Shown piece after piece: positions 1 through 64,000 of a stretch of DNA of 64,000 nucleotides. Every line of letters begins with the position of its first letter. Within the stretch, counting starts at the first letter, position 1. The translations under genes and the position numbers were made by a program. The stretch is taken from the NCBI GenBank assembly GCA_965207735.1, contig OZ242296.1, positions 2,752,001-2,816,000 of the forward strand, read 5' to 3'. This DNA is from Candidatus Versatilivorator sp. (GTDB lineage Bacteria > Acidobacteriota > Terriglobia > Versatilivoradales > Versatilivoraceae). The notes under the pieces were generated by a model. That model had not been told where the DNA came from. It searched no databases and worked only from the letters and a program-made list of their open reading frames with translations.

Positions 1-2
1 CC

Positions 3-506
3 GACCGGCTGGTCGACCACGACCATCCCCAGGGGGTTGGAAACCCCGGCCGGCGTAACCAACCGCAGTTCGTGCTTCCCCAGCGGCACCTCCGATGCCA
101 CCTGCACCTGCAATGACACCCGTTGTCCCTGAACCCACAGCTTGGGCGCCCGCAGGTCCTTCTTCTCCTGGAACTGCATTCCCTCGATCCGGGCGACCTC
201 GCCGCTCAGTCCCCCGGTCCCGAACCACACTCCATAGCATTTTTCGAGGTCCTTGCCCCGGACTTCCAACTCGAGTACCCTTCCCCGCTGGACACTGACG
301 GGAAACAGGGAGCGCAACTCGGGCGCCCGAGGCTCTGCGGACGCCTCACCGGCCTGCATGCCGCGATCGGGTGCCAAAGCGGAACAGAGCACCCACACCG
401 CCAGAGCCACCGCCCACTTTCCGGCACCCCCAGAGCACTTGGAAGGGGTGGGACTGGCGAAGTATGGACGGAGGGGGAGTTCAAGCACCGGCAGCTCCCG
501 AGTCAT
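3..506 (-). CDS. Partial CDS running off the left edge; probable secreted protein of the PPC/pre-peptidase Ig-like type
   Basis: Hand translation, not in the ORF track: ATG at 506, hydrophobic stretch WAVALAVWVLCSALA, then LFPVSVQRGRVLELEVRGKDL...VQVASEVPLGKHELRLVTPAGVSNPLGMVVVDQPV; open to the edge. Confidence 0.55.
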   Translation of the reverse strand, partial: MTRELPVLELPLRPYFASPTPSKCSGGAGKWAVALAVWVLCSALAPDRGMQAGEASAEPRAPELRSLFPVSVQRGRVLELEVRGKDLEKCYGVWFGTGGLSGEVARIEGMQFQEKKDLRAPKLWVQGQRVSLQVQVASEVPLGKHELRLVTPAGVSNPLGMVVVDQPV

Positions 507-573
507 CGGATTAGGTGGGAAACACAACCTATAATGTACCTTGAGGCTCGGTTGAGGGTCAAGGAGAGTGCCC

Positions 574-1917
574 GTGAACCTGCAAGAGTTCCTGGAGGTA
601 TTGGCCAACTTGGTGTGGGGCCCTCCGATGCTGGCTTTGACCGTGGGCACGGGCCTGTTTCTGACCGTTCGGTTGCGTGGGCTTCAGTTCCGAAGGCTCT
701 GGTCCTCGCTCTACCTGGCCCTGGTGACCCGCAAGGAGAGCGGCGCCAGCGGCGACGTCACCCACTTCCAGGCCCTGATGACCGCCCTGTCGGCCACGGT
801 GGGTACCGGAAACATCGCCGGCGTGGCCACCGCCATCGTCTCTGGAGGTCCCGGGGCGCTGTTCTGGATGTGGGTGACGGGACTGGTGGGCATGGCCACC
901 AAGTTCGCCGAAGCCCTGCTGGGAGTCAAATACCGCATCAGAGGTCCCCGCGGCCAGATGTCGGGCGGGCCCATGCACTACTTGAGCCGGGGATTCAATC
1001 AACCTGCGCTGGCCGGCTTGTACGCCTTTCTGGCAGCCTTCACCCTCACCGTCGGCGGCAACATGACCCAGTCCCACTCCATAGCCGACGCCATGCAGGC
1101 CGGGCTGGGAGTGCCCACCCTCTGGACCGGCGCCATTACGGCCGGCGCCACCGCGGTGGTCATCCTGGGCGGCATCCGCAGCATCGCTCGGGCAGCCACC
1201 GCCCTGGTGCCCACCATGATCGTGATCTACTGCCTGGCCGGCCTGCTGGCGCTGGCGTTTCATTGGCAGGCGATACCCTCGGTGTTGGCGGAGGTCCTCA
1301 AGGGAGCCTTCTCCCCGGCAGCGGCCGTGGGAGGATTTGCCGGGGCCACCGTCCTGAGAACCATCCGCTATGGAGTGGCCCGGGGCGTCAACAGCAACGA
1401 GAGCGGCATGGGCACGGCGGGAATCGTTGCCGCTGCCGCCCAAACCCGCCATCCGGTGACTCAAGCCCTGGTTTCCATGACTCAGACCTTCATCGATACG
1501 CTGGTGGTGTGTTCGGTAACCGGCTTCATCATCCTGGGAACCGGAGCCTGGAAGAGCGGAGCCAGCGGGGCCGCCCTGACAACTGCCGCCTTCCGGGAGG
1601 GACTTCCCTTGTGGCTGCACGGGGACGTGATCGTCGCCCTGACGCTGCCCCTCTTCGCCTTTACCACCATCCTGGGCAACAACTACTATGCGGAAAAGGC
1701 CCTGGAATACCTGTTCGGCCACGGTCGCTTCGTGCCCTACTACCGCTCGATCTGGGTCTGCCTGACCTTTGTGGGCTCCATGCTCTCCCTGGAGACGGTG
1801 TGGACGTTTCTGGACGTGTCCCTCGGCAGCATGGTCCTGCCCAATCTGATCGGCCTGCTGGGCTTGAGCGGCATCGTGGTCGCCGAGACCCGGGGCTATT
1901 TTGCGGTGAGGCGGTAA
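574..1917 (+). CDS. Sodium:alanine/glycine symporter (AGCS family)
   Basis: [47 protein letters not shown] motifs; AAGGAG upstream of GTG 574 (ORF track start 568). Confidence 0.93.
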
Positions 1918-1929
1918 ACCCTCGTCCCT

Positions 1930-2820
1930 ATGACAACACCCGACAATTGGCAGTTTCAGCAGGTTGCCGGACCCTTCGGGCTGACCGAGGGTCCGGCCTG
2001 GGACGGCGAGGCTCTGCTGTTCAGCAACCTCCCCAACAGCCGCATCCTGCGTTACCACCCTCGGACCCGGAAGACGGAAACCTGGCGCCGCGGCACCCGC
2101 ATGGCCAACGGCCTGATGCTGGACAGGCGCGGCCGGCTCTTTGCCTGCGAAGCCGCCGGCAGATGCATTGCCAGTTACCACCGGGACGGAGCCCGTACGG
2201 TTATCGCCGACTCCTTTCGGGGCAGCAGACTCAACAGCCCCAACGACCTGGCCATCGACCTCAAGGGCCGCATCTGGTTCTCCGACCCCAACTACAGCAG
2301 CCACTGGGCCGAGGCCATCGGTCCGCCGGAGCTGGAACACAAAGCGGTCTACCGGCTGGATCCCCGAGCCGACGGGAGTTGGTCCATACAACGGATGACC
2401 CATGACACCGCCCGTCCCAACGGCCTGCTGGTCACACCCGACCTCCGGACACTCTACGTCGCCGAGAGCGACTTTCAGGGCAACCGCCAGCTGAGAGCCT
2501 ACCCCATTCTGGAGGATGCCACCCTGGGCCCTTGCGAGATCCTGCACGACTTCGCGCCCCACCGCGGCATCGACGGCATGTGTCTGGATGCAGAGGGCAA
2601 CCTGGTGGCCGCGGCCGGCTGGGAGAAGAGCGGCCCCGGCGGCATGATCTACGTCTTCGATCCTCAAGGGCGCATCCTGGAACGCCATCCGACCCCATGC
2701 CAGCGCCCCACCAACTGCAGTTGGGGTGGCCATGATCTGGAGACGCTCTACCTCACCTCCGTGTGCGGCCGGCTGTACCGAATCGAGACCGGGCGGAAAG
2801 GATGGCTGCTGTACCCCTGA
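1930..2820 (+). CDS. SMP-30/gluconolactonase family beta-propeller
   Basis: TEGPAW, NGL, LNSPNDL, IWFSDP, PNGL, DGMCLD, PTNCSWGG motifs. Confidence 0.92.
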   Translation: MTTPDNWQFQQVAGPFGLTEGPAWDGEALLFSNLPNSRILRYHPRTRKTETWRRGTRMANGLMLDRRGRLFACEAAGRCIASYHRDGARTVIADSFRGSRLNSPNDLAIDLKGRIWFSDPNYSSHWAEAIGPPELEHKAVYRLDPRADGSWSIQRMTHDTARPNGLLVTPDLRTLYVAESDFQGNRQLRAYPILEDATLGPCEILHDFAPHRGIDGMCLDAEGNLVAAAGWEKSGPGGMIYVFDPQGRILERHPTPCQRPTNCSWGGHDLETLYLTSVCGRLYRIETGRKGWLLYP

Positions 2821-2834
2821 AGAAGGAGCGCGTT

Positions 2835-3596
2835 TTGAGAGCCAACAAGACCAAGGCCAAGCTCAAGAGAGGAGAATCGGTGTACGGCTGCTTCCTGCGC
2901 TACCCCGACCCCGCCCTGGTGGAGATGCTGGCCCGTTTTGGATGGGATTTCGTGGTGTTGGAAAGCGAGCATGGCCGGCTGGACCCGCGCACCTGCGAAG
3001 AGATGGTGAGGGCGGCCGAGTTGAACGGCATCACCCCCATCGTGCGGGTGACCACCAATTCCCCCTCGATCATTCTGAGATTTCTGGATAGCGGCGCCCA
3101 GGGCATCATCGTTCCCCAGGTCAATTCGGCCGAAGAAGCCGAACGGGCGGTGGCGGCCGTCAAGTTCCAGCCTCGGGGCAATCGCGGGCTGTCGGGGTCG
3201 CGGGCGGCCGACTACGGCCAGGGGTCATCCTTCGGGGATCATGTCCTGCAGTCCAACCGGGAAACCCTGTTGGTCCTCTACGTGGAGACGGCGGAAGCGG
3301 TGCGGCAACTGCCTCGGATTCTGGCCGTGCAGGGCGTTGACGTGGTCAACGTGGGGCGCACCGATCTCTCCCATTCGCTGGGAGTGCCGGGACAGCCCGA
3401 ACATCCCCGAATGCGGCAGTGCCTCCAGGAAATCCTGGCCGGCGTGAACAATTCGCCGGTGGCCCTGGGGATCATGGCGGCCAACCCCGAGGCGGCCCGC
3501 CAGTGGCGGGCTCGAGGGGCACGCTACATCAGCATCAACCTGGAGTCGTTATTGAAACAATCGATACGGGAGTTCCTGAGCGGCGCCCGGGAGTGA
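2835..3596 (+). CDS. HpcH/HpaI aldolase family protein
   Basis: DFVVLESEHG, LDSGAQGIIVPQV, VKFQPRGNRG, VET, GRTDLS; probable TTG start after AAGGAG. Confidence 0.9.
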   Translation: MRANKTKAKLKRGESVYGCFLRYPDPALVEMLARFGWDFVVLESEHGRLDPRTCEEMVRAAELNGITPIVRVTTNSPSIILRFLDSGAQGIIVPQVNSAEEAERAVAAVKFQPRGNRGLSGSRAADYGQGSSFGDHVLQSNRETLLVLYVETAEAVRQLPRILAVQGVDVVNVGRTDLSHSLGVPGQPEHPRMRQCLQEILAGVNNSPVALGIMAANPEAARQWRARGARYISINLESLLKQSIREFLSGARE

Positions 3597-3688
3597 AGGG
3601 CGACGAGCGCATCGTTCCGCGAGGGTTTGCAGAAGCGCCAGCCTGAATCGCACTGCACTTGGTTTCCGTACGATCTCTTACCGCATTG

Positions 3689-4066
3689 TTATGGCATTCG
3701 CTTCCGATACCGAACTCCGTCGATCCCATCGAAGTCTGCGTCCTGTGTCCAAAGTTCTGCTCCGTATTGGCGAGCGGTTGCGAGAATGACACTGTCAGCC
3801 AACGGCAGACCCAGTTCGACACTGAGGCGGGCAGCGTTCAAAGCAATCGTCGCTTCCAGCTCCACGACAGTCCCTTGCTGCATGACGGCTGCCGCCTCAA
3901 GTGCAGTGCTCTCGTCTCGTTGCTGGAGCACCCGTTTGAATACTTCGAAGAGACTTAACGTGGGAACCACAAGCGTCTCGATGTCTTCGATAGGCTCCGC
4001 AAAGAAGGAAGCGTTCGGCCCATCGGCGAAATACTCCAGCCAAGCGCTGGAGTCGACGACGTTCAT
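3689..4066 (-). CDS. vapC: VapC-type PIN domain toxin
   Basis: NVVDSSAWLEY, ADSVILATA, LWTQDADF PIN motifs; ATGA overlap with upstream antitoxin. Confidence 0.9.
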   Translation of the reverse strand: MNVVDSSAWLEYFADGPNASFFAEPIEDIETLVVPTLSLFEVFKRVLQQRDESTALEAAAVMQQGTVVELEATIALNAARLSVELGLPLADSVILATARQYGAELWTQDADFDGIDGVRYRKRMP

Positions 4067-4269
4067 ACCCGATCTCCCTCGCGTTCGACCTTCGTGTCGA
4101 TGCCTTTCAGAAAACCCTTCATCTGCCGGGCCGGACGCACGGGAATGAGCTCAATGCGGCCGCCATAGGCGATCGCCTGGACCTTTTGGCCCGGCAGGAG
4201 ACCGAGCCGATCACGGATCTCCTTCGGAATGACTACCTGATACTTGGGCGAAATGGTTACTGTTTGCAC
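4063..4269 (-). CDS. AbrB/MazE/SpoVT-family antitoxin
   Basis: TVTISPKYQVVIPKEIRDRLGLLPGQKV; GGAGG upstream of GTG 4269. Confidence 0.88.
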   Translation of the reverse strand: MQTVTISPKYQVVIPKEIRDRLGLLPGQKVQAIAYGGRIELIPVRPARQMKGFLKGIDTKVEREGDRV

Positions 4270-4484
4270 GGGACCTCCATCGATAGAGCTATCGTAATAC
4301 CAATAGTGTATCAAACTCTCTCGTGTAGGGTCGACTGAAAGGCCCATGCGTGCAGCGCTGGGGGTCCCCCCGGTCAGTCCGGGGTGCTATTTCGAAGCAG
4401 TTGGACTAGTCTTTCGAGTAAGTCCGTGTTTCTGCTCGACACCAGTGTCGTTTCGGGATTGCGGGGAGCACTCCGAGCATACAC

Positions 4485-6440
4485 ATGATTCGACTTTCCG
4501 CGGCCAGAAAACAGTTCGGCTCCCAGAGCTTGTTCGAAGATCTCGACTGGCTGATCACGTCGACGGATCGCATTGGGCTGGTAGGCGGAAACGGGACAGG
4601 CAAGACAACACTGCTGAAGATCCTGGGGGGGATGGAGCCCCTCGATGGCGGTCTGTTTTCTGCGCCGAAAGATATGACTGCCGGCTACCTTCCTCAGGAT
4701 GGCCTGTCACTGTCCGGGCGCACAGTCATGGAAGAATGCCTCTCTGTTTTCGGCGATCTGCTCGAACTCGAGGAAGAAATGAATGTCCTGACTCACCGGA
4801 TGGCGGAAGTTGATCCGCACAGCGATGAGTACCACCGGATCACGGATCGCTATCACCGAATCGAGACCGAATTTCAGGGCCGCGACGGCTACTCATTGGA
4901 GGCGCAGGCCAGCACCGTGCTGAGCGGCCTGGGCTTTGCGCCCGCAGATTCGAACCGTCCGACGGAAGAACTCGCCGGCGGCTGGCAAATGCGCTTGGCG
5001 CTGGCCAAGCTCTTGCTGATCAAGCCCAAGCTCCTATTGCTGGACGAGCCGACAAATCATCTCGATCTCGAGGCCCGCAACTGGTTGGAACAGTATCTGA
5101 ACGAGTATCCGTACGCCTTCGTCCTGGTCTCCCACGACCGCTACATGCTGGATGCCACGGTGAACAAGATTCTCGAGCTGTGGAATCGTCGCGCTTACTT
5201 TTGCAGCGGGAACTACGAACGCTATCTGGCACAGAAATCCGCGCGCCAAGCGCAACTTCAGGCGTCCTACCGCAACCAGCGGGAAAAGATTGAACGCCTT
5301 GAAATCTTCATCAATCGCTTCCGCTACCAAGCCACCAGGGCGAAGCAGGTGCAGAGCCGAATCAAGGAACTCGAGAAGATCAAACGGATCGAATTACCTT
5401 CCCGGGAAAAGACCATCCGATTCGCGTTTCCTCAGCCACCCAGGAGCGGAGGCATGGTGGCCGAGTTTCGCGGGGTCGCCAAGAGTTATGCAGGCAATCA
5501 GGTATTCCAGGGCATGAGCTTCGTCATCAACCGCGGGGATCGCATAGGTCTGGTGGGGGTGAATGGAGCCGGGAAATCCACGCTGATCAAGATACTGGCT
5601 GGAAGCGAGCCGGCAACGGCAGGTGAATTTCGGCTGGGACACAACGTGGAAGTCGACCATTTCGCACAGGACCAGTATAAGGAGCTCGACCCCGGCGCCC
5701 GTCTGATCGACGATGTCTCGAGCATCGCACCCCTTGCCCTGAGCGGCCAGACGCAACTGCGCACTCTGCTCGGCTGCTTCCTGTTTTCGAGTGACGAGGT
5801 CTTCAAACAGATTCGCGTTCTTTCGGGTGGCGAGCGCAACCGCTATGCGCTCCTCCGCATGTTGCTGCGACCTCGAAATTTTCTGTTGCTCGATGAGCCC
5901 ACCAACCACCTCGACCTGCGAGCCAAGGACGTACTGCTCGAAGCACTGCAGGAGTTCAGCGGAACGGTAGTCTTTGTTTCCCATGATCGTTACTTCATTG
6001 ACAAGCTGGCAACGCGAATCTTCGAGATCGATGGTGGCAAGTTCCAGGATTTTTTCGGCAATTATGAAGACTACTTGCGGCAAAAGAACCCCGTCAGGCT
6101 CCAACGGGATGATCGAGAGGAGCGGCCGCGCGCGGAGAATTCAGGGGGATCCGGCGACCGGAGCGGAACGCCGTTGCGACCGAAGAAGATCAATCCTGTT
6201 CTTGTGCGGAAAATGAAGGAGCGGCACCAGGGGTTGGAGGAAGAAATCACCCGGTGTGAAGTGGAAATTGCCACTCAGGAGTTGAACCTGGGCACTTTCA
6301 AAAGTGCAAAGGAATCCATCCGCCTCGTCAAACTGGCGGAGCACAATCGCAAGCGGTTGGATGAAATGATCAAAGAGTGGGAGGAACTTTCGAGAACTCT
6401 GGAAGAATCGGACAGGAAGTCTTCCCTATTACGGAGTTAA
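4485..6440 (+). CDS. ABC-F family ATPase
   Basis: Two ABC domains (GGNGTGKTT / LLLLDEPTNHLD and GVNGAGKST / LSGGE / DEPTNHLD), no TM segments, C-terminal coiled coil. Confidence 0.93.
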   Translation: MIRLSAARKQFGSQSLFEDLDWLITSTDRIGLVGGNGTGKTTLLKILGGMEPLDGGLFSAPKDMTAGYLPQDGLSLSGRTVMEECLSVFGDLLELEEEMNVLTHRMAEVDPHSDEYHRITDRYHRIETEFQGRDGYSLEAQASTVLSGLGFAPADSNRPTEELAGGWQMRLALAKLLLIKPKLLLLDEPTNHLDLEARNWLEQYLNEYPYAFVLVSHDRYMLDATVNKILELWNRRAYFCSGNYERYLAQKSARQAQLQASYRNQREKIERLEIFINRFRYQATRAKQVQSRIKELEKIKRIELPSREKTIRFAFPQPPRSGGMVAEFRGVAKSYAGNQVFQGMSFVINRGDRIGLVGVNGAGKSTLIKILAGSEPATAGEFRLGHNVEVDHFAQDQYKELDPGARLIDDVSSIAPLALSGQTQLRTLLGCFLFSSDEVFKQIRVLSGGERNRYALLRMLLRPRNFLLLDEPTNHLDLRAKDVLLEALQEFSGTVVFVSHDRYFIDKLATRIFEIDGGKFQDFFGNYEDYLRQKNPVRLQRDDREERPRAENSGGSGDRSGTPLRPKKINPVLVRKMKERHQGLEEEITRCEVEIATQELNLGTFKSAKESIRLVKLAEHNRKRLDEMIKEWEELSRTLEESDRKSSLLRS

Positions 6441-6491
6441 GGGGCGTCCATGTTGTGTTGTTGTACCCCATATTTCTTAAGGCACACCCCC

Positions 6492-7499
6492 TCAGCGCAC
6501 GAACCAGCGGATCGGGTAGTGGCCCTGGCTCCTTTCGAACTTCAGGGTGTAGGGATTGAGCAGCAGGCGGGCCACGTATCCGTCGGTGCGGGCCATCAGC
6601 CATCCGAAGTCCCACCCCCGACTCTCGTACTGCAGCGGCACCCCCGGCTTGACTCGGACCAGCGGGTGGGTCCCGGCGATGAACAGCCGCTGCTCGGTAT
6701 AGTAGTAGCAGGATCCGGTCTTGACGAAGACCTCGTGGTCGATGCTCTCCTCGTCCTTGCCCGCCAGGTCGGCGCAGAGGCCCCGGACGGCCACCTTGAC
6801 CTCCTTTCCGTCCGCCACCTGCCGGCCCAGCTCCTCGGCTGAGCCTGAAGTCACCTTCCCCTCTGCGTTGTGGGACAGCACCTCCTCCCAATCGTCCCTC
6901 ACCAGGTACTTGAAGAGATCGAAATCGTAGACGAAGTTGCTGCTGGGCGCATTGGTCCCCTTGTCCCAACTGTCCATTTGGTGGTACTTGGGCATGCTGC
7001 TGTGGTCAGCCGGCTCGGACGGGCCCGGTTCGGCCGTGACCTCTCCCCCGTCCAGAAAGGGGCGGGCGATGGCCTGGCTGCCGTCCTGGTTGTAGAGGAA
7101 AAAAGACATGGAGGGGCGGGACCCGAAGCCGTCCGGCAAGCTGATGGGCTGGCGCAGGGTCATGATTCCGGCCACCCACCGGTCTTCCATCAGATAGGTG
7201 CCGGCAAACTCCGCCACTTCCTCGATCAACTCGGCGCTGTCCGAACTGGTATCGATGTGTTCGTTGTTCTTGAATTCCGTCCCGATGCGCAAGTCCGCCC
7301 CCCGGCGGATGGCCGCCGCCAGCGCCTCCTCGCTTCCCGAGACCCGCTGTCTTGAGGAATCCATCTGGAGGGCGGACTTCCAGGGATTTTCCTTCTCCCG
7401 CGGCTTTGCGCAGCCGGCCAGGGCCGCCAGGGCCGATCCCGCCAGGCTCCCCAAGCCGGCTCCCAGCAACCGCCTGCGGCCACCTCCCTTGAATGTCAT
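6492..7499 (-). CDS. Hypothetical protein, probable Tat-exported lipoprotein
   Basis: GRRRLL twin-arginine-like motif and LAGC lipobox; GGAGG upstream of ATG 7499 (ORF track start 7529). Confidence 0.65.
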   Translation of the reverse strand: MTFKGGGRRRLLGAGLGSLAGSALAALAGCAKPREKENPWKSALQMDSSRQRVSGSEEALAAAIRRGADLRIGTEFKNNEHIDTSSDSAELIEEVAEFAGTYLMEDRWVAGIMTLRQPISLPDGFGSRPSMSFFLYNQDGSQAIARPFLDGGEVTAEPGPSEPADHSSMPKYHQMDSWDKGTNAPSSNFVYDFDLFKYLVRDDWEEVLSHNAEGKVTSGSAEELGRQVADGKEVKVAVRGLCADLAGKDEESIDHEVFVKTGSCYYYTEQRLFIAGTHPLVRVKPGVPLQYESRGWDFGWLMARTDGYVARLLLNPYTLKFERSQGHYPIRWFVR

Positions 7500-7572
7500 C
7501 GGAAATACCTCCCTTTCTTGCAGGTTCATTAGCCCGCATATCGCACCGGGTCGCTCCCCGTGCGATGACGGC

Positions 7573-9456
7573 TCAAATTATTCCCATCTCCCTCAAGGTC
7601 GCCGCCAGCCCCAGAAGGAAAAAGAAGATGCCTCCCAGCGCCATGGCGATGCGGACAAACCAGCCGGGCCTCAGTTCCCGTGGAAGCAGGACCGTGTTGA
7701 GAACCAGGGTATGGCAGCAACTGATGCCCAGTGCGAAATTGTAGCTGATGGTGGCGAACTTGATCAGCGCCGTGGGCGCGTTCAGCCACAGCATGGCCAG
7801 ACCCAGAACGGAATAGCCCATGATCAGCCCGAAGTAGATCCTGCCGATCCTGGACGGGTCCACCTGGCGCAGCCTGGCGCTGGAAGTCCAGATGGTATCC
7901 AGCCAGCGGCGGACCACGCCGTCGATGTGTCCGACCATGGTGGGGGCCAGCACCAGAAACCCGCAGAAGAGGGTGGAAGCCCAGAAAAGATTTCCCCAGG
8001 CAGCGCCGCCCAGGATCTCGGAGAGACCCGTCATGGATGCCAGCACGCCGTCGGGCGGGTTGGCGGCCTGCCTGCCCACACCCTCGGCCGTCAGCGCCGC
8101 CGCGTTCCAGCGGTCGGCCTCGGTGCCGCGCCGCAGGAACTCCACCGACAACATGCTGGGCAGGGCCAGGCCTATGAAGCAGGCGGGAATCCAGATGGCG
8201 CACTGGTCGCGCACCACGTGCCGGTACCAGCGCCGCCAGCGCGGCAGCGATTGCCGGTTCACCTCGAACACCGACCCCACGTGGGAGAGAGTGATGCCCT
8301 GGCCTCCCACCATGCTGGGAATGGCGCCCACATGGTGTCCCATGCCCCAACCCTGGTCGCGGGTGAAGTTGCTGATGGGCGTATTGCTCAGCCCTCCATT
8401 ACCGGCGATGGCGGCCATGGCGGCAATAAAGGCGATCAGGGTGAAATCGATGGTGGGCAGAGTCCCCTTGCCGAACCAGGAGACAAACACGTTTTCCACG
8501 TTGGGGCCGTCCGGAAATCCATCGCCGTCCAGGTCCTCGTGTTTCACCAGTTGACCCTGAGGCCCCCGCTCCCAGGTGTCGGGCCGGCCGTCGCCGTCGG
8601 AGTCGACGGTAGGCTCCAGCCTGCGTTCGACCACGTCCAGGTGGCCGTCCCCGTCCCAGTCCTCTCCGGGGTCCAGCCTTCCGTTGCCGTTGCGGTCCTC
8701 CCCGCTGAGAACGGGCACGGTTCCGAACTTGAAGAAGCCGCTCCCGATGTCGGCCCAGGTCGAGGGGCTGGAATAGAGCAGCGCCACAATCAGCAGGAAG
8801 CCGAACACCGCGACCAGCTTGAGGGACATCACCGCCTTCAGCGAGTTGTAGACCTTGCCTCCGAAGATCAGGGGAATCACCGAGACGGCGAATATGGCGG
8901 TGGCGGTGAGCTTGTGCATCCACCAGTGCAGCGGCACCGCGTCCGGATCGGGCATCTGGCCGCCAAGCAGCAGGATCATCACCGGGGTGGCCGCGGTGGC
9001 GGCCAGATAGGGAAAGACCGAGCCGAAATCCAGGACCAGGTAGACGGCCAGCCAGAACCGGGGTCCCGGCGCGGTCCGGAATTTGCCGGTGAAGATGGGC
9101 TCGCCGGTGTAGAGGGTGTAGCGGCTGATCTCGATGTTGTAGAGGCCCTGGGCCAGGATGCTGAGGGTGGCCAGCCACAGCAGCGCCCCCCCGTAGCGGG
9201 CCGTCACCAGCGGGCCCAGCAGCCACTCGCCGCCGCCGATGGCTCCGGCCCCCGCCACCAGGCCGGGACCCAGGAAGGCATACCAGTGCTTCCGGACGAA
9301 CCTGGGAGCGTCGATCAGCTCGCCGGGGTTCCAGCGCGGCATTTTCCGGGAGCCGGGATGGGGAGGAACGAAACCGGTTTGGCCCGTGGCGGTCCCGTCG
9401 CCGGGGCTCTCCGGCGTCGGTCGGCCATCCAGCCTCTGGCTGCTGTCATCGGTCAT
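7573..9456 (-). CDS. Nramp/YcsG-like membrane transporter with an acidic DxDGDG insertion
   Basis: LGPGLVAGAGAIGGGEWL, EISRYTLYTGE, many TM segments; loop with repeated D-x-[DN]-G-[DN]-G motifs. Confidence 0.75.
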   Translation of the reverse strand: MTDDSSQRLDGRPTPESPGDGTATGQTGFVPPHPGSRKMPRWNPGELIDAPRFVRKHWYAFLGPGLVAGAGAIGGGEWLLGPLVTARYGGALLWLATLSILAQGLYNIEISRYTLYTGEPIFTGKFRTAPGPRFWLAVYLVLDFGSVFPYLAATAATPVMILLLGGQMPDPDAVPLHWWMHKLTATAIFAVSVIPLIFGGKVYNSLKAVMSLKLVAVFGFLLIVALLYSSPSTWADIGSGFFKFGTVPVLSGEDRNGNGRLDPGEDWDGDGHLDVVERRLEPTVDSDGDGRPDTWERGPQGQLVKHEDLDGDGFPDGPNVENVFVSWFGKGTLPTIDFTLIAFIAAMAAIAGNGGLSNTPISNFTRDQGWGMGHHVGAIPSMVGGQGITLSHVGSVFEVNRQSLPRWRRWYRHVVRDQCAIWIPACFIGLALPSMLSVEFLRRGTEADRWNAAALTAEGVGRQAANPPDGVLASMTGLSEILGGAAWGNLFWASTLFCGFLVLAPTMVGHIDGVVRRWLDTIWTSSARLRQVDPSRIGRIYFGLIMGYSVLGLAMLWLNAPTALIKFATISYNFALGISCCHTLVLNTVLLPRELRPGWFVRIAMALGGIFFFLLGLAATLREMGII

Positions 9457-9734
9457 GGGATCTCCTGGGCCTCGTCATCACCGTTCAGTCCTGCTCAGGG
9501 CACTCCCGGTCGCACACCGTTTCCGAGGTCGCCCGGAAGTCTCCGACTGCAATCTGTCCGGTCCCAAGGATCCACAGACCAGACCGTTCCACCCAAGACA
9601 ACCCCGTTACCCGGCAATTCAGCAGGAGAGGATCCCGGGAGCTTCTCAGAGGCACTATCGGGAATTACGGAGCAATCCGATCCGGTGAAGCACACGGACT
9701 TGTGGTGGAATTATGGGACGGGCGTCGATGACGA

Positions 9735-9917
9735 TCAGCCGGCCTCGCGCTTTGCGATCAGCTCGCGAAATTCCGGAACGAGATCAACCGGCACTTCGAT
9801 CGCCGTGTGAGCGGGGCTTCCGAACGCAGCTTCGTCCTCGCTTTGCGCTTCGTAGTGCTCCAGAACACGTTGGGCCCGGCCCTTATCCCAGCCGGCTGGA
9901 AAGTGTTGCTTGCTCAT
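9735..9917 (-). CDS. Small conserved-looking hypothetical protein (FPxGWD...VLEHYE...EVPxDLVP pattern), possibly antitoxin-like
   Basis: 60-aa ORF with ATG and AGAGGG upstream; family resemblance from memory only. Confidence 0.5.
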   Translation of the reverse strand: MSKQHFPAGWDKGRAQRVLEHYEAQSEDEAAFGSPAHTAIEVPVDLVPEFRELIAKREAG

Positions 9918-9973
9918 CGAGCCCTCTTGCGTCTGCGGCGAAGCGCACGCTTCGCCTTCGGTCCAATCTTACC

Positions 9974-10930
9974 TCAGAACCCGGCCCGCTTGTCGCAGAT
10001 GTTCAGCAGGGGCTCTCCCTTGAGGTAGCGCACCAGGTTGTCCTTGAAGATCCGGTAGCGGCGCTCCCAGGTCTGGGGGGAGTCGCCGGAAACGTGGGGG
10101 GAGATGAGGACGTTGGGCAGGTCCCAGAGCGGGCTGTCGTCCGGCGGGGGTTCGGGCCTGGTGGCGTCGAAGCCGGCCCCGGCGATGCTTCCCGACCTGA
10201 GCCCCTCCGCCACCGCCGCTTCATCCACGATGCCGCCCCGGGAGATGACGATCAGGCGGCTGCCCTGCTTGAGCCGGCCGATTCGCTCCCGGTTCAGCAG
10301 CCCTTCGGTGCCGTCGGTGAGGGGCGCCGTCACCACGAACCAGTCGGAGATCTCGAGCAACCGTTCCAGGCCGTCGAGAGTCCAGGCCTCGGTCACTCCC
10401 GGCGGCGGTTCCATGGGCTTCACGTCCACGCCACAGACCCGCATGCCGAAGGCCCGGGCCCGCACGGCCACGGCCCGCCCGATGGCGCCCAGGGCCAGAA
10501 TCCCCATGGTGGCGCCGTCGAGTTCCGTAATCTGGGCCCGGTACTTGTCGACGTCCCAGCGGTGGGCCCGCTGATCGTCCAGCATGTCCACCATCCGGTG
10601 GGCGAGCATCAGAATCATGGCCATGACGTGGTCGGCCATGGCGATGGCATGAGTGGCCGGTGCGTTGGTCAGGACCACGTCGCTGGCCACGAAAGCGGGA
10701 TTGCCCCGCACCAGCGGGTCGAACCCCGCTCCCACGAAGTGGCACCAGCGCAACTTCCCGGCCGCCTCGAAGACGGCCGGGGTGATGGCCCCGAACAAGA
10801 CCTCGGCGTCGGGGATCTCCCGGATCTGATCGGCCTGGGTAGGAGCCGGGCAGAAGTCGACTGAAGGGAAAGAGTTCCTGAGCTCCGCGACAAACTCGCG
10901 GTCGGCTTCGCTGTCGAGGACAACTTTCAT
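9974..10930 (-). CDS. D-2-hydroxyacid dehydrogenase
   Basis: GILALGAIG, APLTDGTEGL, ISRGGIVDE, PEP, ISPHVSG. Confidence 0.92.
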   Translation of the reverse strand: MKVVLDSEADREFVAELRNSFPSVDFCPAPTQADQIREIPDAEVLFGAITPAVFEAAGKLRWCHFVGAGFDPLVRGNPAFVASDVVLTNAPATHAIAMADHVMAMILMLAHRMVDMLDDQRAHRWDVDKYRAQITELDGATMGILALGAIGRAVAVRARAFGMRVCGVDVKPMEPPPGVTEAWTLDGLERLLEISDWFVVTAPLTDGTEGLLNRERIGRLKQGSRLIVISRGGIVDEAAVAEGLRSGSIAGAGFDATRPEPPPDDSPLWDLPNVLISPHVSGDSPQTWERRYRIFKDNLVRYLKGEPLLNICDKRAGF

Positions 10931-11149
10931 GGATTTGAGCCCCCCAATGGTCACATGGTATGCAAGAAATTTCGACCGAAGTTACCGCACTGCCGGGCGA
11001 CCGTCAAGCCCGCCAACCGTCGCCTGCCGGCAGCCCCGCCCATTCCCCGCCCCCAGGTTCGGCGAGCGAACCTCCGAGCCAGGGTGTACAATGCCGTTCC
11101 CGCATTCCTGATCGACAGTCGGGTGACCACCACCCGGGAGGTCTCGCCG

Positions 11150-12754
11150 TTGGCCTTGCTCTGCCAGATTCAGCTGCAGTGGATGGACTACGGGCTGATC
11201 GTGGCCTACGCCCTGCTGGTGCTGGCGATCGGCATCGGATTCTCGCGCCAGCAGGCCAGCTCGGCCAACTTCCTGCTGGCGGGCCGGTCCATGGGCTGGG
11301 CGGCTGTCGGCATCTCCCAACTGGCCAGCCTGCTGTCGGCCATCAGCTACCTGGGAACCCCGGGTGAAGCCTACGGCTACGACCTGCAGTATCTCCTCTT
11401 CAGCATCTGCGGCTTTCTGTGCGTGCCCCTCGCCATCTACTTGTTTCTGGACTTCTTCTATCGACTGCAGTTGACCTCCATCTACGAGTACCTGGAACGG
11501 AGGTTCAACTACCCCACCCGGCTCCTGGCCAGCGTGGTCTTCGTGGTCTCCCGCCTGGCCTGGATGGCCACCATCGTGGTGGCCGTCTCCCTGGCCATCG
11601 AGGAACTCACCGGAATCGAGCCCGCGGTCTCCATCATCCTGACCACGGCGATCGCCACCGCCTACACGCTGGTGGGCGGCATGAAGGCCATTATCTGGAC
11701 CGACGTCCTGCAGTTTTTCCTCTTCACCCTGGGCCTGGCTGCAGCAGTCGCCCTGATCTTCTGGAAGGACCCGGCCTCCGAGCTCCTGGCCGTGATTGTC
11801 CGCGACGACAAGCTGAGGATGTTCGACTTCAGCCTGGACCCCACCACCCGCATCACCGTCTGGATGGCCCTGACCGCGGGCGCCGTCAACGGCGTCGCCA
11901 ACCTGACCGACCAGGTCAGCATGCAGCGCTACCTCTCCTGCGCATCCCTGCGAGACGCCCGGCGGGCGGTCTGGTTCAAGCCCTTCCTGTCGATCCCGGT
12001 CACCGTGCTGATCTACGGTCTGGGGCTGGTTCTCTACGCCCACCATCAGTTGAACCCGGAGCTGGCCGTGGGGATCGGGAGCGCCGACCGCGCCTTCCCC
12101 CACTTTGTCCTCAACGAGATGCGGGGCGGGCTGGCAGGCCTCATCCTGGCCTCCATATTCGCGGCCGCCATGTCGAGCATCGATTCGGGAACCCACACCA
12201 TCAGCACGGTCTGCGTGGAAGACTACTACAAGCGGCTGATCCGGCCCGACGCTCCCGACGGCCACTGCCTGCGGCTGGCCCGCGGCCTGACGCTGCTCTG
12301 GGCTGTTGTCATCGCGGTGCTGGCCCAGTTCCTGACCGGCCAGGACACCATCGTGGGCACCATGGCTTCGGTGGTGGCCCCGTTTTTCGGCTGCGCGGTA
12401 GGCATGTTCGTTCTGGGAACCGCCACCCGGCGGGCCACGGGCTGGGGAGCCTCCTTGGGAGCGGTGGTCGGCTACCTGCTGGTGGTGGTCACCAAGTACT
12501 GGCTGTTCAAGATCGACGGGCAGTGGCTCCTGCTGCCGGGAGGACCCGACCCCTACACTGCTGCCACCGTCGAGCAGGTCTCCAAGTTCTGGCTGACCTT
12601 TGTCAGCTTCGCGGGCACGGTCATTCCCGGCTACCTGATCAGCCTGGCGTCTCCCGCCCCGTCCAGGGCCCGGCTGCGGGGCCTGACCTTGTGGGACGGG
12701 AAAGGAAGGGCTCGAGCCGAGGCCGGGCCAGGCAGCGAGCGAAAGCAGGACTGA
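11150..12754 (+). CDS. Sodium:solute symporter (SSS family)
   Basis: FLLAGRSMGW, SAISYLGTPG, SIYEYLERRF, GGMKAIIWTD, QRYLS, AAAMSSIDS; TTG 11150 after GGAGG (start uncertain). Confidence 0.92.
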   Translation: MALLCQIQLQWMDYGLIVAYALLVLAIGIGFSRQQASSANFLLAGRSMGWAAVGISQLASLLSAISYLGTPGEAYGYDLQYLLFSICGFLCVPLAIYLFLDFFYRLQLTSIYEYLERRFNYPTRLLASVVFVVSRLAWMATIVVAVSLAIEELTGIEPAVSIILTTAIATAYTLVGGMKAIIWTDVLQFFLFTLGLAAAVALIFWKDPASELLAVIVRDDKLRMFDFSLDPTTRITVWMALTAGAVNGVANLTDQVSMQRYLSCASLRDARRAVWFKPFLSIPVTVLIYGLGLVLYAHHQLNPELAVGIGSADRAFPHFVLNEMRGGLAGLILASIFAAAMSSIDSGTHTISTVCVEDYYKRLIRPDAPDGHCLRLARGLTLLWAVVIAVLAQFLTGQDTIVGTMASVVAPFFGCAVGMFVLGTATRRATGWGASLGAVVGYLLVVVTKYWLFKIDGQWLLLPGGPDPYTAATVEQVSKFWLTFVSFAGTVIPGYLISLASPAPSRARLRGLTLWDGKGRARAEAGPGSERKQD

Positions 12755-12755
12755 C

Positions 12756-14321
12756 ATGCCTCATCCGGAATCGGAAGCACGCGGCGGCGGCCCGCCCGTG
12801 GACCAAGCGGCCCGGCAAGAGCCGCGGATCGACGATCCCCCGGCGGCGCTGTGGTCGCGCAACCCCCTGGCCTGGTTCCGTTTTTTCGGCCCGGGCGCCA
12901 TCGTGGCCTCGGTGACGGTGGGCAGCGGAGAGATCGTCTTCCCCTCCCGGGGCGGCGCCCTGTTCGGCTACCAGCTACTGTGGATCTTCCCGGCCGTTGC
13001 CCTGCTGAAGTGGGGCATGGCCTATGCCAGCATGCGCCACATGATCCTCAGCGGCGCCCATCCATTTCAGCGCTGGACCCACCTGCCCGGCCCGCGCGGA
13101 TGGCTCCCCCTGGCCATCGTGGCGGTCTCCGTGCTCTGCCTGCCGCTCTGGTACTCCTGGTTGTCCGGGATTCTGGGGACCCACAGCGCCCAGGTCTCAG
13201 GGTACGCCGACCACTGCTTCTGGGCCACCACCTGGGTGCTGGTGGCCATCGCCCTCCTCTGGCGGGGCGGCTACCATTTTCTGGAAAAGGCCCAGCTCCT
13301 CATCCTGGCCATCATGCTGCTGGCGGTCTTCGTGGCCGTTTTTTTCGTGCGGCCCGACTGGTTGGCGGCCCTCAAGGGATTCCTCATTCCCCATGCGCTG
13401 CAGTACCCCGACTGGGCCTTCCAGGCGGTCCCCAAGCTGAGCCAGCGCTCCGAATGGGTGGAAGTGCTGGTCTACGTGTCCGTCATCGGCGGGGGTACGG
13501 AAGACTACCTTGCCTACGCGGCCTTCCTGCGGGAAAAACGCTGGGGGCGCAGCCACCTGCCGCCCGTGGCCGGCAGTCAACTGCAGGAGGTGGCCGCCCG
13601 CGGGAACCACACGGGCCGCATATGGATCCGGGCGGCGCTGATCGACACGGTCACCAGCTTCGTGTGCGTGGTCCTGATCGCGGTGGCCTTTACCCTCATG
13701 GGAGCGCTCATCCTGCAGCCACAGCGGCTGGTCCCGGACGGACTGGAGCTGGTCAGCCACCAGGCGGCCTTCCTGACCGGCCTGGCCGCCTGGCTCAAGC
13801 CGCTCTACGACCTGGCCATATTCCTGGCCTTCTTCGGCATTCTGCTGGGCGGCCCGGAGATGGCCTACCGGCTCTGGTCCGCCTACCTGGAAAGCGTGCC
13901 CGCCCTGGGGCGCCGGCTGAAACCCCGGCTGGTTCGGGCCGCCGCCATCGGCTGGACGCTCATCCCGGCCCTGATCATTCTCTGGACCCTCCGCCGACTG
14001 CAGCAAACCGGGGCGGTGGAGCCGGGGTTCGACCTGCTCGACCTGGTCACGCCGGCCGGCATATTCACCAGCTTCGTGGCCAGCTTCTTCTGTTTCGCCA
14101 ACATCTGGGCCGACCGAAGGTTTCTCCCACGGCCCCTGCGCGCTCCCGCATTCCTCCAGGCCGTCAACCTGCTGGCGGGCAGCGCCTTCCTGTTCACCGC
14201 CGTCAGGGCCATGGGAAGCTACCAGGGGGTGTGGGGCTACGCGTTTCTCATCCTTCTGCTGGGCGGCTGCATGCTGGCGGCCCGGAGAATGCGCTCCCTG
14301 TATGAGGAAAGTCCGACTTGA
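12756..14321 (+). CDS. Nramp/YcsG-like membrane transporter
   Basis: FGPGAIVASVTVGSGE, GALFGYQLLW, multiple TM helices. Confidence 0.72.
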   Translation: MPHPESEARGGGPPVDQAARQEPRIDDPPAALWSRNPLAWFRFFGPGAIVASVTVGSGEIVFPSRGGALFGYQLLWIFPAVALLKWGMAYASMRHMILSGAHPFQRWTHLPGPRGWLPLAIVAVSVLCLPLWYSWLSGILGTHSAQVSGYADHCFWATTWVLVAIALLWRGGYHFLEKAQLLILAIMLLAVFVAVFFVRPDWLAALKGFLIPHALQYPDWAFQAVPKLSQRSEWVEVLVYVSVIGGGTEDYLAYAAFLREKRWGRSHLPPVAGSQLQEVAARGNHTGRIWIRAALIDTVTSFVCVVLIAVAFTLMGALILQPQRLVPDGLELVSHQAAFLTGLAAWLKPLYDLAIFLAFFGILLGGPEMAYRLWSAYLESVPALGRRLKPRLVRAAAIGWTLIPALIILWTLRRLQQTGAVEPGFDLLDLVTPAGIFTSFVASFFCFANIWADRRFLPRPLRAPAFLQAVNLLAGSAFLFTAVRAMGSYQGVWGYAFLILLLGGCMLAARRMRSLYEESPT

Positions 14322-17300
14322 GACGGACCGAAGCCGACGGAAGACCGGCCACGGCGCGCGGGCGGGGCTGTAGAATCCGGAGGCTCAGGCGCAGCGATCC
14401 ACCATGGCAAGAGACTGGCAGTCACTGAACGAATATGCGCTCTTCTGCCGGGGGAGCCAGTGCTCAGAACGGAATGGACATGCGGATGCGGACCCCAGTG
14501 TTCGCGCCCCGGCTGCTTTTGCCTCGAGTGCCCTCCAGTTCCAGGTTCAACGGGTTAGTGTCGGGACTGGGGGGCTGAAGGTCGAACTCGCTTCCAACGC
14601 TTATTTCCTTCCCGTGTCCGGACCAGCGGAGACGGCTGAAGGGCGTCAGCAGTCCTCTTCCCCGTAGAACCTCAACGCCGTAGGCGCCTTCGCTTTCGAT
14701 CCTGTTCACGGAAACAGGATTTCCCGGTAAACTCCTTCCCCGGCCAGACGCATAGGCATAGTCCCACAAAGCCGCTCCACCTCCGCCATTTTGCCCATGG
14801 GAGGCGGCGGCTGACATCCGCAGACCCCGCCGCTTGTTTCCCGGATCCCAACTCGCCTGCAGTCCGCCTCCCCAGTCCTTGTAGCCCCCATCGTGAAGAA
14901 GCAGCATTCGACCTAGCAGGGCCAAGTCTAGACCGGTGGGGTTGTCGATGAAACCCAGGCGCAGACCGGTTTCGATGGCAGTACCGTGCACCGCTTCCCC
15001 TCGGTCCAGGCGCCCACCGAGCTCACCCTTCAGGCTGAAGGAACGTTTCCTGCCGCCGCGCTGGTGGACCACCTCCAGCATGGCCCGTGCTCGCGACGCG
15101 CTCCCATATACCTCACCAATGCGCTCATAAGAGTCGATCCCTATGTCGGACATGAATCCATCCAGACGAAATGCCAGCTCATTCTTGCCAGGCTTGGCCA
15201 GAAGGGAGCGCAGCCCCACGGTCCACATCCGGAATTCGGCATCGAAGACATGCGCCAGCCGGGGGTCCATGAGATCAACGGCGCCGCGTCCCGTGCCGCC
15301 GATCCCCCAAAGGCTGAGGCGGCGGTGCGGCTGCCAATATAGATAAGGATGGAGCGTGTTGAAACGGGCTGCCAGTCGCCCCTCACGATCGTCGCTATAA
15401 CTCATCTCACCCCAGCTTCGCGCAAAGGAAAGGCCGGCCAGCACCTGGCGGTTGGAAAAAAGATCCAACCCGACGTGGGTCGCTCTCAGTCCTCCTCGGA
15501 AGTCGACCCGGGAGCCGTTGCCGTTGAAGTGCTGGGAATCGCCATGGCCCCACAACACGGGTCTCCAGTAGCTTCCGCCGAATGAATTGCCTGCAAGAGG
15601 CAAGCCGAATGAAGTCCGAGAATGGACCGGTCCCTTCTCTGGTCCGCCGGAAGGATCGAATCCCGGTGAATGTTGGGATCGATCCTGATAAAAGGTGGGC
15701 ATCCACCAGCCCTGTTCCTGTTTCATGCGTTGCAACTGGCGCCGGCGTTCGAAACGGGATTCAACGGCTGTTTGAACGCTCTCCGCCAGCGCTCCTGACA
15801 TGGCAGACAAGAGAACCGGAAGTGTGTGGGTGAGTTCTTCGGCGGTGCGGTCGGTAATGGTAACCAGGAGCGGCCTGACGGAGATGCTCTTATAGTTTGG
15901 ATCGAGACTCGTGGCACTATGGCTGAACACTTCACTTTCATCCAGGGTATTGTCGTCGTCGAGAGTATCAAACCGCACGGTTTGAGCGATGTTCCAGTTG
16001 TCCCGGGTAAAGGTCACTTCATCCAAGGCGGCAACCAGCAACTGGGGGTTTGAGCTTGAGATTGCGACAGCCACGGCGGCCATAGGCCGAGAGAGCAGAA
16101 CGACGGTATAGGTCGCGGATTCCCCCTCCGGCACGCTCATGTGCGGATTGGGCACGATCTTGACTCCGGCAGCGTCATCGTCGGTAATATCGACCGAAAT
16201 GGCGGGAGCGGGAATCCCGTGGTAGGCAGCATCGGAACTGGTCGCTGCAAGAGTCAAAGTAGCGACCTCGTCGGTGGCATCCGCATCTTGGGCAATCGGC
16301 AACCTCACCTCGTGAGCAGTGGACCAGCTTGTGGGGCTGAAGGCCAGCGAGGCCGGCGATGGCGAGAGGTCGTTATTGTTGCTGCTCAGGGAGAGATGGA
16401 CCTCGGCAGAGGGCTCGCTTGCCAGCGCTACCGTGCAGGTCTTGAAGGTTCCCTCCAGAATGGTGAGTTCCAGAGGAGAGACGATCACCCCTGTAGTGTC
16501 GTCATCGATCACTGAAACCGAAACATCCGAGACGGTTAGACCGCTAAAGGCGCCGTCCATGCTGCTGGTTGAGTGGAGCAGGGTGGCGGTGTCGTCCATG
16601 GCGTCCGGATCCTGCAAGGTTTGAACGGTGACTGCCTGGGGTTCATTCCAATTTGACACGCTAAAGGTCAAAGAGTCGGGCTGGGTGACCGCGTCCTCAT
16701 CTCCGCGTCGGTCCACCTCAACCACGACGTCCTGAGTCGGCTTCGAGGTCAACACCACGGTGTATGTCCCGGAATCTCCCTCGTCAATAGCGAGGTTCAG
16801 GGGAGTGACAATTACACCCGCAGAATCAAGGTCGCCGACCGTGATCCGGACCGGGTCAACCGACGCCCCGTCATAGGTCGAATCGGAACTGCTGGCGGAG
16901 TGTCTCAAGGTAGCGACGTCGTCGACCGCATCCAGGTCCCGCGAGGCTTGAACCGTCACAGTACCTGGGTGATCCCATTCCGAAGGCTCAAACGTAACCT
17001 GTGCCACATCGGCAGATATGTCTGCATCGCCACTATGGCTAAGCGCGACGACAACCGGCTGGGATGGCCTCGATGTCAGCGCCACCGTATAGGTTGTGGA
17101 GGCATCCTCGGGCATTTCCAATCGGGTCGGCGTGACCTTCACTCGGGCGGTGTCATTGTCGCTGACCGTAATCCCAACCTCCTCTACGGGAATTCCCTGG
17201 TAGGTTGGGTCCGCACTGGCGGCGGAATGGTTGAACCGGGCCCTTTCGTCAAGCGCATCATCATCCTGTGCCGCCCGTGCTCTGATGGTTTGGGGGACGT

Positions 17301-17789
17301 TCCAGTCTACCGGGATGAAGGTCAGCGAGGCGGGCAACGGAGTCAGATCGCTGTTGTCACTATTTGCTGCCAGAACGACGGCGTGTGTGGGTTTGCTTGT
17401 CAGCACAACGGTGTAGGCTTTCGATGCCCCTTCAGGAATGGACAAGTTGGTGGGGGTTATCCTGACCCCGACACTGTCATCATCTCTGACAGAGATGCGG
17501 ACGGCTCTCAACATCAGGCCATCATAGGCTCCATCCGAGCTGATGGTTGAATGGGCCAGCATGGCGATGTCATCTGCCGCATCATCGTCGGAAGCAGCGT
17601 CCACGGCTACGGTCCGGGGTTGGTCCCAATTGGATCCGGTAAAGGTCAAGGTTCCTTGCCTGACGCTGATGTCCGGGTCCCCGCTGTGAGTGATGGTGAT
17701 GGTCACATCGTGGGAAGGTTGTGAAGTCAGAACTACCTGATAGCTGTCGCTGCCTCCCTCGGCAATAGTCAGCTTGGCCGGCAAGATCG

Positions 17790-20700
17790 ACACACGGGCG
17801 GTCTCGTCGTCGGTGACGCTCACGTCCACTTCTGAAATCCTGATTCCGTTGTAGTCCCCGTCGCTGCTGGTAACCGTGTGGCTGAATGTCGCCGTATCAT
17901 CTATGGCATCGTCATCTTGGGCTGCAGAGACTGTCACCATCTGCGCCATCTCCCAGTCGGAACCAGTGAAAGTCAACTCCTGGTCATCGATGCCAATGTC
18001 TCCATCCCCGCTACGACTGATAGTGATGGTCACGTCGTGGGAGGGCTCAGAGGTCAGGACCACCTCATAGCTGTCGCTGCTTCCTTCGGCAATGGTCAAT
18101 TGCGTTGGCCTGATCGACACACCCGCGGTCTCGTCATCGGTGACGGTCACGTCCACTTCCGCAGCCGTGATCCCGTTGTAGTCCCCATCGCCGCTGGTAA
18201 CCGTGTGGCTGAACGTCGCCGTATCGTCGACGGCATCGTCATCTTGGGCTGCAGAGACTGTCACCATCTGCGCCGTCGCCCAGTTGGAACCAGTGAAAGC
18301 CAACTCCTGGTCATCGATGCCAATGTCTCCATCCCCGCTGTGGGTGATGGTGACCGTTACTTCGTGGGTCGGTTGCGAGGTCAACACCACCTCATAGCTG
18401 TCACCGTCTCCTTCAGCGATGGTCAGTTGCGTTGGCGTGATCGAAACGCCCGCGGTCTCGTCATCGGTGACGGTCACGTCCACTTCCGCAACAGCGATAC
18501 CGCTGTAGTCCGAGTCGGTGCTGGAAACGCTGTGGCTGAACGTCGCCGTGTCATCGATGGCATCGTCGTCCTGGCCAGCGGAGACTGTCACCATCTGCGC
18601 CGTCGCCCAGTCGGAACCAGTGAAAGCCAACTCCTGGTCATCGATGCCAATGTCTCCATCCCCGCTGCGGGTGATGGTGACCGTTACTTCGTGGGTCGGT
18701 TGCGAGGTCAACACCACCTCATAGCTGTCACCGTCTCCTTCAGCAATGGTCAGTTGCGTCGGTGTAATTGACACGCCGGCGGTCTCATCGTCGGTAACGG
18801 TGACATCCACTCCCGAAACCGTGATCCCGTTGTAGTCTGTATCGTTGCTAGCAACGCTGTGGCTGAACGTCGCCGTGTCATCGATGGCATCGTCGTCCTG
18901 GCCAGCGGAGACTGTCACCATCTGCGCCGTCGCCCAGTCGGAACCAGTGAAAGCCAACTCCTGGTCATCGATGCCAATGTCTCCATCCCCGCTGCGGGTG
19001 ATGGTGACCGTTACTTCGTGGGTCGGTTGCGAGGTCAACACCACCTCATAGCTGTCACCGTCTCCTTCAGCGATGGTCAGTTGCGTTGGCGTGATCGAAA
19101 CGCCCGCGGTCTCGTCATCGGTGACGGTCACGTCCACTTCCGCAACAGCGATACCGCTGTAGTCCGAGTCGGTGCTGGAAACGCTGTGGCTGAACGTCGC
19201 CGTGTCATCGATGGCATCGTCGTCCTGGCCAGCGGAGACTGTCACCGTTTGCGCCGTCGCCCAGTCGGAACCAGTGAAAGCCAACTCCTGGTCATCGATG
19301 CCAATGTCTCCATCCCCGCTGCGGGTGATGGTGACCGTTACTTCGTGGGTCGGTTGCGAGGTCAACACCACCTCATAGCTGTCACCGTCTCCTTCAGCGA
19401 TGGTCAGTTGCGTTGGCGTGATCGAAACGCCCGCGGTCTCGTCATCGGTGACGGTCACGTCCACTTCCGCAACAGCGATACCGCTGTAGTCCGAGTCGGT
19501 GCTGGAAACGCTGTGGCTGAACGTCGCCGTGTCATCGATGGCATCGTCGTCTTGGCCAGCAGAGACTGTCACCATCTGCGCCGTCGCCCAGTCGGAACCA
19601 GTGAAAGCCAACTCCTGGTCATCGATGCCAATGTCTCCATCCCCGCTGCGGGTGATGGTGACCGTTACTTCGTGGGTCGGTTGCGAGGTCAACACCACCT
19701 CATAGCTGTCACCGTCTCCTTCAGCAATGGTCAGTTGCGTCGGTGTAATTGACACGCCGGCGGTCTCATCGTCGGTAACGGTGACATCCACTCCCGAAAC
19801 CGTGATCCCGTTGTAGTCTGTATCGTTGCTAGCAACGCTGTGGCTGAACGTCGCCGTGTCATCGATGGCATCGTCGTCCTGGCCAGCGGAGACTGTCACC
19901 GTTTGCGCCGTCGCCCAGTCGGAACCAGTGAAAGCCAACTCCTGGTCATCGATGCCAATGTCTCCATCCCCGCTGCGGGTGATGGTGACCGTTACTTCGT
20001 GGGTCGGTTGCGAGGTCAACACCACCTCATAGCTGTCACCGTCTCCTTCAGCGATGGTCAGTTGCGTTGGCGTGATCGAAACGCCCGCGGTCTCGTCATC
20101 GGTGACGGTCACGTCCACTTCCGCAACAGCGATACCGCTGTAGTCCGAGTCGGTGCTGGAAACGCTGTGGCTGAACGTCGCCGTGTCATCGATGGCGTCG
20201 TCATCTTGGGCCGCAGAAACCGTCACCGTCTGCGCTTGGTTCCAGTCGGAGTCACTGAAGGTCAGCTCCGGATCATCTAGGCTGATGTCCGCATCCCCGA
20301 TGCGGGTGATGGTGATGGTCACGTCGTGGGCGGGCTCGGAGGTCAGGACTACCTCGTAGCTGTCGTTGCTTCCTTCGGCAATGGTCAATTGCGTTGGCCT
20401 GATCGACACACCGGCGGTCTAGTCATCGGTGACGGTCACGTCCACTTCCGCAGCCGTGATCCCGTTGTAGTCCCCATCGCCGCTGGTAACCGTGTGGCTG
20501 AACGTCGCCGTATCGTCGACGGCATCGTCATCTTGGGCTGCAGAGACTGTCACCATCTGCGCCGTCGCCCAGTTGGAACCAGTGAAAGCCAACTCCTGGT
20601 CATCGATGCCAATGTCTCCATCCCCGCTGTGGGTGATGGTGACCGCTACTTCGTGGGTCGGTTGCGAGGTCAACACCACCTCATAGCTGTCACCGTCTCC

Positions 20701-21400
20701 TTCAGCGATGGTCAGTTGCGTTGGCGTGATCGAAACGCCCGCGGTCTCGTCATCGGTGACGGTCACGTCCACTTCCGCAACAGCGATACCGCTGTAGTCC
20801 GAGTCGGTGCTGGAAACGCTGTGGCTGAACGTCGCCGTGTCATCGATGGCATCGTCGTCCTGGCCAGCGGAGACTGTCACCATCTGCGCCGTCGCCCAGT
20901 CGGAACCAGTGAAAGCCAACTCCTGGTCATCGATGCCAATGTCTCCATCCCCGCTGCGGGTGATGGTGACCGTTACTTCGTGGGTAGGTTGCGAGGTCAA
21001 CACCACCTCATAGCTGTCACCGTGCCCTTCAGCGATGGTCAGTTGCGTTGGCGTGATTGACACGCCCGCAGTCTCATCGTCGGTGACGGTGACGTCCACA
21101 TCCGAAACCGTGATCCCGTTGTAGTCCGCATCGTTGCTAGCAACGGTGTGGCTGAGCGTGGCCATATCATCGATGGCGTCGTCGTCATGTGAGGCCGAGA
21201 CTGTCACCGCCTGCGTTTGGCTCCAATCAGAGTCACTGAAGGTCAACTCCTGGTCATCGATGCTGATGTCCTGGTCCCCGCTGTGGGTGATGGTGATCGT
21301 CACATCGTGGGACGGCTTCGAGGTCAGTACGACATCGTAGCTGTCGCTGCCTCCTTCGGCAATGGTCAGCCGCGTTGGCGCGATTGACACGCCGGCCGAA
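17790..21400 (-). repeat. About 11 near-identical 327-bp (109-aa) tandem coding repeats, followed by about 6 diverged copies toward the C-terminus
   Basis: Unit GVSITPTQLTIAEGDGDSYEVVLTSQP...VDVTVTDDETA; shadow ORFs recur every 327 bp (18518, 18845, 19172, 19499, 19826, 20153). Confidence 0.95.
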
Positions 21401-22409
21401 TCGTCATCGGTCAGATTCACGGAGAGCGGGGCGCTGTCCCGATAGCCATCGGCGCCGGCGATGAGTCTTATTTCCTCGGCGCCCTCGACAACAGAGTCAT
21501 CGACAACGGTCAACTCCGCTTCACCGGAGGTTGCCCCGCTTTCAATGGTCAGCATGGCTACCGTATAGTCGGTTTCGTTGGCAGCCCGACCTGAATGAGT
21601 CAGGTTGATGGTCAGGTCATCGACCGGCTCTTCGCCGCTGGCAACGGCAGCAGTGACCGTAGCTGTCCCGTCCGGCTCCGAAACACTGGTCTGATCGCTT
21701 GCGAGGGTGATTGCTGGCAGCGGTGGCGGCTCGTCGTTGTCACGGATGTTCACGGACACGCCGGAGATGGATATGCCGGAACAACCCTCGTCGGTACTGG
21801 ATGCCGTGTGGGCGATGGTTGCCCTGCCGTCGGAAGCATCGTCATCCTCACCTGCCTCCATCGTTACCCGTTGGGAAATATGCCAGTTCGCGGTGGTGAA
21901 GGTAAGAGAGGGTCTGTCTGCCGACAGGCTGGGGTCGCCTGTCAGGTCGAGCGTGATGGTAACGCTTGCCGAAGGGCTTGTGGCTAATACCACGTCGTAG
22001 TAGGCGCCATTGCTGTCCCCCTCATCGATGGTGAGACGGGTGGGCGTGACGGTTGCTCCGCAGCCGTCGGTATCGTCGTCGGCAACATTGACCGTGACGC
22101 CAACGGCAGCACCGCCATAGGACGAGGGAGGGGTATTGGTAATCCTTGCCTGCCCGGTTGCCGTACCCGATTGTTCGTCCGCGAAGACCTGAACGGGTTG
22201 ATCCCTGTTCCAGTCGGTCGTAGTGAAGGTGAGGGAGGATGTGTTTTTTTTCACCCTTGAGTCTCCTCCGGATTCGATGTCTACCGCGACGGTGACATCA
22301 CCGCTCGGCCTCGTTTTCAGCCTTACGTTATAGGTCTCTCCGGTAGTTCCCTCAGTAATATTGAGCGTCGTGGGTGTGACGGAGAGACCCGGGCTAGAGG
22401 CTCGGCTTC

Positions 22410-24625
22410 TAACGGTGACGCGAACGGTGTCAGTCACAGCGCGATTGCCGCTATAGCCCGGGTTCGAGGCCGTGAGGGTGTAGGTTGTGCCTTGGCCGGG
22501 GCTCACCTTGGTGTCTCCGGATTCGTCATCAAAGGACACCAAGCCGACTCCCTGGTCAATGGAGACATTGGTGGCGTGGGTCGTGGTCCATTTCAGGCTG
22601 GAATCTTCACCTTCATCGATGGTCGAAGGCGACGCGGTAAAACTGTCTACGCTCGGTCGGCTCCAAACGGTGACCGAGACAGTGGCGGTGGCTGCATCGG
22701 CGCCGGTATAGGCCGGATTCGAGGCCATAAGCCTGTAGCTCGTACTCCTGGAGGTTTCGGCTGTAGACGGTTGAGGAGGAGTGACACTTCGCCCTCCTTT
22801 GGAACTGTCAAGCGGAACCGTCCCGATTCCCTGGTTGATGGAGGTGCCGGAAGCATGGCTGGTAGCCCAGATCAGCCTGGTGGATTGCTGCTTTCCAAGG
22901 GTCGAGGAGTCGGCACTGAAACGACCCACGTGTGGCGGTCGCCAAACGGTAATGGTGACGCTGCAGGTGCCGGGATTGCCTCCACCCGAGGCGGTAAACC
23001 GGTAGGTTGTGGATCTGGAGGTTTCAGCCGCTCCAGGCGGAGGCGGTGTAACGGTCCTGCCTCCCGCGGGGCTGTCAAGTGGAACCGTCCCAACACCTTG
23101 ATTGATCGTGACGCTATCGGCGTTAGTGCTGTCCCAACTCAGGGTCGAAGAGCCGCCAAGTTGGATGTTGGTGTCGCCGGCCCCGCAGGCAATGGTCGTC
23201 GCCGCGACGGTTACTGAGGTGCTGTTCAGGTCGTAGCCGTCATAGCGGGAATCGCTACTGTCCACGTCATAGGTAATGGTAGTGCTCCCGACTCTCTGCC
23301 CGGTCACTTTGAAAGCCTGCGCCGTGTTCCAGTTTCCGGTACTGAAGCTCTTTGATCCGGTTACCGTAGCGGTACCGGTGGTCTGGCTGGATGCGTCAAT
23401 GGCTACGGTACCAGTGGGTTGACTACTCAGCCGCGGGCTATAGTAGGTCTTGGTCTGACCGACGAGTACCCTTGTATGCGATGGGGGTTGGGTGATTCCG
23501 GCCGGGGGCTGCGGGACCGTCACCACGTTAACAGCGACGCGAACGGTGTCGGTCGCCGCGCGAGCGCCGCTATAGCCCGGATTCGAGGCCGTGAGGGTGT
23601 AGGTTGTGCCTTGATCGGGGGCAACCGTGGTGTTTCCGGATTCGTCATCAACGGACACCGAGCCGACTCCCTGGTCAATGGAGACATTGGTGGCGTGGGT
23701 CGTGGTCCATTTCAGGCTGGAATTTTCACCTTCATTGATGGTCGAAGGCGACGCGGTGAAACTGTCCACGCTCGGTCGGTTCCAAACAGTGACCGAAACA
23801 GTGGCAGTGGCTGCATCGGCGCCGGAATAGGCCGGATTCGAAGCCGTCAGCCTGTAGCTCGTACTCTTGGAGGTTTCGGCTGTAGACGGTTGAGGAGGAG
23901 TTGCACTCCGACCTCCTTCGGAACTGTCAAGCGGAACCGTCCCGATTCCCTGGTTGATGGAGGCGCCGGAAGCATGGCTGGTAGCCCAGGTCAGCCTGGT
24001 TGTCTGCTGCTCTCTCAGAGTTGCGGGATCGGCGCTGAAACGATCCACGCTCGGCGGCCGCCAAACGGTCAACGTTACGCTGCAGGTGCCGGGATTGCCT
24101 CCACCAGCGGCGGTAAACCGGTAGGTTGTGGACCTGGAGGTTTCAGCCGCTCCAGGCTGAGGAGGTGTAACGGTCCTGCCTCCCACCGGGCTGTCTACCG
24201 GAACCGACCCAACACCTTGGTCAATGGTAACGCTATCGGCGTTAGTGCTGTCCCAACTCAGAGTTGTGGAGCCGCCAAGTTGGATGTTGGTGTCGCCGGC
24301 CCCGCAGGTAATGGAAGTCGCCGCAACGGTTACCGAGGTGCTGTTCAGGTCGTAGCCGTCATAGCGAGAATCGCTACTGCCCACGTCATGAGTGATGGTA
24401 GTGCTCCCTACGCTCTTCCCGGTCACTTTGAAAGCCTGTGCCGTGTTCCAGTTTCCGGTACTGAAGCTCTTTGATCCGGTTACCGTACCGGTACCGGTGG
24501 TCTGGCTGGATGCGTTAATGGTTACGGTGCCGGTGGGTCGACTACTCAGCCGCGGGCTGTAGTAGGTCTTGGTCTGACCGACGAGTACGCTTGTATGCGA
24601 TGGGGGCCGGGTGATTCCGGCTGGC
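22410..24625 (-). repeat. Two-copy ~1,119-bp (373-aa) tandem duplication in the adhesin N-terminal half
   Basis: PAGIT[RQ]PPSHT.VLVGQTKTYYSPRLSS...TDTVRV occurs twice; gtgattccgg at 23492 and 24611. Confidence 0.9.
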
Positions 24626-26269
24626 GTCTGCAGAACAGTCACTGGAAGGCTGTCAATGATCAGTCCCTGATAGTTGAAATCTTCACTGGTGGCTGAGTGG
24701 CTGATGGTTGCTCCGGTGCTGGTGGCGTCAGCGTCGACAGAAACGGTAAAGCTCTGAGTTCTGTTCCAGGTTCCGACATAAAACGTCCGTGAGGAAGGAG
24801 ATACGCGGACATCGCTCCGGCTGCTTGAGGCCCAGACCGTCACCGATGCGGTTGGCACCTCGGTCAAGGACACACTGTAGTTGCCGGATTTCCCCTTTCG
24901 GAGGGAGAGGCCGGAGGAGGGACTGATATTGACTTCGTGGCTGGGGACAAATCGGTCCAGTACGGTCACGGTCAGGCTCGACAAGGCATTGGCAGTAGCC
25001 GCCTTCGGGTTTGCTGCTACCCCCCGCCTGTCGGAAGGCGCGCGAACAGAATGACTCACGGTGGCTCGGTCATCCTCGGCATCGGCATCCTTGATCGCCT
25101 CTACCGTGATCGTTCGGGGGCTGTCCCAGTCGTCTGCGGTAAAAGCGAGCGAATCGGGTTTGATCCTTATGTCGCTGTTGGTTGTCGTAATATCCAGCGT
25201 GATTTCGGCAGACGGTTGCGCATCCAGATGCACCTTGTAGAAGCCTTTTCCACCCTCGTCGATGGTCAGGCTCGACTTTGAAATGCGTATCTGTGCTGTG
25301 GCTTCGCCGACGAGAAGGGACAGCACCAAACAGATCCAAATTCCGCCGACCGTGAGCCTGCAATTGCGTTTCATAACCTCCCCCCAACCGTCTCCGGAAG
25401 GAACCTTTTCGTACCCTTCCTGGTCCTTGCGCGCGGAAATGCCGTGAGAGGGAGGTCGGCTTCATCGAAAGTCAGGACAAAAAATGAAATCAGGACGTGC
25501 TTGGCCGTTGCTTCGACCGGAATAGGCCAAGCGCTAAACTCGACGGTTCAGTGGAAACTCAACCGTCCGTTTGTGTCGTTGAGGGAGCTTGGTTGTGAGG
25601 GAGACTTACTGCGATCAGGTTTCGGCCAGCCTTCCTCGAAAACCCGATTTTCTACATGCGTCAGGGCACACCTGTAGTCGGAAGATGTCCCACGAAAGAG
25701 AGTTCAATGATTTGTGCGTTTCATCCTCAACGCTCGGCGCCGAGGGCAATGGCTGTCAAAACGTGGATATTCGAATTCCACGAATCGATGTGAGGGAGTT
25801 ATTCCGCATTTCTGATCGCGAGAGGCTGTCCTCTCCAAATTGTCTTCACGTCCCAGCAGTCAGTGGCAGAATCGTAACCCTCTACAAACAGGGCCTCTTC
25901 CGCAAACCGCAAACCCCCGTGCCGCGTCATCTGAACCACCATGCGGACCCCGTCAACGATGCTACGGCAGGTCACGCTCCAAGGAAGCCGGCCGGTTGCC
26001 TGCGCGGCACAACCGGCAAGCCTCGCCAGAGCCGTTTGAGCGCTATTGGCATGGATGGTAGTCAGCGACCCACCGTGGCCGGTATTGAGGGCTTGCAAGA
26101 GGTCCGCGGCTTCCCCACCGCGGACCTCGCCCATGACGATGTGATCCGGTCGGTGGCGCAGCGCGTGTCGTACCAAGTTCCGAATCGTCACCGTGTCCTT
26201 GAGTCCACGAGCCTCGAATCGAAGACAGTTGCTGCGTTTAATGTGCAACTCCAGCACATCTTCTATAGT

Positions 26270-27756
26270 GAGCCTTTTGCAAAATTCGGAATCGGGCATG
26301 ACATTGGGCTGGCAACAGTGATGTTCCGGCGGTGACTACCCAGCTGCAAAGACCCTTTTGAAGGAAAAAGCCCGAATCTGATGGCCGGATGGCCAGCGGT
26401 CGCCGGACGCAGGCACAGCTTACCCTCTCCCGGCCTTGAGGCGGGCGAACCTGCTGTGCGGTTGGGGGTGGCAACCCGGTCTTCAGAGCGTCAGGCGCAT
26501 CAACTGATCCACCGTCAGGGCCAGAATGCCGAACATCAGGTGGCACCTCACCTTGTCGGGGCCGCGAACCCTCACCTGCCTCCCGCCAAACTCCTCCTTG
26601 AGCCGTCCGTTGACCCGCTCCACCGTCGAGCGTTCCCGGTAGCGCCGCGCCTCGGGAGTCACTTGGCCGATACAGCGCCGGGCCAGTGCCTCCCGCTTCC
26701 GCTCGGCTTTCAAGGTAGCTCTTCGGCGGGGGTTGACGTCAATAATCGGCACATGCCCCAGCTTCTCACTGAAGGCCCGGATCTCCGGCGCATCGTAGGC
26801 GCTGTCCATCAAGTCGTAGAGACTCTCGACCCGCCTTGCCGTCAGCGTCGCCAGCGGAATGGCTGCCTGAGAGTCATGCACCGAGGCCGAGGTCAGCAGA
26901 CAACTGACCGGAATCCCGCCGTCAATGGCGTCGAGGTGTAGCTTGTAGCCGGTCCAGCTCTCCTGATGCCCCTTGGCGTTGCGCTTGACGCCGATGTCGC
27001 AGGCCTTGGGCAACTCCTTCAACATTTCCTCCAGCGTCATCGACCCCTGCCGCTCCAGCCGGCTCAACCGCTTGGGCCGTCGCTCGCCCTTCGGCGGCCG
27101 GCCCCGCCGGCGTTTCCGCTTGGCCTCCGGCGCAGCCTTGGCCGCTGGCTTTTCCCGTCCCGCAATCGCCGTCGAGTCCCTCGACACATGCCCCGCCAAG
27201 TGGCCCTTCAGCGTCTCCTCCAGCAATGCCTCGTGCAAACGCCCCGGCAGGTCGCTCTCAGCGAATTCCGCAAAGGCCCGCGAGAAGGTCGACTCGCTCG
27301 GTACCTCCCACGCCCTCTCCCAGCCGCACAGCCGCCGCAGCCTCCCCTCACTCCTCAGCCGCTCCACCAATCCCCGCGTGGTCGCCACCTCCAGCATCGA
27401 CTTCGCCAGATAGGCTCGCGCCAGCACTGCCCGATCCTCCAGCGGCCGGCCACGCCAGCCCCGACTGTAAGGCAGCAACTCCTCCACCCGCACCAACTCC
27501 AATACCTGCACCAGCCGCTGGTAACGCTCTCCCAGAGGCCCCAAAACTTCCTCCAGCAGGGGAAACAGCTCTCGTTGAAACCGGAACCAGTGTCGTGATA
27601 GGGTTTCCCTAAGGGGCAAGTTCCACCTCCGTTCATCATGTGGTTCAGACACCTTCATGATACAACAGACAGTGGTCTTGCCCCTCCTTCCACCTGCCCT
27701 CCTTGATCTTTCCCCACGTGAAAATTCCCGCTATCTGCGAATTTTGCAAAAGGCTC
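26270..27756 (-). mobile_element. IS5/IS1182-like insertion sequence, 1,487 bp
   Basis: Perfect 19-bp terminal IR GAGCCTTTTGCAAAATTCG; 4-bp target duplication TAGT at 26266-26269 and 27757-27760. Confidence 0.9.
26483..27658 (-). CDS. DDE transposase (IS5/IS1182-like)
   Basis: PSESTFSR, SRDSTAI, GYKLHL, TSASVHDS, LMDSAYD, RSTVERVNGRLK; exact start uncertain. Confidence 0.9.
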   Translation of the reverse strand: MKVSEPHDERRWNLPLRETLSRHWFRFQRELFPLLEEVLGPLGERYQRLVQVLELVRVEELLPYSRGWRGRPLEDRAVLARAYLAKSMLEVATTRGLVERLRSEGRLRRLCGWERAWEVPSESTFSRAFAEFAESDLPGRLHEALLEETLKGHLAGHVSRDSTAIAGREKPAAKAAPEAKRKRRRGRPPKGERRPKRLSRLERQGSMTLEEMLKELPKACDIGVKRNAKGHQESWTGYKLHLDAIDGGIPVSCLLTSASVHDSQAAIPLATLTARRVESLYDLMDSAYDAPEIRAFSEKLGHVPIIDVNPRRRATLKAERKREALARRCIGQVTPEARRYRERSTVERVNGRLKEEFGGRQVRVRGPDKVRCHLMFGILALTVDQLMRLTL

Positions 27757-28292
27757 TAGTGATAATGCGTTCCTTCTCGGGCAACAAGCCGATCAGAGCA
27801 TTGAGGAGAGTCGTTTTTCCGCTCCCGGTCCCTCCTGAAACAAGGATGTTCTGACGCGCCCGCAGCGTGTTCGCGGCTTCATACAGAATCTCTTTAGCCA
27901 ATACCCCCTGGCGTATCAGATCGTCCGTCGAGAAAGACCGCCCCCCAAAACGCCTTACTGTGATCGCTACAATCGGACTGGCTGGAGGCATGCAGATCGC
28001 CACCCGGGAACCATCGTCCAGGCGGGCATCCACCAGGGGCGAGAGAGCAGGGTCCAGACCAAGGGGACGAGCAATATGGATGGCGGCCCGCCCCAAGGCT
28101 TTGGAATCGAGGTCCGGTGCCGGCCAAGGATCCACTTTCCCATCCTTCTCGATCCAGACGTTGCCCGGCCCGTTAATCATTATTTCGCTGACCTGCTGAT
28201 CCTCAAGCACCTTCTCCAGTCCCGGCAACAGAGGCTTGAGCATTTCGATTCCACTGGCGTTCATGGTGTTACATCCCTTGTTTGTTCCGTTG

Positions 28293-28952
28293 TCATTCCG
28301 ATATCAGAGCCCGGTCCGCCTGCAGGTATGTGATGACGATGCCCATCGGGTTGTAAACCATCAAATCAGGGGGGATTCGGCTGATATGGGAAAATTGCAG
28401 GGAAAGAGACCACTTTTCTCGCCCCACTTCCTTTTCCTGCCGGATGCGCACCATTTCAAAGTCGGCAGTCGCTCCATGGGGCGGCGACCGATTGGCATGG
28501 ATACGCAGTACGATGTTCTCGACTTTGGTCTCTTCCGGAGCCGCCCGAGCCGCCACTAGCGCAATATTCCTGTTTTCGTCCTGGAATGCGGCATTGGCCA
28601 GGTCGGTGGTCAGAAAGCGCAGGCTGCGGGTCCAGCGTTGCTGTACCGTGGCGGCCCGGCGGGAGTAGTGGTCGTGGATGAAGCGATTCAAGAAGTACTT
28701 GGTGGTAGGATCGAGAGGGTCGGATTTGGCCTCGACTGCCTTGTATTGCAGAGCTTCGGCCCGGCCAACCTCGTCCACGCGCACCACGATAGGGCGGGGC
28801 ATCTCCCGAAAACCCAGGCGCACCACTACCACCGCCAGCAACAGGGTGAGTCCGCCAAGCCCCAAGGAGAGAAGGCGCAGGTGACGATTGGAGCTCACGG
28901 TTTCGCCCCAGATTTCAGCGTATTCACGGTCCGTGTCTTTGGAGGGCATCAT
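28293..28952 (-). CDS. VirB8/TrbF family T4SS inner-membrane protein
   Basis: N-terminal TM, PIVVRVDEVGRA, C-terminal NPMGIVITY. Confidence 0.85.
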   Translation of the reverse strand: MMPSKDTDREYAEIWGETVSSNRHLRLLSLGLGGLTLLLAVVVVRLGFREMPRPIVVRVDEVGRAEALQYKAVEAKSDPLDPTTKYFLNRFIHDHYSRRAATVQQRWTRSLRFLTTDLANAAFQDENRNIALVAARAAPEETKVENIVLRIHANRSPPHGATADFEMVRIRQEKEVGREKWSLSLQFSHISRIPPDLMVYNPMGIVITYLQADRALISE

Positions 28953-29941
28953 CGCCTGGAAACAGCTCTCGATTGACTCCTGGCAGCTTTACCGGCCCGA
29001 TGGACGGTCGCGGAAAAACTCCCGGATCCAGTGAAGCCAGTTCCTGAAATCAGTAGCGAAGCCATCTCTCCCACTTTGCAGGCCGCCAGGATTCCGGCGG
29101 CGCAAAGAGGGAGGAGAATCAGCGACCAGTAAACGACCGCGGCAAAGTTGTCCAGGGGCGGTGAATGGCTGAAAGTCGTGACATAGCCTAGACCAACGCC
29201 GCCCCATATTCGAAGGATGGCTCCCGCGATTGCAGCGTATAGAGAATAGGTGAGCACCGTCCGAAACCACCCCCAGAACAGGAATGCCATTGGTTCGAAT
29301 ACCAGCCAGGGGATGAATATGGGGCCGAGCAGAATAGAGATGGACACGGCCAAGTGCCCCCAGAGAACTTGTGCATAGGTGATGAAGAACAGGGCCATCA
29401 GGAGTAGGCCGAAAAAGACGAATGCTACCGATGGAATTGCCTGTGTGACTGCGGCATATGCCGTGGAGGGTGACAGATCGTTGAAATCGATCTGCTGCCA
29501 TGCCGCCAGAATAGCGCTACCCTGCTGGGTGAACAGGTAGTTGAGTTCAGTGTGCATCCCGGAGACGATGTCGGAGACAAACATGTTCTGCAGCCAGATC
29601 CCTTGTTCCACCACGATCTGAGGAAAAGTAGAGGTGGTGTGAGGCAGAGTCTGAGTGTAGTAGTGGAGCATGGTCTTGGGAATACTCAGAACGATGACGA
29701 GCTTCACGATCTCCCAGGGATTGAAGGTGCCGCTGAAGGCTGCCTGCAATCCGGCCCAGCTCACCGCAATGGTGGCAATTGCCAACCACAATTCGTCGCC
29801 CGCCTGGATAATGCTGGGCGAAGCCGCACCCACAGCGTCATCCAACACCCTGTCGAGGAATACCTTGAAATTCTGTTGCTGTTCCTCGGGGATAATCGCC
29901 GGAACATTGGGGTCGATCGATTGTGGCGGACGGAGCTGCAT
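28949..29941 (-). CDS. VirB6/TrbL family T4SS membrane protein
   Basis: Polytopic; LLGPIFIPWLVFEPMAFLFWGW motif; operon position. Confidence 0.85.
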   Translation of the reverse strand: MQLRPPQSIDPNVPAIIPEEQQQNFKVFLDRVLDDAVGAASPSIIQAGDELWLAIATIAVSWAGLQAAFSGTFNPWEIVKLVIVLSIPKTMLHYYTQTLPHTTSTFPQIVVEQGIWLQNMFVSDIVSGMHTELNYLFTQQGSAILAAWQQIDFNDLSPSTAYAAVTQAIPSVAFVFFGLLLMALFFITYAQVLWGHLAVSISILLGPIFIPWLVFEPMAFLFWGWFRTVLTYSLYAAIAGAILRIWGGVGLGYVTTFSHSPPLDNFAAVVYWSLILLPLCAAGILAACKVGEMASLLISGTGFTGSGSFSATVHRAGKAARSQSRAVSRR

Positions 29942-29953
29942 AGGATCGAGTCC

Positions 29954-30862
29954 TTACTGTGAACCGCCAAAGGCGGAAGGAATCCGGTAGACCAAGCCTT
30001 CCCGCAGTACCTCGGCGCTGGCGGCAATGTCCGCCTGCTGCTTTTCGAAGAGAGCCTTCCCTGCCTCCTGACGCCGCTGCCACTGCTTCCATTGCTGACG
30101 CCGCGTGAGTTCGTCCTGGTAATCTCGAGCGGCTTCCCGGGCAGCCTGAAAGGCCATCAACTGCGCCATGGAGGATAGAAGCTCGCCTTGGGTCGCTAGA
30201 CCTGTCACCTGGGCCTGAGCCAGGGCGGTGTCCGAGACATTGGTGTTGGACCGCAGTTTCCGGAGAGACTCTTGCGCGCTGGTGGTGGTTTCGATCAAGG
30301 CCGTTGCCGAGTCGTCAACCAGGTAGGTGGTCACGCGCTGCTTGTCGGCTTTTTCCTGTTCCTGGCGGTATTGATCCGAAACCTGGGCCGCCACTTGGGG
30401 ATCCAGATGGCTCAATAGCTCAACGATGTCTTCCTGGTTGGTTTGATATTGATTCAGGATCCTCCTCCAGCTTTCCCTCAACGGTTTGCCGGAGGACAGC
30501 TTTTTGGCAGCGGCAACCAACTCTCTGGCCGACCCGGTGAATTCCGTCTGCCACTGCATCGCCTCGACCACCAGGTCAGTGGGACCCGCAACCAGCTCTG
30601 CGAAAGACTCCTCGAGAGCTCCGATCCGTCCCAATGCAGCCTCCTTCATGTGGGTGATCTGTTCCTTCGTCTTGGTGAGTTGTTCGGTGAAGTGCTTGAT
30701 TTGGGTGACTTGGTTGACGATTTGCATTCTCTCGTTCAGTCTTTGAAGGATCTGGTTGGCGATCATCTGGGCTCGTTGGGCGGCCGCAACGGGGTCAATA
30801 CTGTAGAGGGGGGCGGCGCAGAGGCTGACGAGCAGCACCAGGGATACGATTGTCTTTTTCAT
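29954..30862 (-). CDS. VirB5/TrbJ-like secreted coiled-coil protein
   Basis: Signal peptide MKKTIVSLVLLVSLCAAP; Gln-rich helical body; directly upstream of virB6. Confidence 0.6.
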   Translation of the reverse strand: MKKTIVSLVLLVSLCAAPLYSIDPVAAAQRAQMIANQILQRLNERMQIVNQVTQIKHFTEQLTKTKEQITHMKEAALGRIGALEESFAELVAGPTDLVVEAMQWQTEFTGSARELVAAAKKLSSGKPLRESWRRILNQYQTNQEDIVELLSHLDPQVAAQVSDQYRQEQEKADKQRVTTYLVDDSATALIETTTSAQESLRKLRSNTNVSDTALAQAQVTGLATQGELLSSMAQLMAFQAAREAARDYQDELTRRQQWKQWQRRQEAGKALFEKQQADIAASAEVLREGLVYRIPSAFGGSQ

Positions 30863-32189
30863 GGCTGTTCTCTTCCTTTCCTGGGTTTGATTTGGGCACC
30901 AGCACATCGGAAGCAAACCAGATTCGCAACCGATGACCGGCCCGGATGGTAATGGTGGGTAGACGATTGAGAAAGCGCCGCAGTATTTGGGTTGCGGCCA
31001 AGCCAAACCCCTGGCCTGCCCCGGCTCGAAATCCCTGGATCCCCCCGCCGTAGGAATTGCTTCCCTGCAAGGAGAGTCCTGACAACACACCTACGGCTCC
31101 GGCGGCTGCAAACATCGATACAAAGTGACGGTCGACCTGGTCCTTGAGAGCCGACTCGCCCACTTGGTTGAGTCCCCGGAATTCAAGCGAAATCCATCGC
31201 CCGTCGGGGAGAAACAATCGGTCGAAGGTCACGGCCAGCCGTTGCTGATCAGCGTGAGCGACCTCCCGGGCCGTGCCGACGGCCCGCGCTCCCCGCGGCA
31301 CCAGGACACGCTGGCGATCTTGAGAGTAGAACGGCACCGATACCATGGCCAGCACCGGTCCGGGGAAGTCTCCCGAGAGTTGGGTCAACAAGACACCCTC
31401 CAGGAAGGACCCCTGGTAAATCCGCTCCCAACCCGGCGGGTCCGAGGGCCGGAATAACTTGGAAGGGCGCGTTGGGTCCGCGAAGGACCCTTGGGTAACT
31501 GCCGCGGAAGGATCCGGGAGCGCAGACCTGGCAGGGGCGCCGGGCAGCCCATTCGAACTGGCGCTGAAAGAGTTCAGGGCGGCACTGAGGTCAGCCACGA
31601 CATCCCGCAGTTCCGATTCCTCGGTGGAGGGAACCGTTGAGATTTGCGCTGGCCGGATTGCAACCGAACCGGCCGCCGGCGTGGAAAATTTTCCCTCCGT
31701 ATCCCGCGCGGATCGGTGGGTTTGAGCTAACGGCCGGGAACGAAGGGATCTGGTTTGTCTCTCGATGTCCTCCAGCCGTAGCGTCTCTCGCAGCTTGAGC
31801 TCGTCCTCACTCGCACCCGGATCCGAGTTGACAAGCGTCTCTGCGGCTACCCGGAGAACCGGGATCATCGCGGCCTGATTCAGTTCATCGGTGGTTGCGG
31901 GCGCTGGCGTTTGTCGTTGCGGTCTGTCCACTGCCGCGGCGGCAAGCCGCTGCTCCTGCCTTTCGGTTTCCCTGTCGATAAGAGCACTAAGGTGTCGTTG
32001 AACACCTTGATTTGCGGGTTGTGCGCTCGCATCGGGACTTGCGGCGGGATCTCGGTTCGTCTTGGTGAACGAATGGGTGAGCATCAGCGCCCCACCGAGC
32101 ACGGCAATGGTGCCGACGCCGATTCGGGTCATCAGGCTGCCGGGGAGGGCTCCGGCCGGCTTAGAGTGTATTCGTTTCCACTGAATCAT
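30795..32189 (-). CDS. virB10: VirB10/TrbI family T4SS core protein
   Basis: GSFLEGVLLTQLSGDFPGPV, VLVPRGARAVG, LKDQVDRHF, PTITIRAGHRLRI. Confidence 0.9.
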   Translation of the reverse strand: MIQWKRIHSKPAGALPGSLMTRIGVGTIAVLGGALMLTHSFTKTNRDPAASPDASAQPANQGVQRHLSALIDRETERQEQRLAAAAVDRPQRQTPAPATTDELNQAAMIPVLRVAAETLVNSDPGASEDELKLRETLRLEDIERQTRSLRSRPLAQTHRSARDTEGKFSTPAAGSVAIRPAQISTVPSTEESELRDVVADLSAALNSFSASSNGLPGAPARSALPDPSAAVTQGSFADPTRPSKLFRPSDPPGWERIYQGSFLEGVLLTQLSGDFPGPVLAMVSVPFYSQDRQRVLVPRGARAVGTAREVAHADQQRLAVTFDRLFLPDGRWISLEFRGLNQVGESALKDQVDRHFVSMFAAAGAVGVLSGLSLQGSNSYGGGIQGFRAGAGQGFGLAATQILRRFLNRLPTITIRAGHRLRIWFASDVLVPKSNPGKEENSHEKDNRIPGAARQPLRRPPLQY

Positions 32190-32197
32190 GGTTCTTG

Positions 32198-33058
32198 CTA
32201 CGGCTGTAGTCCCGCATCCACAAACCGCCACTTGGCTCTATTCTTCCCTATGGCAAGCCAGCCATCACCCAAGACGTGCCGTACCACATAGAGTCCATCT
32301 TGGCTGAGGTCGTAGGACACCAAGCTGGGCGATCCATCCTTTAACTCGTATAGCGCCGGGGCTTCCTGTGCCCGACAGCGCAGATAGGTGAATTGACCAT
32401 CGTGCCAAAGGGCCTCTACCAGGAACGGCCGCTCAAATGCCCGCTTCTCGAGACGGTACGGCCACTTCAAGCGAGCCGGATAGGCAGAGCGAAATTGGTC
32501 GATTGTCTTGGTTGCCTCTTGCTTTGCCTCGTTAACCCGGGCTTCCGCATGAGTCTTGGCGGCCAGCGCGGCCTCGTTTGCTTGCCGAGCCGCGTGCTGG
32601 TATCCCTCTACCATGTTGCGGGAAACGAACGCCGGCTTGTGCGGCGACTCGGCAGCACGGCCGGCCCCACCTGCGATTCTTTCGATTCGAACCACGAGGT
32701 GAGGAGACTCGGCGCCTTCGCTCGCCAGAAAGGCGTATATCCGACCGCTGGCGCAAACCAGCGTCACGTTGGTGCGCACACCTGTAGCGATGGGTTTGAG
32801 GTAGGCCAGGTTGGCGGCCCCGCTAAGGTGCCAATAGTCGGAGTCGCCGACCACGAAGTCCAGGATGTTCTCCGTCTTCGGGAGAACCAGCACGGTCGTA
32901 TGTCGAATCTTGGCCCGGATCTCGATAATCTGATCCTGCCGTTCCTTGATTCGAAGCACGCCACTTGCGGTGGCGACGCCTGACAGCAACGTCCAGCAGA
33001 CCACCACGAACGCGACGGTTGGAGCCGTGACTCTCCTGGGAAGCCTTGCATTCACCAT
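32198..33058 (-). CDS. virB9: VirB9/TrbG family T4SS core protein
   Basis: Signal peptide, FVVGDSDYW, YLKP, WHDGQFTY, PALYE. Confidence 0.88.
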   Translation of the reverse strand: MVNARLPRRVTAPTVAFVVVCWTLLSGVATASGVLRIKERQDQIIEIRAKIRHTTVLVLPKTENILDFVVGDSDYWHLSGAANLAYLKPIATGVRTNVTLVCASGRIYAFLASEGAESPHLVVRIERIAGGAGRAAESPHKPAFVSRNMVEGYQHAARQANEAALAAKTHAEARVNEAKQEATKTIDQFRSAYPARLKWPYRLEKRAFERPFLVEALWHDGQFTYLRCRAQEAPALYELKDGSPSLVSYDLSQDGLYVVRHVLGDGWLAIGKNRAKWRFVDAGLQP

Positions 33059-33918
33059 GCCACCCCCTCGGACAACCGTTCAATGCCCTGTTCCAACCCG
33101 AATCGCTTGATGAATTCTCCCCGCTTTTCCGCATCCGGCGGCGAGGAGGTATAGAGCCAATAGCTCTTTGGATCCACGTTTAGCCGCAGCACTCCGGTTG
33201 ATTTGGGGCGCCTCAGGTAGAGCTCCCTCTTGGGAACCAGTTCTCTGATGAGTTCAAGCTCCCGTTCATTGAGCCGAAACACCTGGCCGGCCTGAGACGG
33301 CAAATCCGGGTTGGCCAGAAATATCTTGGTCGGCATGGACTCCAGCAGTGCTTCGGCGCCTGCCGTTCCGGTGATATCCACTGCCGACTGGGTGGCCATG
33401 ACCAGGGCCGCATTGCGCTTGCGCCAGGTTTTTGCAGATTCGGCCAAATAAGCCACAACGGCGGGGTCGCGCAGATAACGCCAGGCCTCGTCCACTACCA
33501 TGAGCTTCACCCGGGCGATGTCGGCGGGGTCTTCCAGCTCCAGGCGCAGGCGCTCCAGCAGGTAGAACAGGGCTGCTTCGCAGAGGTCTTCATGTTCCGC
33601 CGCTCCGGCCAGATCGATGACCTGCCAGTCTTTCAGATCGAGATCCGCCCCGGCGGCGGAGTGGTCGAAATAGCCCGCCCAAGCTCCATCGCCGTGCCAG
33701 CGCGACATTGCCGGCCACATCTTGCTGGGAAGGGCTCGCACCAGGGCGCCTAATGTGCGCCGTTCCGGAGAAAACAGATAGAGGTCCTGGATGCGGCTGC
33801 GAATTTCGTTGGTATCGTCACCTTCCACCGTCCACCCGCCCAGTCGCAACAGGCGAACCATCCAACCCGTGAGGAATTGATAGGTCCGCTCGGTGGGAGG
33901 CAGGGAAAACGGCCTTAG

Positions 33919-35616
33919 CCCGCATTTCTCACCAGAGTTCGCACAGGAGCGGTAAAAGGGGCCATGGAGGCATTTGAGGCCGAGTTTAACAACGTTGGTG
34001 GCTGGATCGGTAGGCAAAGGCCAACAGCGGAGGCTTCTGAGGCTCTCCGAGGAACCTCAGGCGGCATTTTCCCTCGAAAACAGCGACACCTCTGCCATCG
34101 GGCCTGGTGGCCGCGTCTTCAAGGGCCAGGAGTGACGGTCGGGTCAGGGCACCTCAGGGCGGCAGGTGAGCCCAAGCGATGCGGAACTCCCTCTGGTAAG
34201 GACATCCGGAAGCCATGGCGACCTTGATGCGACGGACCGAGATGGTGACCTGAGCGCCGATCTTGAGCAGTTTGAGTCTGATGGAACCGACGGTGGCCCG
34301 GGCCAGGCAGGTGGATTGCAGCGCCCGCCGGCGCAAGCCCTCCACCAGCACATAGGCGAAAGAGGTCATCAGGAGCCGGAGCTGATTCGCCCGGAAGGAG
34401 TGGGTGGAGGTGCGATCGGCAAACAGGTCGAGTTGCTGCTCCTTGATGCGGTTTTCCATCTCACCGCGGGCACAGTAGATCTTCTCATAGAGGAACTGGG
34501 CGGGGTAGTCCTGGACCGACAGAGAGGTGACGACGAAGCGGGGGTTGGGGCCGCGGGGCAGGACCTCGGCTTTGGCGACCAGGCGGCGCTCGTGGGACCA
34601 GCTCTTGTGAGTGCGGTAGGAGAGGTCGGTGAAGATCCGGGCGGGCTGCTGTTGCTGGTCTGAGAGGGCCTGGGCCTGAGCCAACTCGGGGGCGATGGCG
34701 TCTTGGAGGCGGGAGTTGCGGGCCAGGCCGAAGAGATAGTCGACCTGATGCTGCTCACACCACCCCATCAGCTCCTCACGGGCAAAGCCGGAGTCGGCCC
34801 GCAGCAGGATCTTGACCTGAGGCCAGACACGCCGTAGGCGGGAGACGATGCGCTGGACCTGCTCCAGAGCGCCGGCGGAGGCATCGATGTTGGCGGGTCT
34901 GAGCAGGGCCGAGAGCAGATGGCGGCCCGAGAAGATGTAGAGGGGCAGGTAGCAGTAGCCTCGGTAGTAGCCGTGGAAGAAGCGGTCCTCTTGTTCCCCG
35001 TGGAGGGGATCGTCAGTGGCGTCGAGGTCGAGGATGATCTCATCGGGGGGTTGGGGATGGGCTTGCAGAAACAGTTTCACCAGGAGGGCTTGCAAGGCCT
35101 CGGGGTCGTGGTCAATCTTGTGGTAGCGGGTGGGGCCTTGGGTGGGGGCGTGTTCGAGTCGGTTGAGGGTGCTCTTGCCTGCCAGGGGAGGCGAGTCGCC
35201 ACGACGGCCTTTCTCTGAAAACAAGGCCATGAGGGGATCGTGACGGAGTTGGTCGTGGTCGATGAGATCCTCGTAGCCGAGGGCGATGCCACGGATGCGC
35301 TGAGCGATGAGGGTGCGCAGGCTGTATTGGGTCCGCTTGGGGTCGCGGTGATCGGTGAAACAGTCGGCCACCTGGTCGGAGAGAGATAAGCCCCGATCCA
35401 CCCGGCGCAACAGCAGGGAGCCGGCATCGGAAGTGATGGGACCGCCGTCGAAATCAGCCACCACGCGGCGGCGGCCGTGGGGTTCAAACTCCAGGGGTTT
35501 GGTGTTACACTGTGTCGGCATCGGTTCTCCTTTAAGAATCTGGTTAACTCCTTAGACAAGAGTATTTTACCAGATTCCGAGAACCGATGCTTCCTACCTC
35601 TGGTGAGAAATGCGGG
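33919..35616 (-). mobile_element. IS1380 family insertion sequence, 1,698 bp
   Basis: Perfect 19-bp IR CCCGCATTTCTCACCAGAG; TTAG duplicated at 33915-33918 and 35617-35620. Confidence 0.95.
34154..35521 (-). CDS. IS1380 family transposase
   Basis: FDGGPITSDAG, GYEDLIDH, LDLDATDDPLHG, RADSGF, RGEMENRIKE. Confidence 0.95.
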   Translation of the reverse strand: MPTQCNTKPLEFEPHGRRRVVADFDGGPITSDAGSLLLRRVDRGLSLSDQVADCFTDHRDPKRTQYSLRTLIAQRIRGIALGYEDLIDHDQLRHDPLMALFSEKGRRGDSPPLAGKSTLNRLEHAPTQGPTRYHKIDHDPEALQALLVKLFLQAHPQPPDEIILDLDATDDPLHGEQEDRFFHGYYRGYCYLPLYIFSGRHLLSALLRPANIDASAGALEQVQRIVSRLRRVWPQVKILLRADSGFAREELMGWCEQHQVDYLFGLARNSRLQDAIAPELAQAQALSDQQQQPARIFTDLSYRTHKSWSHERRLVAKAEVLPRGPNPRFVVTSLSVQDYPAQFLYEKIYCARGEMENRIKEQQLDLFADRTSTHSFRANQLRLLMTSFAYVLVEGLRRRALQSTCLARATVGSIRLKLLKIGAQVTISVRRIKVAMASGCPYQREFRIAWAHLPP

Positions 35617-37183
35617 TTAGCTGAAAGTCAGGATTAAGCGCTCCGGAGGGAGCCATCTCCAGGTAGCTTCCCCCCAGGAAGGCCGTAAGCCAACGGTAGG
35701 ACCCACCCAGGTCGAGTATCAAGACCCTGGGATGGTACTGAAGCGCCGAGACCAGCAGGAAGTTCAGAAGGAACGACTTGCCGCTTCCGGTCGCCCCGAG
35801 CACCAGCGTGTGACCCACGTCACCGGCAAAGAGGTCAAAGTGATAGGGGGTATTCCAACGGGTTTCGAGAACCGCCAGCGCCGGGCGTTGCAGGTGCCTG
35901 CTGGTCGAGAGTCCGACGGGAGGGCCGAAGACGGGAGCCAGACAGGCGGCCAGACCGGCGGAGCTGAACAGGGTGCGAACCTGACGCTTCCTGGGCTGAG
36001 CCGGCCAGCGGCAGAACCAGGCGGGCAGCTGTCCGTACCCCTCCCGGATGACTTTGGCGTCGTGGGATGAGAAGATTCGCCGCACATCGCCGTCCAGGAG
36101 TTCGATTTTCTCCAGGTCTCCGTGCAGCGCAATACAGAGCGCCATTTCGCCATAGGCAATCCCGTCGGCTTCGAGCTCTACCAGCGCTTCGCCGAGCCGC
36201 TCGGATTCGACGTCGGCGGCCGAGTCGACCATGGCCGTATCCGTTCCCTCTTTCTCCTGCATGTGAGCTGCCAGGGAGTAGCGCTTGGCGAAATAGTGCC
36301 GGCGGGCCGATCGAATTCTTTTGCGAGCCTGGTCCAACTCGAGGGGCCTCCATTCCAGGGAGGCCGTCAGAGTGGCGTCCAGGCAGTAGAGATCGTTGAG
36401 CAGATTGGCCGAGGCTTCGCCGGGAGGGGACAGCAGGGAGTAGAGAATGACCGGCTCGCCATCCAGGCGCAGATGGCGGCGTTCCGCCTCCAGTTCGGAA
36501 AGGGCCAAACGCCAATTCAGCCCGCTTCCGGTTGCCCCGTCCCAGGGGATACCGGGACGGTTGATCAACTCGCTCAACAGGCGCGATCCGGCCTCGGGAG
36601 GCAGCAGCTCAATGGGAGTGAGATCGTTCACCAGCGCCCGATGGGCTTGAACGAGCTGACGAAATCGATCGGCAGCGGTTTGAATGGAGGAATAGAGGTA
36701 GGCCGATTCAGGGGTTCTCCCCCGGCGAGCCAGCCAACTGCGGGCGTAGGACATCCAGCCGAAATCCCGATTGGCGGCAGACCTCAACTGCGGGTCATGG
36801 CACCATACCAGGAAGGTCTGCATCTCCCGGACTCGACTCGCCAGGAACAGGCGTCTCTGATGCTGGGAAAGCTTGCCGATGTCGCTGCCGAGCTGCCGGG
36901 TCTCTTTCAACCGACTGGGCCGGCGAAGGAGATAGAAGTAAAGCCGGGTACGCGGACCCACGTCGGAAAGCAACCGCTGCCAGCGGTCCAGTACCCGATC
37001 CAACTGCTCGGGCCGTCGTCCGTCGATTTCCATGGGCGCCAACCGGCCAACGGTCAGAAGCTCACCGGCGCGCGTGAGGCAGGTTTGCGCGTCCGGCAGC
37101 CACCCCCAATAGGGGATCTCTTCGGCGAGCGCTCCCGATCTGTCGTAGTCCCAGGTTTCAGCACTCATGTTCATCGAGGTCAC

Positions 37184-37477
37184 CTACCGGAGATCCAGAT
37201 ACCAGGGCGATTCGGTCCACTTGCCGGGGTCATACCGCACTTTGAACCGGGCTGCTTCCCGCAACAGGCTCAGCATATTGGGATCCTGCTTCCAGGCCAG
37301 CCGGCCGCTGGCAAGCAGCAATGCCAGGACGAAGACCGCCGCCAGAAGGGAGTCACTGGCATTCCAAAGCGCCACTGCCAGCGTGGCGCTCAAGAGAAAC
37401 CAGCGCCGTTCCACACCCAGAATCATCAGCGGCCGGCTCAACACCGGATAACCGTTCCATCGACGTTTTCCAGTCAT
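37184..37477 (-). CDS. virB3: VirB3 family protein
   Basis: LSRPLMILGVER, two TM segments, KQDP motif; directly upstream of virB4. Confidence 0.82.
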   Translation of the reverse strand: MTGKRRWNGYPVLSRPLMILGVERRWFLLSATLAVALWNASDSLLAAVFVLALLLASGRLAWKQDPNMLSLLREAARFKVRYDPGKWTESPWYLDLR

Positions 37478-37484
37478 TTCGCGG

Positions 37485-37811
37485 TCACACCCCGAACAGC
37501 CATTTCATGAAGTTGGCAGCCCCCAGTGCCATGCCCAGCCCGAAAATGGTGCCGGCCATGGCTCGCTTGGATCCGCCTTCACCGTAAGCGAACATCAGGC
37601 CTCCAACCACAATGGCGATGAGTGACAACCCCTTCGCCAACGGCCCTGTAAACGTTTTTGCCAGCTCGTCGACAGCCATGACCCACGGGCTTGTTCCGGT
37701 CCCTTGAGCCAGCAGGACACTCTCTTGAAGCAGTAGCAGCAGCGTTGGGAGCCCCCGGCGAAAAGGGGCGCAATTGGACACAACACGGCACACACCGGAG
37801 ACAGTCGGCAT
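37485..37811 (-). CDS. virB2: VirB2/TrbC pilin
   Basis: Long signal, SPW...FTGPLAKGLSLIAIVVGGLMFAYGEG; GGAGG RBS. Confidence 0.9.
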   Translation of the reverse strand: MPTVSGVCRVVSNCAPFRRGLPTLLLLLQESVLLAQGTGTSPWVMAVDELAKTFTGPLAKGLSLIAIVVGGLMFAYGEGGSKRAMAGTIFGLGMALGAANFMKWLFGV

Positions 37812-38045
37812 AACGACCTCCGCCGTTCTCTTTCGGCAAGATCTGGTTTGGAAACTGTAGATTGCTGCTCGGAGGGAGTGAGTGGAACTTACAATGACTC
37901 TCTACGGGATTGCAACCAAAATTTTCGGGCCGGCCCTTCTTTGCCTAACCCATCGTTATCAAGGCTTCCGACTTCACGTTTATCTTCAACACGTTACAAA
38001 ACAAGGAACGCGCAAGTGGCACTACAAGCGCGCTGAAGCCCGGGC

Positions 38046-39395
38046 TTACCCGGTCCCCAGGCCGGTTCCGGTCAGGCTGCCTGTGCCCAAACGACCATCG
38101 GTGATCCGGAACAGGTCCGGGAACCTGGATTTCCAGGGCCGGTTGGCGGTGGGAATGTACTGGCGGCTGTTGGCCTCGATGGCATGGACCCCGGGCAGGT
38201 GGGCGGCCAGGCCGGCGGAGTGGACCAGGGACAGTCCCGGGCAGGTGAGGTCCTGAACGCAGAGGTAGGCGCCATACTTCTGGGCGGCCGCGGCCAGCAG
38301 CAGGGACTGGGACTGTCCCTTGCAGGTCTTCAGAGCCACGCCGCTGTAGCCGACCTGGCGGGCAAGCCGCAGGGATTCCAGATCCACCAGGGCCTCGTCG
38401 GCCACCAGTGGAACCCGCCGAGCTGCCCGGTGGAGAAGGATCCTGGGAGGTCCGGCCAGATTGCGGGAGGTCGGCTGTTCGACGTACTGCAGCCGGGAGC
38501 GCACCGACGGCGCCCGCCGCTGGATCTCTCCCAGAAAGTCCATCAGGTAGTCCACGTCCTTGCAACCCTCATTGAAGTCCAGGGAATACTTCCATTCCCG
38601 GACGCCCCGCTTTTTCTGGCCGGCGCTCACCACGCGCTCGATATCCACCATCCGCTCCACGTCCAGGCGGAGGTCGGCCCCGTTCAACTTCACCTTGAAG
38701 TGGGTCAGGCCCTCGGCCGCAATCCATTCCGCCAGGGTTTGCGGCAGGCCGTCTTCCAGGGCCGGGGCGCCCTCCAGGGCATCCAGGGGGTCGGAGGCAC
38801 CCACCGAGTGGTAGAGGTGCAGGTAGGGGGCCGGGCCTCTCCGCAGGTAGCGGTCCAGCCATTCGCCCTTGAAGTCTTCTCCCAGGTAGTGGCTGAGGTC
38901 CCGTTTCATGAACTCGGGGCCGTAGGCGTGGTATGTGTTCACCCCGTTGACTTTCCCGAAGGCGTCGTGGACGGCCAGGTCGAAGGCGCTCGCCACCACC
39001 AGGGCGCAGAGCTTGGGAATGGGTTCGGCCAACCCATTCTCGGCGCTGACCCGGACGGCTGCCTCCAGGTAGAGCGGCTCCAGGCCGCGGTAAAGGTCGA
39101 TGGGATGGGCCCGTTGGGGATGCCGGCCGGTGATGGAGGCGATCCGTTCCGCCAGCACTCGCATCGCCCGTAGAGACTGATCGTGGGTGACCCGGGAGGA
39201 GGGAAAGGCCCAGGCGTTGCCCAACGGCATCGAGCCCGTCCCCCGGGCCTGCCGGCCGCTCCCGTTCCCGACCAGGACGGAGACATTCAAGAGGGTCAGA
39301 TGGGTGATGGTTCGGCCGCCGAACTGGTAAGGCATGCGCAGTCTGAAGTCCTCGAAGTCGTGACCGACCTCCAGGATGCGAATGAGGTGGTTCAT
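38046..39395 (-). CDS. Enolase superfamily (mandelate racemase/MLE-like) enzyme
   Basis: FKVKL, LDFNE, VEQP, VADE, ALKTCKG. Confidence 0.8.
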   Translation of the reverse strand: MNHLIRILEVGHDFEDFRLRMPYQFGGRTITHLTLLNVSVLVGNGSGRQARGTGSMPLGNAWAFPSSRVTHDQSLRAMRVLAERIASITGRHPQRAHPIDLYRGLEPLYLEAAVRVSAENGLAEPIPKLCALVVASAFDLAVHDAFGKVNGVNTYHAYGPEFMKRDLSHYLGEDFKGEWLDRYLRRGPAPYLHLYHSVGASDPLDALEGAPALEDGLPQTLAEWIAAEGLTHFKVKLNGADLRLDVERMVDIERVVSAGQKKRGVREWKYSLDFNEGCKDVDYLMDFLGEIQRRAPSVRSRLQYVEQPTSRNLAGPPRILLHRAARRVPLVADEALVDLESLRLARQVGYSGVALKTCKGQSQSLLLAAAAQKYGAYLCVQDLTCPGLSLVHSAGLAAHLPGVHAIEANSRQYIPTANRPWKSRFPDLFRITDGRLGTGSLTGTGLGTG

Positions 39396-39481
39396 GCCAA
39401 ATCTCCGTGTGGCCTGGGCCGTGTACCGCCAAATCGTTGGGATTTGAAGGCCACTGTTCCCGCTGTCGGACGCATGGGGCC

Positions 39482-40348
39482 TCAGGAGAGAGCCAGGTCG
39501 CGATGCAGCACCTTGGCGGCGTAGCCCTTCAGGTTCAGCATCCCGCCAATCTGGTTGGCGATGGCCACCGAACGGTGCCGGCCGCCGGTGCAGCCGAATG
39601 CGATCGTCAGGTAGCTCTTGCCCTCTATGGCGTAGTTGGGAATCAGAAACAGGAACAGATCCTCCAGGCGGCGGAGAAACTGCCGGGTCTGATCGAACGA
39701 TTGAACGTAGGCGGCCACGGCAGGATCGTTGCCGTTCTTGGACTTGAGATGGGGCACGAAGTTGGGATTGGGCAGGAAACGGACGTCGAAGACCAGGTCG
39801 GCCTCGGCGGGCAGGCCGTGCTTGAATCCGAAGCTGACCAGTGAAATGAGGAGAGCCGTGGAATCCCGCTCCTGGAATTTGTCGACGATGAATCGTCTCA
39901 GTTCGTGAACGTTGAAGGGGCTGGTGTCAATGACCTGGTCGGCCAGCTTCCTGAGGGGGGCCAGGCGGCGTCTCTCCTCGGCCAGGGCGGTGGCAATGGG
40001 CTCGTCGCCCTTGAGCGGATGCGGCCGGCGGGTCTCGCTGTAACGACGGATCAGGGAGCCGGAGGTGGCCTCCAGATAGACCAGGGTGATGGCCAGGGGC
40101 GTCTTCTTCAGGGCTTGGAAGAGATCGGGGAACCTGGCCAACTCGGCGCCCTCGCGCACGTCGATGACGATGGCGGCGCGTTTGATCTGAGCCCGGGCCT
40201 GGTTGCAGAGCTCCGCGAATTTTGGAATCAGTTCCAGGGGGAGATTGTCGACGCAGAAATACCCCATGTCCTCAAAGGCTTTCAGGACCGTGTCTTTGCC
40301 GGACCCGCTCAGACCCGTGATGATGACAAAGGGATTTCCGGGTTCCAT
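39482..40348 (-). CDS. rapZ: RNase adaptor RapZ/YvcJ
   Basis: ITGLSGSGK, FCVDNLP, RRYSETRRPHP, SFGFKHG, GCTGGRHRSV. Confidence 0.95.
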   Translation of the reverse strand: MEPGNPFVIITGLSGSGKDTVLKAFEDMGYFCVDNLPLELIPKFAELCNQARAQIKRAAIVIDVREGAELARFPDLFQALKKTPLAITLVYLEATSGSLIRRYSETRRPHPLKGDEPIATALAEERRRLAPLRKLADQVIDTSPFNVHELRRFIVDKFQERDSTALLISLVSFGFKHGLPAEADLVFDVRFLPNPNFVPHLKSKNGNDPAVAAYVQSFDQTRQFLRRLEDLFLFLIPNYAIEGKSYLTIAFGCTGGRHRSVAIANQIGGMLNLKGYAAKVLHRDLALS

Positions 40349-40373
40349 TTAGCAACCTGGTGCGATATGCGGG

Positions 40374-40910
40374 CTAGGGTTCGATCAGCCCGAAGTTGCC
40401 GTCCTTGCGTTTGTAGACGACACTGACTTTCTCGGACTCGGCGTTTCGGAAAACCAGAAAATTGCCGTCGGCGCCATTGACTTCCTGGACGGCCTCCTCG
40501 ACGGTCATGGGCTTGGCGGCGAAGGATGTCGACTTGATGACACGCGGGGCTCCCGACGGGGACCGTTTCGTAGAACTGGGGGAATTGGAGGGCAGACGGG
40601 AGGCGGGGTGGCCGGGGTGGCGCTTTCTTGTAATTTTCTTTCCCTTGTGCTTCAAGGCTTGGCGCTCGGCCTTTTCCAGAACGGCGTTGATGGAGGCGTA
40701 CATGTCGTTGGTCTCTTCAAGTCCGTTGATATCCAGGGACCTGGTGTGCAAATGGATCTCGGCGATCTGCCGGTGCTTTTGAACCGTCAGCGTCATGTGA
40801 ACGTGGATGGCTTCACCCAGAATCTTGCGGATCTTCTTGAGGTGCCCCTCGGTGAAATCCCGAAGGGCCGACGTGACTTCGATGTTTCGCCCAGTGTATG
40901 CCACCCGCAT
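40374..40910 (-). CDS. hpf: Long-form ribosome hibernation promoting factor
   Basis: TGRNIEVTSALR, DMYASI, C-terminal KPMTVEEA...VVYKRKDGNFGLIEP. Confidence 0.93.
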   Translation of the reverse strand: MRVAYTGRNIEVTSALRDFTEGHLKKIRKILGEAIHVHMTLTVQKHRQIAEIHLHTRSLDINGLEETNDMYASINAVLEKAERQALKHKGKKITRKRHPGHPASRLPSNSPSSTKRSPSGAPRVIKSTSFAAKPMTVEEAVQEVNGADGNFLVFRNAESEKVSVVYKRKDGNFGLIEP

Positions 40911-40931
40911 CGGGTCCTCCCTGGTAACCAG

Positions 40932-42440
40932 TCACTTATTTGCCTGTGCCGACTTGGGACTGGAGAGCAATTTCGTTCTGACGCGGCGCTGATGAGTGCT
41001 CAGGATCTTGAGGTCTTCGCGGTACTTGGCCACGGTTCGCCGAGTGACCATGATGCCTTCAGCGTTCAGCCTTCGCGTGATCCGCTCATCGGTCAAGGGC
41101 CTGGTCGGATCTTCTTCCTGAATGAGCCGCTTGACTCTGCGCCTGGCGGTGGTCAGCGGAATGAGGGTCCCGGCAGGTCCCTGGACTCCTTCGGAAAAGA
41201 AAAAACGCAGCTCGTAGACCCCCTGAGGAGTTTGGGCGTACTTGTCGGCCACCGCCCGGCTGACCGTCGACGGATGAACCCCCACCTCCTCGGCGACTTC
41301 CTTGATCATCATGGGCCTCAAGTGGTCGAGGCCGCGGTCCAGAAAATCGGTTTGCCGGAGCACGATGGACTCGCAGACACGAATGATGGTCCGCTTGCGC
41401 TGTTTGACGTTCCTGATGAAGCGAAGGGCCGAGGAATAGCGCTCTCTTACATATTCCAGACCTTCCTTGGAAACGCCGCCCCGGCTAATCAGTCTCCGGT
41501 AGCGTCCAGACACCCGCAACCGAGGCAGGTCGTCCTCGTTGACGGTCACCGAATAGCCGCTCTCACCCTTGACGATGAACACGTCCGGCTCGACGACTCG
41601 GGTTTCCGGCTTGTTGTAGCGCTGGCCCGGCCGTGGGTCCAGATCCTTGATGATCCCGATCTGGGACAGAACCAGCTCAAGCGGCTTGTCCAAGGCACGG
41701 GCGATTTCCGCGTAGTGCTTGTTTTGCAGCTGCTTCAAGTGATTCCTGACGATCCGAATGGCGGTGGACTGATCCCCGGGCAGGTGTTTCAACTGAATCA
41801 GCAGGCATTCCTGCACGTCTCGCGCGCCAACCCCTGCCGGATCGAAGGTATGGACCAGTTTCAGGGCTTCGCACACCTCCTCGGCGGCATGGTTGCCGGT
41901 AGCGGCAATTTCATCGAGGTCCGCCGTCAGAAACCCGTCCTGGTTGAGGTTGCCGACAATGGAAGCGGCCGCGTCGCGGACGGGCTCCGGGGCCACCGAC
42001 AAGCTCAGTTGCCACTGCAGGTGGTCGTAGAGGTCGGTCGGTGCCGCCAGAAAGTTCTCGAAGGCGGGACGCTCGGTGACCTCGCCCGACACCTGGGTAC
42101 GATAGCCGGGATCCAGGTAGTCGTCGAAAAAGCTTCCAAAATCGATCTGTTCAAAGGGATCGGCGGCATCGCCGTTCTGAGAATCGGTGATCTCGATAAT
42201 TTCCTTGTCGGCAGGGTCGGCCGCCCGCTCCTCCGCGGCCGCGCCGTCGTCGTTCGATTCCGTGATCTCGGTGACTTCCTCCAATACGGGGTTTTCCATC
42301 AACTCCTGGGAGATCATTTCGGCAAGTTCGAGCTTGTTGAGCGCCAGAACGCTGACCATCTGAACCAGGCTGGGGGTCAGCACCTGCTTCTGGGTGGGTT
42401 TGAGATTGAGCCGCTGCTCCAGGAAAGCCATGGCTGTCAT
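40932..42440 (-). CDS. rpoN: RNA polymerase sigma-54 factor
   Basis: [21 protein letters not shown], RpoN box RRTVAKYRE. Confidence 0.96.
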
Positions 42441-43162
42441 TCCAAGCGAAAGTTTTCTCCGAGGTACAATCGCTTCACCTCTTGATTCCGGGCCAGCTCT
42501 CGGGGAGTCCCTGCCTGCAGGATCTTTCCGTCATTGATGATGTAGGCGCGATCCGTCACCTTGAGGATTTCCCGGACGTTGTGGTCGGTTATCAGGACGC
42601 CGATGCCTTTGGCGCGGAGCCGGTTGACGATGCGCTGAATGTCCAGCACCGCAATGGGATCGATTCCGGCAAAGGGCTCGTCCAACAGAATGAACGAGGG
42701 AGAGATGACCAGCGAACGCGCGATCTCGACTCTCCTTCTCTCGCCACCCGAAAGCGCATCCCCGAGGTTCTTGCGCACATGGCTCAATCCCAGCTCTTCA
42801 ATCAGCTCATCCAGCCGTTTCCGCCTTTGAGTCCTGGTGTAGGGAAGCGTTTCCAGGATGGCCAGGATGTTGTCGTCGACCGACAACCTGCGGAAGACGG
42901 AGGGTTCCTGCGGTAGATAGCTGATGCCGTTTCGGGCCCTGAGGTACATGGGCAGATCGGTGATCTCTCTGCCATCCAGGAATACCTGTCCCCGGTCGGC
43001 AGAAGTCAGTCCCACCAGGATATAGAAGGTGGTTGTCTTTCCGGCTCCATTGGGTCCCAGGAGCCCGACAACCTCTCCCTGACCAATCCTGAGCGTGACG
43101 TCGTTCACAACCCGTCTGCCCTTGTAGGACTTGACCAGGTTGGCCGCTTTCAAGACTTGCAT
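42437..43162 (-). CDS. lptB: LPS export ABC ATPase
   Basis: [49 protein letters not shown]. Confidence 0.95.
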
Positions 43163-43168
43163 CCTGGT

Positions 43169-45400
43169 CTATCTGGACAGACGTTGCGTCGTGACGGCCC
43201 GATTCTGAGAATTGCCCTCGACGGCAACGCTACCACCCCCAATATCGATTGTCAATCGAGCCCCGGTGGTGAAACCCCGCTGGTCGTCCACCACTTGAGG
43301 CGGCCCTCCCCACAGGACAACCTTTCCCTCTCGGCCCCGATATTCCGCCCATTCCGAGAACGTTGTGCGGTTCGGCTGAGCCATTCTGACGTTTCCCTCG
43401 GCCAGGGCCCTGTCCACCGATGTCTGCCCCTGTTCCTGGCGGAGAAAGACCTGAAGCCGGTCCGACTGTAGCCTGCCCTGGGGCGTGGTGGTTGCGACCC
43501 CCTCTTCGTACACGATTCTGCGGGCCTGTTCCTCGTAGGTCATCCTTTCGGACCGGACCATTGTCCCCAGGGAGGACTCTTCCTCGCCCGGGCGGTGGAA
43601 CAGGCTGGTCACCCGACCGGTGGCGGTCAGCTTTCCCTCGGGGCGATTCAACCGGATGTCGTGAGCGTAAAGGATCCGGTCCTGCTGCCAGAGCCTGGCG
43701 TTCTTCCAGAAGCGACCGATGCCTTCCCGGGTCTGAAACTCCATGAACTGGGACGAGGCAAAGACGTCGGGCGAGCCGCCGTGGCTGTCCCCCGGAGCGA
43801 AATAGGCGGATCGCACCTCGCCCTCAGCCTTGAGCAGATCCCGGTCCCGATAAAATTCAATCACATCGGCCTCGGTCTCACCCTGGATATCGGTGACCTT
43901 GGGGCGCCCTTCCAGCCTGATGAGAGAGGAGGCGACCCGATGCACCGCCGATTCTGACCAGGCTTGCCTTCCCGGCTCCCGGTAGCGGAAGTCTCCGGTC
44001 TGCCGGATCTCCGATAACCGGTCGTTCTTTTTATCGAAGAGAGCTGTCAGATGATGACTCCTGGTTTCCCGGACGGTTCCCGCGGCCGAAGAGAGTTCCA
44101 GCTTTACCTCCCGGTCGGCGGTGAAGCGCTCCAGACGGTCCGAATCCTTCCCGTAGAACAGGCGCAAGGCGCGGGCCGACAGCTTCCGTTTTTCCTCCCC
44201 GGGTCCGGCGGGGATCTCTTCCAGGGTGCTTGGCCCCACGGCCTCCACCCGGGAGAGGCGGCCGCTTTCCGGGCGGAAGTGAGCGCTTACCCGGGGAGAA
44301 GTGAGAATGCGCCGGGTGATTCCATCGGCAGGTTGGGAGGACTTCCGGGTTCCAGTCCGGGAGGGACTCGGTGTCTGGAATCGGACCCGCGCCTCTCCGA
44401 CGGCCGTAAGCCGCCTCAGGGACTGGGACCGGGGCGGCAGGTCCAGGGTGATTTCCCGGGCAGACAGTTCGCGGAGGGGCCGGGGGGTCAACGGACGAGC
44501 CACGGCCTTTCCCCGGGCGACGACTCGGTCGAGGCCGTCCGGTCCTGACCCGAAGAGGTAGCTTAGGCGGTCGGCCTGGACCTCGATCATCGCATTGGGA
44601 TCCAGCGACCTGGATCGAACCCGGCCCCGGGCTTGAATTTGGCTTAGAGTCCAGGCCGGTGTGGCAAAGACCGCGCGCATTTGAGCCGCTGTCAATTCAG
44701 TGGGCCCCTTTTCCACCCGCACGTTGGAGTGCAACTCCATCTCGGCGCGCTGTTTGTGAAACTTCAGGCTCCCGGCCCGGATCCGCAGGAGATGATCCTC
44801 CTCTTGAACGGGCAGCACCCTCAGGTCTACCTCGGAGGGCAGGGTGATCAGGCCGCTGCGCGGGTCGTAGACCAGCCCCCGGCTGCTCCCGCTGACCCGA
44901 CCCCGTTCGAAGCTCACCGCGGCCTCGCTGACCACCCGATCCAGGCTCCGGGAGTAGGTCATGCGTTCCCCCCTCACGATGGCGGGTATCGATTCGGCGC
45001 CGCCGTCGGGAGTATCCAAGGTGACGACGACGTTCTCGAGAAAGACCACGTCCTGGCTGGCATTGTCCACTTCGCAGCGCAAGCTGGTAATGGTGTCGAA
45101 CCGCCCTTCCCGCTTGCGAAAGACCGTGGCCTTCACCTGCTCGAAACGACTCTTCCCGTCCTTGAGTCCAAGCCGGACATTGGCGTTGACTTCAATGGTG
45201 GTCTTTCCCTGTTCCGAATGGGACACGCTGAACCCTTCGATCAGGTCGGTGGCTCCTTCCGGAAGCGACTCCACTTGCTGAAGAGCCTGGGTTCCGGGGG
45301 TACGGGTGCTCCGATAGTAGCTGACGCAGACAGCCGCGACCACGCTCACCACCACCAACAGCGGAATGATGCGGCCCAGCTTGAGCAGATTTCGTTGCAT
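43169..45400 (-). CDS. LptC/LptA (OstA-like) multi-jellyroll LPS transport protein
   Basis: N-terminal TM anchor; beta-rich repeats; LptA-like C-terminus (AEGNVRM...VVLWGGP...GARLT); directly upstream of lptB. Confidence 0.75.
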   Translation of the reverse strand: MQRNLLKLGRIIPLLVVVSVVAAVCVSYYRSTRTPGTQALQQVESLPEGATDLIEGFSVSHSEQGKTTIEVNANVRLGLKDGKSRFEQVKATVFRKREGRFDTITSLRCEVDNASQDVVFLENVVVTLDTPDGGAESIPAIVRGERMTYSRSLDRVVSEAAVSFERGRVSGSSRGLVYDPRSGLITLPSEVDLRVLPVQEEDHLLRIRAGSLKFHKQRAEMELHSNVRVEKGPTELTAAQMRAVFATPAWTLSQIQARGRVRSRSLDPNAMIEVQADRLSYLFGSGPDGLDRVVARGKAVARPLTPRPLRELSAREITLDLPPRSQSLRRLTAVGEARVRFQTPSPSRTGTRKSSQPADGITRRILTSPRVSAHFRPESGRLSRVEAVGPSTLEEIPAGPGEEKRKLSARALRLFYGKDSDRLERFTADREVKLELSSAAGTVRETRSHHLTALFDKKNDRLSEIRQTGDFRYREPGRQAWSESAVHRVASSLIRLEGRPKVTDIQGETEADVIEFYRDRDLLKAEGEVRSAYFAPGDSHGGSPDVFASSQFMEFQTREGIGRFWKNARLWQQDRILYAHDIRLNRPEGKLTATGRVTSLFHRPGEEESSLGTMVRSERMTYEEQARRIVYEEGVATTTPQGRLQSDRLQVFLRQEQGQTSVDRALAEGNVRMAQPNRTTFSEWAEYRGREGKVVLWGGPPQVVDDQRGFTTGARLTIDIGGGSVAVEGNSQNRAVTTQRLSR

Positions 45401-45415
45401 CGAACGGTTTGTGTC

Positions 45416-47107
45416 CTATTCGTTCCGAACGTCTCGAACCACCAGTTGCAAGGCCCTGAAGCCCGGGTGAAGGTTCTCCGACAGCTCGAAGGCCAGCGAA
45501 ACAGTGCCCCTGGATTCCCTTATGGAAGCCAACCGGTCGGCCATGTTCCATGCCAGGGCATCCATGGCCCTCCCATCCTGCTCTACCCGAAACTTGAGAT
45601 GCCTGCCCTTGAGGATTCGCGGTTCGGCGATGAGTGTCAGTTGACGTGCCACGAACAGCGGAGCGGGATTGTCCTTGCCGAAGGGGGAAAGGCGTTGAAT
45701 CTGACGATAGACCCTGTCACCCAGGTCGGACAAACGAACTTCAGCGTCCACGTTGAGTTGGCGTTCGCCGGGCTTGAAATCGCTGGCCGAGGCGGCGTAT
45801 CGGATGATGCGCCGCCGCAGCTCGGATACATTGGACGCCTGCAACTGGAATCCGGCTGCCTGAGCGTGCCCACCGAACCGGTTCAGCAAGTCGCGGCAGC
45901 TCTCCAGGGCCTGGAGCAAATGGAATCCCGCGGGGGACCGACCCGAGCCCGAGCCAACCCCGTCGATCTTGGAAATGATCAGTGTTGGGCTCTGGAAGCG
46001 CTCGGTAATCTTGCTGGCTACGATTCCCAGCACCCCGATGTGCCAGTTGTCGCCATCGATCACCTTGATCGGGGAGGCTGCCAGATCCGGATCGGAATCG
46101 ATTCGTCGCTCGATTGCCTTCAGGATCTGCTCTTCGGTGACCTGGCGTTCCCGATTCAGGCGATTCATCTCGCCGGCAAGACGCCGGGCTTCTCCCACGT
46201 CCCTGGCCGCAAACAACTCCACGGCCTCCCTGCTGCCTCCCATGCGCCCCACCGCGTTGATCCTGGGAGCCAGGCGGAAGCCCACGTCGGTGCCGGAAAT
46301 CGACCGTCCTTCCAGTCCGGCGGTTTCAATCAACGACCTCAAGCCGGGATTGGCGGGAGACTGGAGACCTTCCAGTCCGAGCTTGGCGAAGACCCGATTT
46401 TCGCCAATGAGCGGAACCACGTCGGCGATGGTGCCGATGGCCACCACCTTGAGGAAAGCGGGGAGGTGCTTTTCGTTGCCGGTCTTCGTGAACAGAGCCT
46501 GAACCAGCTTGAAGGCGATCCCCACCCCGCAAAGGTGCTTGTCCGGATAGGGACAGTCGGAGCGCTTGGGATTGACCACCGCCAAGGCTTTGGGCAGACC
46601 GTTTTCCGGCAGGTGGTGATCGGTGATGACGCAGTCGAGATTGAGAGCACGGGCGCGCTCGACGGCCTCGTAGGCCTTGATGCCGGTGTCTACGGTGACC
46701 ACCAGTTGGACCCCCTCGCGGGCGGCCTTTTCCAGCACCGGAATCTTCATTCCGTAGCCCTCCACCAACCGCTGCGGGATGTGGTAGGAGCACTCCGCGC
46801 CCAACATCTCCAGAGCCTTTCTCAATATGACTACGGCGGTGTTGCCGTCAACGTCGTAGTCGCCGTAAATCAGGATCTTCTGGCGCCGGTCGATGGCCTC
46901 ACGGATGCGGTTGACGGCCAACTCCAGGTCGCACATGAGGAAGGGATCGTGGAGATGGCTGAACTGTGGGTCCAGAAATTTTCTGGCGGGCTCGGTGGTG
47001 AGGAGGCCGCGGTTCAGCAGGAGAGATGCCAGAATGCCCGGGATGTTCAAAGTCCGTGCCAACTCCCTGGCCTGGGTGAGGTCCGGTTGGGCGATCTTCC
47101 ATATCAT
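45416..47107 (-). CDS. recJ: ssDNA exonuclease RecJ
   Basis: YGDYDVDG, TVDTG, TDHH, GTIADVV, PRINAVGR, GSGRS, FGGH. Confidence 0.96.
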   Translation of the reverse strand: MIWKIAQPDLTQARELARTLNIPGILASLLLNRGLLTTEPARKFLDPQFSHLHDPFLMCDLELAVNRIREAIDRRQKILIYGDYDVDGNTAVVILRKALEMLGAECSYHIPQRLVEGYGMKIPVLEKAAREGVQLVVTVDTGIKAYEAVERARALNLDCVITDHHLPENGLPKALAVVNPKRSDCPYPDKHLCGVGIAFKLVQALFTKTGNEKHLPAFLKVVAIGTIADVVPLIGENRVFAKLGLEGLQSPANPGLRSLIETAGLEGRSISGTDVGFRLAPRINAVGRMGGSREAVELFAARDVGEARRLAGEMNRLNRERQVTEEQILKAIERRIDSDPDLAASPIKVIDGDNWHIGVLGIVASKITERFQSPTLIISKIDGVGSGSGRSPAGFHLLQALESCRDLLNRFGGHAQAAGFQLQASNVSELRRRIIRYAASASDFKPGERQLNVDAEVRLSDLGDRVYRQIQRLSPFGKDNPAPLFVARQLTLIAEPRILKGRHLKFRVEQDGRAMDALAWNMADRLASIRESRGTVSLAFELSENLHPGFRALQLVVRDVRNE

Positions 47108-47225
47108 GTTGTTTTCAAAGCCCTCCGCTTGCCCGCATATCTCACCATTTTGATCCACCCGGGGCATTTATTCAACCAGGACGCAACTGATCCTCTGCTA
47201 GGAGTCTGCTGATTTTCACTTACGG

Positions 47226-47351
47226 GACGCCGCGTTGGCCCCCATCCGGCTCGACTACGGGCGGAGCACTCTCGCGACGCCGCGTCTGCCCCCCTCCGGA
47301 TCGACTGCGGGCGGAGCCCTTGTCTCTCCGACTCCCCCTCAAGGGGGGAGT
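47226..47351. repeat. Two 50-bp tandem copies followed by a REP-like hairpin ACTCCCCCTCAAGGGGGGAGT
   Basis: gacgccgcgt..ccc..ccgg.tcgact.cgggcggagc at 47226 and 47276; hairpin 47331-47351. Confidence 0.7.
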
Positions 47352-47612
47352 GATACAGGCCTGCACAAGGCGTCTTGCCCGATTCCCGGGCAGGATGTAA
47401 ACCATGTTTGCGGTTTAAGGAACGCCTGTGCGCCGCTTCGGCAAGAACCACCAATGGACACGAACGAACACAGCATTTGGCCGTGGGAGGCAGCCATTGG
47501 GCAGGCGCTGGCGCTATAATGGCGTTGTCGTGGGGATAGGCCGCAAACGCAGCCCGGTTGACGCAATCGAAAAGACCGGATGATCCGTGTGGCGGCTAAC
47601 GTGAGATGAGTC

Positions 47613-48542
47613 ATGGGCCATCATCATCCACACCGTCCAGGTGAAGTGCGAGCCGGCCGGGGGCCAGCGGCTCTCAGGGCGCTGCGCATCGCCTTTTCGC
47701 TCACCACCGTTTTTCTGGTCATCGAGTTTCTGGGTGGACTCTATACCGGAAGTCTGGCGCTCATCGCCGATTCGGGGCATATGCTGGTGGATTCCGCGGC
47801 CCTGGGCCTGAGCCTGTTTGCAATCTGGTGCGCCGGCCGGCCGGCCACGGCCTCCAAGACCTACGGGTATCACCGGGCAGAGATTCTGGCGGCCCTGCTG
47901 AACGGAATGACCCTGGTGGTGATTTCCCTGGGGATCCTCTACGAGGCCTACCACCGGCTCTTGAATCCCCAGGAGGTCAAGAGCGGATGGATGCTGCTGA
48001 TTGCCTCAGTGGGGTTGGCCGTCAACCTGGCAAGCGCCTATTTCCTGCATGGCTCTCAATCCGCCAGCCTGAACGTTCGCGGCGCCTTCCTGCATGTGGT
48101 CGGAGATGCCTTGAGCTCGATCGGCGCCATCGTGGCAGGCATCCTGATGGCCTACAAACAATGGTACCTCGCCGATCCCCTGGCCAGCATCGTGGTGGCC
48201 GTTTTGATCCTCTACAACGCCTGGCGACTGGTCAGGGACTCTGTCAACATCCTGCTGGAGGCGACTCCCGTACATATCGACCTGGCTGCCGTACAGGAGG
48301 AATTGTGCCGGGTCGAAGGCGTCGAATCGATCCACGATCTCCATGTCTGGACCCTGACGTCGGGGTTCTACGCCATGAGCTGCCATGCAGTGCTGTCCGG
48401 CGGTCAGGGAGGTCACCGGATCCTGGAGAAGCTCAGCGCCATTGTGCGGGATCGGTTTCAGATCGAACACTCCACCATCCAGCTTGAGGAGCGGAGCCTG
48501 GAGCATGAGGAGATGGGATCCTGTCATTCCGTGTTCTACTGA
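47613..48542 (+). CDS. Cation diffusion facilitator (CzcD/ZitB-like)
   Basis: His-rich N-terminus, SLALIADSGHMLVD, TYGYHRAE, HVVGD, HDLHVW. Confidence 0.93.
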   Translation: MGHHHPHRPGEVRAGRGPAALRALRIAFSLTTVFLVIEFLGGLYTGSLALIADSGHMLVDSAALGLSLFAIWCAGRPATASKTYGYHRAEILAALLNGMTLVVISLGILYEAYHRLLNPQEVKSGWMLLIASVGLAVNLASAYFLHGSQSASLNVRGAFLHVVGDALSSIGAIVAGILMAYKQWYLADPLASIVVAVLILYNAWRLVRDSVNILLEATPVHIDLAAVQEELCRVEGVESIHDLHVWTLTSGFYAMSCHAVLSGGQGGHRILEKLSAIVRDRFQIEHSTIQLEERSLEHEEMGSCHSVFY

Positions 48543-48628
48543 GGAGGCCCCAAAAATTCCAGCCTACTTTGTTGACAGACGGCTTCGGCAGACGGACAAT
48601 CAAGGGTTTTGAATTTTCTTTGACTTAA

Positions 48629-51019
48629 ATGACCGTTTCCGACCTGGATGTCCTGGATTTTCAAGACCTGAAGCGGGTCATCGCCGGGTTTGCCGATTGC
48701 CCACTGGGATCCCAACGGTTTGACAGGCTGACCCCCGCCGGGGATTTGGGAGAGGTTCGCAAGCAACTCCGGATGGTGCGCGAGTGTCTGGAGCTGCTTG
48801 AATCGGGTCAACCCTTGAGGTTCGGCGGTGTGGCGGACGTGGGTCCGATTTTCCAAAGGGTCGGTGTGCAAGGCGCCGTCCTGGATCCCGCCGAAATCGG
48901 TCAGGTTCTCGATCTGGCCCAGGTGGCCGGGGCCAGCCGCAAGGCTCTGGAAGCCACCGGCCGCCGAAATCCGGCTCTCTCCGACCTGGCTCGCGCTCAG
49001 GTCGCCGACCTGAGCGGCCTGGTTTCCCAGTTGGCCGGTAAGATCGGTCCCACCGGGGAGGTTGAAGATGGTGCCAGCCCGCGGTTGCGAACCCTGCGAC
49101 GGCAGGTCGCCATCCTGAGAGCCAGGATCTGCCGCTCCCTGGCGGACCTCGTGCGGGGAGGAGAGAAGACCGGCGCCTTGCAGGACGAGGTAGTGACAGT
49201 CCGGAACCAGCGGTTCGTCATCCCGGTGCGCACCGATCGCAAGAGGGTTTTTCCCGGCGTGGTCCACGGCAGCAGTTCCAGCGGCTCGACCCTCTTCATT
49301 GAACCCCTGCAGAGTGTCGAGCTCAACAACCGGTTAATCCGGCTCAAGGAACAGGTCGCCGAAGAGGTGCTTCGGGTCCTTCGGTTGCTGACGGACGCCA
49401 TCCGGCAGCATCTGCCGGAGGTGCAGGCGGCGGCCGGGTTTGTGGGCGTCCTCGATTTCAGCTTTGCCAAGGCTCGCTTCTGCCGGAAGTTCCATTGCGT
49501 CTTTCCCGAGGTCAACACGGACCCTGTTCTTGAGATCGAAAAGGGACGCCACCCGCTGCTGGAGATTCACCTGAAGGAGCAGGGACGGGAGATCGTTCCC
49601 GTTTCCGTGGACCTGGGAGAGAGCAGCCGGGTTTTGGTGATCAGCGGTCCCAATGCCGGCGGGAAGACGGTCGCCCTGAAGACCGTCGGCATGTTGACCC
49701 TGATGGCGCTTTCGGGAATCCCCGTGCCGGCCGCCTCGGCCAGGATTGGCCTGTTCCGGCGGATTTTCGCCGATATCGGCGACCGACAGTCCATGACCGA
49801 CGACCTGAGCACGTTTTCCGCCCATCTCGGAAAGATTCGCAGCATCCTGGAGGAAGCCAGGTCTCCGGCGCTGGTGCTGCTCGACGAGTTGGGCACGGGC
49901 ACCGATCCGGCCGAGGGGGCCGCCCTGGGAACCGCCATCCTGGAAGAACTTCGCTCCCGAGGCGTTGTGACGGTGGTCACCACCCACCTCAACGGGCTCA
50001 AGAGATATGCTCTTCAGACCGAGCGGGTGGTCAATGCCAGTGTTGAGTTCGAGCAAGCCGACCTTCGTCCCACTTACCGGCTGATCCAGGGAATTCCGGG
50101 CAACAGCAGCGGAATCGACATGGCCCGGCAGCTCGGACTTCCGGATGCGGTGGTGGCCCGTGCCCGCGGTCTGGTTTCCGAACCGGAGCGAGAGATCGCC
50201 GGATACGCCCGGGCGCTCGGTCAACAGCTCTCGGCAGCCACCCGGCTTCGAGATCAACTGGAAACGGAACGGGTAGGGTTGAGGGATCGGCGGGCGGAGC
50301 TTGAAAAAAAACAGCGGGACCTGGAAGAATCCAAGAAGGGGGAGATCGCCCGCTGCCGCAAGCAGGCGCGACGGCTCTTCGATCAAGAGGCGTCGAGGCT
50401 ACTGTCGGGGATCCGGGACCGGTTTGAAGAAGCGAGGCTGAGAAGTGAAGTAAGAAGGCATTCCAGGAAGCTGGAAGAGGTCCCGGCCAATGGTTCCGGG
50501 CCGGTTGAAGGAGCCGGGGTGGGGCTTCCGGAGAAAGAGAAGGCTTCCCGGGAGGGGATTCGAGCCGGAGTCCGGGTCAGGGTGGCGCGGCTGGGTTCGA
50601 TCGGAACCATTACGGGATCTCGAGCGGAAGGCTGTTGGGAGGTGGAGGTAGGCGCCTTGAAATGTGTGTTGAAAGGCGAGGAGTTGGAGCCCCTGGAACC
50701 GGACCGGGCCTCGCCCCCGCCTACCGAGGGAGGCTCCCGCGGGGTCTCGGTGCATTTTCATTCCGGAGAATTGCCGTCCAATGAGATCAATCTGGTGGGG
50801 TGCAGGGCGGACGAGGCCATCCGCAAGGCCGACAAGTTTCTGGACAGCGCGCTGCTGGCCTCCCTTTCACCGGTCCGCCTCATTCACGGGAGCGGAATGG
50901 GTGTGTTGCGCCGAGCCATTTCCGAGTGGCTTTCCGACCAATCCCATGTTTCCGAATTTCATCCGGCCGCATCCGATGAAGGAGGAAACGGCGTTACGGT
51001 GGTATCTCTCCATGTGTGA
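48629..51019 (+). CDS. mutS2: Endonuclease MutS2
   Basis: ISGPNAGGKT, DIGDRQS, STFSAH, LDELGTGTDP, TTH, C-terminal Smr (IHGSG). Confidence 0.95.
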   Translation: MTVSDLDVLDFQDLKRVIAGFADCPLGSQRFDRLTPAGDLGEVRKQLRMVRECLELLESGQPLRFGGVADVGPIFQRVGVQGAVLDPAEIGQVLDLAQVAGASRKALEATGRRNPALSDLARAQVADLSGLVSQLAGKIGPTGEVEDGASPRLRTLRRQVAILRARICRSLADLVRGGEKTGALQDEVVTVRNQRFVIPVRTDRKRVFPGVVHGSSSSGSTLFIEPLQSVELNNRLIRLKEQVAEEVLRVLRLLTDAIRQHLPEVQAAAGFVGVLDFSFAKARFCRKFHCVFPEVNTDPVLEIEKGRHPLLEIHLKEQGREIVPVSVDLGESSRVLVISGPNAGGKTVALKTVGMLTLMALSGIPVPAASARIGLFRRIFADIGDRQSMTDDLSTFSAHLGKIRSILEEARSPALVLLDELGTGTDPAEGAALGTAILEELRSRGVVTVVTTHLNGLKRYALQTERVVNASVEFEQADLRPTYRLIQGIPGNSSGIDMARQLGLPDAVVARARGLVSEPEREIAGYARALGQQLSAATRLRDQLETERVGLRDRRAELEKKQRDLEESKKGEIARCRKQARRLFDQEASRLLSGIRDRFEEARLRSEVRRHSRKLEEVPANGSGPVEGAGVGLPEKEKASREGIRAGVRVRVARLGSIGTITGSRAEGCWEVEVGALKCVLKGEELEPLEPDRASPPPTEGGSRGVSVHFHSGELPSNEINLVGCRADEAIRKADKFLDSALLASLSPVRLIHGSGMGVLRRAISEWLSDQSHVSEFHPAASDEGGNGVTVVSLHV

Positions 51020-51049
51020 GCTGAACACCAGGGTTCCGGTGAGGTGAGC

Positions 51050-52792
51050 ATGAGCCCTTCTGGCGATGGGATCGACAGAGTGAAGAGCGCGGCCGACCTG
51101 GTCCAGATTGTTGGAGAACATGTCAAGCTCCGCAAGTCGGGGAGCAATTTCATCGGCCTCTGCCCCTTTCACTCCGAGAAGACGCCATCCTTTCACGTCC
51201 ATGCGGAACGGCAATTCTTTTACTGTTTTGGCTGCCACGCCAAGGGAGACGTGATCCATTTCGTGGAAAGGATGGAGGGGTTGAGTTTCGCGGATGCCCT
51301 TCGATGGTTGGGAGAGAGATACGGCATCCCGCTCGACAACCGGACCCGCTCAACCGACCACAAGGCCGGGGAGCGCCGAATTCTGCTCGAAATTCAGGCC
51401 AAGGCCGGACGCTACTTCCACCGGGGGCTAGCCGCCGGCACCGCCCGGCAGGCTCAACGCTATCTGGAAACTCGGGGTCTGACCTCCGAGAGCCGGGAGC
51501 GCTTTGGCATCGGCTTTGCCCCCAGGCGGTCCGATGGGCTGCTTCAGGAACTGCGGGCCGCGTATTCCCTGGATCAGTTGCGCCTCAGCGGCTTGATTCA
51601 GCGAAGCGAGCGGGATTCCAGCCATTTTGACCGTTTCCGGGGCCGGGTGATGTTTCCCATCTGGAACGAGGCGGGTAAAATCGTGGGTTTTGGGGGCCGG
51701 GCTCTGGGAGAGGAGCAGCCCAAGTACCTGAACTCGCCCGAGACGCCCCTGTACAGCAAGAGCGGGACGCTCTACGCCCTGAACCTGGCTCGGGAATCCA
51801 TCCGAAGGCAGGGCCGAGCCGTTCTGGTCGAGGGATACATGGACTGTATCGCATTGCATCAGGCCGGAATCGGCAATGCAGTCGCCGTCTGCGGCACCAG
51901 TCTGACCGAGGCACAGGTTCGTTTGCTGGGTCGCTTCACCAAGAAAGTGGTGGTGAATTTCGATCCCGACGAAGCCGGCGATTCAGCCACCCTTCGGTCG
52001 CTCGGTCTTCTGCTGGAAGGTGGTTTCGGCGTGCGTGTCCTGGCCCTGCCCGATCGGCTCGATCCCGATGCCTATATTCGCAAGCATGGGGTCGCCGCCT
52101 ACAGGGAATTGCTGGAGCGGGCGCCCACCGACTTCGAGTATCTGCTGGCGCGCGCTCAAGCAAAACATGCGGTGGAAACCATCGAGGGAAAGGTCGGCGC
52201 CATCGAAGAGTTGCTGCCTCATCTGGCCCGTGTCTCCAACCGTATCGAGCGGGAGGAAAAAACTCGGCGGGTGGCAGAGTTTTTCCAGGTGGAGGAAGCC
52301 GACCTCCGGGTGGAATTGCACAAGGCGGCCGGTGGCAACCGCCGGAGGCCGGAGTTGGTTCGCTCTCGACACAAGCCTGCCCTGAGCCCGGCAGAACGGC
52401 AACTGATCAAGGTCATTCTGGACCTCGATCGCGAGGCCGGGGACATCGTGGATCAACTGGACCGGACCCAGGTTCACGTGGGAATGGATTCGGAAGTCGT
52501 CTTTAGCGCCATCGTCGCTCTCTACAGGAAGGATGGGCGAGTCGAGGCGGAGCGGCTGCGGGAGTCGCTGCCCGGGGACCGTGAGCAAAATTGGATCAGC
52601 GAAGCCGTTTTTGAGCAGGGAGATCAGCAACAGGTCGCCGGTTGTCTGGAGTGGCTGGGACGCAGAAAGGTGGAAAGAGAGGTTGCCCGGCTGCAACGGC
52701 AGATCGAACAGGCTGAACGCTCCCGGGACTTTCAACTTGTAGCCAGCCTTCATTCCAAAAAAGCCAGACTCACCTTGTCCGTCGCCGGCTGA
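51050..52792 (+). CDS. dnaG: DNA primase
   Basis: CPFHSEKTPSF, CFGC, KYLNSPET, VEGYMD, DPD TOPRIM. Confidence 0.97.
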   Translation: MSPSGDGIDRVKSAADLVQIVGEHVKLRKSGSNFIGLCPFHSEKTPSFHVHAERQFFYCFGCHAKGDVIHFVERMEGLSFADALRWLGERYGIPLDNRTRSTDHKAGERRILLEIQAKAGRYFHRGLAAGTARQAQRYLETRGLTSESRERFGIGFAPRRSDGLLQELRAAYSLDQLRLSGLIQRSERDSSHFDRFRGRVMFPIWNEAGKIVGFGGRALGEEQPKYLNSPETPLYSKSGTLYALNLARESIRRQGRAVLVEGYMDCIALHQAGIGNAVAVCGTSLTEAQVRLLGRFTKKVVVNFDPDEAGDSATLRSLGLLLEGGFGVRVLALPDRLDPDAYIRKHGVAAYRELLERAPTDFEYLLARAQAKHAVETIEGKVGAIEELLPHLARVSNRIEREEKTRRVAEFFQVEEADLRVELHKAAGGNRRRPELVRSRHKPALSPAERQLIKVILDLDREAGDIVDQLDRTQVHVGMDSEVVFSAIVALYRKDGRVEAERLRESLPGDREQNWISEAVFEQGDQQQVAGCLEWLGRRKVEREVARLQRQIEQAERSRDFQLVASLHSKKARLTLSVAG

Positions 52793-52846
52793 GGGCGCTC
52801 ACGGTTGCCGAGGGCCGCGGGGAGAAGGATGAGAAAAAGGATGGTC

Positions 52847-54589
<1,743 letters not shown>

Positions 54590-54631
54590 ACCGCCGCATT
54601 TCGCCGGTCAACCATCCCTGTGCTCCAGTTT

Positions 54632-54708
54632 GGGCCCATAGCTCAGTTGGTTAGAGCCGCCGGCTCATAACCGGTCGGTCGTAGGTTCGAGTCCTACTGG
54701 GCCCACCA
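54632..54708 (+). tRNA. tRNA with CAT anticodon, probably tRNA-Ile2 (lysidine) rather than Met
   Basis: GGGCCCA/TGGGCCC acceptor stem, TAGCTCAGTTGGTTAGAGC D arm, CTCATAA loop, GTTCGAGTC, encoded CCA; paired 1-72 and position after rpoD as for ileX. Confidence 0.92.
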
Positions 54709-54730
54709 TTCCTTCCTGACAGAATCGTCC

Positions 54731-55444
54731 ATGAATCCAGATATTGAAAAACTTATCGAGCTTCAAGAGCTCGAGATTCGAATCAGGCGTGCCGCCGCCA
54801 GGATCGAGCAGCTTCCACGGGAGATGGCCGCCATGGAGGAACAACTGGAGGCGACCAGGAGCCTGCTGGACCGTCAGGAGGCGACTCTGGGTCGGATTGC
54901 CGTCGAGCGGCGTCAGCTCGAAGGTGAAATACAGATCGTCGAGGAAAAAATTTCCAAGTACCGCTCCCAGCTTTCCGAGGTAAAGACCAACGAGCAATAC
55001 AAGGCGCTGCTGCACGAAATCGACTTTCACGGCGAGCGAATCGGCAAGATGGAGGACGAAATCCTGGTCAATATGGAAAAGGAGGAAGGCCTGCGGGAGG
55101 AACGCCTGCTGTTGGAGCAGCAGCTTCAGAAGGAGAGCGCTCGGGTCGATCGGGAAAAGCAGGTGGTGCAAAATGAGATCGAGGAAACCAGGATGGAGCT
55201 GGACCGCCGGCAAAGGGAGGCCGACGCCTTGATTGCCCTGGTTACACCGGAGGTCTATGAAACCTATCGCAAGATCGCCGCGGTGCGTAAGGGTGTGGCT
55301 CTGGCTGGAGCCGGGGAAAACTGCCGGGGCTGTCACGTGCGGATCCGCCCCAGTGTGCTCGGTCAGGTCATGGGTGGGAAGCAGATCGTTCACTGCGACA
55401 GCTGCGACCGCTTCCTGTACTGGGAACCGGACGCAGCCACTTGA
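54731..55444 (+). CDS. Coiled-coil protein with C4 zinc ribbon (DUF164-like)
   Basis: Long coiled coil, CRGCH...CDSCDRFLY. Confidence 0.88.
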   Translation: MNPDIEKLIELQELEIRIRRAAARIEQLPREMAAMEEQLEATRSLLDRQEATLGRIAVERRQLEGEIQIVEEKISKYRSQLSEVKTNEQYKALLHEIDFHGERIGKMEDEILVNMEKEEGLREERLLLEQQLQKESARVDREKQVVQNEIEETRMELDRRQREADALIALVTPEVYETYRKIAAVRKGVALAGAGENCRGCHVRIRPSVLGQVMGGKQIVHCDSCDRFLYWEPDAAT

Positions 55445-55466
55445 TTTGGATAGAGGAGGAGAGCGG

Positions 55467-55934
55467 TTGAAAAGCCTGATGGCCTACGTCGATGGTGGAT
55501 CGCGTGGGAATCCCGGGAACGCGGGCTACGGGGTTCACATCCTGGATGGAGAGGGCAAGGTTCTGGCGAACCTTTCGGGATGCCTTGGAGTCCGCAGCAA
55601 CAACTACGCCGAGTATGCGGGTCTGATTGCGGCGCTCGACTACGCCCTCGCCAACCGGTTTGAGAAAGTGACCGTTTTTGCAGATTCGGAGCTCATGGTT
55701 CGGCAGATCGGTGGAGTCTACAAGGTCAGGAGTCCCAACCTCATTGGCTCCTTCCGGCAGGCTCGCGCCCTGATCGGCCGCCTCAAGGCATTCTCCATCC
55801 GTCACATCCCTCGCTCCCGGAACCGGGTGGCCGACCGCCTGGCCAACCGGGCCATGGACAGGCAAGCCGGCAGGACGGGCGAGTCGTCGCAGAAGCCGAG
55901 CCGGAAGGCGAAGGCCGATGCGGTGGGGGGGTGA
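55467..55934 (+). CDS. Ribonuclease HI family protein
   Basis: YVDGGSRGNPG, NNYAEY, DSELMVRQ, HIPRSRNRVADRLAN; GAGGAGG upstream of TTG. Confidence 0.92.
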   Translation: MKSLMAYVDGGSRGNPGNAGYGVHILDGEGKVLANLSGCLGVRSNNYAEYAGLIAALDYALANRFEKVTVFADSELMVRQIGGVYKVRSPNLIGSFRQARALIGRLKAFSIRHIPRSRNRVADRLANRAMDRQAGRTGESSQKPSRKAKADAVGG

Positions 55935-56205
55935 GTCGGTACCGGGGAATCCATGTTGATGGTCGCTGCAAATCACGAAGGCGCGGGGGCGGGGGCCCGG
56001 CTTGTCTGAAACAAACGAAAAAAGACTAGAGAAAAAGAGGAATCCACGAAGACACACGAAGGACGACGAAGGGCCACTAAGGCGCTGAGGTTAACCGCGA
56101 CGGGGTACCAAGATCGCGAAGGGATGGTCGATTTCTGATTGTTTCACTCTCGGATGATCCGCCCGGCAGGGCGGGGGCCTCGCTTGCCTGAAACAACCCC
56201 GCAGT

Positions 56206-57600
56206 TCAAGCGGCTGCGATTTGTGGAACTAGGTTGAAACCAAGAGACTTAGCAGCATCTTTGAGGCCCGCGAGGCGGCGTCTCCGGAACCGGTCTTCGT
56301 AGCACGCTTCCCCGATGTCGATGTAGTCCTGGCCGTAGCGCAGCATGCGGTAGACGAGAACGGCCAGCCGGCGGGCCATGGAGAAGACGGCGACGGTCCA
56401 TCCCTTGTGGCGGGCCTTGCGACGGAAGGCGGCCCCCAGAGCGGTCTTGGAGTGCTTCAGAGAGACGGCTGCCATGCGCAGGACGGCGGCGGCGCGAGTA
56501 GACCCGGTGCTGTTGGCCTTCTTGTAGTGGAGCGGCTTGCCTGCGGAGACGGCCGTTTTTGGAGCCAGGCGCAGCCAGGATACAAAGTGCTTCTCCGAGG
56601 GGAAGGCCGTCAGGTCGAGGCCGGCCTCAGTCAGCAGGGTCAGGGCCGCTTCGGTGCCGATGCCGTCGATGCGCGTCAGATCGACCCCGGCAAAGCGCCA
56701 CAGTTCGGTGCGCAGGTGGTGCCCGCCTCGGCGGCTAATCGCCTTTTCCTTGATCGCATTGGGATGCTTCGGCACGGGCTGGTCGCGGCGCTCCACCGGT
56801 TGCAGCGCTTGGATTTCCTCCAGAATGCGGGCCTCATAGGCCGCAATCTCGCGTTGAGTCATGTCGTAGAGCTTCAGCGCCGACTTGAGGTTGAACAGAT
56901 GCTCGTCGCGCCAGTTGCCCGTGAGGTGCTCGGCAAACTCCCGGCTGGACTTCTTGCACCGTCGGTCCCGCAGACCCGCCAGACGGACCGGGTCCCGTTC
57001 GCCGTCGACAATCGCCCGCACGATCGCCATCCCCGTCTGACCGGTCAGATCGGTGACCGCACGATGGATCTGGACGTTCATCTGATCCAGCGCCTTCTGC
57101 ATCCACTGCACAAAGCGGGTACTCTCGGCCCCCAGAGTGCTCAGTTGCCGGTGCAGGGTCCGAACCCGGACGATCGCCTCGTGCGGACGGAAGGATCCCC
57201 GCAGCAAGCCGCAGCTGTGCAGCAACTGGATCCACTGGCAGTCCTGCATGTCGGTCTTGCGGCCCGGAACGTAGCGCAACTGCCGGGCGTTGACCAGCAG
57301 CACCTCGATGCCGCAGGACTCCAGCAGTTCGTAGAGGGGAATCCAATACACGTTGGTGCTCTCCATCGCCACCGACTCCACCCCTTGCTCCAGCAACCAG
57401 TCGGCCAGATGCTGCAACTGCGGCATGGTGGTGCCGAAGGTGCGCACGTTCGGCTTCCCTGGGGTTACCTCCGGAGCGCACACCCAGTGCTCCCGACTCC
57501 CCAGGTCGATCCCTGCCACCTCGGGGTGGATCCGCGACAAGGCCGTCGAACGGCTGCGCTTCTTCTTCGCCTTCGTGTTGACTTTCCTGCTCTTTTGCAT
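56206..57600 (-). CDS. IS110 family DEDD recombinase/transposase
   Basis: GIDLG, MESTNVYW, KTDMQD, IDGIG, SAGK serine motif; GAGGAGG RBS. Confidence 0.96.
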   Translation of the reverse strand: MQKSRKVNTKAKKKRSRSTALSRIHPEVAGIDLGSREHWVCAPEVTPGKPNVRTFGTTMPQLQHLADWLLEQGVESVAMESTNVYWIPLYELLESCGIEVLLVNARQLRYVPGRKTDMQDCQWIQLLHSCGLLRGSFRPHEAIVRVRTLHRQLSTLGAESTRFVQWMQKALDQMNVQIHRAVTDLTGQTGMAIVRAIVDGERDPVRLAGLRDRRCKKSSREFAEHLTGNWRDEHLFNLKSALKLYDMTQREIAAYEARILEEIQALQPVERRDQPVPKHPNAIKEKAISRRGGHHLRTELWRFAGVDLTRIDGIGTEAALTLLTEAGLDLTAFPSEKHFVSWLRLAPKTAVSAGKPLHYKKANSTGSTRAAAVLRMAAVSLKHSKTALGAAFRRKARHKGWTVAVFSMARRLAVLVYRMLRYGQDYIDIGEACYEDRFRRRRLAGLKDAAKSLGFNLVPQIAAA

Positions 57601-57604
57601 GAGA

Positions 57605-57810
57605 TTGGCCTCCTCGAGAGCGAGGGCTCCGGCCCGAGTTGGCGTGGTCGTTCGGATTCTTGCCTTGAGGAGAACTTCCCGGGAAGCCTCACTAATGAAT
57701 GATGACCTGCTCGGACCCAGACTTGCCTTGGGGCACGGGGCACCAATGCTGAAACGGGGCGTAGCTGCCGGAGTCTCGCCAGGTGCTTATTCTTTCACAA
57801 TGAGCCGTTG
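57605..57810 (-). ncRNA. Candidate bridge RNA region of the IS110 element
   Basis: Non-coding end upstream of the recombinase; stem / internal loop / stem at 57610-57672 whose loop strands match the junction sequences. Confidence 0.55.
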
Positions 57811-58202
57811 TTTCACCCTCGAATGATCCGCCCCGTCGTGGGGGGCGGGGGCGGGACTTGCTTGAAACAACCGAAAAATGACAAGAGACAAAAGAAAAAG
57901 ACTTATCCACGAAGGGGCACGAAGAACGACGAAGGGGCACTAAGGCGCTGAGGTTAACCGCGACGGGGTACCAAGTTCGCGAAGGGTTGGTCGATTTCTG
58001 ATTGTTTCACTCTATGTATGATCCGCACGGCAGGGCGGGGGCTCGGCTTGCCTGAAACAAACGACAGACAAAACGACAAAAGAAAAAGACTTATCCACGA
58101 AGGGGCACGAAGAACGACGAAGGGACACTAAGGCGCTGAGGTTAACCGCGACGGGATGCCAAGGTCGCGACGGGATAGTCGATTTCCGATTGTTTCACTC
58201 TC

Positions 58203-58540
58203 CAGCCTTTTGCAATATTCAGCAGCGGGACCTTTGCCGGGAATGGCCACAAAAGGCACAAAAAACACAAAAAAGAGCAGAACACTGAAAGGCTGCAAGG
58301 CGTTGACTCCCGAACATGTCGCACAAGTTCCGCGCTATCTGCCTACATCCGGTCAACGCGACGCCATGGGGATCAACCTCGGATCGTCAAGACTCGAAAT
58401 CAAGAAATTCGTTTTGTGACTTTTGTGCTTTTTGTGGTGAACTCTCATTTTTCACCAGGTCGCACCCGATATTGGAAAAGGCAGAAGATCACGTTTACCG
58501 GCAAAATGACCTGCCCCACTGCCAATATTGCAAAACGCTC
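58203..58540. mobile_element. Non-autonomous MITE with IRs related to the IS in virB11, nested in array unit D
   Basis: Ends CAGCCTTTTGCAATATTC / CAATATTGCAAAACGCTC versus IS IR GAGCCTTTTGCAAAATTC; flanks TCTC/TTTC; removal restores the unit consensus. Confidence 0.7.
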
Positions 58541-58869
58541 TTTCGTATGATGCGCCCGGCAGGGCAGGGTCTGGGCTCGCGGGCAAACGGGAGTTTCCCA
58601 AAGGGCGCCGGTCAGCGTTCAGAGAAGCCGCCCCCCGGATACGCTCCGGCGCACCATCGGGACCCCCCCGGAGCGCATTCTCCCCTAACGGCGTGACACC
58701 AACGTCACAATATTGCAGAAGCATTCGGGCGCCGCTCGTCATTGAAGGAGCTCCATCCGTATTCGTGTGTATTCGTGTTCATTCGTGGTTCGTCTTTAGT
58801 TCCAAAACGAAAACGGCTGGCTGTTTCTCCTCTGAATGATCCGCCCCGTCGCGGGGGGCGGGGGCGGGG

Positions 58870-59709
58870 CTAGCCTGGAGATGATCGAGGTTGCTTTGAG
58901 GGCGCATCGGTCCCGCTCGGCTGGAGGAATTGCAGCGGTTTGGTTTCCAAGATCAGTTTCATTTCCCGAGCCAACCGGTAGAAGTGGCGCAACCCGTCCA
59001 GGTTTTCCTCGTCCAGCGAGTAATCGATGCACCGGGTAAGGTAGGAGTGAATCTGCTCATCGGGCAGCCCGAGTTGGAGAGACTGCTGTTGGACGATGTC
59101 GTCCAGGTGGGCTTGCCCGTAGCGGTAGGATGCCTCGAAGGGGGAACTGTCCTCCATCCCGGTTTCCGCGCGGCAGGCCCAGAAGGCAAACACAAAGGGC
59201 TTACCGGTCTCCTCGCTCCATGCTTCCGACAGATCGCAGCGGTAGAGGCCGCCGGTATCGACGGTCAGGGCGGCGTCGCCTATCAGAAGCGCTGCGTCGC
59301 GGTGGCGCAACATGGAAGCCAGTTCCGGCTCATGGGAGTAAAGGGACGGATTGAGCTGAAACTTCATCCTGAGCAATATGCGGAGGAGGACCACCGAGGT
59401 CCTTGAGGATCGATCCAGGGCGACGCTCCTGATTTGGGGCAGCGGCACTTTGCTGACTAGCAGGACGCTTCGGACCGTTCCCTTGGCTGCCACTGAAAGG
59501 TTGGGGACGATTCTGAGTTCGGGGATGCGTTGGTATTCGATGGCCGGGATCAGGCCGATGTCCACCAATCCGGCTGCTATTTTGTCGGCGCACAGCGCAG
59601 GGGGAGAGAAGTCCAGATCAAAGCGGTCTTTCGGCCGGTTGTGGATAAAGCCCCAGGACAGCGGCAGCGCATTGAGGTAGCCGACGATTGAGAGCTTGAG
59701 TTTCCTCAC
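58870..59709 (-). CDS. mqnA: Chorismate dehydratase (futalosine menaquinone pathway)
   Basis: YLNALPL, GLIPAIEY, VRSVLL, SSRTSVVL, LLIGDAAL, DLSEAW, PFVFAFW. Confidence 0.9.
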   Translation of the reverse strand: MRKLKLSIVGYLNALPLSWGFIHNRPKDRFDLDFSPPALCADKIAAGLVDIGLIPAIEYQRIPELRIVPNLSVAAKGTVRSVLLVSKVPLPQIRSVALDRSSRTSVVLLRILLRMKFQLNPSLYSHEPELASMLRHRDAALLIGDAALTVDTGGLYRCDLSEAWSEETGKPFVFAFWACRAETGMEDSSPFEASYRYGQAHLDDIVQQQSLQLGLPDEQIHSYLTRCIDYSLDEENLDGLRHFYRLAREMKLILETKPLQFLQPSGTDAPSKQPRSSPG

Positions 59710-59769
59710 CCGCGCATTCTAGCTGCTTTCAGGAACCAGGGGAAGCAGCGTTCTTGAATGGGAAACGCG

Positions 59770-59899
59770 ATGAAAATCGTTGCCGCGGGGGACCCTGCAC
59801 CGAGGGGAGGTGGGAAGCAATCGGGCCGTCGGCACGGTTCCCATGGTGGCGGGACTCAAGGACGGAAGGATCCTGGCCATCTATAGCGTGGGTCCGAAT
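59770..59899 (+). pseudogene. Frameshifted 5' fragment homologous to the Asp-box gene at 61812
   Basis: MKIVA(+1)GTLHRGEVGSNRAVGTVPMVAGLKDGRILAIY versus MKIVARGTLHQGEVGSNRAVGTFPMVLGLKDGRVLATY. Confidence 0.85.
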
Positions 59900-60225
59900 G
59901 TTCACCTTCACGCCTGTGGTTTTTCGGTCACAATCGACTCAAGGAATCGCGTACTTCGTTAAGAGCAGGGCGATCCAAGTCCCGCCAATCAGCTTTCGTT
60001 GCTACTCCAAGCGAGTGCCCGGTTGGCAATTGTTGTCAATATCAGCTAAACTGTTGGTCCCTTGATCGGGCTCAGCCCGAAAGCGGCGATCAACAGGACC
60101 TCTGTTAGTAATCCTTCCAAGGTCTCGCCTCAACCTATCCCTCTTACCCTTCACTGTTGTCTGGGTCGGAAACTACGGCCCTGCCGTACAGGGTCTGCCT
60201 GTGCGCGTACGGCGGAGAAAAAATA

Positions 60226-61566
60226 TTGCTATCTAGTTCCGTATCTACTGCTTCGAACGGTTTCGACCGGTTCGAACTCCATGAATCCCTGGTTCGCGGC
60301 ATTCGCGGAATCGGCTTCGAGAATCCCTGGCCGATCCAACAGGAGACTATTCCCGCGGGTCGCGCCGGTCGCGACGTGCTGGGCCTGGCTCAGACCGGCA
60401 CCGGCAAGACGGCGGCCTTTGCGCTGCCGCTGCTCGACCGGCTTCTCGAGGCGCGCCATCCGGACCCTCGAGCTCTGGTGCTCGCTCCCACACGGGAGCT
60501 GGCCACTCAGATCGCGGCTGAGATCCGCGCCCTGTCCAAGTTCACGCGCCTGAAGACCATTACGGTCTATGGCGGCGTTTCGACGCGCAGCCAGATCAAC
60601 TCGCTGCGCCGGCGCCCGGAAATCATAGTGGGCTGTCCGGGACGCGTGCTCGACCTGCTCGGGCAGCGAGTGCTCCGCCTCGGCCAGGTGGAAACGCTGG
60701 TCCTCGACGAGGCCGACCACATGTTCGACATGGGTTTCTTGCCCGACATTCGCAAGATTCTGGCTGCGATGCCCGAGCGGCGCCAGAACCTGCTGTTTTC
60801 GGCCACCATGCCGCGAGAGATTCGTCGACTGGCGGACGATTTGTTGACGAATCCCCACGTGGTCGAGCTGGCCGGTACAGCCCCGGTCGCCACCGTCGAT
60901 CACGGACTGTACATGGTCGGGGAGGGGCGCAAGAGAGGCCTGCTTGAGCACCTGCTCACCGGAGACGATTGCGACTCGGCCATTGTCTTCACTCGAACCA
61001 AGCACCGGGCCCGGCGATTGGCCGATCAGTTGAGCCGGGACGGACACCGGGCCGTAGGTCTTCAGGGATCCATGTCCCAGTCCCAGCGCGATCACGCCAT
61101 GTGGGGGTTCCGCACCCGTCGCTTCAATATCCTCGTGGCCACGGACATCGTGGCTCGAGGCATAGACGTGAGCGGTGTTTCCCATGTGATCAACTTCGAT
61201 GTGCCGAACACTCCGGAAGCCTACACCCACCGCCTCGGACGTACGGGCCGTGCGGAATGCGAGGGAATCGCCTGCACCTTCGTCACCGGTATCGATCACG
61301 GCTGGGTTCAGGCCACCGAACGCATGATCGGCGCACCGATCCCGCGTCGGAAGGTCGTCGGCTTTGAGCCCGACGCCGCCGAGCAGTCCCCACGCCCTCC
61401 CCGGCCCTATGGCCATAACGCGCGTGGCAGGCAGCCCGGCGGAGAGTCGCCCAATCGTGGACGTCGTTCCAATTCCTCTAGCCGCAGGCGCAGCAGCAAC
61501 CGGAAGCACGTCCCTTGGAGTGACCGCTTGACGAGTTTGATGGCCCAGGGTACCGAGTATCGCTGA
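60226..61566 (+). CDS. DEAD-box RNA helicase (RhlE-like)
   Basis: Q motif, AQTGTGKT, PTRELA, DEAD, SAT, ARGID, HRLGRTGR, basic tail; TTG 60226 after GGAG. Confidence 0.95.
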   Translation: MLSSSVSTASNGFDRFELHESLVRGIRGIGFENPWPIQQETIPAGRAGRDVLGLAQTGTGKTAAFALPLLDRLLEARHPDPRALVLAPTRELATQIAAEIRALSKFTRLKTITVYGGVSTRSQINSLRRRPEIIVGCPGRVLDLLGQRVLRLGQVETLVLDEADHMFDMGFLPDIRKILAAMPERRQNLLFSATMPREIRRLADDLLTNPHVVELAGTAPVATVDHGLYMVGEGRKRGLLEHLLTGDDCDSAIVFTRTKHRARRLADQLSRDGHRAVGLQGSMSQSQRDHAMWGFRTRRFNILVATDIVARGIDVSGVSHVINFDVPNTPEAYTHRLGRTGRAECEGIACTFVTGIDHGWVQATERMIGAPIPRRKVVGFEPDAAEQSPRPPRPYGHNARGRQPGGESPNRGRRSNSSSRRRSSNRKHVPWSDRLTSLMAQGTEYR

Positions 61567-61811
61567 CGATTCATCCGGCTCCCTCTTTCTCCTCCAAGCG
61601 TTTGCGAGCAATCGCTTCCTGCGTGGACCGGTTCTTGGGGAGACCCTCATTAACTGAGAATGCACTCTCGAAGTGGACGGTCCTTGGGGAAATTGGTCAC
61701 CTCCGCACCACGTTTTTGTGCCGCTCGGGATTGCTATTGCGTCTTCAGGGTGTTGCTGAGACACTAGCCCTGTGATGGACTATGAATGTTGGAAACCGCC
61801 GGAGGAACGCC

Positions 61812-62936
61812 ATGAAGATCGTTGCCAGAGGGACCCTGCACCAGGGGGAGGTAGGGAGCAACCGGGCCGTCGGCACCTTTCCCATGGTTTTGGGACTGAA
61901 GGACGGAAGGGTGCTGGCCACCTACAAGGCGGGCCCCAACAAGGACTCGGACCGGGCCACCGTCGAACTCTGCTGGTCGGAAGACCTGGGGCAGAGCTGG
62001 ACGGAACCGACGACCCTGGAGTCTCCCAGAATCGGGGGGAAGAAGGGCGCGCTGTGGGCGGCCTATCCCACCCAGCTCTCGTCCGGGCGCCTGGTGCTGG
62101 TCTCCATGTGGGTGGACCGGGAGACCTTCCCCGACTCCAAGCTGTTTCATCCCGAAACCGAGGGCTGCCTGCCCATGACGGTGCTGTGGTCGGAGTCGGA
62201 CGACGGCGGCCGCAGCTGGAGCCCCTGGCGGGTCATCCCCACCCCGGACGAGCTGGGGCCGCCCAGCGTGACCAGTCCCCTGATGGAGCTGGCCGGCGGC
62301 AGGCTGGCATTGAGCGTGGAGACCAACAAGCCCTACCTGGACGCCTCCAAGTGGTATCAGCGGGTGGTCTATCTCTATTCAGAGGATGAGGGGCGGTCCT
62401 GGAGCGCCCCCCACACGGTGAGCCAGGACCCGACCGGCAGGATGTTCAATTGGGACCAGCGGGCGGGAGTGGCCCCCGACGGCCGCATCGTCACCTTCAC
62501 CTGGTATTTCGACAGCCAGGAGGGAACCTACCTCAACATCCGGCGCCGCATCAGCCGGGACGAAGGACGGAGCTGGACCGAACCCAAGGACCTGGGCTTC
62601 ACCGACCAGGCGGCTACGCCCGCCATCCTGCCCGACGGCAGAACGGTGCTGGCCTGGGTGGACCGGTTCGGCACCCAATCCATCCGGGCACGGCTGGCGC
62701 CCGCCATTGACGCCGCTCTCCCAGCCGAGACCGAGATCGTCATCTACGACCACGCCGCCGTCCTCAGAAGCCGCCCCTCCGCCGGGGTGAACATGGCCGA
62801 CACCCTGGAAGTCATGAGCGACTGGAGCTACGGCCTGCCTTACGCCACCGTCTTGTCCAACGGGGAGGTGCTGCTGGTCTACTATGCGGGGCTCACGGAA
62901 CAGATGGACGTGAAGTGGGTCCGCTTGTCCTGTTGA
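61812..62936 (+). CDS. Sialidase-like / BNR Asp-box beta-propeller protein
   Basis: Four Asp boxes (SEDLGQSW, SDDGGRSW, SEDEGRSW, SRDEGRSW), YGLP..LVYY; GGAGG RBS. Confidence 0.82.
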   Translation: MKIVARGTLHQGEVGSNRAVGTFPMVLGLKDGRVLATYKAGPNKDSDRATVELCWSEDLGQSWTEPTTLESPRIGGKKGALWAAYPTQLSSGRLVLVSMWVDRETFPDSKLFHPETEGCLPMTVLWSESDDGGRSWSPWRVIPTPDELGPPSVTSPLMELAGGRLALSVETNKPYLDASKWYQRVVYLYSEDEGRSWSAPHTVSQDPTGRMFNWDQRAGVAPDGRIVTFTWYFDSQEGTYLNIRRRISRDEGRSWTEPKDLGFTDQAATPAILPDGRTVLAWVDRFGTQSIRARLAPAIDAALPAETEIVIYDHAAVLRSRPSAGVNMADTLEVMSDWSYGLPYATVLSNGEVLLVYYAGLTEQMDVKWVRLSC

Positions 62937-63066
62937 GAATCGTCACCAGCGCCGGCGGGCGGAAGTGGCTCCAAGTAGGATGAAGGAATCATCTTGTCCA
63001 CAGTGGCACAGGGTAGACGAGTTGTCGACAAGGAGCTTATTGTAGAAAATAGCTATTGTAGCTATA

Positions 63067-63327
63067 ATGGCCCTAATGAGAGAAATTACTGCCAGAGACG
63101 CCAAGAATCGCTTCGGCCTTCTGCTCGACACCGCCCAGGGCGGGCCCGTGCGTGTGACCAAGAAAGGTAGAGCGGTTGGCGTGATGATGTCGATGCAGCA
63201 CTATGAACGGCTTCGTGGAGCTGCTTGGGAGCGTCTGACGGCAACGATGGACGCCTTGGGCCAACAAGCGTCCGCCAATGGCTTGACGGAATCCGGCCTC
63301 GAAACATTGCTGGCCGATGAAAGCTAA
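63067..63327 (+). CDS. Phd/YefM family antitoxin
   Basis: ITARDAKNRFGLLLDTAQGGPVRVTKKGRAVGV. Confidence 0.9.
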   Translation: MALMREITARDAKNRFGLLLDTAQGGPVRVTKKGRAVGVMMSMQHYERLRGAAWERLTATMDALGQQASANGLTESGLETLLADES

Positions 63328-63739
63328 GCGTGTCGTTCTAGACACGAACGTTCTGATCAGCGCCGCACTTCGACAGAAAGGCACTCCGCGTGCTGTTGTT
63401 AATGCGGTGCGGGCGGAGAATGGAGTACTGTTGTTCTCCGACGAGACGTTCGAGGAGCTTCGCAGCCGTCTCCATCGCCCGAAGTTCGACGGCTACGTCG
63501 ACCGGGAAGGCCGAGCCGTTTACCTCGCCCTACTTGAGCCCGTCTCGGAATGGGTATCGATATCAGGTGTCAAGCTGGGGTGTCGCGATCCGGATGATGA
63601 CAAGCTTCTTGAGACGGCGCTGATGGGAGAAGCAGATTGTCTGGTTACGGGAGACCAGGATCTTCTGGAGATGTCCTTGTTCCACAACATTCCGATTCTG
63701 ACACCGGAGGCCTTCTTGGATCTCTGGAGGCTCCGGTAA
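63317..63739 (+). CDS. PIN-family putative toxin
   Basis: RVVLDTNVLISA, CRDPDDDKLLETA, LVTGDQDLL. Confidence 0.9.
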   Translation: MKAKRVVLDTNVLISAALRQKGTPRAVVNAVRAENGVLLFSDETFEELRSRLHRPKFDGYVDREGRAVYLALLEPVSEWVSISGVKLGCRDPDDDKLLETALMGEADCLVTGDQDLLEMSLFHNIPILTPEAFLDLWRLR

Positions 63740-63826
63740 CGGCTCTTGGGCACAACAGAGAACATGGGGGCGAGAGATATCGGCCATCGGACTTGCTTGT
63801 GGGCCCGCTTGTCCTGTTGAGAATCG

Positions 63827-64000
63827 TCACCAGCGTTTGCGGCGGGCCGGGTCCGACTTGGGCGGTCCCCAGCGGGTCAAAAAGCGCTTGAACCTGCGGG
63901 CGTGGTAGGACTTGCCCTTTTCCAGCTTGGCGGTGTCCTGCGAGTGCAGAATCTTCCCCTGGCCGTCCAGCACGAAGAAGTGGGGGTAGCCGGCCACCTC
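63827..64000 (-). CDS. C-terminus of a probable thioredoxin-fold protein (partial, enters from the right edge)
   Basis: Hand translation EVAGYPHFFVLDGQGKILHSQDTAKLEKGKSYHARRFKRFLTRW...*. Confidence 0.6.
   Translation of the reverse strand, partial: EVAGYPHFFVLDGQGKILHSQDTAKLEKGKSYHARRFKRFLTRWGPPKSDPARRKRW

What the first reader, a model, noticed from the sequence alone, without database searches (positions are those of the whole stretch)
14464..37811. Compact VirB T4SS with no coupling protein or relaxase, directly followed by a giant adhesin
Seen: virB2-B3-B4-B9-B10-B5-B6-B8-B11, then after ~425 bp a co-oriented ~10.9-kb adhesin gene. No virD4, relaxase, virB1, integrase or att repeats are visible, and both flanks are ordinary metabolic genes. 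Established: conjugation needs a T4CP and relaxase, while T4CP-less VirB systems serve adhesion (Bartonella Trw), periplasmic substrate export (Bordetella Ptl) or DNA uptake (Helicobacter ComB). Inference: a domesticated contact/adhesion module, or an ICE remnant whose adhesin stabilises mating pairs. The adhesin has its own Sec signal and barrel, so it is probably not a T4SS substrate.
Basis: partly seen in the sequence, partly recalled or inferred. Interest (0 to 1): 0.7.

Follow-up and report, generated by a model that had tools for sequence, protein, structure and literature searches.

The report
Tamed conjugation machine beside giant adhesin
A genus of likely sponge-dwelling Acidobacteria keeps, at one fixed chromosomal site and under purifying selection, a mating-channel gene set that has lost its DNA-transfer genes and sits in front of a giant surface protein, so it likely works as an attachment device; this genome's own copy is broken.

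Summary
The gene order and the lack of virD4/relaxase are confirmed, but this genome's copy is broken: IS elements split virB4 and virB11, and the adhesin frame has an internal TAG (unverified in reads). The module is a genus-wide fixture. 12 of 13 same-genus genomes carry one orthologue (VirB8 85-96%). virB4 is intact in 10 of 10 and virB11 in 11 of 11 relatives where covered; dN/dS is 0.08-0.26. A giant autotransporter-like gene follows virB11 in 11 of 11. The clade nests inside a mobile-element (ICE) family in which 66 of 69 loci carry VirD4 after virB8; one relative keeps a 64-codon virD4 scar there. Four closed or near-closed genomes have the module but no coupling protein was found. Domestication is therefore well supported. 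Function is inferred: most likely a Trw-like adhesive pilus working beside the adhesin (about 0.5); periplasmic export, DNA uptake and in-trans mobilisation remain open. No expression data. Eight literature searches found no description, but the genus paper was not in the library. The scan earlier noted a similar coupling-protein-less system in an unrelated bacterium (not checked here).

The parts
37886..37915 (-). sigma70-like promoter candidate (TTGCAA, 18 nt, TAAGTT) upstream of virB2
   Evidence: seen by eye in 9 of 10 relatives' upstream sequences, with a variant in G011; untested
37485..37811 (-). virB2 pilin
   Evidence: PF04956 E 4e-14; dN/dS 0.12
37184..37477 (-). virB3
   Evidence: PF05101 E 2e-9
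35617..37183 (-). virB4 ATPase, 5' part (Walker A)
   Evidence: TIGR00929; one 804-809-aa gene with Walker A and B in 10 of 10 relatives covered
33919..35616 (-). IS1380 insertion splitting virB4
   Evidence: NF033539 E 6e-123; 19 copies >=99% identical in the genome, 4-bp target duplication; contigs of runs X3 and X14 join across it and one X7 contig spans it
33052..33918 (-). virB4 ATPase, 3' part (Walker B)
   Evidence: TIGR00929 E 1e-41
32198..33058 (-). virB9
   Evidence: PF03524, TIGR02781
30795..32189 (-). virB10 (likely ATG at 32189; the ORF is open from 32231)
   Evidence: PF03743 E 3e-40
29954..30862 (-). virB5/TrbJ-like protein, single copy
   Evidence: position, N-terminal hydrophobic stretch, helical model; 6 of 49 homologues hit TIGR02791 weakly; fold search inconclusive
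28949..29941 (-). virB6
   Evidence: PF04610 E 4e-11
28293..28952 (-). virB8
   Evidence: PF04335 E 1e-15; 85-96% orthologue in 12 of 13 same-genus genomes
28265..28292 (-). spacer where related ICEs carry a 315-aa ORF plus virD4 (about 3.3 kb): inferred deletion site
   Evidence: G011 keeps VirD4 residues 615-678 (52% identity) here
27757..28264 (-). virB11 ATPase, 5' part
   Evidence: TIGR02788
26270..27756 (-). IS5/IS1182-like insertion splitting virB11
   Evidence: PF01609, NF033551 below cut-off; 43 copies >=99% identical; X3, X7 and X14 contigs join across it
25799..26269 (-). virB11 ATPase, 3' part
   Evidence: PF00437 E 1e-25
25375..25635 (-). conserved non-coding leader of the adhesin, with two invariant CTCCCTC boxes
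   Evidence: aligned in 11 genomes, also where the adhesin coding sequence differs; covariation term about zero; no credible Rfam hit; no promoter- or terminator-like site
14464..25374 (-). giant autotransporter-like adhesin gene (3,636 codons): predicted Sec signal, Ig/Calx-beta-like passenger with about a dozen 109-aa tandem repeats
   Evidence: single ORFs of 2,031-3,972 aa in 7 relatives
20419..20421 (-). in-frame TAG in the adhesin
   Evidence: not covered by contigs
14467..15786 (-). C-terminal helix plus beta-barrel domain, autotransporter-like, with extra C-terminal strands
   Evidence: AlphaFold mean pLDDT 78; Foldseek top hits are EspP, Hbp, EstA and BrkA barrels, best E 3e-9; 26 of 60 aligned homologues hit PF03797

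Best explanation
The ancestor of this Acidobacteria genus captured the VirB operon of a mobile element, lost the coupling protein and relaxase, and kept the rest under purifying selection in front of a giant autotransporter-like gene, where it likely builds a non-conjugative pilus or contact structure that would act with that adhesin in attachment. Shown: fixed site, single copy, selection, nesting in the ICE family, virD4 scar, no coupling protein found in four closed or near-closed genomes, barrel fold of the adhesin. Inferred: VirB4 and VirB11 power assembly of VirB2 pilin with a VirB5-like tip; the adhesin exports itself by Sec and its own barrel, so it would be a partner, not a substrate; the two may be co-transcribed. 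The adhesin, not the pilin, is the part that varies between species. In this genome the module is recently inactivated.
For: One VirB8 orthologue at 85-96% in 12 of 13 same-genus genomes, apart from ~60% ICE copies. Same order, virB8 abutting virB11 and a giant ORF next in 11 of 11 relatives with sequence there; the Nramp/SSF block lies downstream wherever contigs reach it. dN/dS 0.08-0.26 for all nine genes; pooled 0.148 against 0.175 for flanking and 0.201 for core genes in the same 7 genomes. Walker motifs intact. dS follows core-gene dS (Spearman 0.82 over 45 non-independent pairs), and deep branching matches the core tree. The clade is monophyletic (support 1.0) inside VirD4-bearing lineages (54 loci with full VirB4 used). 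69 of 69 other loci have the 315-aa ORF after virB8; 66 have VirD4 hits and 62 cover more than 80% of it. VirD4 scar in G011. No full VirD4, PF02534 or PF12696 match in G002, G004, G008, G013; their PF10412 hits are only the VirB4 Walker A; no match to the ICE relaxase-like ORF, PF03432 or PF08751 there. VirB11 and a VirB5-slot gene are kept, as in Trw; ComB lacks both and Ptl lacks VirB5 (PMC12857230 section 20). G001 lacks both the virB genes and the orthologous adhesin; this genome has lesions in both.
Against: No expression, pilus or binding data; no RNA run is listed. VirB2 and VirB5 are single-copy, and no sliding window exceeds dN/dS 0.37, unlike Trw's variable multicopy pilins. The VirB5 assignment is weak. 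The adhesin link could be mere inherited adjacency: this genome has 3 paralogous barrel-ended giants with no virB nearby, the barrel family is large (3,436 clusters), and G005 and G010 show frameshifted adhesins beside intact virB genes (possibly assembly errors). One deletion could explain G001's double loss; G001 also has a full SCO1-like gene where G011 has only its 3' part, so G001 may instead show the ancestral empty site. The module is dispensable in at least 2 of 14 genomes. Shallow branches of the virB and core trees disagree. No VirB1 or VirB7 was recognised (the related ICE operons show no room for them either).
Confidence: 0.5

Rival explanations
1. Ptl/Brucella-like exporter: the machine moves proteins without a coupling protein, for example Sec-exported proteins picked up in the periplasm, to the surface or into host cells; the adhesin secures contact or is only a neighbour.
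For: Coupling-protein-less T4SSs of Bordetella and Brucella do this (PMC12857230 section 20). The channel genes virB6, 8, 9 and 10 are as conserved as the pilus genes. The genome is rich in giant secreted-type proteins.
Against: No substrate gene is linked except the adhesin, which has its own barrel. Channel genes are needed for pilus assembly too (recalled), so their conservation does not discriminate. Ptl lacks VirB5, while a VirB5-slot gene is kept here.
Confidence: 0.22
2. DNA-uptake or recipient-side machine (ComB-like): the structure pulls in DNA, or helps the cell receive mobile elements, and hands it to ComEC.
For: ComEC (PF03772) is present in 5 of 5 genomes tested. The shallow discordance between virB and core trees fits a recombining lineage.
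Against: ComB lacks VirB11 and VirB5; both slots are filled here. ComEC is also present in G001, which lacks the module, and in 10 of 14 control genomes. No competence gene is linked.
Confidence: 0.1
3. Helper for conjugation in trans: the host keeps the channel so that coupling proteins and relaxases of transient ICEs or small integrative elements can use it.
For: Full ICE-type VirD4 occurs in 6 of 14 genus genomes, and partial or fragmentary copies in 2 more. This genome also has a stand-alone PF03432 relaxase hit and 5 small integrase + 315-aa-ORF units.
Against: Four closed or near-closed genomes keep an intact, selected module with no coupling protein found. The ICEs bring their own VirB set. 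It does not explain the fixed link to an adhesin.
Confidence: 0.1
4. Slowly decaying ICE remnant with no function, and a chance neighbour of an adhesin.
For: True of this genome's copy today (two IS insertions and one stop); the module is absent from G001.
Against: No internal break in virB4 (10 of 10) or virB11 (11 of 11) in relatives at dS 0.4-1.2; dN/dS at or below that of core genes.
Confidence: 0.03

Closest known systems
Bartonella Trw T4SS
   Same: Derived from a conjugation system, lacks a VirD4-like coupling protein, and is proposed to act as an adhesive pilus (PMC12857230 section 20, read whole; PMC2695021, passages).
   Different: Trw has multiple sequence-variable virB2 and virB5 copies; here both are single-copy and conserved, and the variable part is a separate giant autotransporter-like gene. 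Different phylum and parent element; Trw descends from an R388-like system.
Bordetella Ptl and Brucella VirB
   Same: VirB-type systems without a coupling protein (PMC12857230 section 20).
   Different: They export known toxin or effector substrates; Ptl lacks VirB5. No substrate is identified here.
Helicobacter pylori ComB
   Same: Chromosomal, no coupling protein; ComEC is present in the genome.
   Different: ComB lacks VirB11 and VirB5; this module keeps VirB11 with intact Walker motifs and a VirB5-slot gene.
Parent family: VirB/MPF-T-like ICEs of Acidobacteriota, Gemmatimonadota and some Gammaproteobacteria (complete copy at G000:C1 ~1.84-1.86 Mb)
   Same: Same nine virB genes in the same order, 40-70% identity.
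   Different: The ICEs carry a 315-aa ORF and virD4 between virB8 and virB11, and commonly ArdC and a Replic_Relax-like ORF; none of 69 has an adhesin hit directly after virB11.
Classical (type Va) autotransporters such as EspP, EstA, BrkA
   Same: N-terminal signal, passenger, then helix plus C-terminal beta-barrel with the same fold.
   Different: The passenger is Ig/Calx-beta-like repeats; the model has about five extra strands after the barrel-matching part; the window's own domain has no Pfam hit.

Membership tests
VirB-type (MPF-T-like) T4SS | VirB4 ATPase plus at least three class-specific VirB components nearby | tested here: met
   VirB2, 3, 4, 6, 8, 9, 10, 11 by Pfam/NCBIfam; criterion as in PMC4027160 (passage); CONJscan's own profiles were not run
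Conjugative ICE | Coupling protein (VirD4/TrwB/TcpA) | tested here: not met
   Absent at the locus in 12 of 12 module copies examined (scar only in G011); none found genome-wide in 4 closed or near-closed relatives
Conjugative ICE | Relaxase and integrase linked to the transfer genes | tested here: not met
   No hit to the ICE's integrase, relaxase-like ORF, RepB or ArdC in the fetched regions; negative in four relatives; the PF13814 search was uninformative because nothing rang, even in controls
Bartonella Trw-type adhesion T4SS | No coupling protein, VirB11 kept | tested here: met
Bartonella Trw-type adhesion T4SS | Multiple sequence-variable virB2 and virB5 copies | tested here: not met
   Single copies; dN/dS 0.12 and 0.18
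Bartonella Trw-type adhesion T4SS | Pilus-dependent binding to host cells | not testable with these tools
   needs experiment
Helicobacter ComB | VirB11 and VirB5 absent | tested here: not met
   virB11 intact in 11 of 11 relatives; VirB5-slot gene present
Bordetella Ptl / Brucella VirB | Identified protein substrate exported without a coupling protein | not testable with these tools
   no linked substrate other than the self-exporting adhesin
Type Va autotransporter (the adhesin) | C-terminal autotransporter beta-barrel preceded by a helix | tested here: met
   (predicted model, best E 3e-9)
Type Va autotransporter (the adhesin) | N-terminal Sec signal peptide | tested here: inconclusive
   basic-hydrophobic-AxA pattern seen by eye in the translations; no predictor run
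VirB5/TrbJ (29954-30862) | VirB5 profile or fold | tested here: inconclusive
   6 of 49 homologues weak TIGR02791, 4 of 49 TrbJ_Ti; model pLDDT 51, no fold match

The most novel reading that the evidence does not exclude
A symbiont lineage turned a conjugation machine into a two-part host- or partner-attachment organelle: a conserved, coupling-protein-free VirB pilus co-expressed with a swappable giant autotransporter cassette, where the cassette rather than the pilin sets specificity. It would be the first such system in Acidobacteriota, with the mobile ancestor still circulating in the same genomes and the virD4 deletion caught as a scar.
Probability: 0.35. Interest if true: 0.8.

Novelty: new variant of a known kind. 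Interest (0 to 1): 0.62.

Why it matters
The coupling-protein-less type IV systems covered by the 2025 review section read here are four, all in animal pathogens, and whether they build pili is listed there as open. This is an independent case in an uncultured lineage of another phylum, where the steps can be read from genomes: the ICE parent, the virD4 scar, fixation, long purifying selection, exchange of the adjacent adhesin, and recent losses. Near-identical machines with and without VirD4 give a matched pair for asking what a T4SS does once DNA transfer is gone, and a candidate attachment mechanism for sponge symbionts.

Tried and rejected
No RNA holder was listed. The adhesin TAG could not be checked: contigs stop two bases short. 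The VirB5 fold was low-confidence with no match. The leader as a structured RNA: covariation term about zero, 3 of 46 pairs with a two-sided change, only a chance-level Rfam hit; not claimed. A shared CTCCCTC box in the virB2 and adhesin leaders as a sign of co-regulation: absent from G011's virB2 leader; dropped. Two distant Acidobacteriaceae loci with virB8 abutting virB11 (G397, G309) looked like independent cases, but genes read by eye as a TrwB-like coupling protein and a TrwC-like relaxase follow virB11 (recognised from recall, no profile run); rejected. A 400-genome phylum sample gave no VirB8 above 67% outside the genus; of 33 loci checked, 20 had the 315-aa ORF or the relaxase-like ORF next and the rest were too distant or too short to classify. 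The PF13814 search was uninformative. The first maximum-likelihood run timed out after the core tree; the virB trees are FastTree. dN/dS is Nei-Gojobori pairwise, with no branch or site model; for this genome only the 5' parts of virB4 and virB11 entered. Literature searches that showed no description of this system: 0 papers hold the genus name; listings and abstract starts only; the genus description and its supplements could not be seen. No complex prediction was run, since known VirB pairs would pass by likeness to solved structures.
Full report
What is in the window. Nine virB-type genes run on the minus strand from 37811 to 25799 in the order B2-B3-B4-B9-B10-B5-like-B6-B8-B11. There is no coupling protein or relaxase among them, and virB8 sits about 30 bp from virB11. 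After 425 bp a 3,636-codon frame (25374-14464) encodes a repeat protein with a signal-peptide-like start and a C-terminal domain whose predicted structure matches autotransporter barrels (pLDDT 78; best Foldseek E 3e-9). 26 of 60 aligned homologues hit the Pfam autotransporter model. This copy is broken in three places. An IS1380 splits virB4, an IS5/IS1182-like element splits virB11, and the adhesin has an in-frame TAG. The two IS types have 19 and 43 near-identical copies in the genome, a recent burst; two hits in an 8.9-kb operon have a naive Poisson chance of 0.005, which ignores that essential genes exclude insertions. Contigs of the best-matching run break at both IS ends, while three other runs carry close strains without them. 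The TAG could not be verified.

Who carries it. Four of the 11 closest named records are titled Candidatus Versatilivorator and one Ca. Versatilivoraceae; the rest are titled Terriglobia or Acidobacteria. Two runs labelled sponge metagenome hold contigs of 6-7 kb at about 93-94% identity over the operon; that the genus was described from sponges is recalled, not read. VirB8 has one 85-96% orthologue in 12 of 13 other same-genus genomes. In the 11 whose loci were fetched, the order is the same wherever contigs reach, virB4 is one gene with Walker A and B in 10 of 10 covered, virB11 is intact in 11 of 11 (8 residues shorter in G007), and a giant ORF follows. The twelfth, G003, has virB8 abutting virB11 on a 3-kb contig with an assembly gap in virB11 and an 83% barrel orthologue on another contig. 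The adhesin is one ORF in 7 relatives, frameshifted in 2 and cut by contig ends in 2. Its sequence varies strongly: G006, G008 and G010 carry a type whose barrel is 35% identical where aligned, G011 has a different N-terminus, and lengths run from 2,031 to 3,972 aa, while a ~260-nt leader stays alignable. The site is fixed between a BNR-repeat gene and the Nramp/SSF block; the 22-kb block upstream in this window is peculiar to this genome. G001 has the flanks but neither virB genes nor the orthologous adhesin. It is sister to G011 in the core tree (bootstrap 99), which favours loss, though it has a full SCO1-like gene where G011 has only a part.

Where it came from. The same genome holds a second operon at about 60% identity inside a complete ICE with integrase, primase-like gene, a 315-aa ORF and VirD4 between virB8 and virB11, RepB, ArdC and a Replic_Relax-like ORF (weak, E 0.002). 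Among the best 80 of 340 VirB8 loci in the species-level genome collection, 11 are the module; all 69 others have the 315-aa ORF right after virB8, 66 have VirD4 hits, and none has an adhesin hit directly after virB11 (flanks were limited to 10 kb and some loci are short). The module forms one clade (support 1.0) nested among these lineages. G011 keeps 64 codons matching the C-terminus of VirD4 (52% identity) exactly between virB8 and virB11. So the coupling protein was deleted from an ICE-type ancestor. Four closed or near-closed genomes with an intact module gave no full VirD4, no PF02534 or PF12696 match, and no match to three relaxase queries; other relaxase families were not searched.

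Is it maintained. Pairwise dN/dS is 0.08-0.26 per gene at dS of about 0.4, and 0.06-0.21 against G011 at dS 1.0-2.3. On the same seven genomes it is 0.148, against 0.175 for flanking and 0.201 for core genes. dS broadly tracks core-gene dS, and the two deepest splits match the core tree; shallower branches differ, which suggests some recombination or poor resolution. A dead remnant would not behave this way.

How it likely works. What was lost is the substrate-recruiting and DNA-processing part; what was kept is pilin, a VirB5-slot protein, both assembly ATPases and the envelope channel. That a coupling protein is not needed for pilus assembly is recalled knowledge; the 2025 review states that systems lacking it can elaborate adhesive pili, export proteins or take up DNA (PMC12857230, section 20 read whole). 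This gene set is closest to Bartonella Trw, since ComB lacks VirB11 and VirB5 and Ptl lacks VirB5. With the constant position ahead of a surface adhesin and no terminator-like site between them, attachment is the most likely role (0.5). It is not a Trw member: pilin and tip genes are single and conserved. The adhesin has its own export route and stand-alone paralogues, so it is not a likely substrate, and its link to the operon may be inherited position only. Protein export (0.22), DNA uptake (0.10), in-trans mobilisation (0.10) and neutral decay (0.03) are the rivals.

Novelty. Coupling-protein-less VirB systems are a known kind (also PMC4793230 and PMC4027160, passages seen; PMC3297438 and PMC2695021, passages). 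'Acidobacter' does not occur in the review's text, and eight searches showed no description of this locus, but the genus paper is not in the library. The scan had earlier noted a comparable system in an unrelated bacterium and a truncated member of the parent ICE family; neither is support. Verdict: a real, genus-wide domesticated T4SS with a traceable origin, a new variant of a known kind, function untested, and inactivated in this particular genome.

Noticed in passing
G000:C1, e.g. 2144383-2158959, 2015394-2028122, 3984999-3996776, 289975-299646: At least 14 giant ORFs (1,700-4,900 aa) end in the same ~30-residue C-terminal motif (…NPF(L/I)(A/T)YGV(V/I)NDGG…SGDGA…), many with signal-peptide-like starts; possibly a shared sorting or anchoring domain.
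   Followed up: no
G000:C1 near 1017166, 2493248, 2881345, 4566402, 5053983: Five ~2.8-kb units of integrase plus a paralogue of the ICE's uncharacterised 315-aa ORF (77-92% identical to each other, no virB or virD4), plus many fragments: possible satellite elements of this ICE family.
   Followed up: partly
G000:C1 ~1839588-1881000 (L001-L003): Complete ICE of the parent family, followed by large genes that look like helicase/methylase defence cargo; the cargo was not profiled.
   Followed up: partly
window ~37930-60000: A ~22-kb block of core genes (rapZ, hpf, rpoN-like, lptB, a 743-aa LptC/LptA-like gene, recJ-like, tRNA-Met) lies between virB2 and its usual neighbours only in this genome; a 5' fragment of the BNR gene sits near 59770.
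   Followed up: partly
whole genome: Recent IS burst: 43 copies of the IS in virB11 and 19 of the IS1380 at >=99% identity; an IS110-family transposase lies at window 56206-57600.
   Followed up: partly
G000:C1 300815-318205, 3362141-3378487, 2377783-2384406: Three stand-alone paralogous barrel-ended giant proteins (5,797, 5,449 and 2,208 codons, stop to stop).
   Followed up: no
virB11-adhesin spacer of G006, G008, G010, G013: Short remnants resembling the IS1380 terminal repeat occur in the spacer, seen by eye.
   Followed up: no
G000:C1:1121877-1122152: Stand-alone PF03432 relaxase hit in a 540-codon frame, context not examined.
   Followed up: no

Follow-up and report, generated by a model that had tools for sequence, protein, structure and literature searches.

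What built the row of repeated units that lies between an rnhA-like gene and mqnA in Candidatus Versatilivorator sp.? In the window (the whole stretch analysed, 64,000 nucleotides of contig OZ242296.1), the first-pass annotation had described five head-to-tail units joined at CT dinucleotides and had read them as an integron-like array, in which one RNA-guided IS110 recombinase stacks and shuffles cassettes with different cargo. All six CT joints were found (Table 1) and delimit units A to E of 182, 1674, 190, 529 and 294 bp; the sub-terminal inverted repeat TGAAACAA/TTGTTTCA and the GC-rich end were also recovered, and unit B encodes an intact recombinase. The description of the interiors (a conserved 140-bp interior in three units, a different one in the fourth) stood in part: unit D has the 140-bp interior but also contains a nested 338-bp MITE, and unit E is chimeric. 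From sequence comparison, we consider it quite likely that the locus belongs to a selfish IS110/MITE family, in which a target guide directed at the element's own end would insert copies before existing units and the donor would be read as a folded strand.

Table 1. Features of the array and its neighbours (window positions).
Feature	Position	Strand	Remark
rnhA-like RNase H gene, left neighbour	55482..55934	+	Pfam RVT_3/RNase_H
Remnant similar to the final part of a unit right end	55984..56000	+	sequence
Unit A, non-autonomous, A-type, CT to CT	56001..56184	+	recent arrival
Unit B, autonomous IS110	56183..57858	+	10 genome copies, 97-100% identical
IS short end: CT core, 4 nt right-donor half, repeat TGAAACAA	56183..56196	+	
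IS110 recombinase, 464 aa	56206..57600	-	PF01548+PF02371; NCBIfam NF033542 over cut-off
Predicted bridge RNA: outer stem, target-binding loop, donor-binding loop	57625..57775	-	consensus fold
Right donor guide AGGCAAG	57659..57665	-	
Left donor guide ATCATTC	57697..57703	-	covaries with displaced site
Right target guide AGGCAAG	57722..57728	-	identical to right donor guide
Left target guide position	57748..57755	-	
Sub-terminal repeat TTGTTTCA of long end	57808..57815	+	
Displaced left-donor site GAATGAT	57821..57827	+	exact complement of left donor guide
GC hairpin, 7-bp stem and 7-nt loop	57828..57848	+	arms covary in relatives
8-nt spacer and CT core	57849..57858	+	last two spacer bases match target-loop handshake position
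Unit C, A-type	57857..58048	+	left end is the target of the IS
Unit D, A-type	58047..58577	+	right end split by nested MITE
Nested 338-bp MITE of an unrelated 1487-bp IS1182/IS5-like element	58203-58540	.	43 long copies, script-paired
Unit E, rightmost; dispersed-repeat left part and variant right end	58576..58871	+	
mqnA	58870..59709	-	Pfam VitK2_biosynth

A copy of unit A with 99.5% identity lies about 1 Mb from it, and the nearest relative of unit C (91%) is located in another array. The MITE nested in unit D has a 4-bp target duplication with one base changed, and unit D is likely immobile on its own. The left end of unit E is not a normal left end and is instead the start of another dispersed repeat, so that unit E is a chimera; nearly all 15 copies of this repeat directly follow a right end or right-end remnant. 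Unit E is likely the oldest unit of the array. At the borders, about 17 nt left of 56001 are right-end-like, with a similar remnant at the same place in the relative G002, and the final CT sits within the mqnA stop codon, the same CT being used in G002. An assignment of the left flank to the 5' end of rnpB was rejected (the sole Rfam match here is a tRNA region, and an intact rnpB lies elsewhere).

A genome-wide search for the ends, which the annotation had called for, recovered about 138 loci, 10 IS110 copies and 233 units, with 7 units in the longest arrays and 89 loci holding a single unit; the right-end profile gave 346 genomic matches, against 0 once the genome was reversed. The family makes up about 1.7% of the genome as self-aggregating repeats that also collect other mobile elements. 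Gene-less units with both ends of the co-resident IS110 are dispersed and also adjoin the IS, as in MITEPpu9-type families. The GC-rich end is the same in 10/10 IS copies, apart from one base that distinguishes two subtypes, whereas the flanks differ; it therefore belongs to the element. An alternative in which these 40 bp are a REP target of the host and the element really ends at the inner CTCT was discarded on the same ground and because the 40 bp are absent from the unique left flanks of the IS copies.

These data bear on whether tandem duplication or slippage of a REP-like repeat could have made the arrays, the IS having merely inserted into a host palindrome. Arrays do remain in two complete genomes (G009 and G011) where the IS was not found with the query used, and units of the same array are slightly more alike (0.848 vs 0.832). 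However, the nearest relative lies in the same array for just 7 of the 80 A-type units with an array mate, all 8 unit pairs of at least 97% identity have their partners in different arrays, and the hairpin lies inside the element and moves with the IS, unsplit by it, rather than being the free, split palindrome of REP/BIME sequences. Exactly one CT is common to 94/95 array junctions, target duplication beyond the 2-nt core is absent at 94/95 junctions and in the flanks of the 10 IS copies, and exact matches to guides from this genus occur in 34/152 array-end flanks, as against 0.44% of random CT sites. Slippage as the main cause is refuted, and the explanation as a whole is extremely improbable. 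Recombination at CT, which the annotation had set against simple tandem duplication, is borne out: the units share IS110 ends and move singly, neighbours not being nearest relatives.

The rnhA-mqnA site, also proposed for inspection, is empty in 6/13 relatives, and the closest relative has one unit with the same CT end. Units towards the left are the younger ones (identity to the nearest neighbour 0.937, n = 79, vs 0.896, n = 63); within 33 arrays, the left was younger in 22 and the right in 10. A head-to-tail IS-IS dimer with a circle-type junction is present in a relative, and neither shuffling nor a circle joint of IS ends was seen in public-run contigs, contig-level data being a weak test. 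Contigs from RNA runs overlap related IS copies in part, with the RNA region among the segments covered, an overlap that does not imply transcription.

The recombinase has the DEDD RuvC-like domain (D32/E80/D117/D120) and the Tnp domain with catalytic serine (S352) of the IS110 family. IS621 was the best fold match of its predicted structure, which confirmed the family and named no separate hairpin-binding domain. A single-sequence fold of the RNA region was no better than shuffles (z -0.08), and the bridge RNA signal came from the alignment fold, a consensus of 61 sequences with compensatory change in 24/37 pairs; the loops of this predicted non-coding RNA covary with the DNA, as expected of IS110. 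As for IS1111, the element has an 8-bp sub-terminal repeat (within the 7-17 bp rule), covarying at its edges and 41 nt from one core, but its guide RNA departs from that group in lying upstream of the gene, with about 20 nt after the stop codon.

The right guides of this RNA probably point to where new copies go. The right donor guide equals the element's own end in 56/58 relatives, and the right target guide matches the short end of any unit, so that copies likely insert before existing units and new copies likely pile onto old ones, as judged from the guide match. A unit end adjoins each of the 10 genome copies and, in relatives, 16/16 copies of the same type. The handshake base of the target loop matches the base beside the core in 51/66 elements, with 10 further wobbles, and the repeat accompanies a guide match at only 218/1459 sites. 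No DNA partner of the left target guide was detected at any offset, strand or flank (49 elements; maximum z 2.8 in 136 tests), and target choice is therefore only half explained. We did not find an identity of right target and right donor guides described in print.

Stacking might instead reflect half-matches between donor loop and donor loop at the short end, a general IS110 property to which the equality of the right guides would be incidental. Insertions using the right donor only and donor-only excision have been reported for IS621 (10.64898/2026.08.31.748434), as has tandem growth beside IS110 elements with one-sided donor matches (10.64898/2026.08.14.744561), and each internal junction here is a full donor match. 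However, among elements whose right guides differ by at least two bases, the flank followed the target guide in 43/57 and the donor guide in 0/57, and none of 9 siblings with the same donor but a different target guide sat at a unit end. We thus regard this alternative as quite unlikely overall, and donor half-match reactions may contribute at internal junctions.

The left donor guide behaved differently from the canonical scheme. At the canonical place beside the core it has at least 3/7 mismatches in 68/68 elements, while at a displaced site (GAATGAT in unit B) it shows 0-1 mismatch in 58/66. This site, on the same strand as the right-donor half, is separated from the repeat by 5 nt and from the core by about 30 nt. 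A GC hairpin separates it from the core: the longest stem begins 8 nt from the core in 55/66, stems of at least 4 pairs starting at other offsets from 4 to 12 in at most 5, and the displaced site is 5 nt from the inverted repeat in 53/66, mirroring the other end, with 13/66 departing. The 8/5/5-nt register is fixed; hairpin length ranges from 12 to 30 nt with the 8-nt and 5-nt spacings unchanged. In a permutation test with the site set by the repeat alone and duplicates removed, the permutations ignoring relatedness, 139/203 displaced-site bases match the guide (permutation mean 105, maximum 129) and the stem arms are paired at 103/125 (mean 77, maximum 92). Facing bubble bases pair at 0-2 of 5 positions in 47/47, and no element (0/66) has the base needed for a second complete core. 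Across the right ends of the genome, a stem occurs at +8 in 202/286 and at any other offset in at most 16, and the commonest displaced site of the genome's MITEs (128/286) mismatches the resident guide at one position. Folding at the junctions is modest (z -1.3 to -3.0). In distant relatives (37-47% identity), the displaced site is mostly present and a stem at +8 is seen in only 1/13, where 13 of 23 loci were anchored and several anchors are off register. Because both donor guides match one strand across the hairpin, the donor is likely read as a folded strand, and we infer this use of the folded strand for the family, in contrast to bridge recombinases known to date; a displaced same-strand left-donor site was not found in print.

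The same geometry could be read on duplex DNA, with the left donor guide reaching the displaced site on a protein-opened, bent duplex and the hairpin only boosting efficiency, so that no folded substrate is involved. In line with this, a palindrome mutant of ISPpu9 still circularised, the target stem-loop of ISPpu10 acts as an enhancer whose removal leaves about 44% activity (10.64898/2026.03.19.712850), and the stem is mostly missing in distant relatives. However, same-strand guides about 30 nt apart would need a U-turn that should be hard for so short a duplex, and the hairpin varies in length while its flanking spacings stay fixed. We consider the bent duplex unlikely.

Under the folded-strand reading, the recombinase and bridge RNA would copy out the + strand (window orientation) of a unit as a circle, at whose junction this strand would fold back as single-stranded DNA or a cruciform. 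The sub-terminal repeats would pair on one side and the GC hairpin would close the other, leaving an unpaired bubble in which the left donor guide would find GAATGAT and the right donor guide CTTGCCT, with both donor sites spaced as in a normal donor duplex. The target loop would bind by its right guide only, with an extra preference for the TGAAACAA repeat, and the target would therefore be the left end of any unit. The CT-bearing strand alone would be exchanged, replication completing the insertion. Each new junction would again be a complete fold-back donor, so that arrays would grow leftwards from a founder, and MITEs, which have both ends, would use enzyme and RNA supplied in trans. For other IS110 elements, copy-out of a single strand and insertion of the top strand have been reported (10.64898/2026.08.31.748434; 10.1101/2025.10.25.684509); the preference of CazIS110 for double-stranded donors at one junction counts against the reading. 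More broadly, we lean towards the view that a wide IS110 clade with proteins of about 450 aa, probably including ISPpu9, reads a folded single-strand donor whose one strand pairs with both donor guides, which would make it the RNA-guided analogue of attC recombination. In the present lineage, a target guide reprogrammed to the element's own end would then yield a directional cassette stacker, each junction serving as a donor for the next event.

How far, then, does the likeness to an integron go? In integrons, the attC site is rebuilt by single-strand folding, and the ordered array has its newest unit at one side. The directional growth and the attC-like end folds of the array recall this: the folded strand would rebuild a site with a pre-opened bubble, probably followed by one-strand exchange, and geometry and covariation fit recognition of a folded-strand site. 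A platform that serves the host by storing and shuffling useful cassettes would also accord with junctions in 12/13 same-genus genomes and with two short multi-unit blocks found at two places. The dedicated locus with useful cargo did not hold up. Units are scattered over many mostly single-unit loci, the rnhA-mqnA locus is not conserved, and the different cargo cassettes of the annotation proved otherwise: of 47 non-IS units of at least 300 nt, 15 contain a long ORF, and the cargo of these consists solely of other mobile elements, so that the integron reading was overstated. No sigma-70-type promoter matched within the array, and there is no expression of host-gene cassettes from a platform promoter to consider, host-gene cargo being absent; the array recombinase is IS110 and no IntI tyrosine integrase with attI was found. 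A structured RNA in the MITE interior was tried and rejected, the consensus fold of 60 of 142 units (A-type) having no compensatory changes on either strand, which also weighs against the host-serving platform. We judge such a platform very unlikely. Unlike integrons, the array has no tyrosine integrase, attI, cassette promoter or host-gene cassettes, and RNA does the recognition.

Preprints of 2025-26 raise the question of whether IS110 circles are single- or double-stranded at insertion, and a donor whose match to the guide depends on folding allows a direct test. The folded-donor model predicts the mobile strand, a one-strand exchange and an integration role for the unexplained ISPpu9 palindrome. 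Pipelines that seek the left donor beside the core would misassign this clade, scoring its members as half-matched. In engineering, ordered serial stacking may become possible with a recombinase that uses folded single-stranded donors and the right target guide only, with the target regenerated at each insertion.

Among known systems, IS110 elements with tandem MITEs are already documented in the report on ISPpu9/MITEPpu9 (the ssr9 module) of Pseudomonas putida KT2440, which also demonstrates modular circles experimentally and circle formation by a palindrome mutant in a PCR assay for circles (PMC12288879). Guide mapping or a folded donor was not found in the sections consulted. ISPpu9 resembles our element in its AG core (in the orientation of the transposase), its two ends (a long one of 43 bp, which has an inverted repeat, and a short one of 16 bp), an RNA region upstream of the transposase and a same-ended MITE adjoining the IS; its long end, as read from Table S2, runs core, spacer, hairpin, 6 nt plus C, 5 nt and repeat. 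This likeness is one of layout, and the ISPpu9 spacer is 6 nt vs 8 here; ISPpu9 is further described there as targeting host REPs, with 8 MITE copies, whereas the present family has a target guide that matches its own end and counts 233 units. IS621 and ISCro4 share the RuvC-type DEDD and serine Tnp domains (PMC11208160; PDB 8WT6, 9T56), the two-loop bridge RNA upstream of the gene, the CT core, the right guides and the handshake position. In contrast, their left donor guide pairs with the opposite strand beside the core, and the present element differs in a core strand antisense to the gene, 8-bp repeats, a protein about 140 aa longer and a left target guide for which no partner was found. 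A survey of expanded IS110 loci (n = 468) likewise describes tandem non-coding units beside IS110, repeated local insertion and one-sided matches (10.64898/2026.08.14.744561); those units are near-identical duplications (at least 95%) explained by donor half-matches, whereas adjacent units here show about 85% likeness, have arrived independently of each other and conform to the target guide. Finally, ISPpu10 is similar in that a DNA hairpin near the core matters and in having a strict right and a lax left guide (10.64898/2026.03.19.712850), but its hairpin is in the target and its guides are canonical on opposite strands, whereas here a donor hairpin displaces the guide site.

Re-reading the sequence recovered all six CT joints and five units of the first-pass annotation, together with its placement of the recombinase in a single unit: unit B is an autonomous IS110 with an intact recombinase, A, C and D are gene-less units (A-type), and E is chimeric (see table). 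The right end of unit D contains a nested 338-bp MITE from an unrelated IS1182/IS5-like element, and the start of unit E is another dispersed repeat. We further searched the whole genome with a profile of the long (right) end, which comprises the repeat, a displaced left-donor site, a GC hairpin, an 8-nt spacer and CT, and obtained 346 matches, compared with none in the reversed genome. A short (left) end could be assigned to 233 of the 306 matches of at least 20 bits, yielding 138 loci of one to seven units (89 with one), although the pairing script overlooks degenerate left ends such as that of unit E. Units account for ~1.7% of the genome; exactly one CT was common to both units at 94 of 95 junctions, and no abutting paired units lay in opposite orientation. 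The IS is present in 10 copies, besides which this query gave no further IS110 match in the genome. About 20 units within arrays genome-wide consist of little more than their two ends (60-70 bp in all), which sets the minimal donor.

Coordinates of features in and around the array (window positions unless a locus is named)
Feature	Position	Strand	Observation
tRNA gene	54632-54705		between rpoD and a zinc-ribbon gene
Convergent rnhA-mqnA junction	55880-55935		hotspot of unrelated repeats in relatives (L154-L160)
Five-unit array	56001-58871		units A to E, head to tail
CT joints	56001, 56183, 57857, 58047, 58576, 58870		bound units A to E
Recombinase, unit B	56209-57600	minus	intact IS110 recombinase
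A-type unit elsewhere	1875-2100 of locus L001		directly upstream of the RNase P RNA gene

The proposal of an integron-like array with cargo is overstated. A long ORF was found in 15 of the 47 non-IS units of at least 300 nt, and this cargo consisted only of other mobile elements (IS1182/IS5-like, 8; group II intron, 5; IS1634, 1; IS1380, 1; types assigned after scanning one example of each), while in the remaining 32 no ORF starting at ATG exceeded 111 aa. Other mobile elements use the A-type interior as a landing site (e.g., units L167 and L166 of the source genome), and a group II intron with a reverse transcriptase sits at offset 54-57 in five A-type units.

The predicted bridge RNA region was located on the gene strand in 97 of 133 records, of which 76 were distinct and 61 were aligned. 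The consensus fold of these 61 sequences, comprising an outer stem plus two hairpin-capped internal loops, showed compensatory changes in 24 of 37 pairs and has the same layout as the IS621 RNA (PMC11208160). On its 3' side each loop terminates in AG, complementary to the CT core, and that core is carried here by the strand antisense to the gene. Guide names (LTG, RTG, LDG and RDG) and the term "handshake" are borrowed by analogy with IS621. In 56 of 58 elements (one mis-anchored row left out), the right guide of the donor loop was identical to the short end of the same element; where the two right guides differed by at least two bases, the flank matched the target guide in 43 of 57 cases and the donor guide in none. 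A repeat anchor was found in 92 loci, 68 of them distinct and 66 retained after removal of one truncated and one contig-edge case. The handshake position of the target loop agreed with the core-adjacent base in 51 of these 66, with 10 wobbles in addition, and no partner of the left target guide was detected among 49 elements.

In the resident IS, the right target guide and the right donor guide are identical (AGGCAAG), and a unit short end directly follows all 10 genomic copies, which are preceded by a full long end (3), a degenerate one (1) or unique DNA (6). Similarly, a unit end adjoins 16 of 16 same-type copies in relatives (5 records), compared with 0 of 9 copies (2 records) of a sibling that is 80% identical and shares the donor guide but has a different target guide. 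These results support well an end-directed self-targeting as part of a new guide logic. Guide match by itself is insufficient to explain target choice: the sub-terminal repeat is found at only 218 of 1459 guide-matching sites in the genome, but all 10 copies occupy one of these, so the repeat probably adds target preference. The sibling (L018-L026) inserts at tandem repeats of 7 bp (CACTGAC type). Among the MITEs of this genome its own displaced site occurs most often, although no sibling copy was found in the genome. Insertions at an end of the same element or of a sibling were also seen in several distant lineages (L032, L037, L045, L046, L078, L086, L115, L127 and L131), and thus end-targeting may have arisen more than once. 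By eye, four related IS110s (L055, L073, L085 and L124) sit in an apparent tRNA 3' end, L055 being followed by a minimal unit of two ends only.

The left donor guide of IS621 pairs with the opposite strand next to the core, whereas here that place had 3-6 mismatches out of 7 in 68 of 68 elements. Instead, the guide complements a displaced site ~30 nt from the core, on the strand of the right-donor half, with at most one mismatch in 58 of 66. The start of this site coincides with the foot of a stem, and the opposite arm of that stem begins 8 nt away from the core in 55 of 66 (other offsets, at most 5 each), with hairpin lengths of 12-30 nt; between the end of the site and the sub-terminal repeat lie 5 nt in 53, 4 nt in 9 and 6 nt in 4, and 5 nt is also the distance from the core C to the repeat at the opposite end. 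With duplicates removed and relatedness ignored, 103 of 125 stem-arm positions were paired (mean of permutations 77, maximum 92), and the left donor guide matched the repeat-fixed site at 139 of 203 (mean 105, maximum 129). In the folded strand, repeat pairs with repeat, and the facing bubble bases pair at 0-2 of 5 positions in 47 of 47; the base required for a second core was absent in 66 of 66. The stem at +8 is retained in 202 of 286 long ends of the genome. Among distant loci (37-47% identity), 13 of 23 could be anchored, some of them wrongly; there too the guide fitted a displaced site better than permuted guides did (21 mismatches, permuted mean 34), but the stem at +8 occurred in only one. 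Within the window, the A/B and B/C junctions adopt the fold-back form (z = -2.3 and -1.9), C/D retains pairing between the repeats but has a different inner fold (z = -3.0), and the computation gave no such fold-back for D/E. Together, these comparisons across elements provide strong evidence that the donor would fit the left guide only after one strand folds back. The recombinase is ~140 aa longer than that of IS621, and the additional helices of its predicted structure (around residues 175-300, plus one at the C terminus, 431-452) could serve as DNA hairpin binders.

Tandem duplication is rejected as the main origin of neighbouring units: the nearest relative was in the same array for just 7 of the 80 A-type units with an array mate (142 A-type units compared). 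The members of all eight A-type pairs of at least 97% identity lay in separate arrays, and unit A shares 99.5% identity with a copy ~1 Mb distant. A 94% copy elsewhere was found for 15 of 95 adjacent pairs, nine with the IS inside; once IS-containing and nested-element-dominated pairs were set aside, two clear short two-unit blocks were left. Self-targeting predicts leftward growth from a founder, and the younger units lie on the left accordingly: units followed by another are younger (nearest-neighbour identity 0.937, n = 79, vs 0.896, n = 63; P ~1e-8), and in 33 within-array comparisons the younger unit was the left one 22 times and the right one 10 times (P = 0.03). The flank after the last unit matched one of five genus guides exactly in 34 of 152 cases (random CT sites, 0.44%) and within one mismatch in 69 (5.1%), so that more than one IS variant probably acted as array founder.

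The junction pattern was detected in 12 of 13 other genomes of the genus and the IS in 5; one genome had neither, and two complete genomes (G009 and G011) had junctions and no IS copy found with this query. At the rnhA-mqnA site, the gene ends abut in 6 of 13 relatives. A single A-type unit that stops at the identical CT is present there in one relative (G002), and the remaining relatives carry different repeats or a partial unit. Both rnhA and mqnA here have longer C-terminal tails than in empty-site relatives.

We propose a cycle in which one strand of a unit would be copied out, the junction would fold as a single strand or cruciform, the right guide alone would direct targeting to a unit end, and one-strand exchange would be completed by replication. 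Such a cycle fits the single-stranded circles and top-strand insertion reported for IS621 and CazIS110 (10.64898/2026.08.31.748434; 10.1101/2025.10.25.684509). No circle joint was found in contigs of public runs, a weak result given contig-level data only.

ISPpu9/MITEPpu9 shares this outline (PMC12288879): one of its ends spans 43 bp and contains a palindrome, the other measures 16 bp, and the circles are modular. By eye its long end has the same part order, with a spacer of 6 nt. Circles still formed in a mutant of the palindrome, an argument against a strict stem requirement in excision; a part in integration was left open by the authors. Tandem non-coding units next to IS110 have likewise been surveyed (10.64898/2026.08.14.744561). 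In the literature searched, chiefly the text of openly available papers, we found neither a left donor site displaced from the core nor a folded donor, nor any target guide identical to an end of its own element. Overall, arrays of this sort are already known, and the guide logic beneath this one, with self-targeting and a predicted fold-back donor, is a new variation.

Follow-up and report, generated by a model that had tools for sequence, protein, structure and literature searches.

The IS110 element carried by the 64,000-nucleotide stretch of a Candidatus Versatilivorator sp. genome analysed here (hereafter, the window) is accompanied by a predicted two-loop bridge RNA, in which the target guide and the right end of the element itself are identical in sequence. 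On sequence comparison, we hold it reasonably probable that this element inserts behind existing copies, giving rise to head-to-tail arrays, and that its donor is a folded single strand. An initial annotation of the window had proposed a bridge RNA programmed against the element's own end; the motifs on which it was built lie where it had placed them (AAGGCAAG at 57659-57666 and 57722-57729; ATCATTC at 57697-57703 and 57821-57827; CCTCGCT at 57619-57625; AGGCA-AG-CGAGG at 56178-56189), and a bridge-RNA-like RNA with two loops, whose guides covary with target and donor, is indeed predicted.

The element is intact and occurs in 10 copies, belonging to three variants, in the source's complete 5.26-Mb genome (97-100% amino acid identity, common ends, variable flanks). 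Its left end comprises 256 non-coding nt and its right end 21 nt, with AG at both junctions in 10/10 copies, denoting the anatomy of the IS110 group, in which a long non-coding left end, a short right end and a shared dinucleotide core are found. The boundaries given in Table 1, with AG as core, were assigned because 10/10 genomic copies, whose right flanks differ, carry a GC segment of 41 nt on the upstream side of the left inverted repeat; because this segment lies within the element at homologue loci L017-L025, which are located inside heptamer repeats; and because the MITE at the mqnA-rnhA locus of relative G002 (locus L053) begins with it, at the same AG. Moreover, a 1-nt indel in the GC segment follows the IS variant among the 10 copies. 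Judged from these copies, the GC-rich segment is the left end of the element, as the self-targeting proposal implied, and not a pre-existing REP target, an alternative with which a segment that travels with the element is at odds. The closest homologues of the recombinase (88-98%) were mostly records of Terriglobia or Candidatus Versatilivorator.

Table 1. Features of the IS110 element, its predicted bridge RNA and the surrounding array (positions in the window)
Feature	Position	Strand	Remark
Whole IS110 element	56185..57856	minus	between two AG cores
AG cores of the element	57857-57858 and 56183-56184		CT on plus strand
Left-end spacer, 8 nt after core	57849..57856	minus	AG stops exactly 8 nt before stem in 193/278 genomic left ends
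Left-end GC hairpin, 7-bp stem	57828..57848	minus	paired-base variation in stem
Left-end site matched by X2	57821..57827	minus	covariation with donor loop guide
Left sub-terminal inverted repeat, ~41 nt inside end	57807..57815	minus	complementary to 56189-56197
Predicted bridge RNA core	57619..57780	minus	closing stem GGCGAG-CTCCGGC (57767-57780) / GCCGGAG-CTCGCT (57619-57633)
Target loop 5' guide X0 (TTTCAGCA)	57747..57754	minus	weak canonical pairing with right flank
Target loop core-side guide Y1 (AAGGCAAG) and handshake dinucleotide TC	57720..57729	minus	matches outer left flank
Donor loop 5' guide X2 (ATCATTCA)	57696..57703	minus	same sense as own site inside left end
Donor loop core-side guide Y2 (AAGGCAAG) and AA	57657..57666	minus	equals right end
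GAGGAGG, outer stem of the initial annotation	57609..57615	minus	8 nt before ATG
IS110 recombinase, 464 aa	56206..57600	minus	DEDD (D32, E80, D117, D120) and S352
Right end: inverted repeat, AGGCA, core AG	56183..56197	minus	identical to both core-side guides
MITE downstream of the IS	56003..56182	minus	left end begins CGAGG, the "right flank" of the initial annotation
MITE whose right end is the IS insertion site	57859..58046	minus
MITE interrupted at X2 site by ~330-bp foreign element	58049..58575	minus	insert about 58203-58540, own inverted ends
Degenerate first element of array	58578..58871	minus	same junction in G002 (L053) with single MITE

The recombinase carries PF01548 and PF02371 (NF033542 above cut-off), that is, a DEDD RuvC-like domain and a Tnp domain with a conserved serine, as in the IS110 group. 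Among 68 homologous sequences, D32, E80, D117 and D120 were invariant and S352 was at least 90% conserved. The predicted model (pLDDT 87) found its best structural matches in IS621 and ISCro4 (TM 0.75-0.78 by target), and would share with IS621 and ISCro4/IS622 the DEDD plus serine recombinase fold (PDB 8wt6, 9t56). TIGR-TasR and Nop5-family chains also appeared among the matches of the fold search.

The bridge RNA is predicted upstream of the recombinase gene, and not downstream as in the IS1111 group. By nhmmer the RNA family was matched in 114/135 loci, down to about 45% protein identity, the 21 loci without a match being mostly truncated contigs or proteins near 40% identity; the 108 matches with all guide columns formed 60 groups at 90% identity, of which 54 had upstream DNA for the guide tests (6 lacking) and 49 of these a right end. 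Ends were also called blind to the guides, by a rule drawn up after the pattern had been seen, in 49/54 groups (5 not called), 9 of the 49 being without a usable right end. No Rfam family matched the bridge RNA region, and the promoter scan found no sigma-70 consensus. In 4 of the 24 public runs listed, which consisted of contigs, no usable sign of a circle or a transcript emerged; one metatranscriptome contig covers part of the predicted RNA. Both loops (57657-57760) are framed by CCA...TG(G) motifs, which we take to be reminiscent of box C/D and TIGR repeats.

Regarding the fold, the closing stems GGCGAG/CTCGCT, CTCCGGC/GCCGGAG and CCGAG/CTCGG were paired in 88.9% of cells, with 8 double-changed pairs across 17 homologues (0/500 shuffles). 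The loop drawn previously, CTCCTC/GAGGAG with TCCG/CGGA, reached 75.7% of cells and 2 double-changed pairs in the same homologues, a value attained by 171/500 shuffles, and TCCG/CGGA pairing was present in 122/207 cells of 54 representatives. That loop occurs in the single-sequence MFE fold, whose overall z was 0.47; the homologues favour the other closing stems, and GAGGAGG would most simply be a Shine-Dalgarno sequence. In the favoured fold, each of the two loops presents, from 5' to 3', a 5' guide, a small hairpin and a 3' guide, and the target loop precedes the donor loop. Two loops whose guides covary with target and donor are the hallmark of canonical bridge RNAs. The earlier idea of a guide shared by both loops holds for the core-side guide; the two AAGGCAAG copies belong to different loops, each on the 3' side.

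In the donor loop, Y2 equalled the right end in 46/49 groups (363/2352 non-cognate comparisons) and in 24/25 close copies; the handshake of this loop was not significant (1936/20000). X2 matched the 8 nt after the left-end hairpin on the same strand, at 6.92 of 8 positions against 4.62 when permuted (49 divergent groups; 0/20000), and within sub-clades at 6.41 against 4.77 (n=29) and 6.29 against 5.96 (n=17; 70/20000). Read canonically, on the opposite strand beside the core, X2 was at or below chance in 3 registers. In 23 tree-independent pairs, X2 and its site changed together and in matching fashion 13 times, within 8 of the pairs (null mean 0.9; 0/10000), and 5 further double changes were unmatched; with 21 changes restricted to the DNA site and 6 restricted to the RNA, X2 pairing tolerates mismatches. 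In MITE copies the site varies at position 6. ATCATTC, previously tied to a REP-target junction, covaries across homologues and is a real guide, which belongs to the donor loop and has its site in the same sense. The element belongs to the IS110 group, but its RNA lacks one of the traits by which canonical bridge RNAs are defined, namely a donor loop that pairs both strands directly beside the core.

The left end follows a constant order of core, 8 nt, hairpin of 12-21 nt, X2 site and repeat. Its hairpin varies by paired bases: pair 2 of the stem is CG in 169/216 and TA in 29/216 genomic ends, and pair 4 is GC in 30/49 and CG in 17/49 homologues. A sub-terminal inverted repeat of 5-10 nt was present in 40/40 homologues. 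The distance from hairpin base to left repeat is 12-13 nt in 45/49 homologues, while hairpin length varies from 12 to 21 nt, which suggests that repeats and guide sites come into register only when the strand folds back. Likewise, since both donor guides match one DNA strand (CT), the joined ends would be read as a folded single strand. The predicted junction of the window folds with both stems (-17.0 kcal/mol), and among 40 predicted junctions 26 fold with both hairpin and inverted-repeat stem (P>0.5) and 14 do not.

The same guides could act on a donor that stays duplex, with the hairpin extruding or the DNA looping and X2 engaging a supercoiled circle in a second bubble, some 30 nt away from its core, and we regard this as unlikely, albeit the foremost competitor. 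Covariation yields strand and position, not strandedness, and known IS110 donors have been described as duplex circles in the accessible portions of the literature. There, CazIS110 is reported to integrate duplex donors about 20-fold better at one junction (10.1101/2025.10.25.684509), which speaks against fold-back, as does the finding that mutation of the ISPpu9 A-box palindrome left circles detectable by end-point PCR (PMC12288879); furthermore, ISPpu10 employs a stem-loop in a duplex target (10.64898/2026.03.19.712850). Against a duplex donor stands the repeat-hairpin spacing, kept despite a variable hairpin and in register only if folded. In addition, single-strand excision with ssDNA circles reported for IS621 (10.64898/2026.08.31.748434) and top-strand integration reported for CazIS110 (10.1101/2025.10.25.684509), both as given in the accessible text of these preprints, together render a single-strand donor plausible.

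In the target loop, Y1 perfectly matched 7 nt of the outer left flank in 36/54 groups, compared with 43/2862 non-cognate pairs. The handshake of this loop agreed with the first bases of the left end at 1.10 of 2 positions against 0.71 (0/20000), its first base being the first base of the left end in 37/49 groups. X0 paired with the right flank in canonical orientation at 1.58 of 4 positions against 0.94 (45 groups; 0/20000), and as a free-position guide it gave no signal upstream or downstream. Covariation of the loops with flanks or ends, which the initial annotation had proposed as a check, holds for Y1, Y2 and X2, and not for CCTCGCT. In the window variant Y1 equals Y2, and in the other variants they differ by one G/A. 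As a trait of the whole clade self-targeting was rejected, since Y1 and Y2 agree within 1 mismatch in 5/54 homologue groups against 6.0 expected; by this comparison, matching target and donor guides are a peculiarity of the window's lineage.

Within this lineage, self-targeting is supported by the position of 26/26 close copies directly behind a right-end motif (TGTTTCA plus 7 nt), an adjacency that could partly reflect later MITE entry at the left junction or protein recognition of TGTTTCA, and by relatives that carry the MITE end and no IS. The latter comparison was informative for 4/6 IS sites (copies A3 and C1 were uninformative): G002 shows the MITE end and an identical flank without the IS at two sites (L166, L181), a third site holds a MITE array or is an untouched target in other relatives, and at a fourth relatives have MITE ends with 5 extra bases. 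Right ends make up 206 of 3925 loose guide matches in the source genome, so something beyond the 7-nt guide contributes, probably the TTTC repeat, which is also enriched at free MITE targets. Neither DNA-DNA homology between element spacer and right flank nor such a target duplication was detected (2.07 vs 2.01, n=58; 2.83 vs 2.80, n=59), and the right flanks of targets in the source genome were enriched neither in hairpins (18/105 vs 925/5000) nor in a hairpin plus guide site. ISPpu9-like insertion into host REP sequences was not seen, the targets being element right ends or unique DNA. Lagging-strand ssDNA was rejected as target, given the lack of replichore bias (80/150 clusters), on a skew curve that is noisy between 3.0 and 4.5 Mb; this lack also counts against the single-strand mechanism.

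Arrays might instead grow mainly by donor-loop half-match reactions, tandem duplication or MITE re-entry at left junctions, which we consider improbable. Consistent with such growth, tandem non-coding units with one-sided donor matches lie beside many IS110s (10.64898/2026.08.14.744561) and donor-only reactions have been shown for IS621 (10.64898/2026.08.31.748434), as far as the accessible text of both preprints goes; moreover, the weakness of X0 leaves left junctions open as further targets. Nevertheless, it is Y1 and not Y2 that tracks the polymorphism of the upstream flank (G/A state 12/14 vs 3/12, p=0.004, among close copies that are not independent); 7/10 genomic IS copies stand last in their own array, and empty sites show the MITE first and the IS later; and in the divergent tandem pairs L121, L045, L033 and L036 the Y1 of the second element equals the right end of the first. 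We therefore retain a target loop that reads right ends as the preferred account of array growth.

The source genome holds 278 left ends (216 well formed) and 222 strict right ends; a single cluster contains as many as 6 left ends. In contig data, array junctions mimic the predicted circle junction. Hairpin and X2 site are present in 211/224 element bodies, and 9 of the 13 bodies lacking them end there in the terminal motif of a foreign ~330-bp element, whose ends were also found in the MITE T-tract. Fifteen minimal elements of 60-65 nt keep hairpin and X2 site and have little besides the two ends; some stand in tandem, and such elements also occur at L002, L008 and L010.

Other features of these loci deserve mention. 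The first core AG of the window's array belongs to the stop codon of a mqnA-like gene (PF02621; 58870-58872), and in 7/13 relatives this gene lies directly against that for RNase H, with other inserts at the locus in 5 and a single MITE in G002. Tandem IS pairs are located at L121, L045, L044, L033, L036, L146 and L147, and the match of downstream Y1 to upstream right end, where present, amounts to cross-targeting of sister elements. At L017-L025, L109, L112, L115, L128, L133 and L141, and likewise in the source genome, elements sit in 7-nt tandem repeats equal to their own 7-nt target guide. Right flanks beginning xCAAG, a 5-nt echo of the right end, were found in 15/105 non-element flanks against 17/1574 background sites, and relatives differ by 5 nt at one site (L176, L180), which would denote slippage between two AGs 5 nt apart. 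Moreover, 19/105 right flanks resemble left ends truncated within the hairpin, including the last array junction of the window (55987-56000; orthologue L053); these are possibly products of single-strand transfer resolved at microhomology. Unrelated to the IS110 element, a 327-bp unit is repeated in tandem 12 times at positions 17626-21421 of the window (74-100% identity), and is probably the coding repeat of a large protein.

X2 and the hairpin could also serve another step, such as second-strand priming, a second nick or excision control, rather than donor engagement. The dispensability of the ISPpu9 palindrome for circle detection, as described in the accessible text (PMC12288879), and the tolerance of X2 for mismatches would agree with this, which we nevertheless deem very improbable, since the inner site has no conserved AG and no element class begins there, and the place of the left guide in the donor loop is taken by X2, which has C at position 7 like the core-pairing base of X0. 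As for the literal readings of the initial annotation, that CCTCGCT guides the right flank or that the GC segment was a REP target present beforehand and divided at the inner junction, they are scarcely credible: despite a 7-nt match in the window copy (chance about 2% for such a 7-mer in 206 nt), a match of CCCTCG to the inner junction and the MFE fold, CCTCGCT is the 3' strand of the RNA closing stem and pairs with GGCGAG at its 5' end, it matched the right flank in 1/25 close copies with a right end and in 0/40 divergent homologues (3.85 vs 3.80 permuted), the flank that it matches in the window is the start of the next MITE, and the RNA tail varies among variants while the inner junction is constant and the GC segment travels with the element.

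Under the folded-donor, self-targeting account, the CT strand (plus strand of the window) would be cut and rejoined at the cores into a circle, with a predicted junction GGCAAG|TCCCG. In the folded junction, the sub-terminal repeats would form an outer stem and the GC hairpin an inner one, separated by a bubble of roughly 12 by 14 nt in which the two guide sites lie opposite one another. X2 might then pair with the arm that folds back, which would stand in for the absent bottom strand, with Y2 pairing at the core. One strand would then be exchanged into duplex DNA, at a site that 7 nt of Y1, together with a TTTC preference just outside, would largely determine, and host replication or repair would complete the insertion. 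Since Y1 is here identical to Y2 or matches it by wobble, each insertion would create a right junction open to further insertion, both of the IS and of MITEs mobilised in trans. In integron attC sites and IS200/IS605 ends, the recombinase also acts on a folded single strand and replication resolves the product; the enzymes are unrelated (tyrosine recombinase and HUH) and use no guide RNA for the folded site, and hence only an analogy is drawn. In the openly readable text of papers and preprints, neither a fold-back reading nor a same-strand donor guide was found.

Among known systems, the anatomy of the ends suggests kinship with ISPpu9 of Pseudomonas putida. According to the accessible text of the reports, ISPpu9 and MITEPpu9 have an AG core in gene sense and MITEs with the same ends (PMC12288879; PMC8450116), a 43-nt left-end A box composed of spacer, palindrome, ~12 nt and a repeat that is the complement of the B box, and a tandem MITE sharing AG, with circles that join B and A at AG (PMC12288879). 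There the A-box palindrome is left unexplained, guides are not mapped in the accessible text, and ISPpu9 targets host REPs (PMC12288879), whereas here the target guide equals the right end and there are >200 MITE ends. No record labelled ISPpu9 appeared among the 40 and the 60 listed of 265 plasmid matches.

With IS621 and ISCro4/IS622, as far as described in the accessible text, the element shares an RNA upstream of the gene, a target loop followed by a donor loop, a CT core on the exchanged strand and the handshake dinucleotide (PMC11208160; PMC13626964). Unlike IS621, whose loops each pair both strands beside the core (PMC11208160), the donor 5' guide here reads the same strand about 30 nt away, past the hairpin; further differences are a weak target 5' guide, ends that lie in inverted order with respect to the gene, and a protein about 140 aa longer. 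As in the ISPpu10 stem-loop gate, a DNA stem-loop beside the recombination site would be part of the system, but in the available account of ISPpu10 it is a part of the target that supplements canonical pairing, and here it lies in the donor end (10.64898/2026.03.19.712850). Finally, tandem non-coding units and tandem IS copies recall the expanded IS110 loci (n=468 and 437, respectively, in the accessible text of 10.64898/2026.08.14.744561).

On balance, we lean slightly towards the broader proposal that a wide IS110 clade recombines a folded ssDNA donor, made of about 60 nt of ends, into duplex DNA, with the target guide having converged in this lineage on the element's own right end, as a self-renewing safe-harbour array, and with sister elements programmed against each other's ends. 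If true, bridge recombinases would have a second donor-reading mode, in which one strand folds to mimic a duplex, bearing on the current dispute over single- and double-stranded IS110 intermediates and giving a testable role to the ISPpu9 A-box palindrome. Pipelines that search only near the core on opposite strands would then miscall guides and boundaries in this clade, and an ssDNA-donor insertion tool with very short ends could be conceived. Self-end targeting encoded in the guide, in turn, would show concretely how tandem MITE arrays can arise, and would be an exception to the claim that IS110 insertion destroys its own target.
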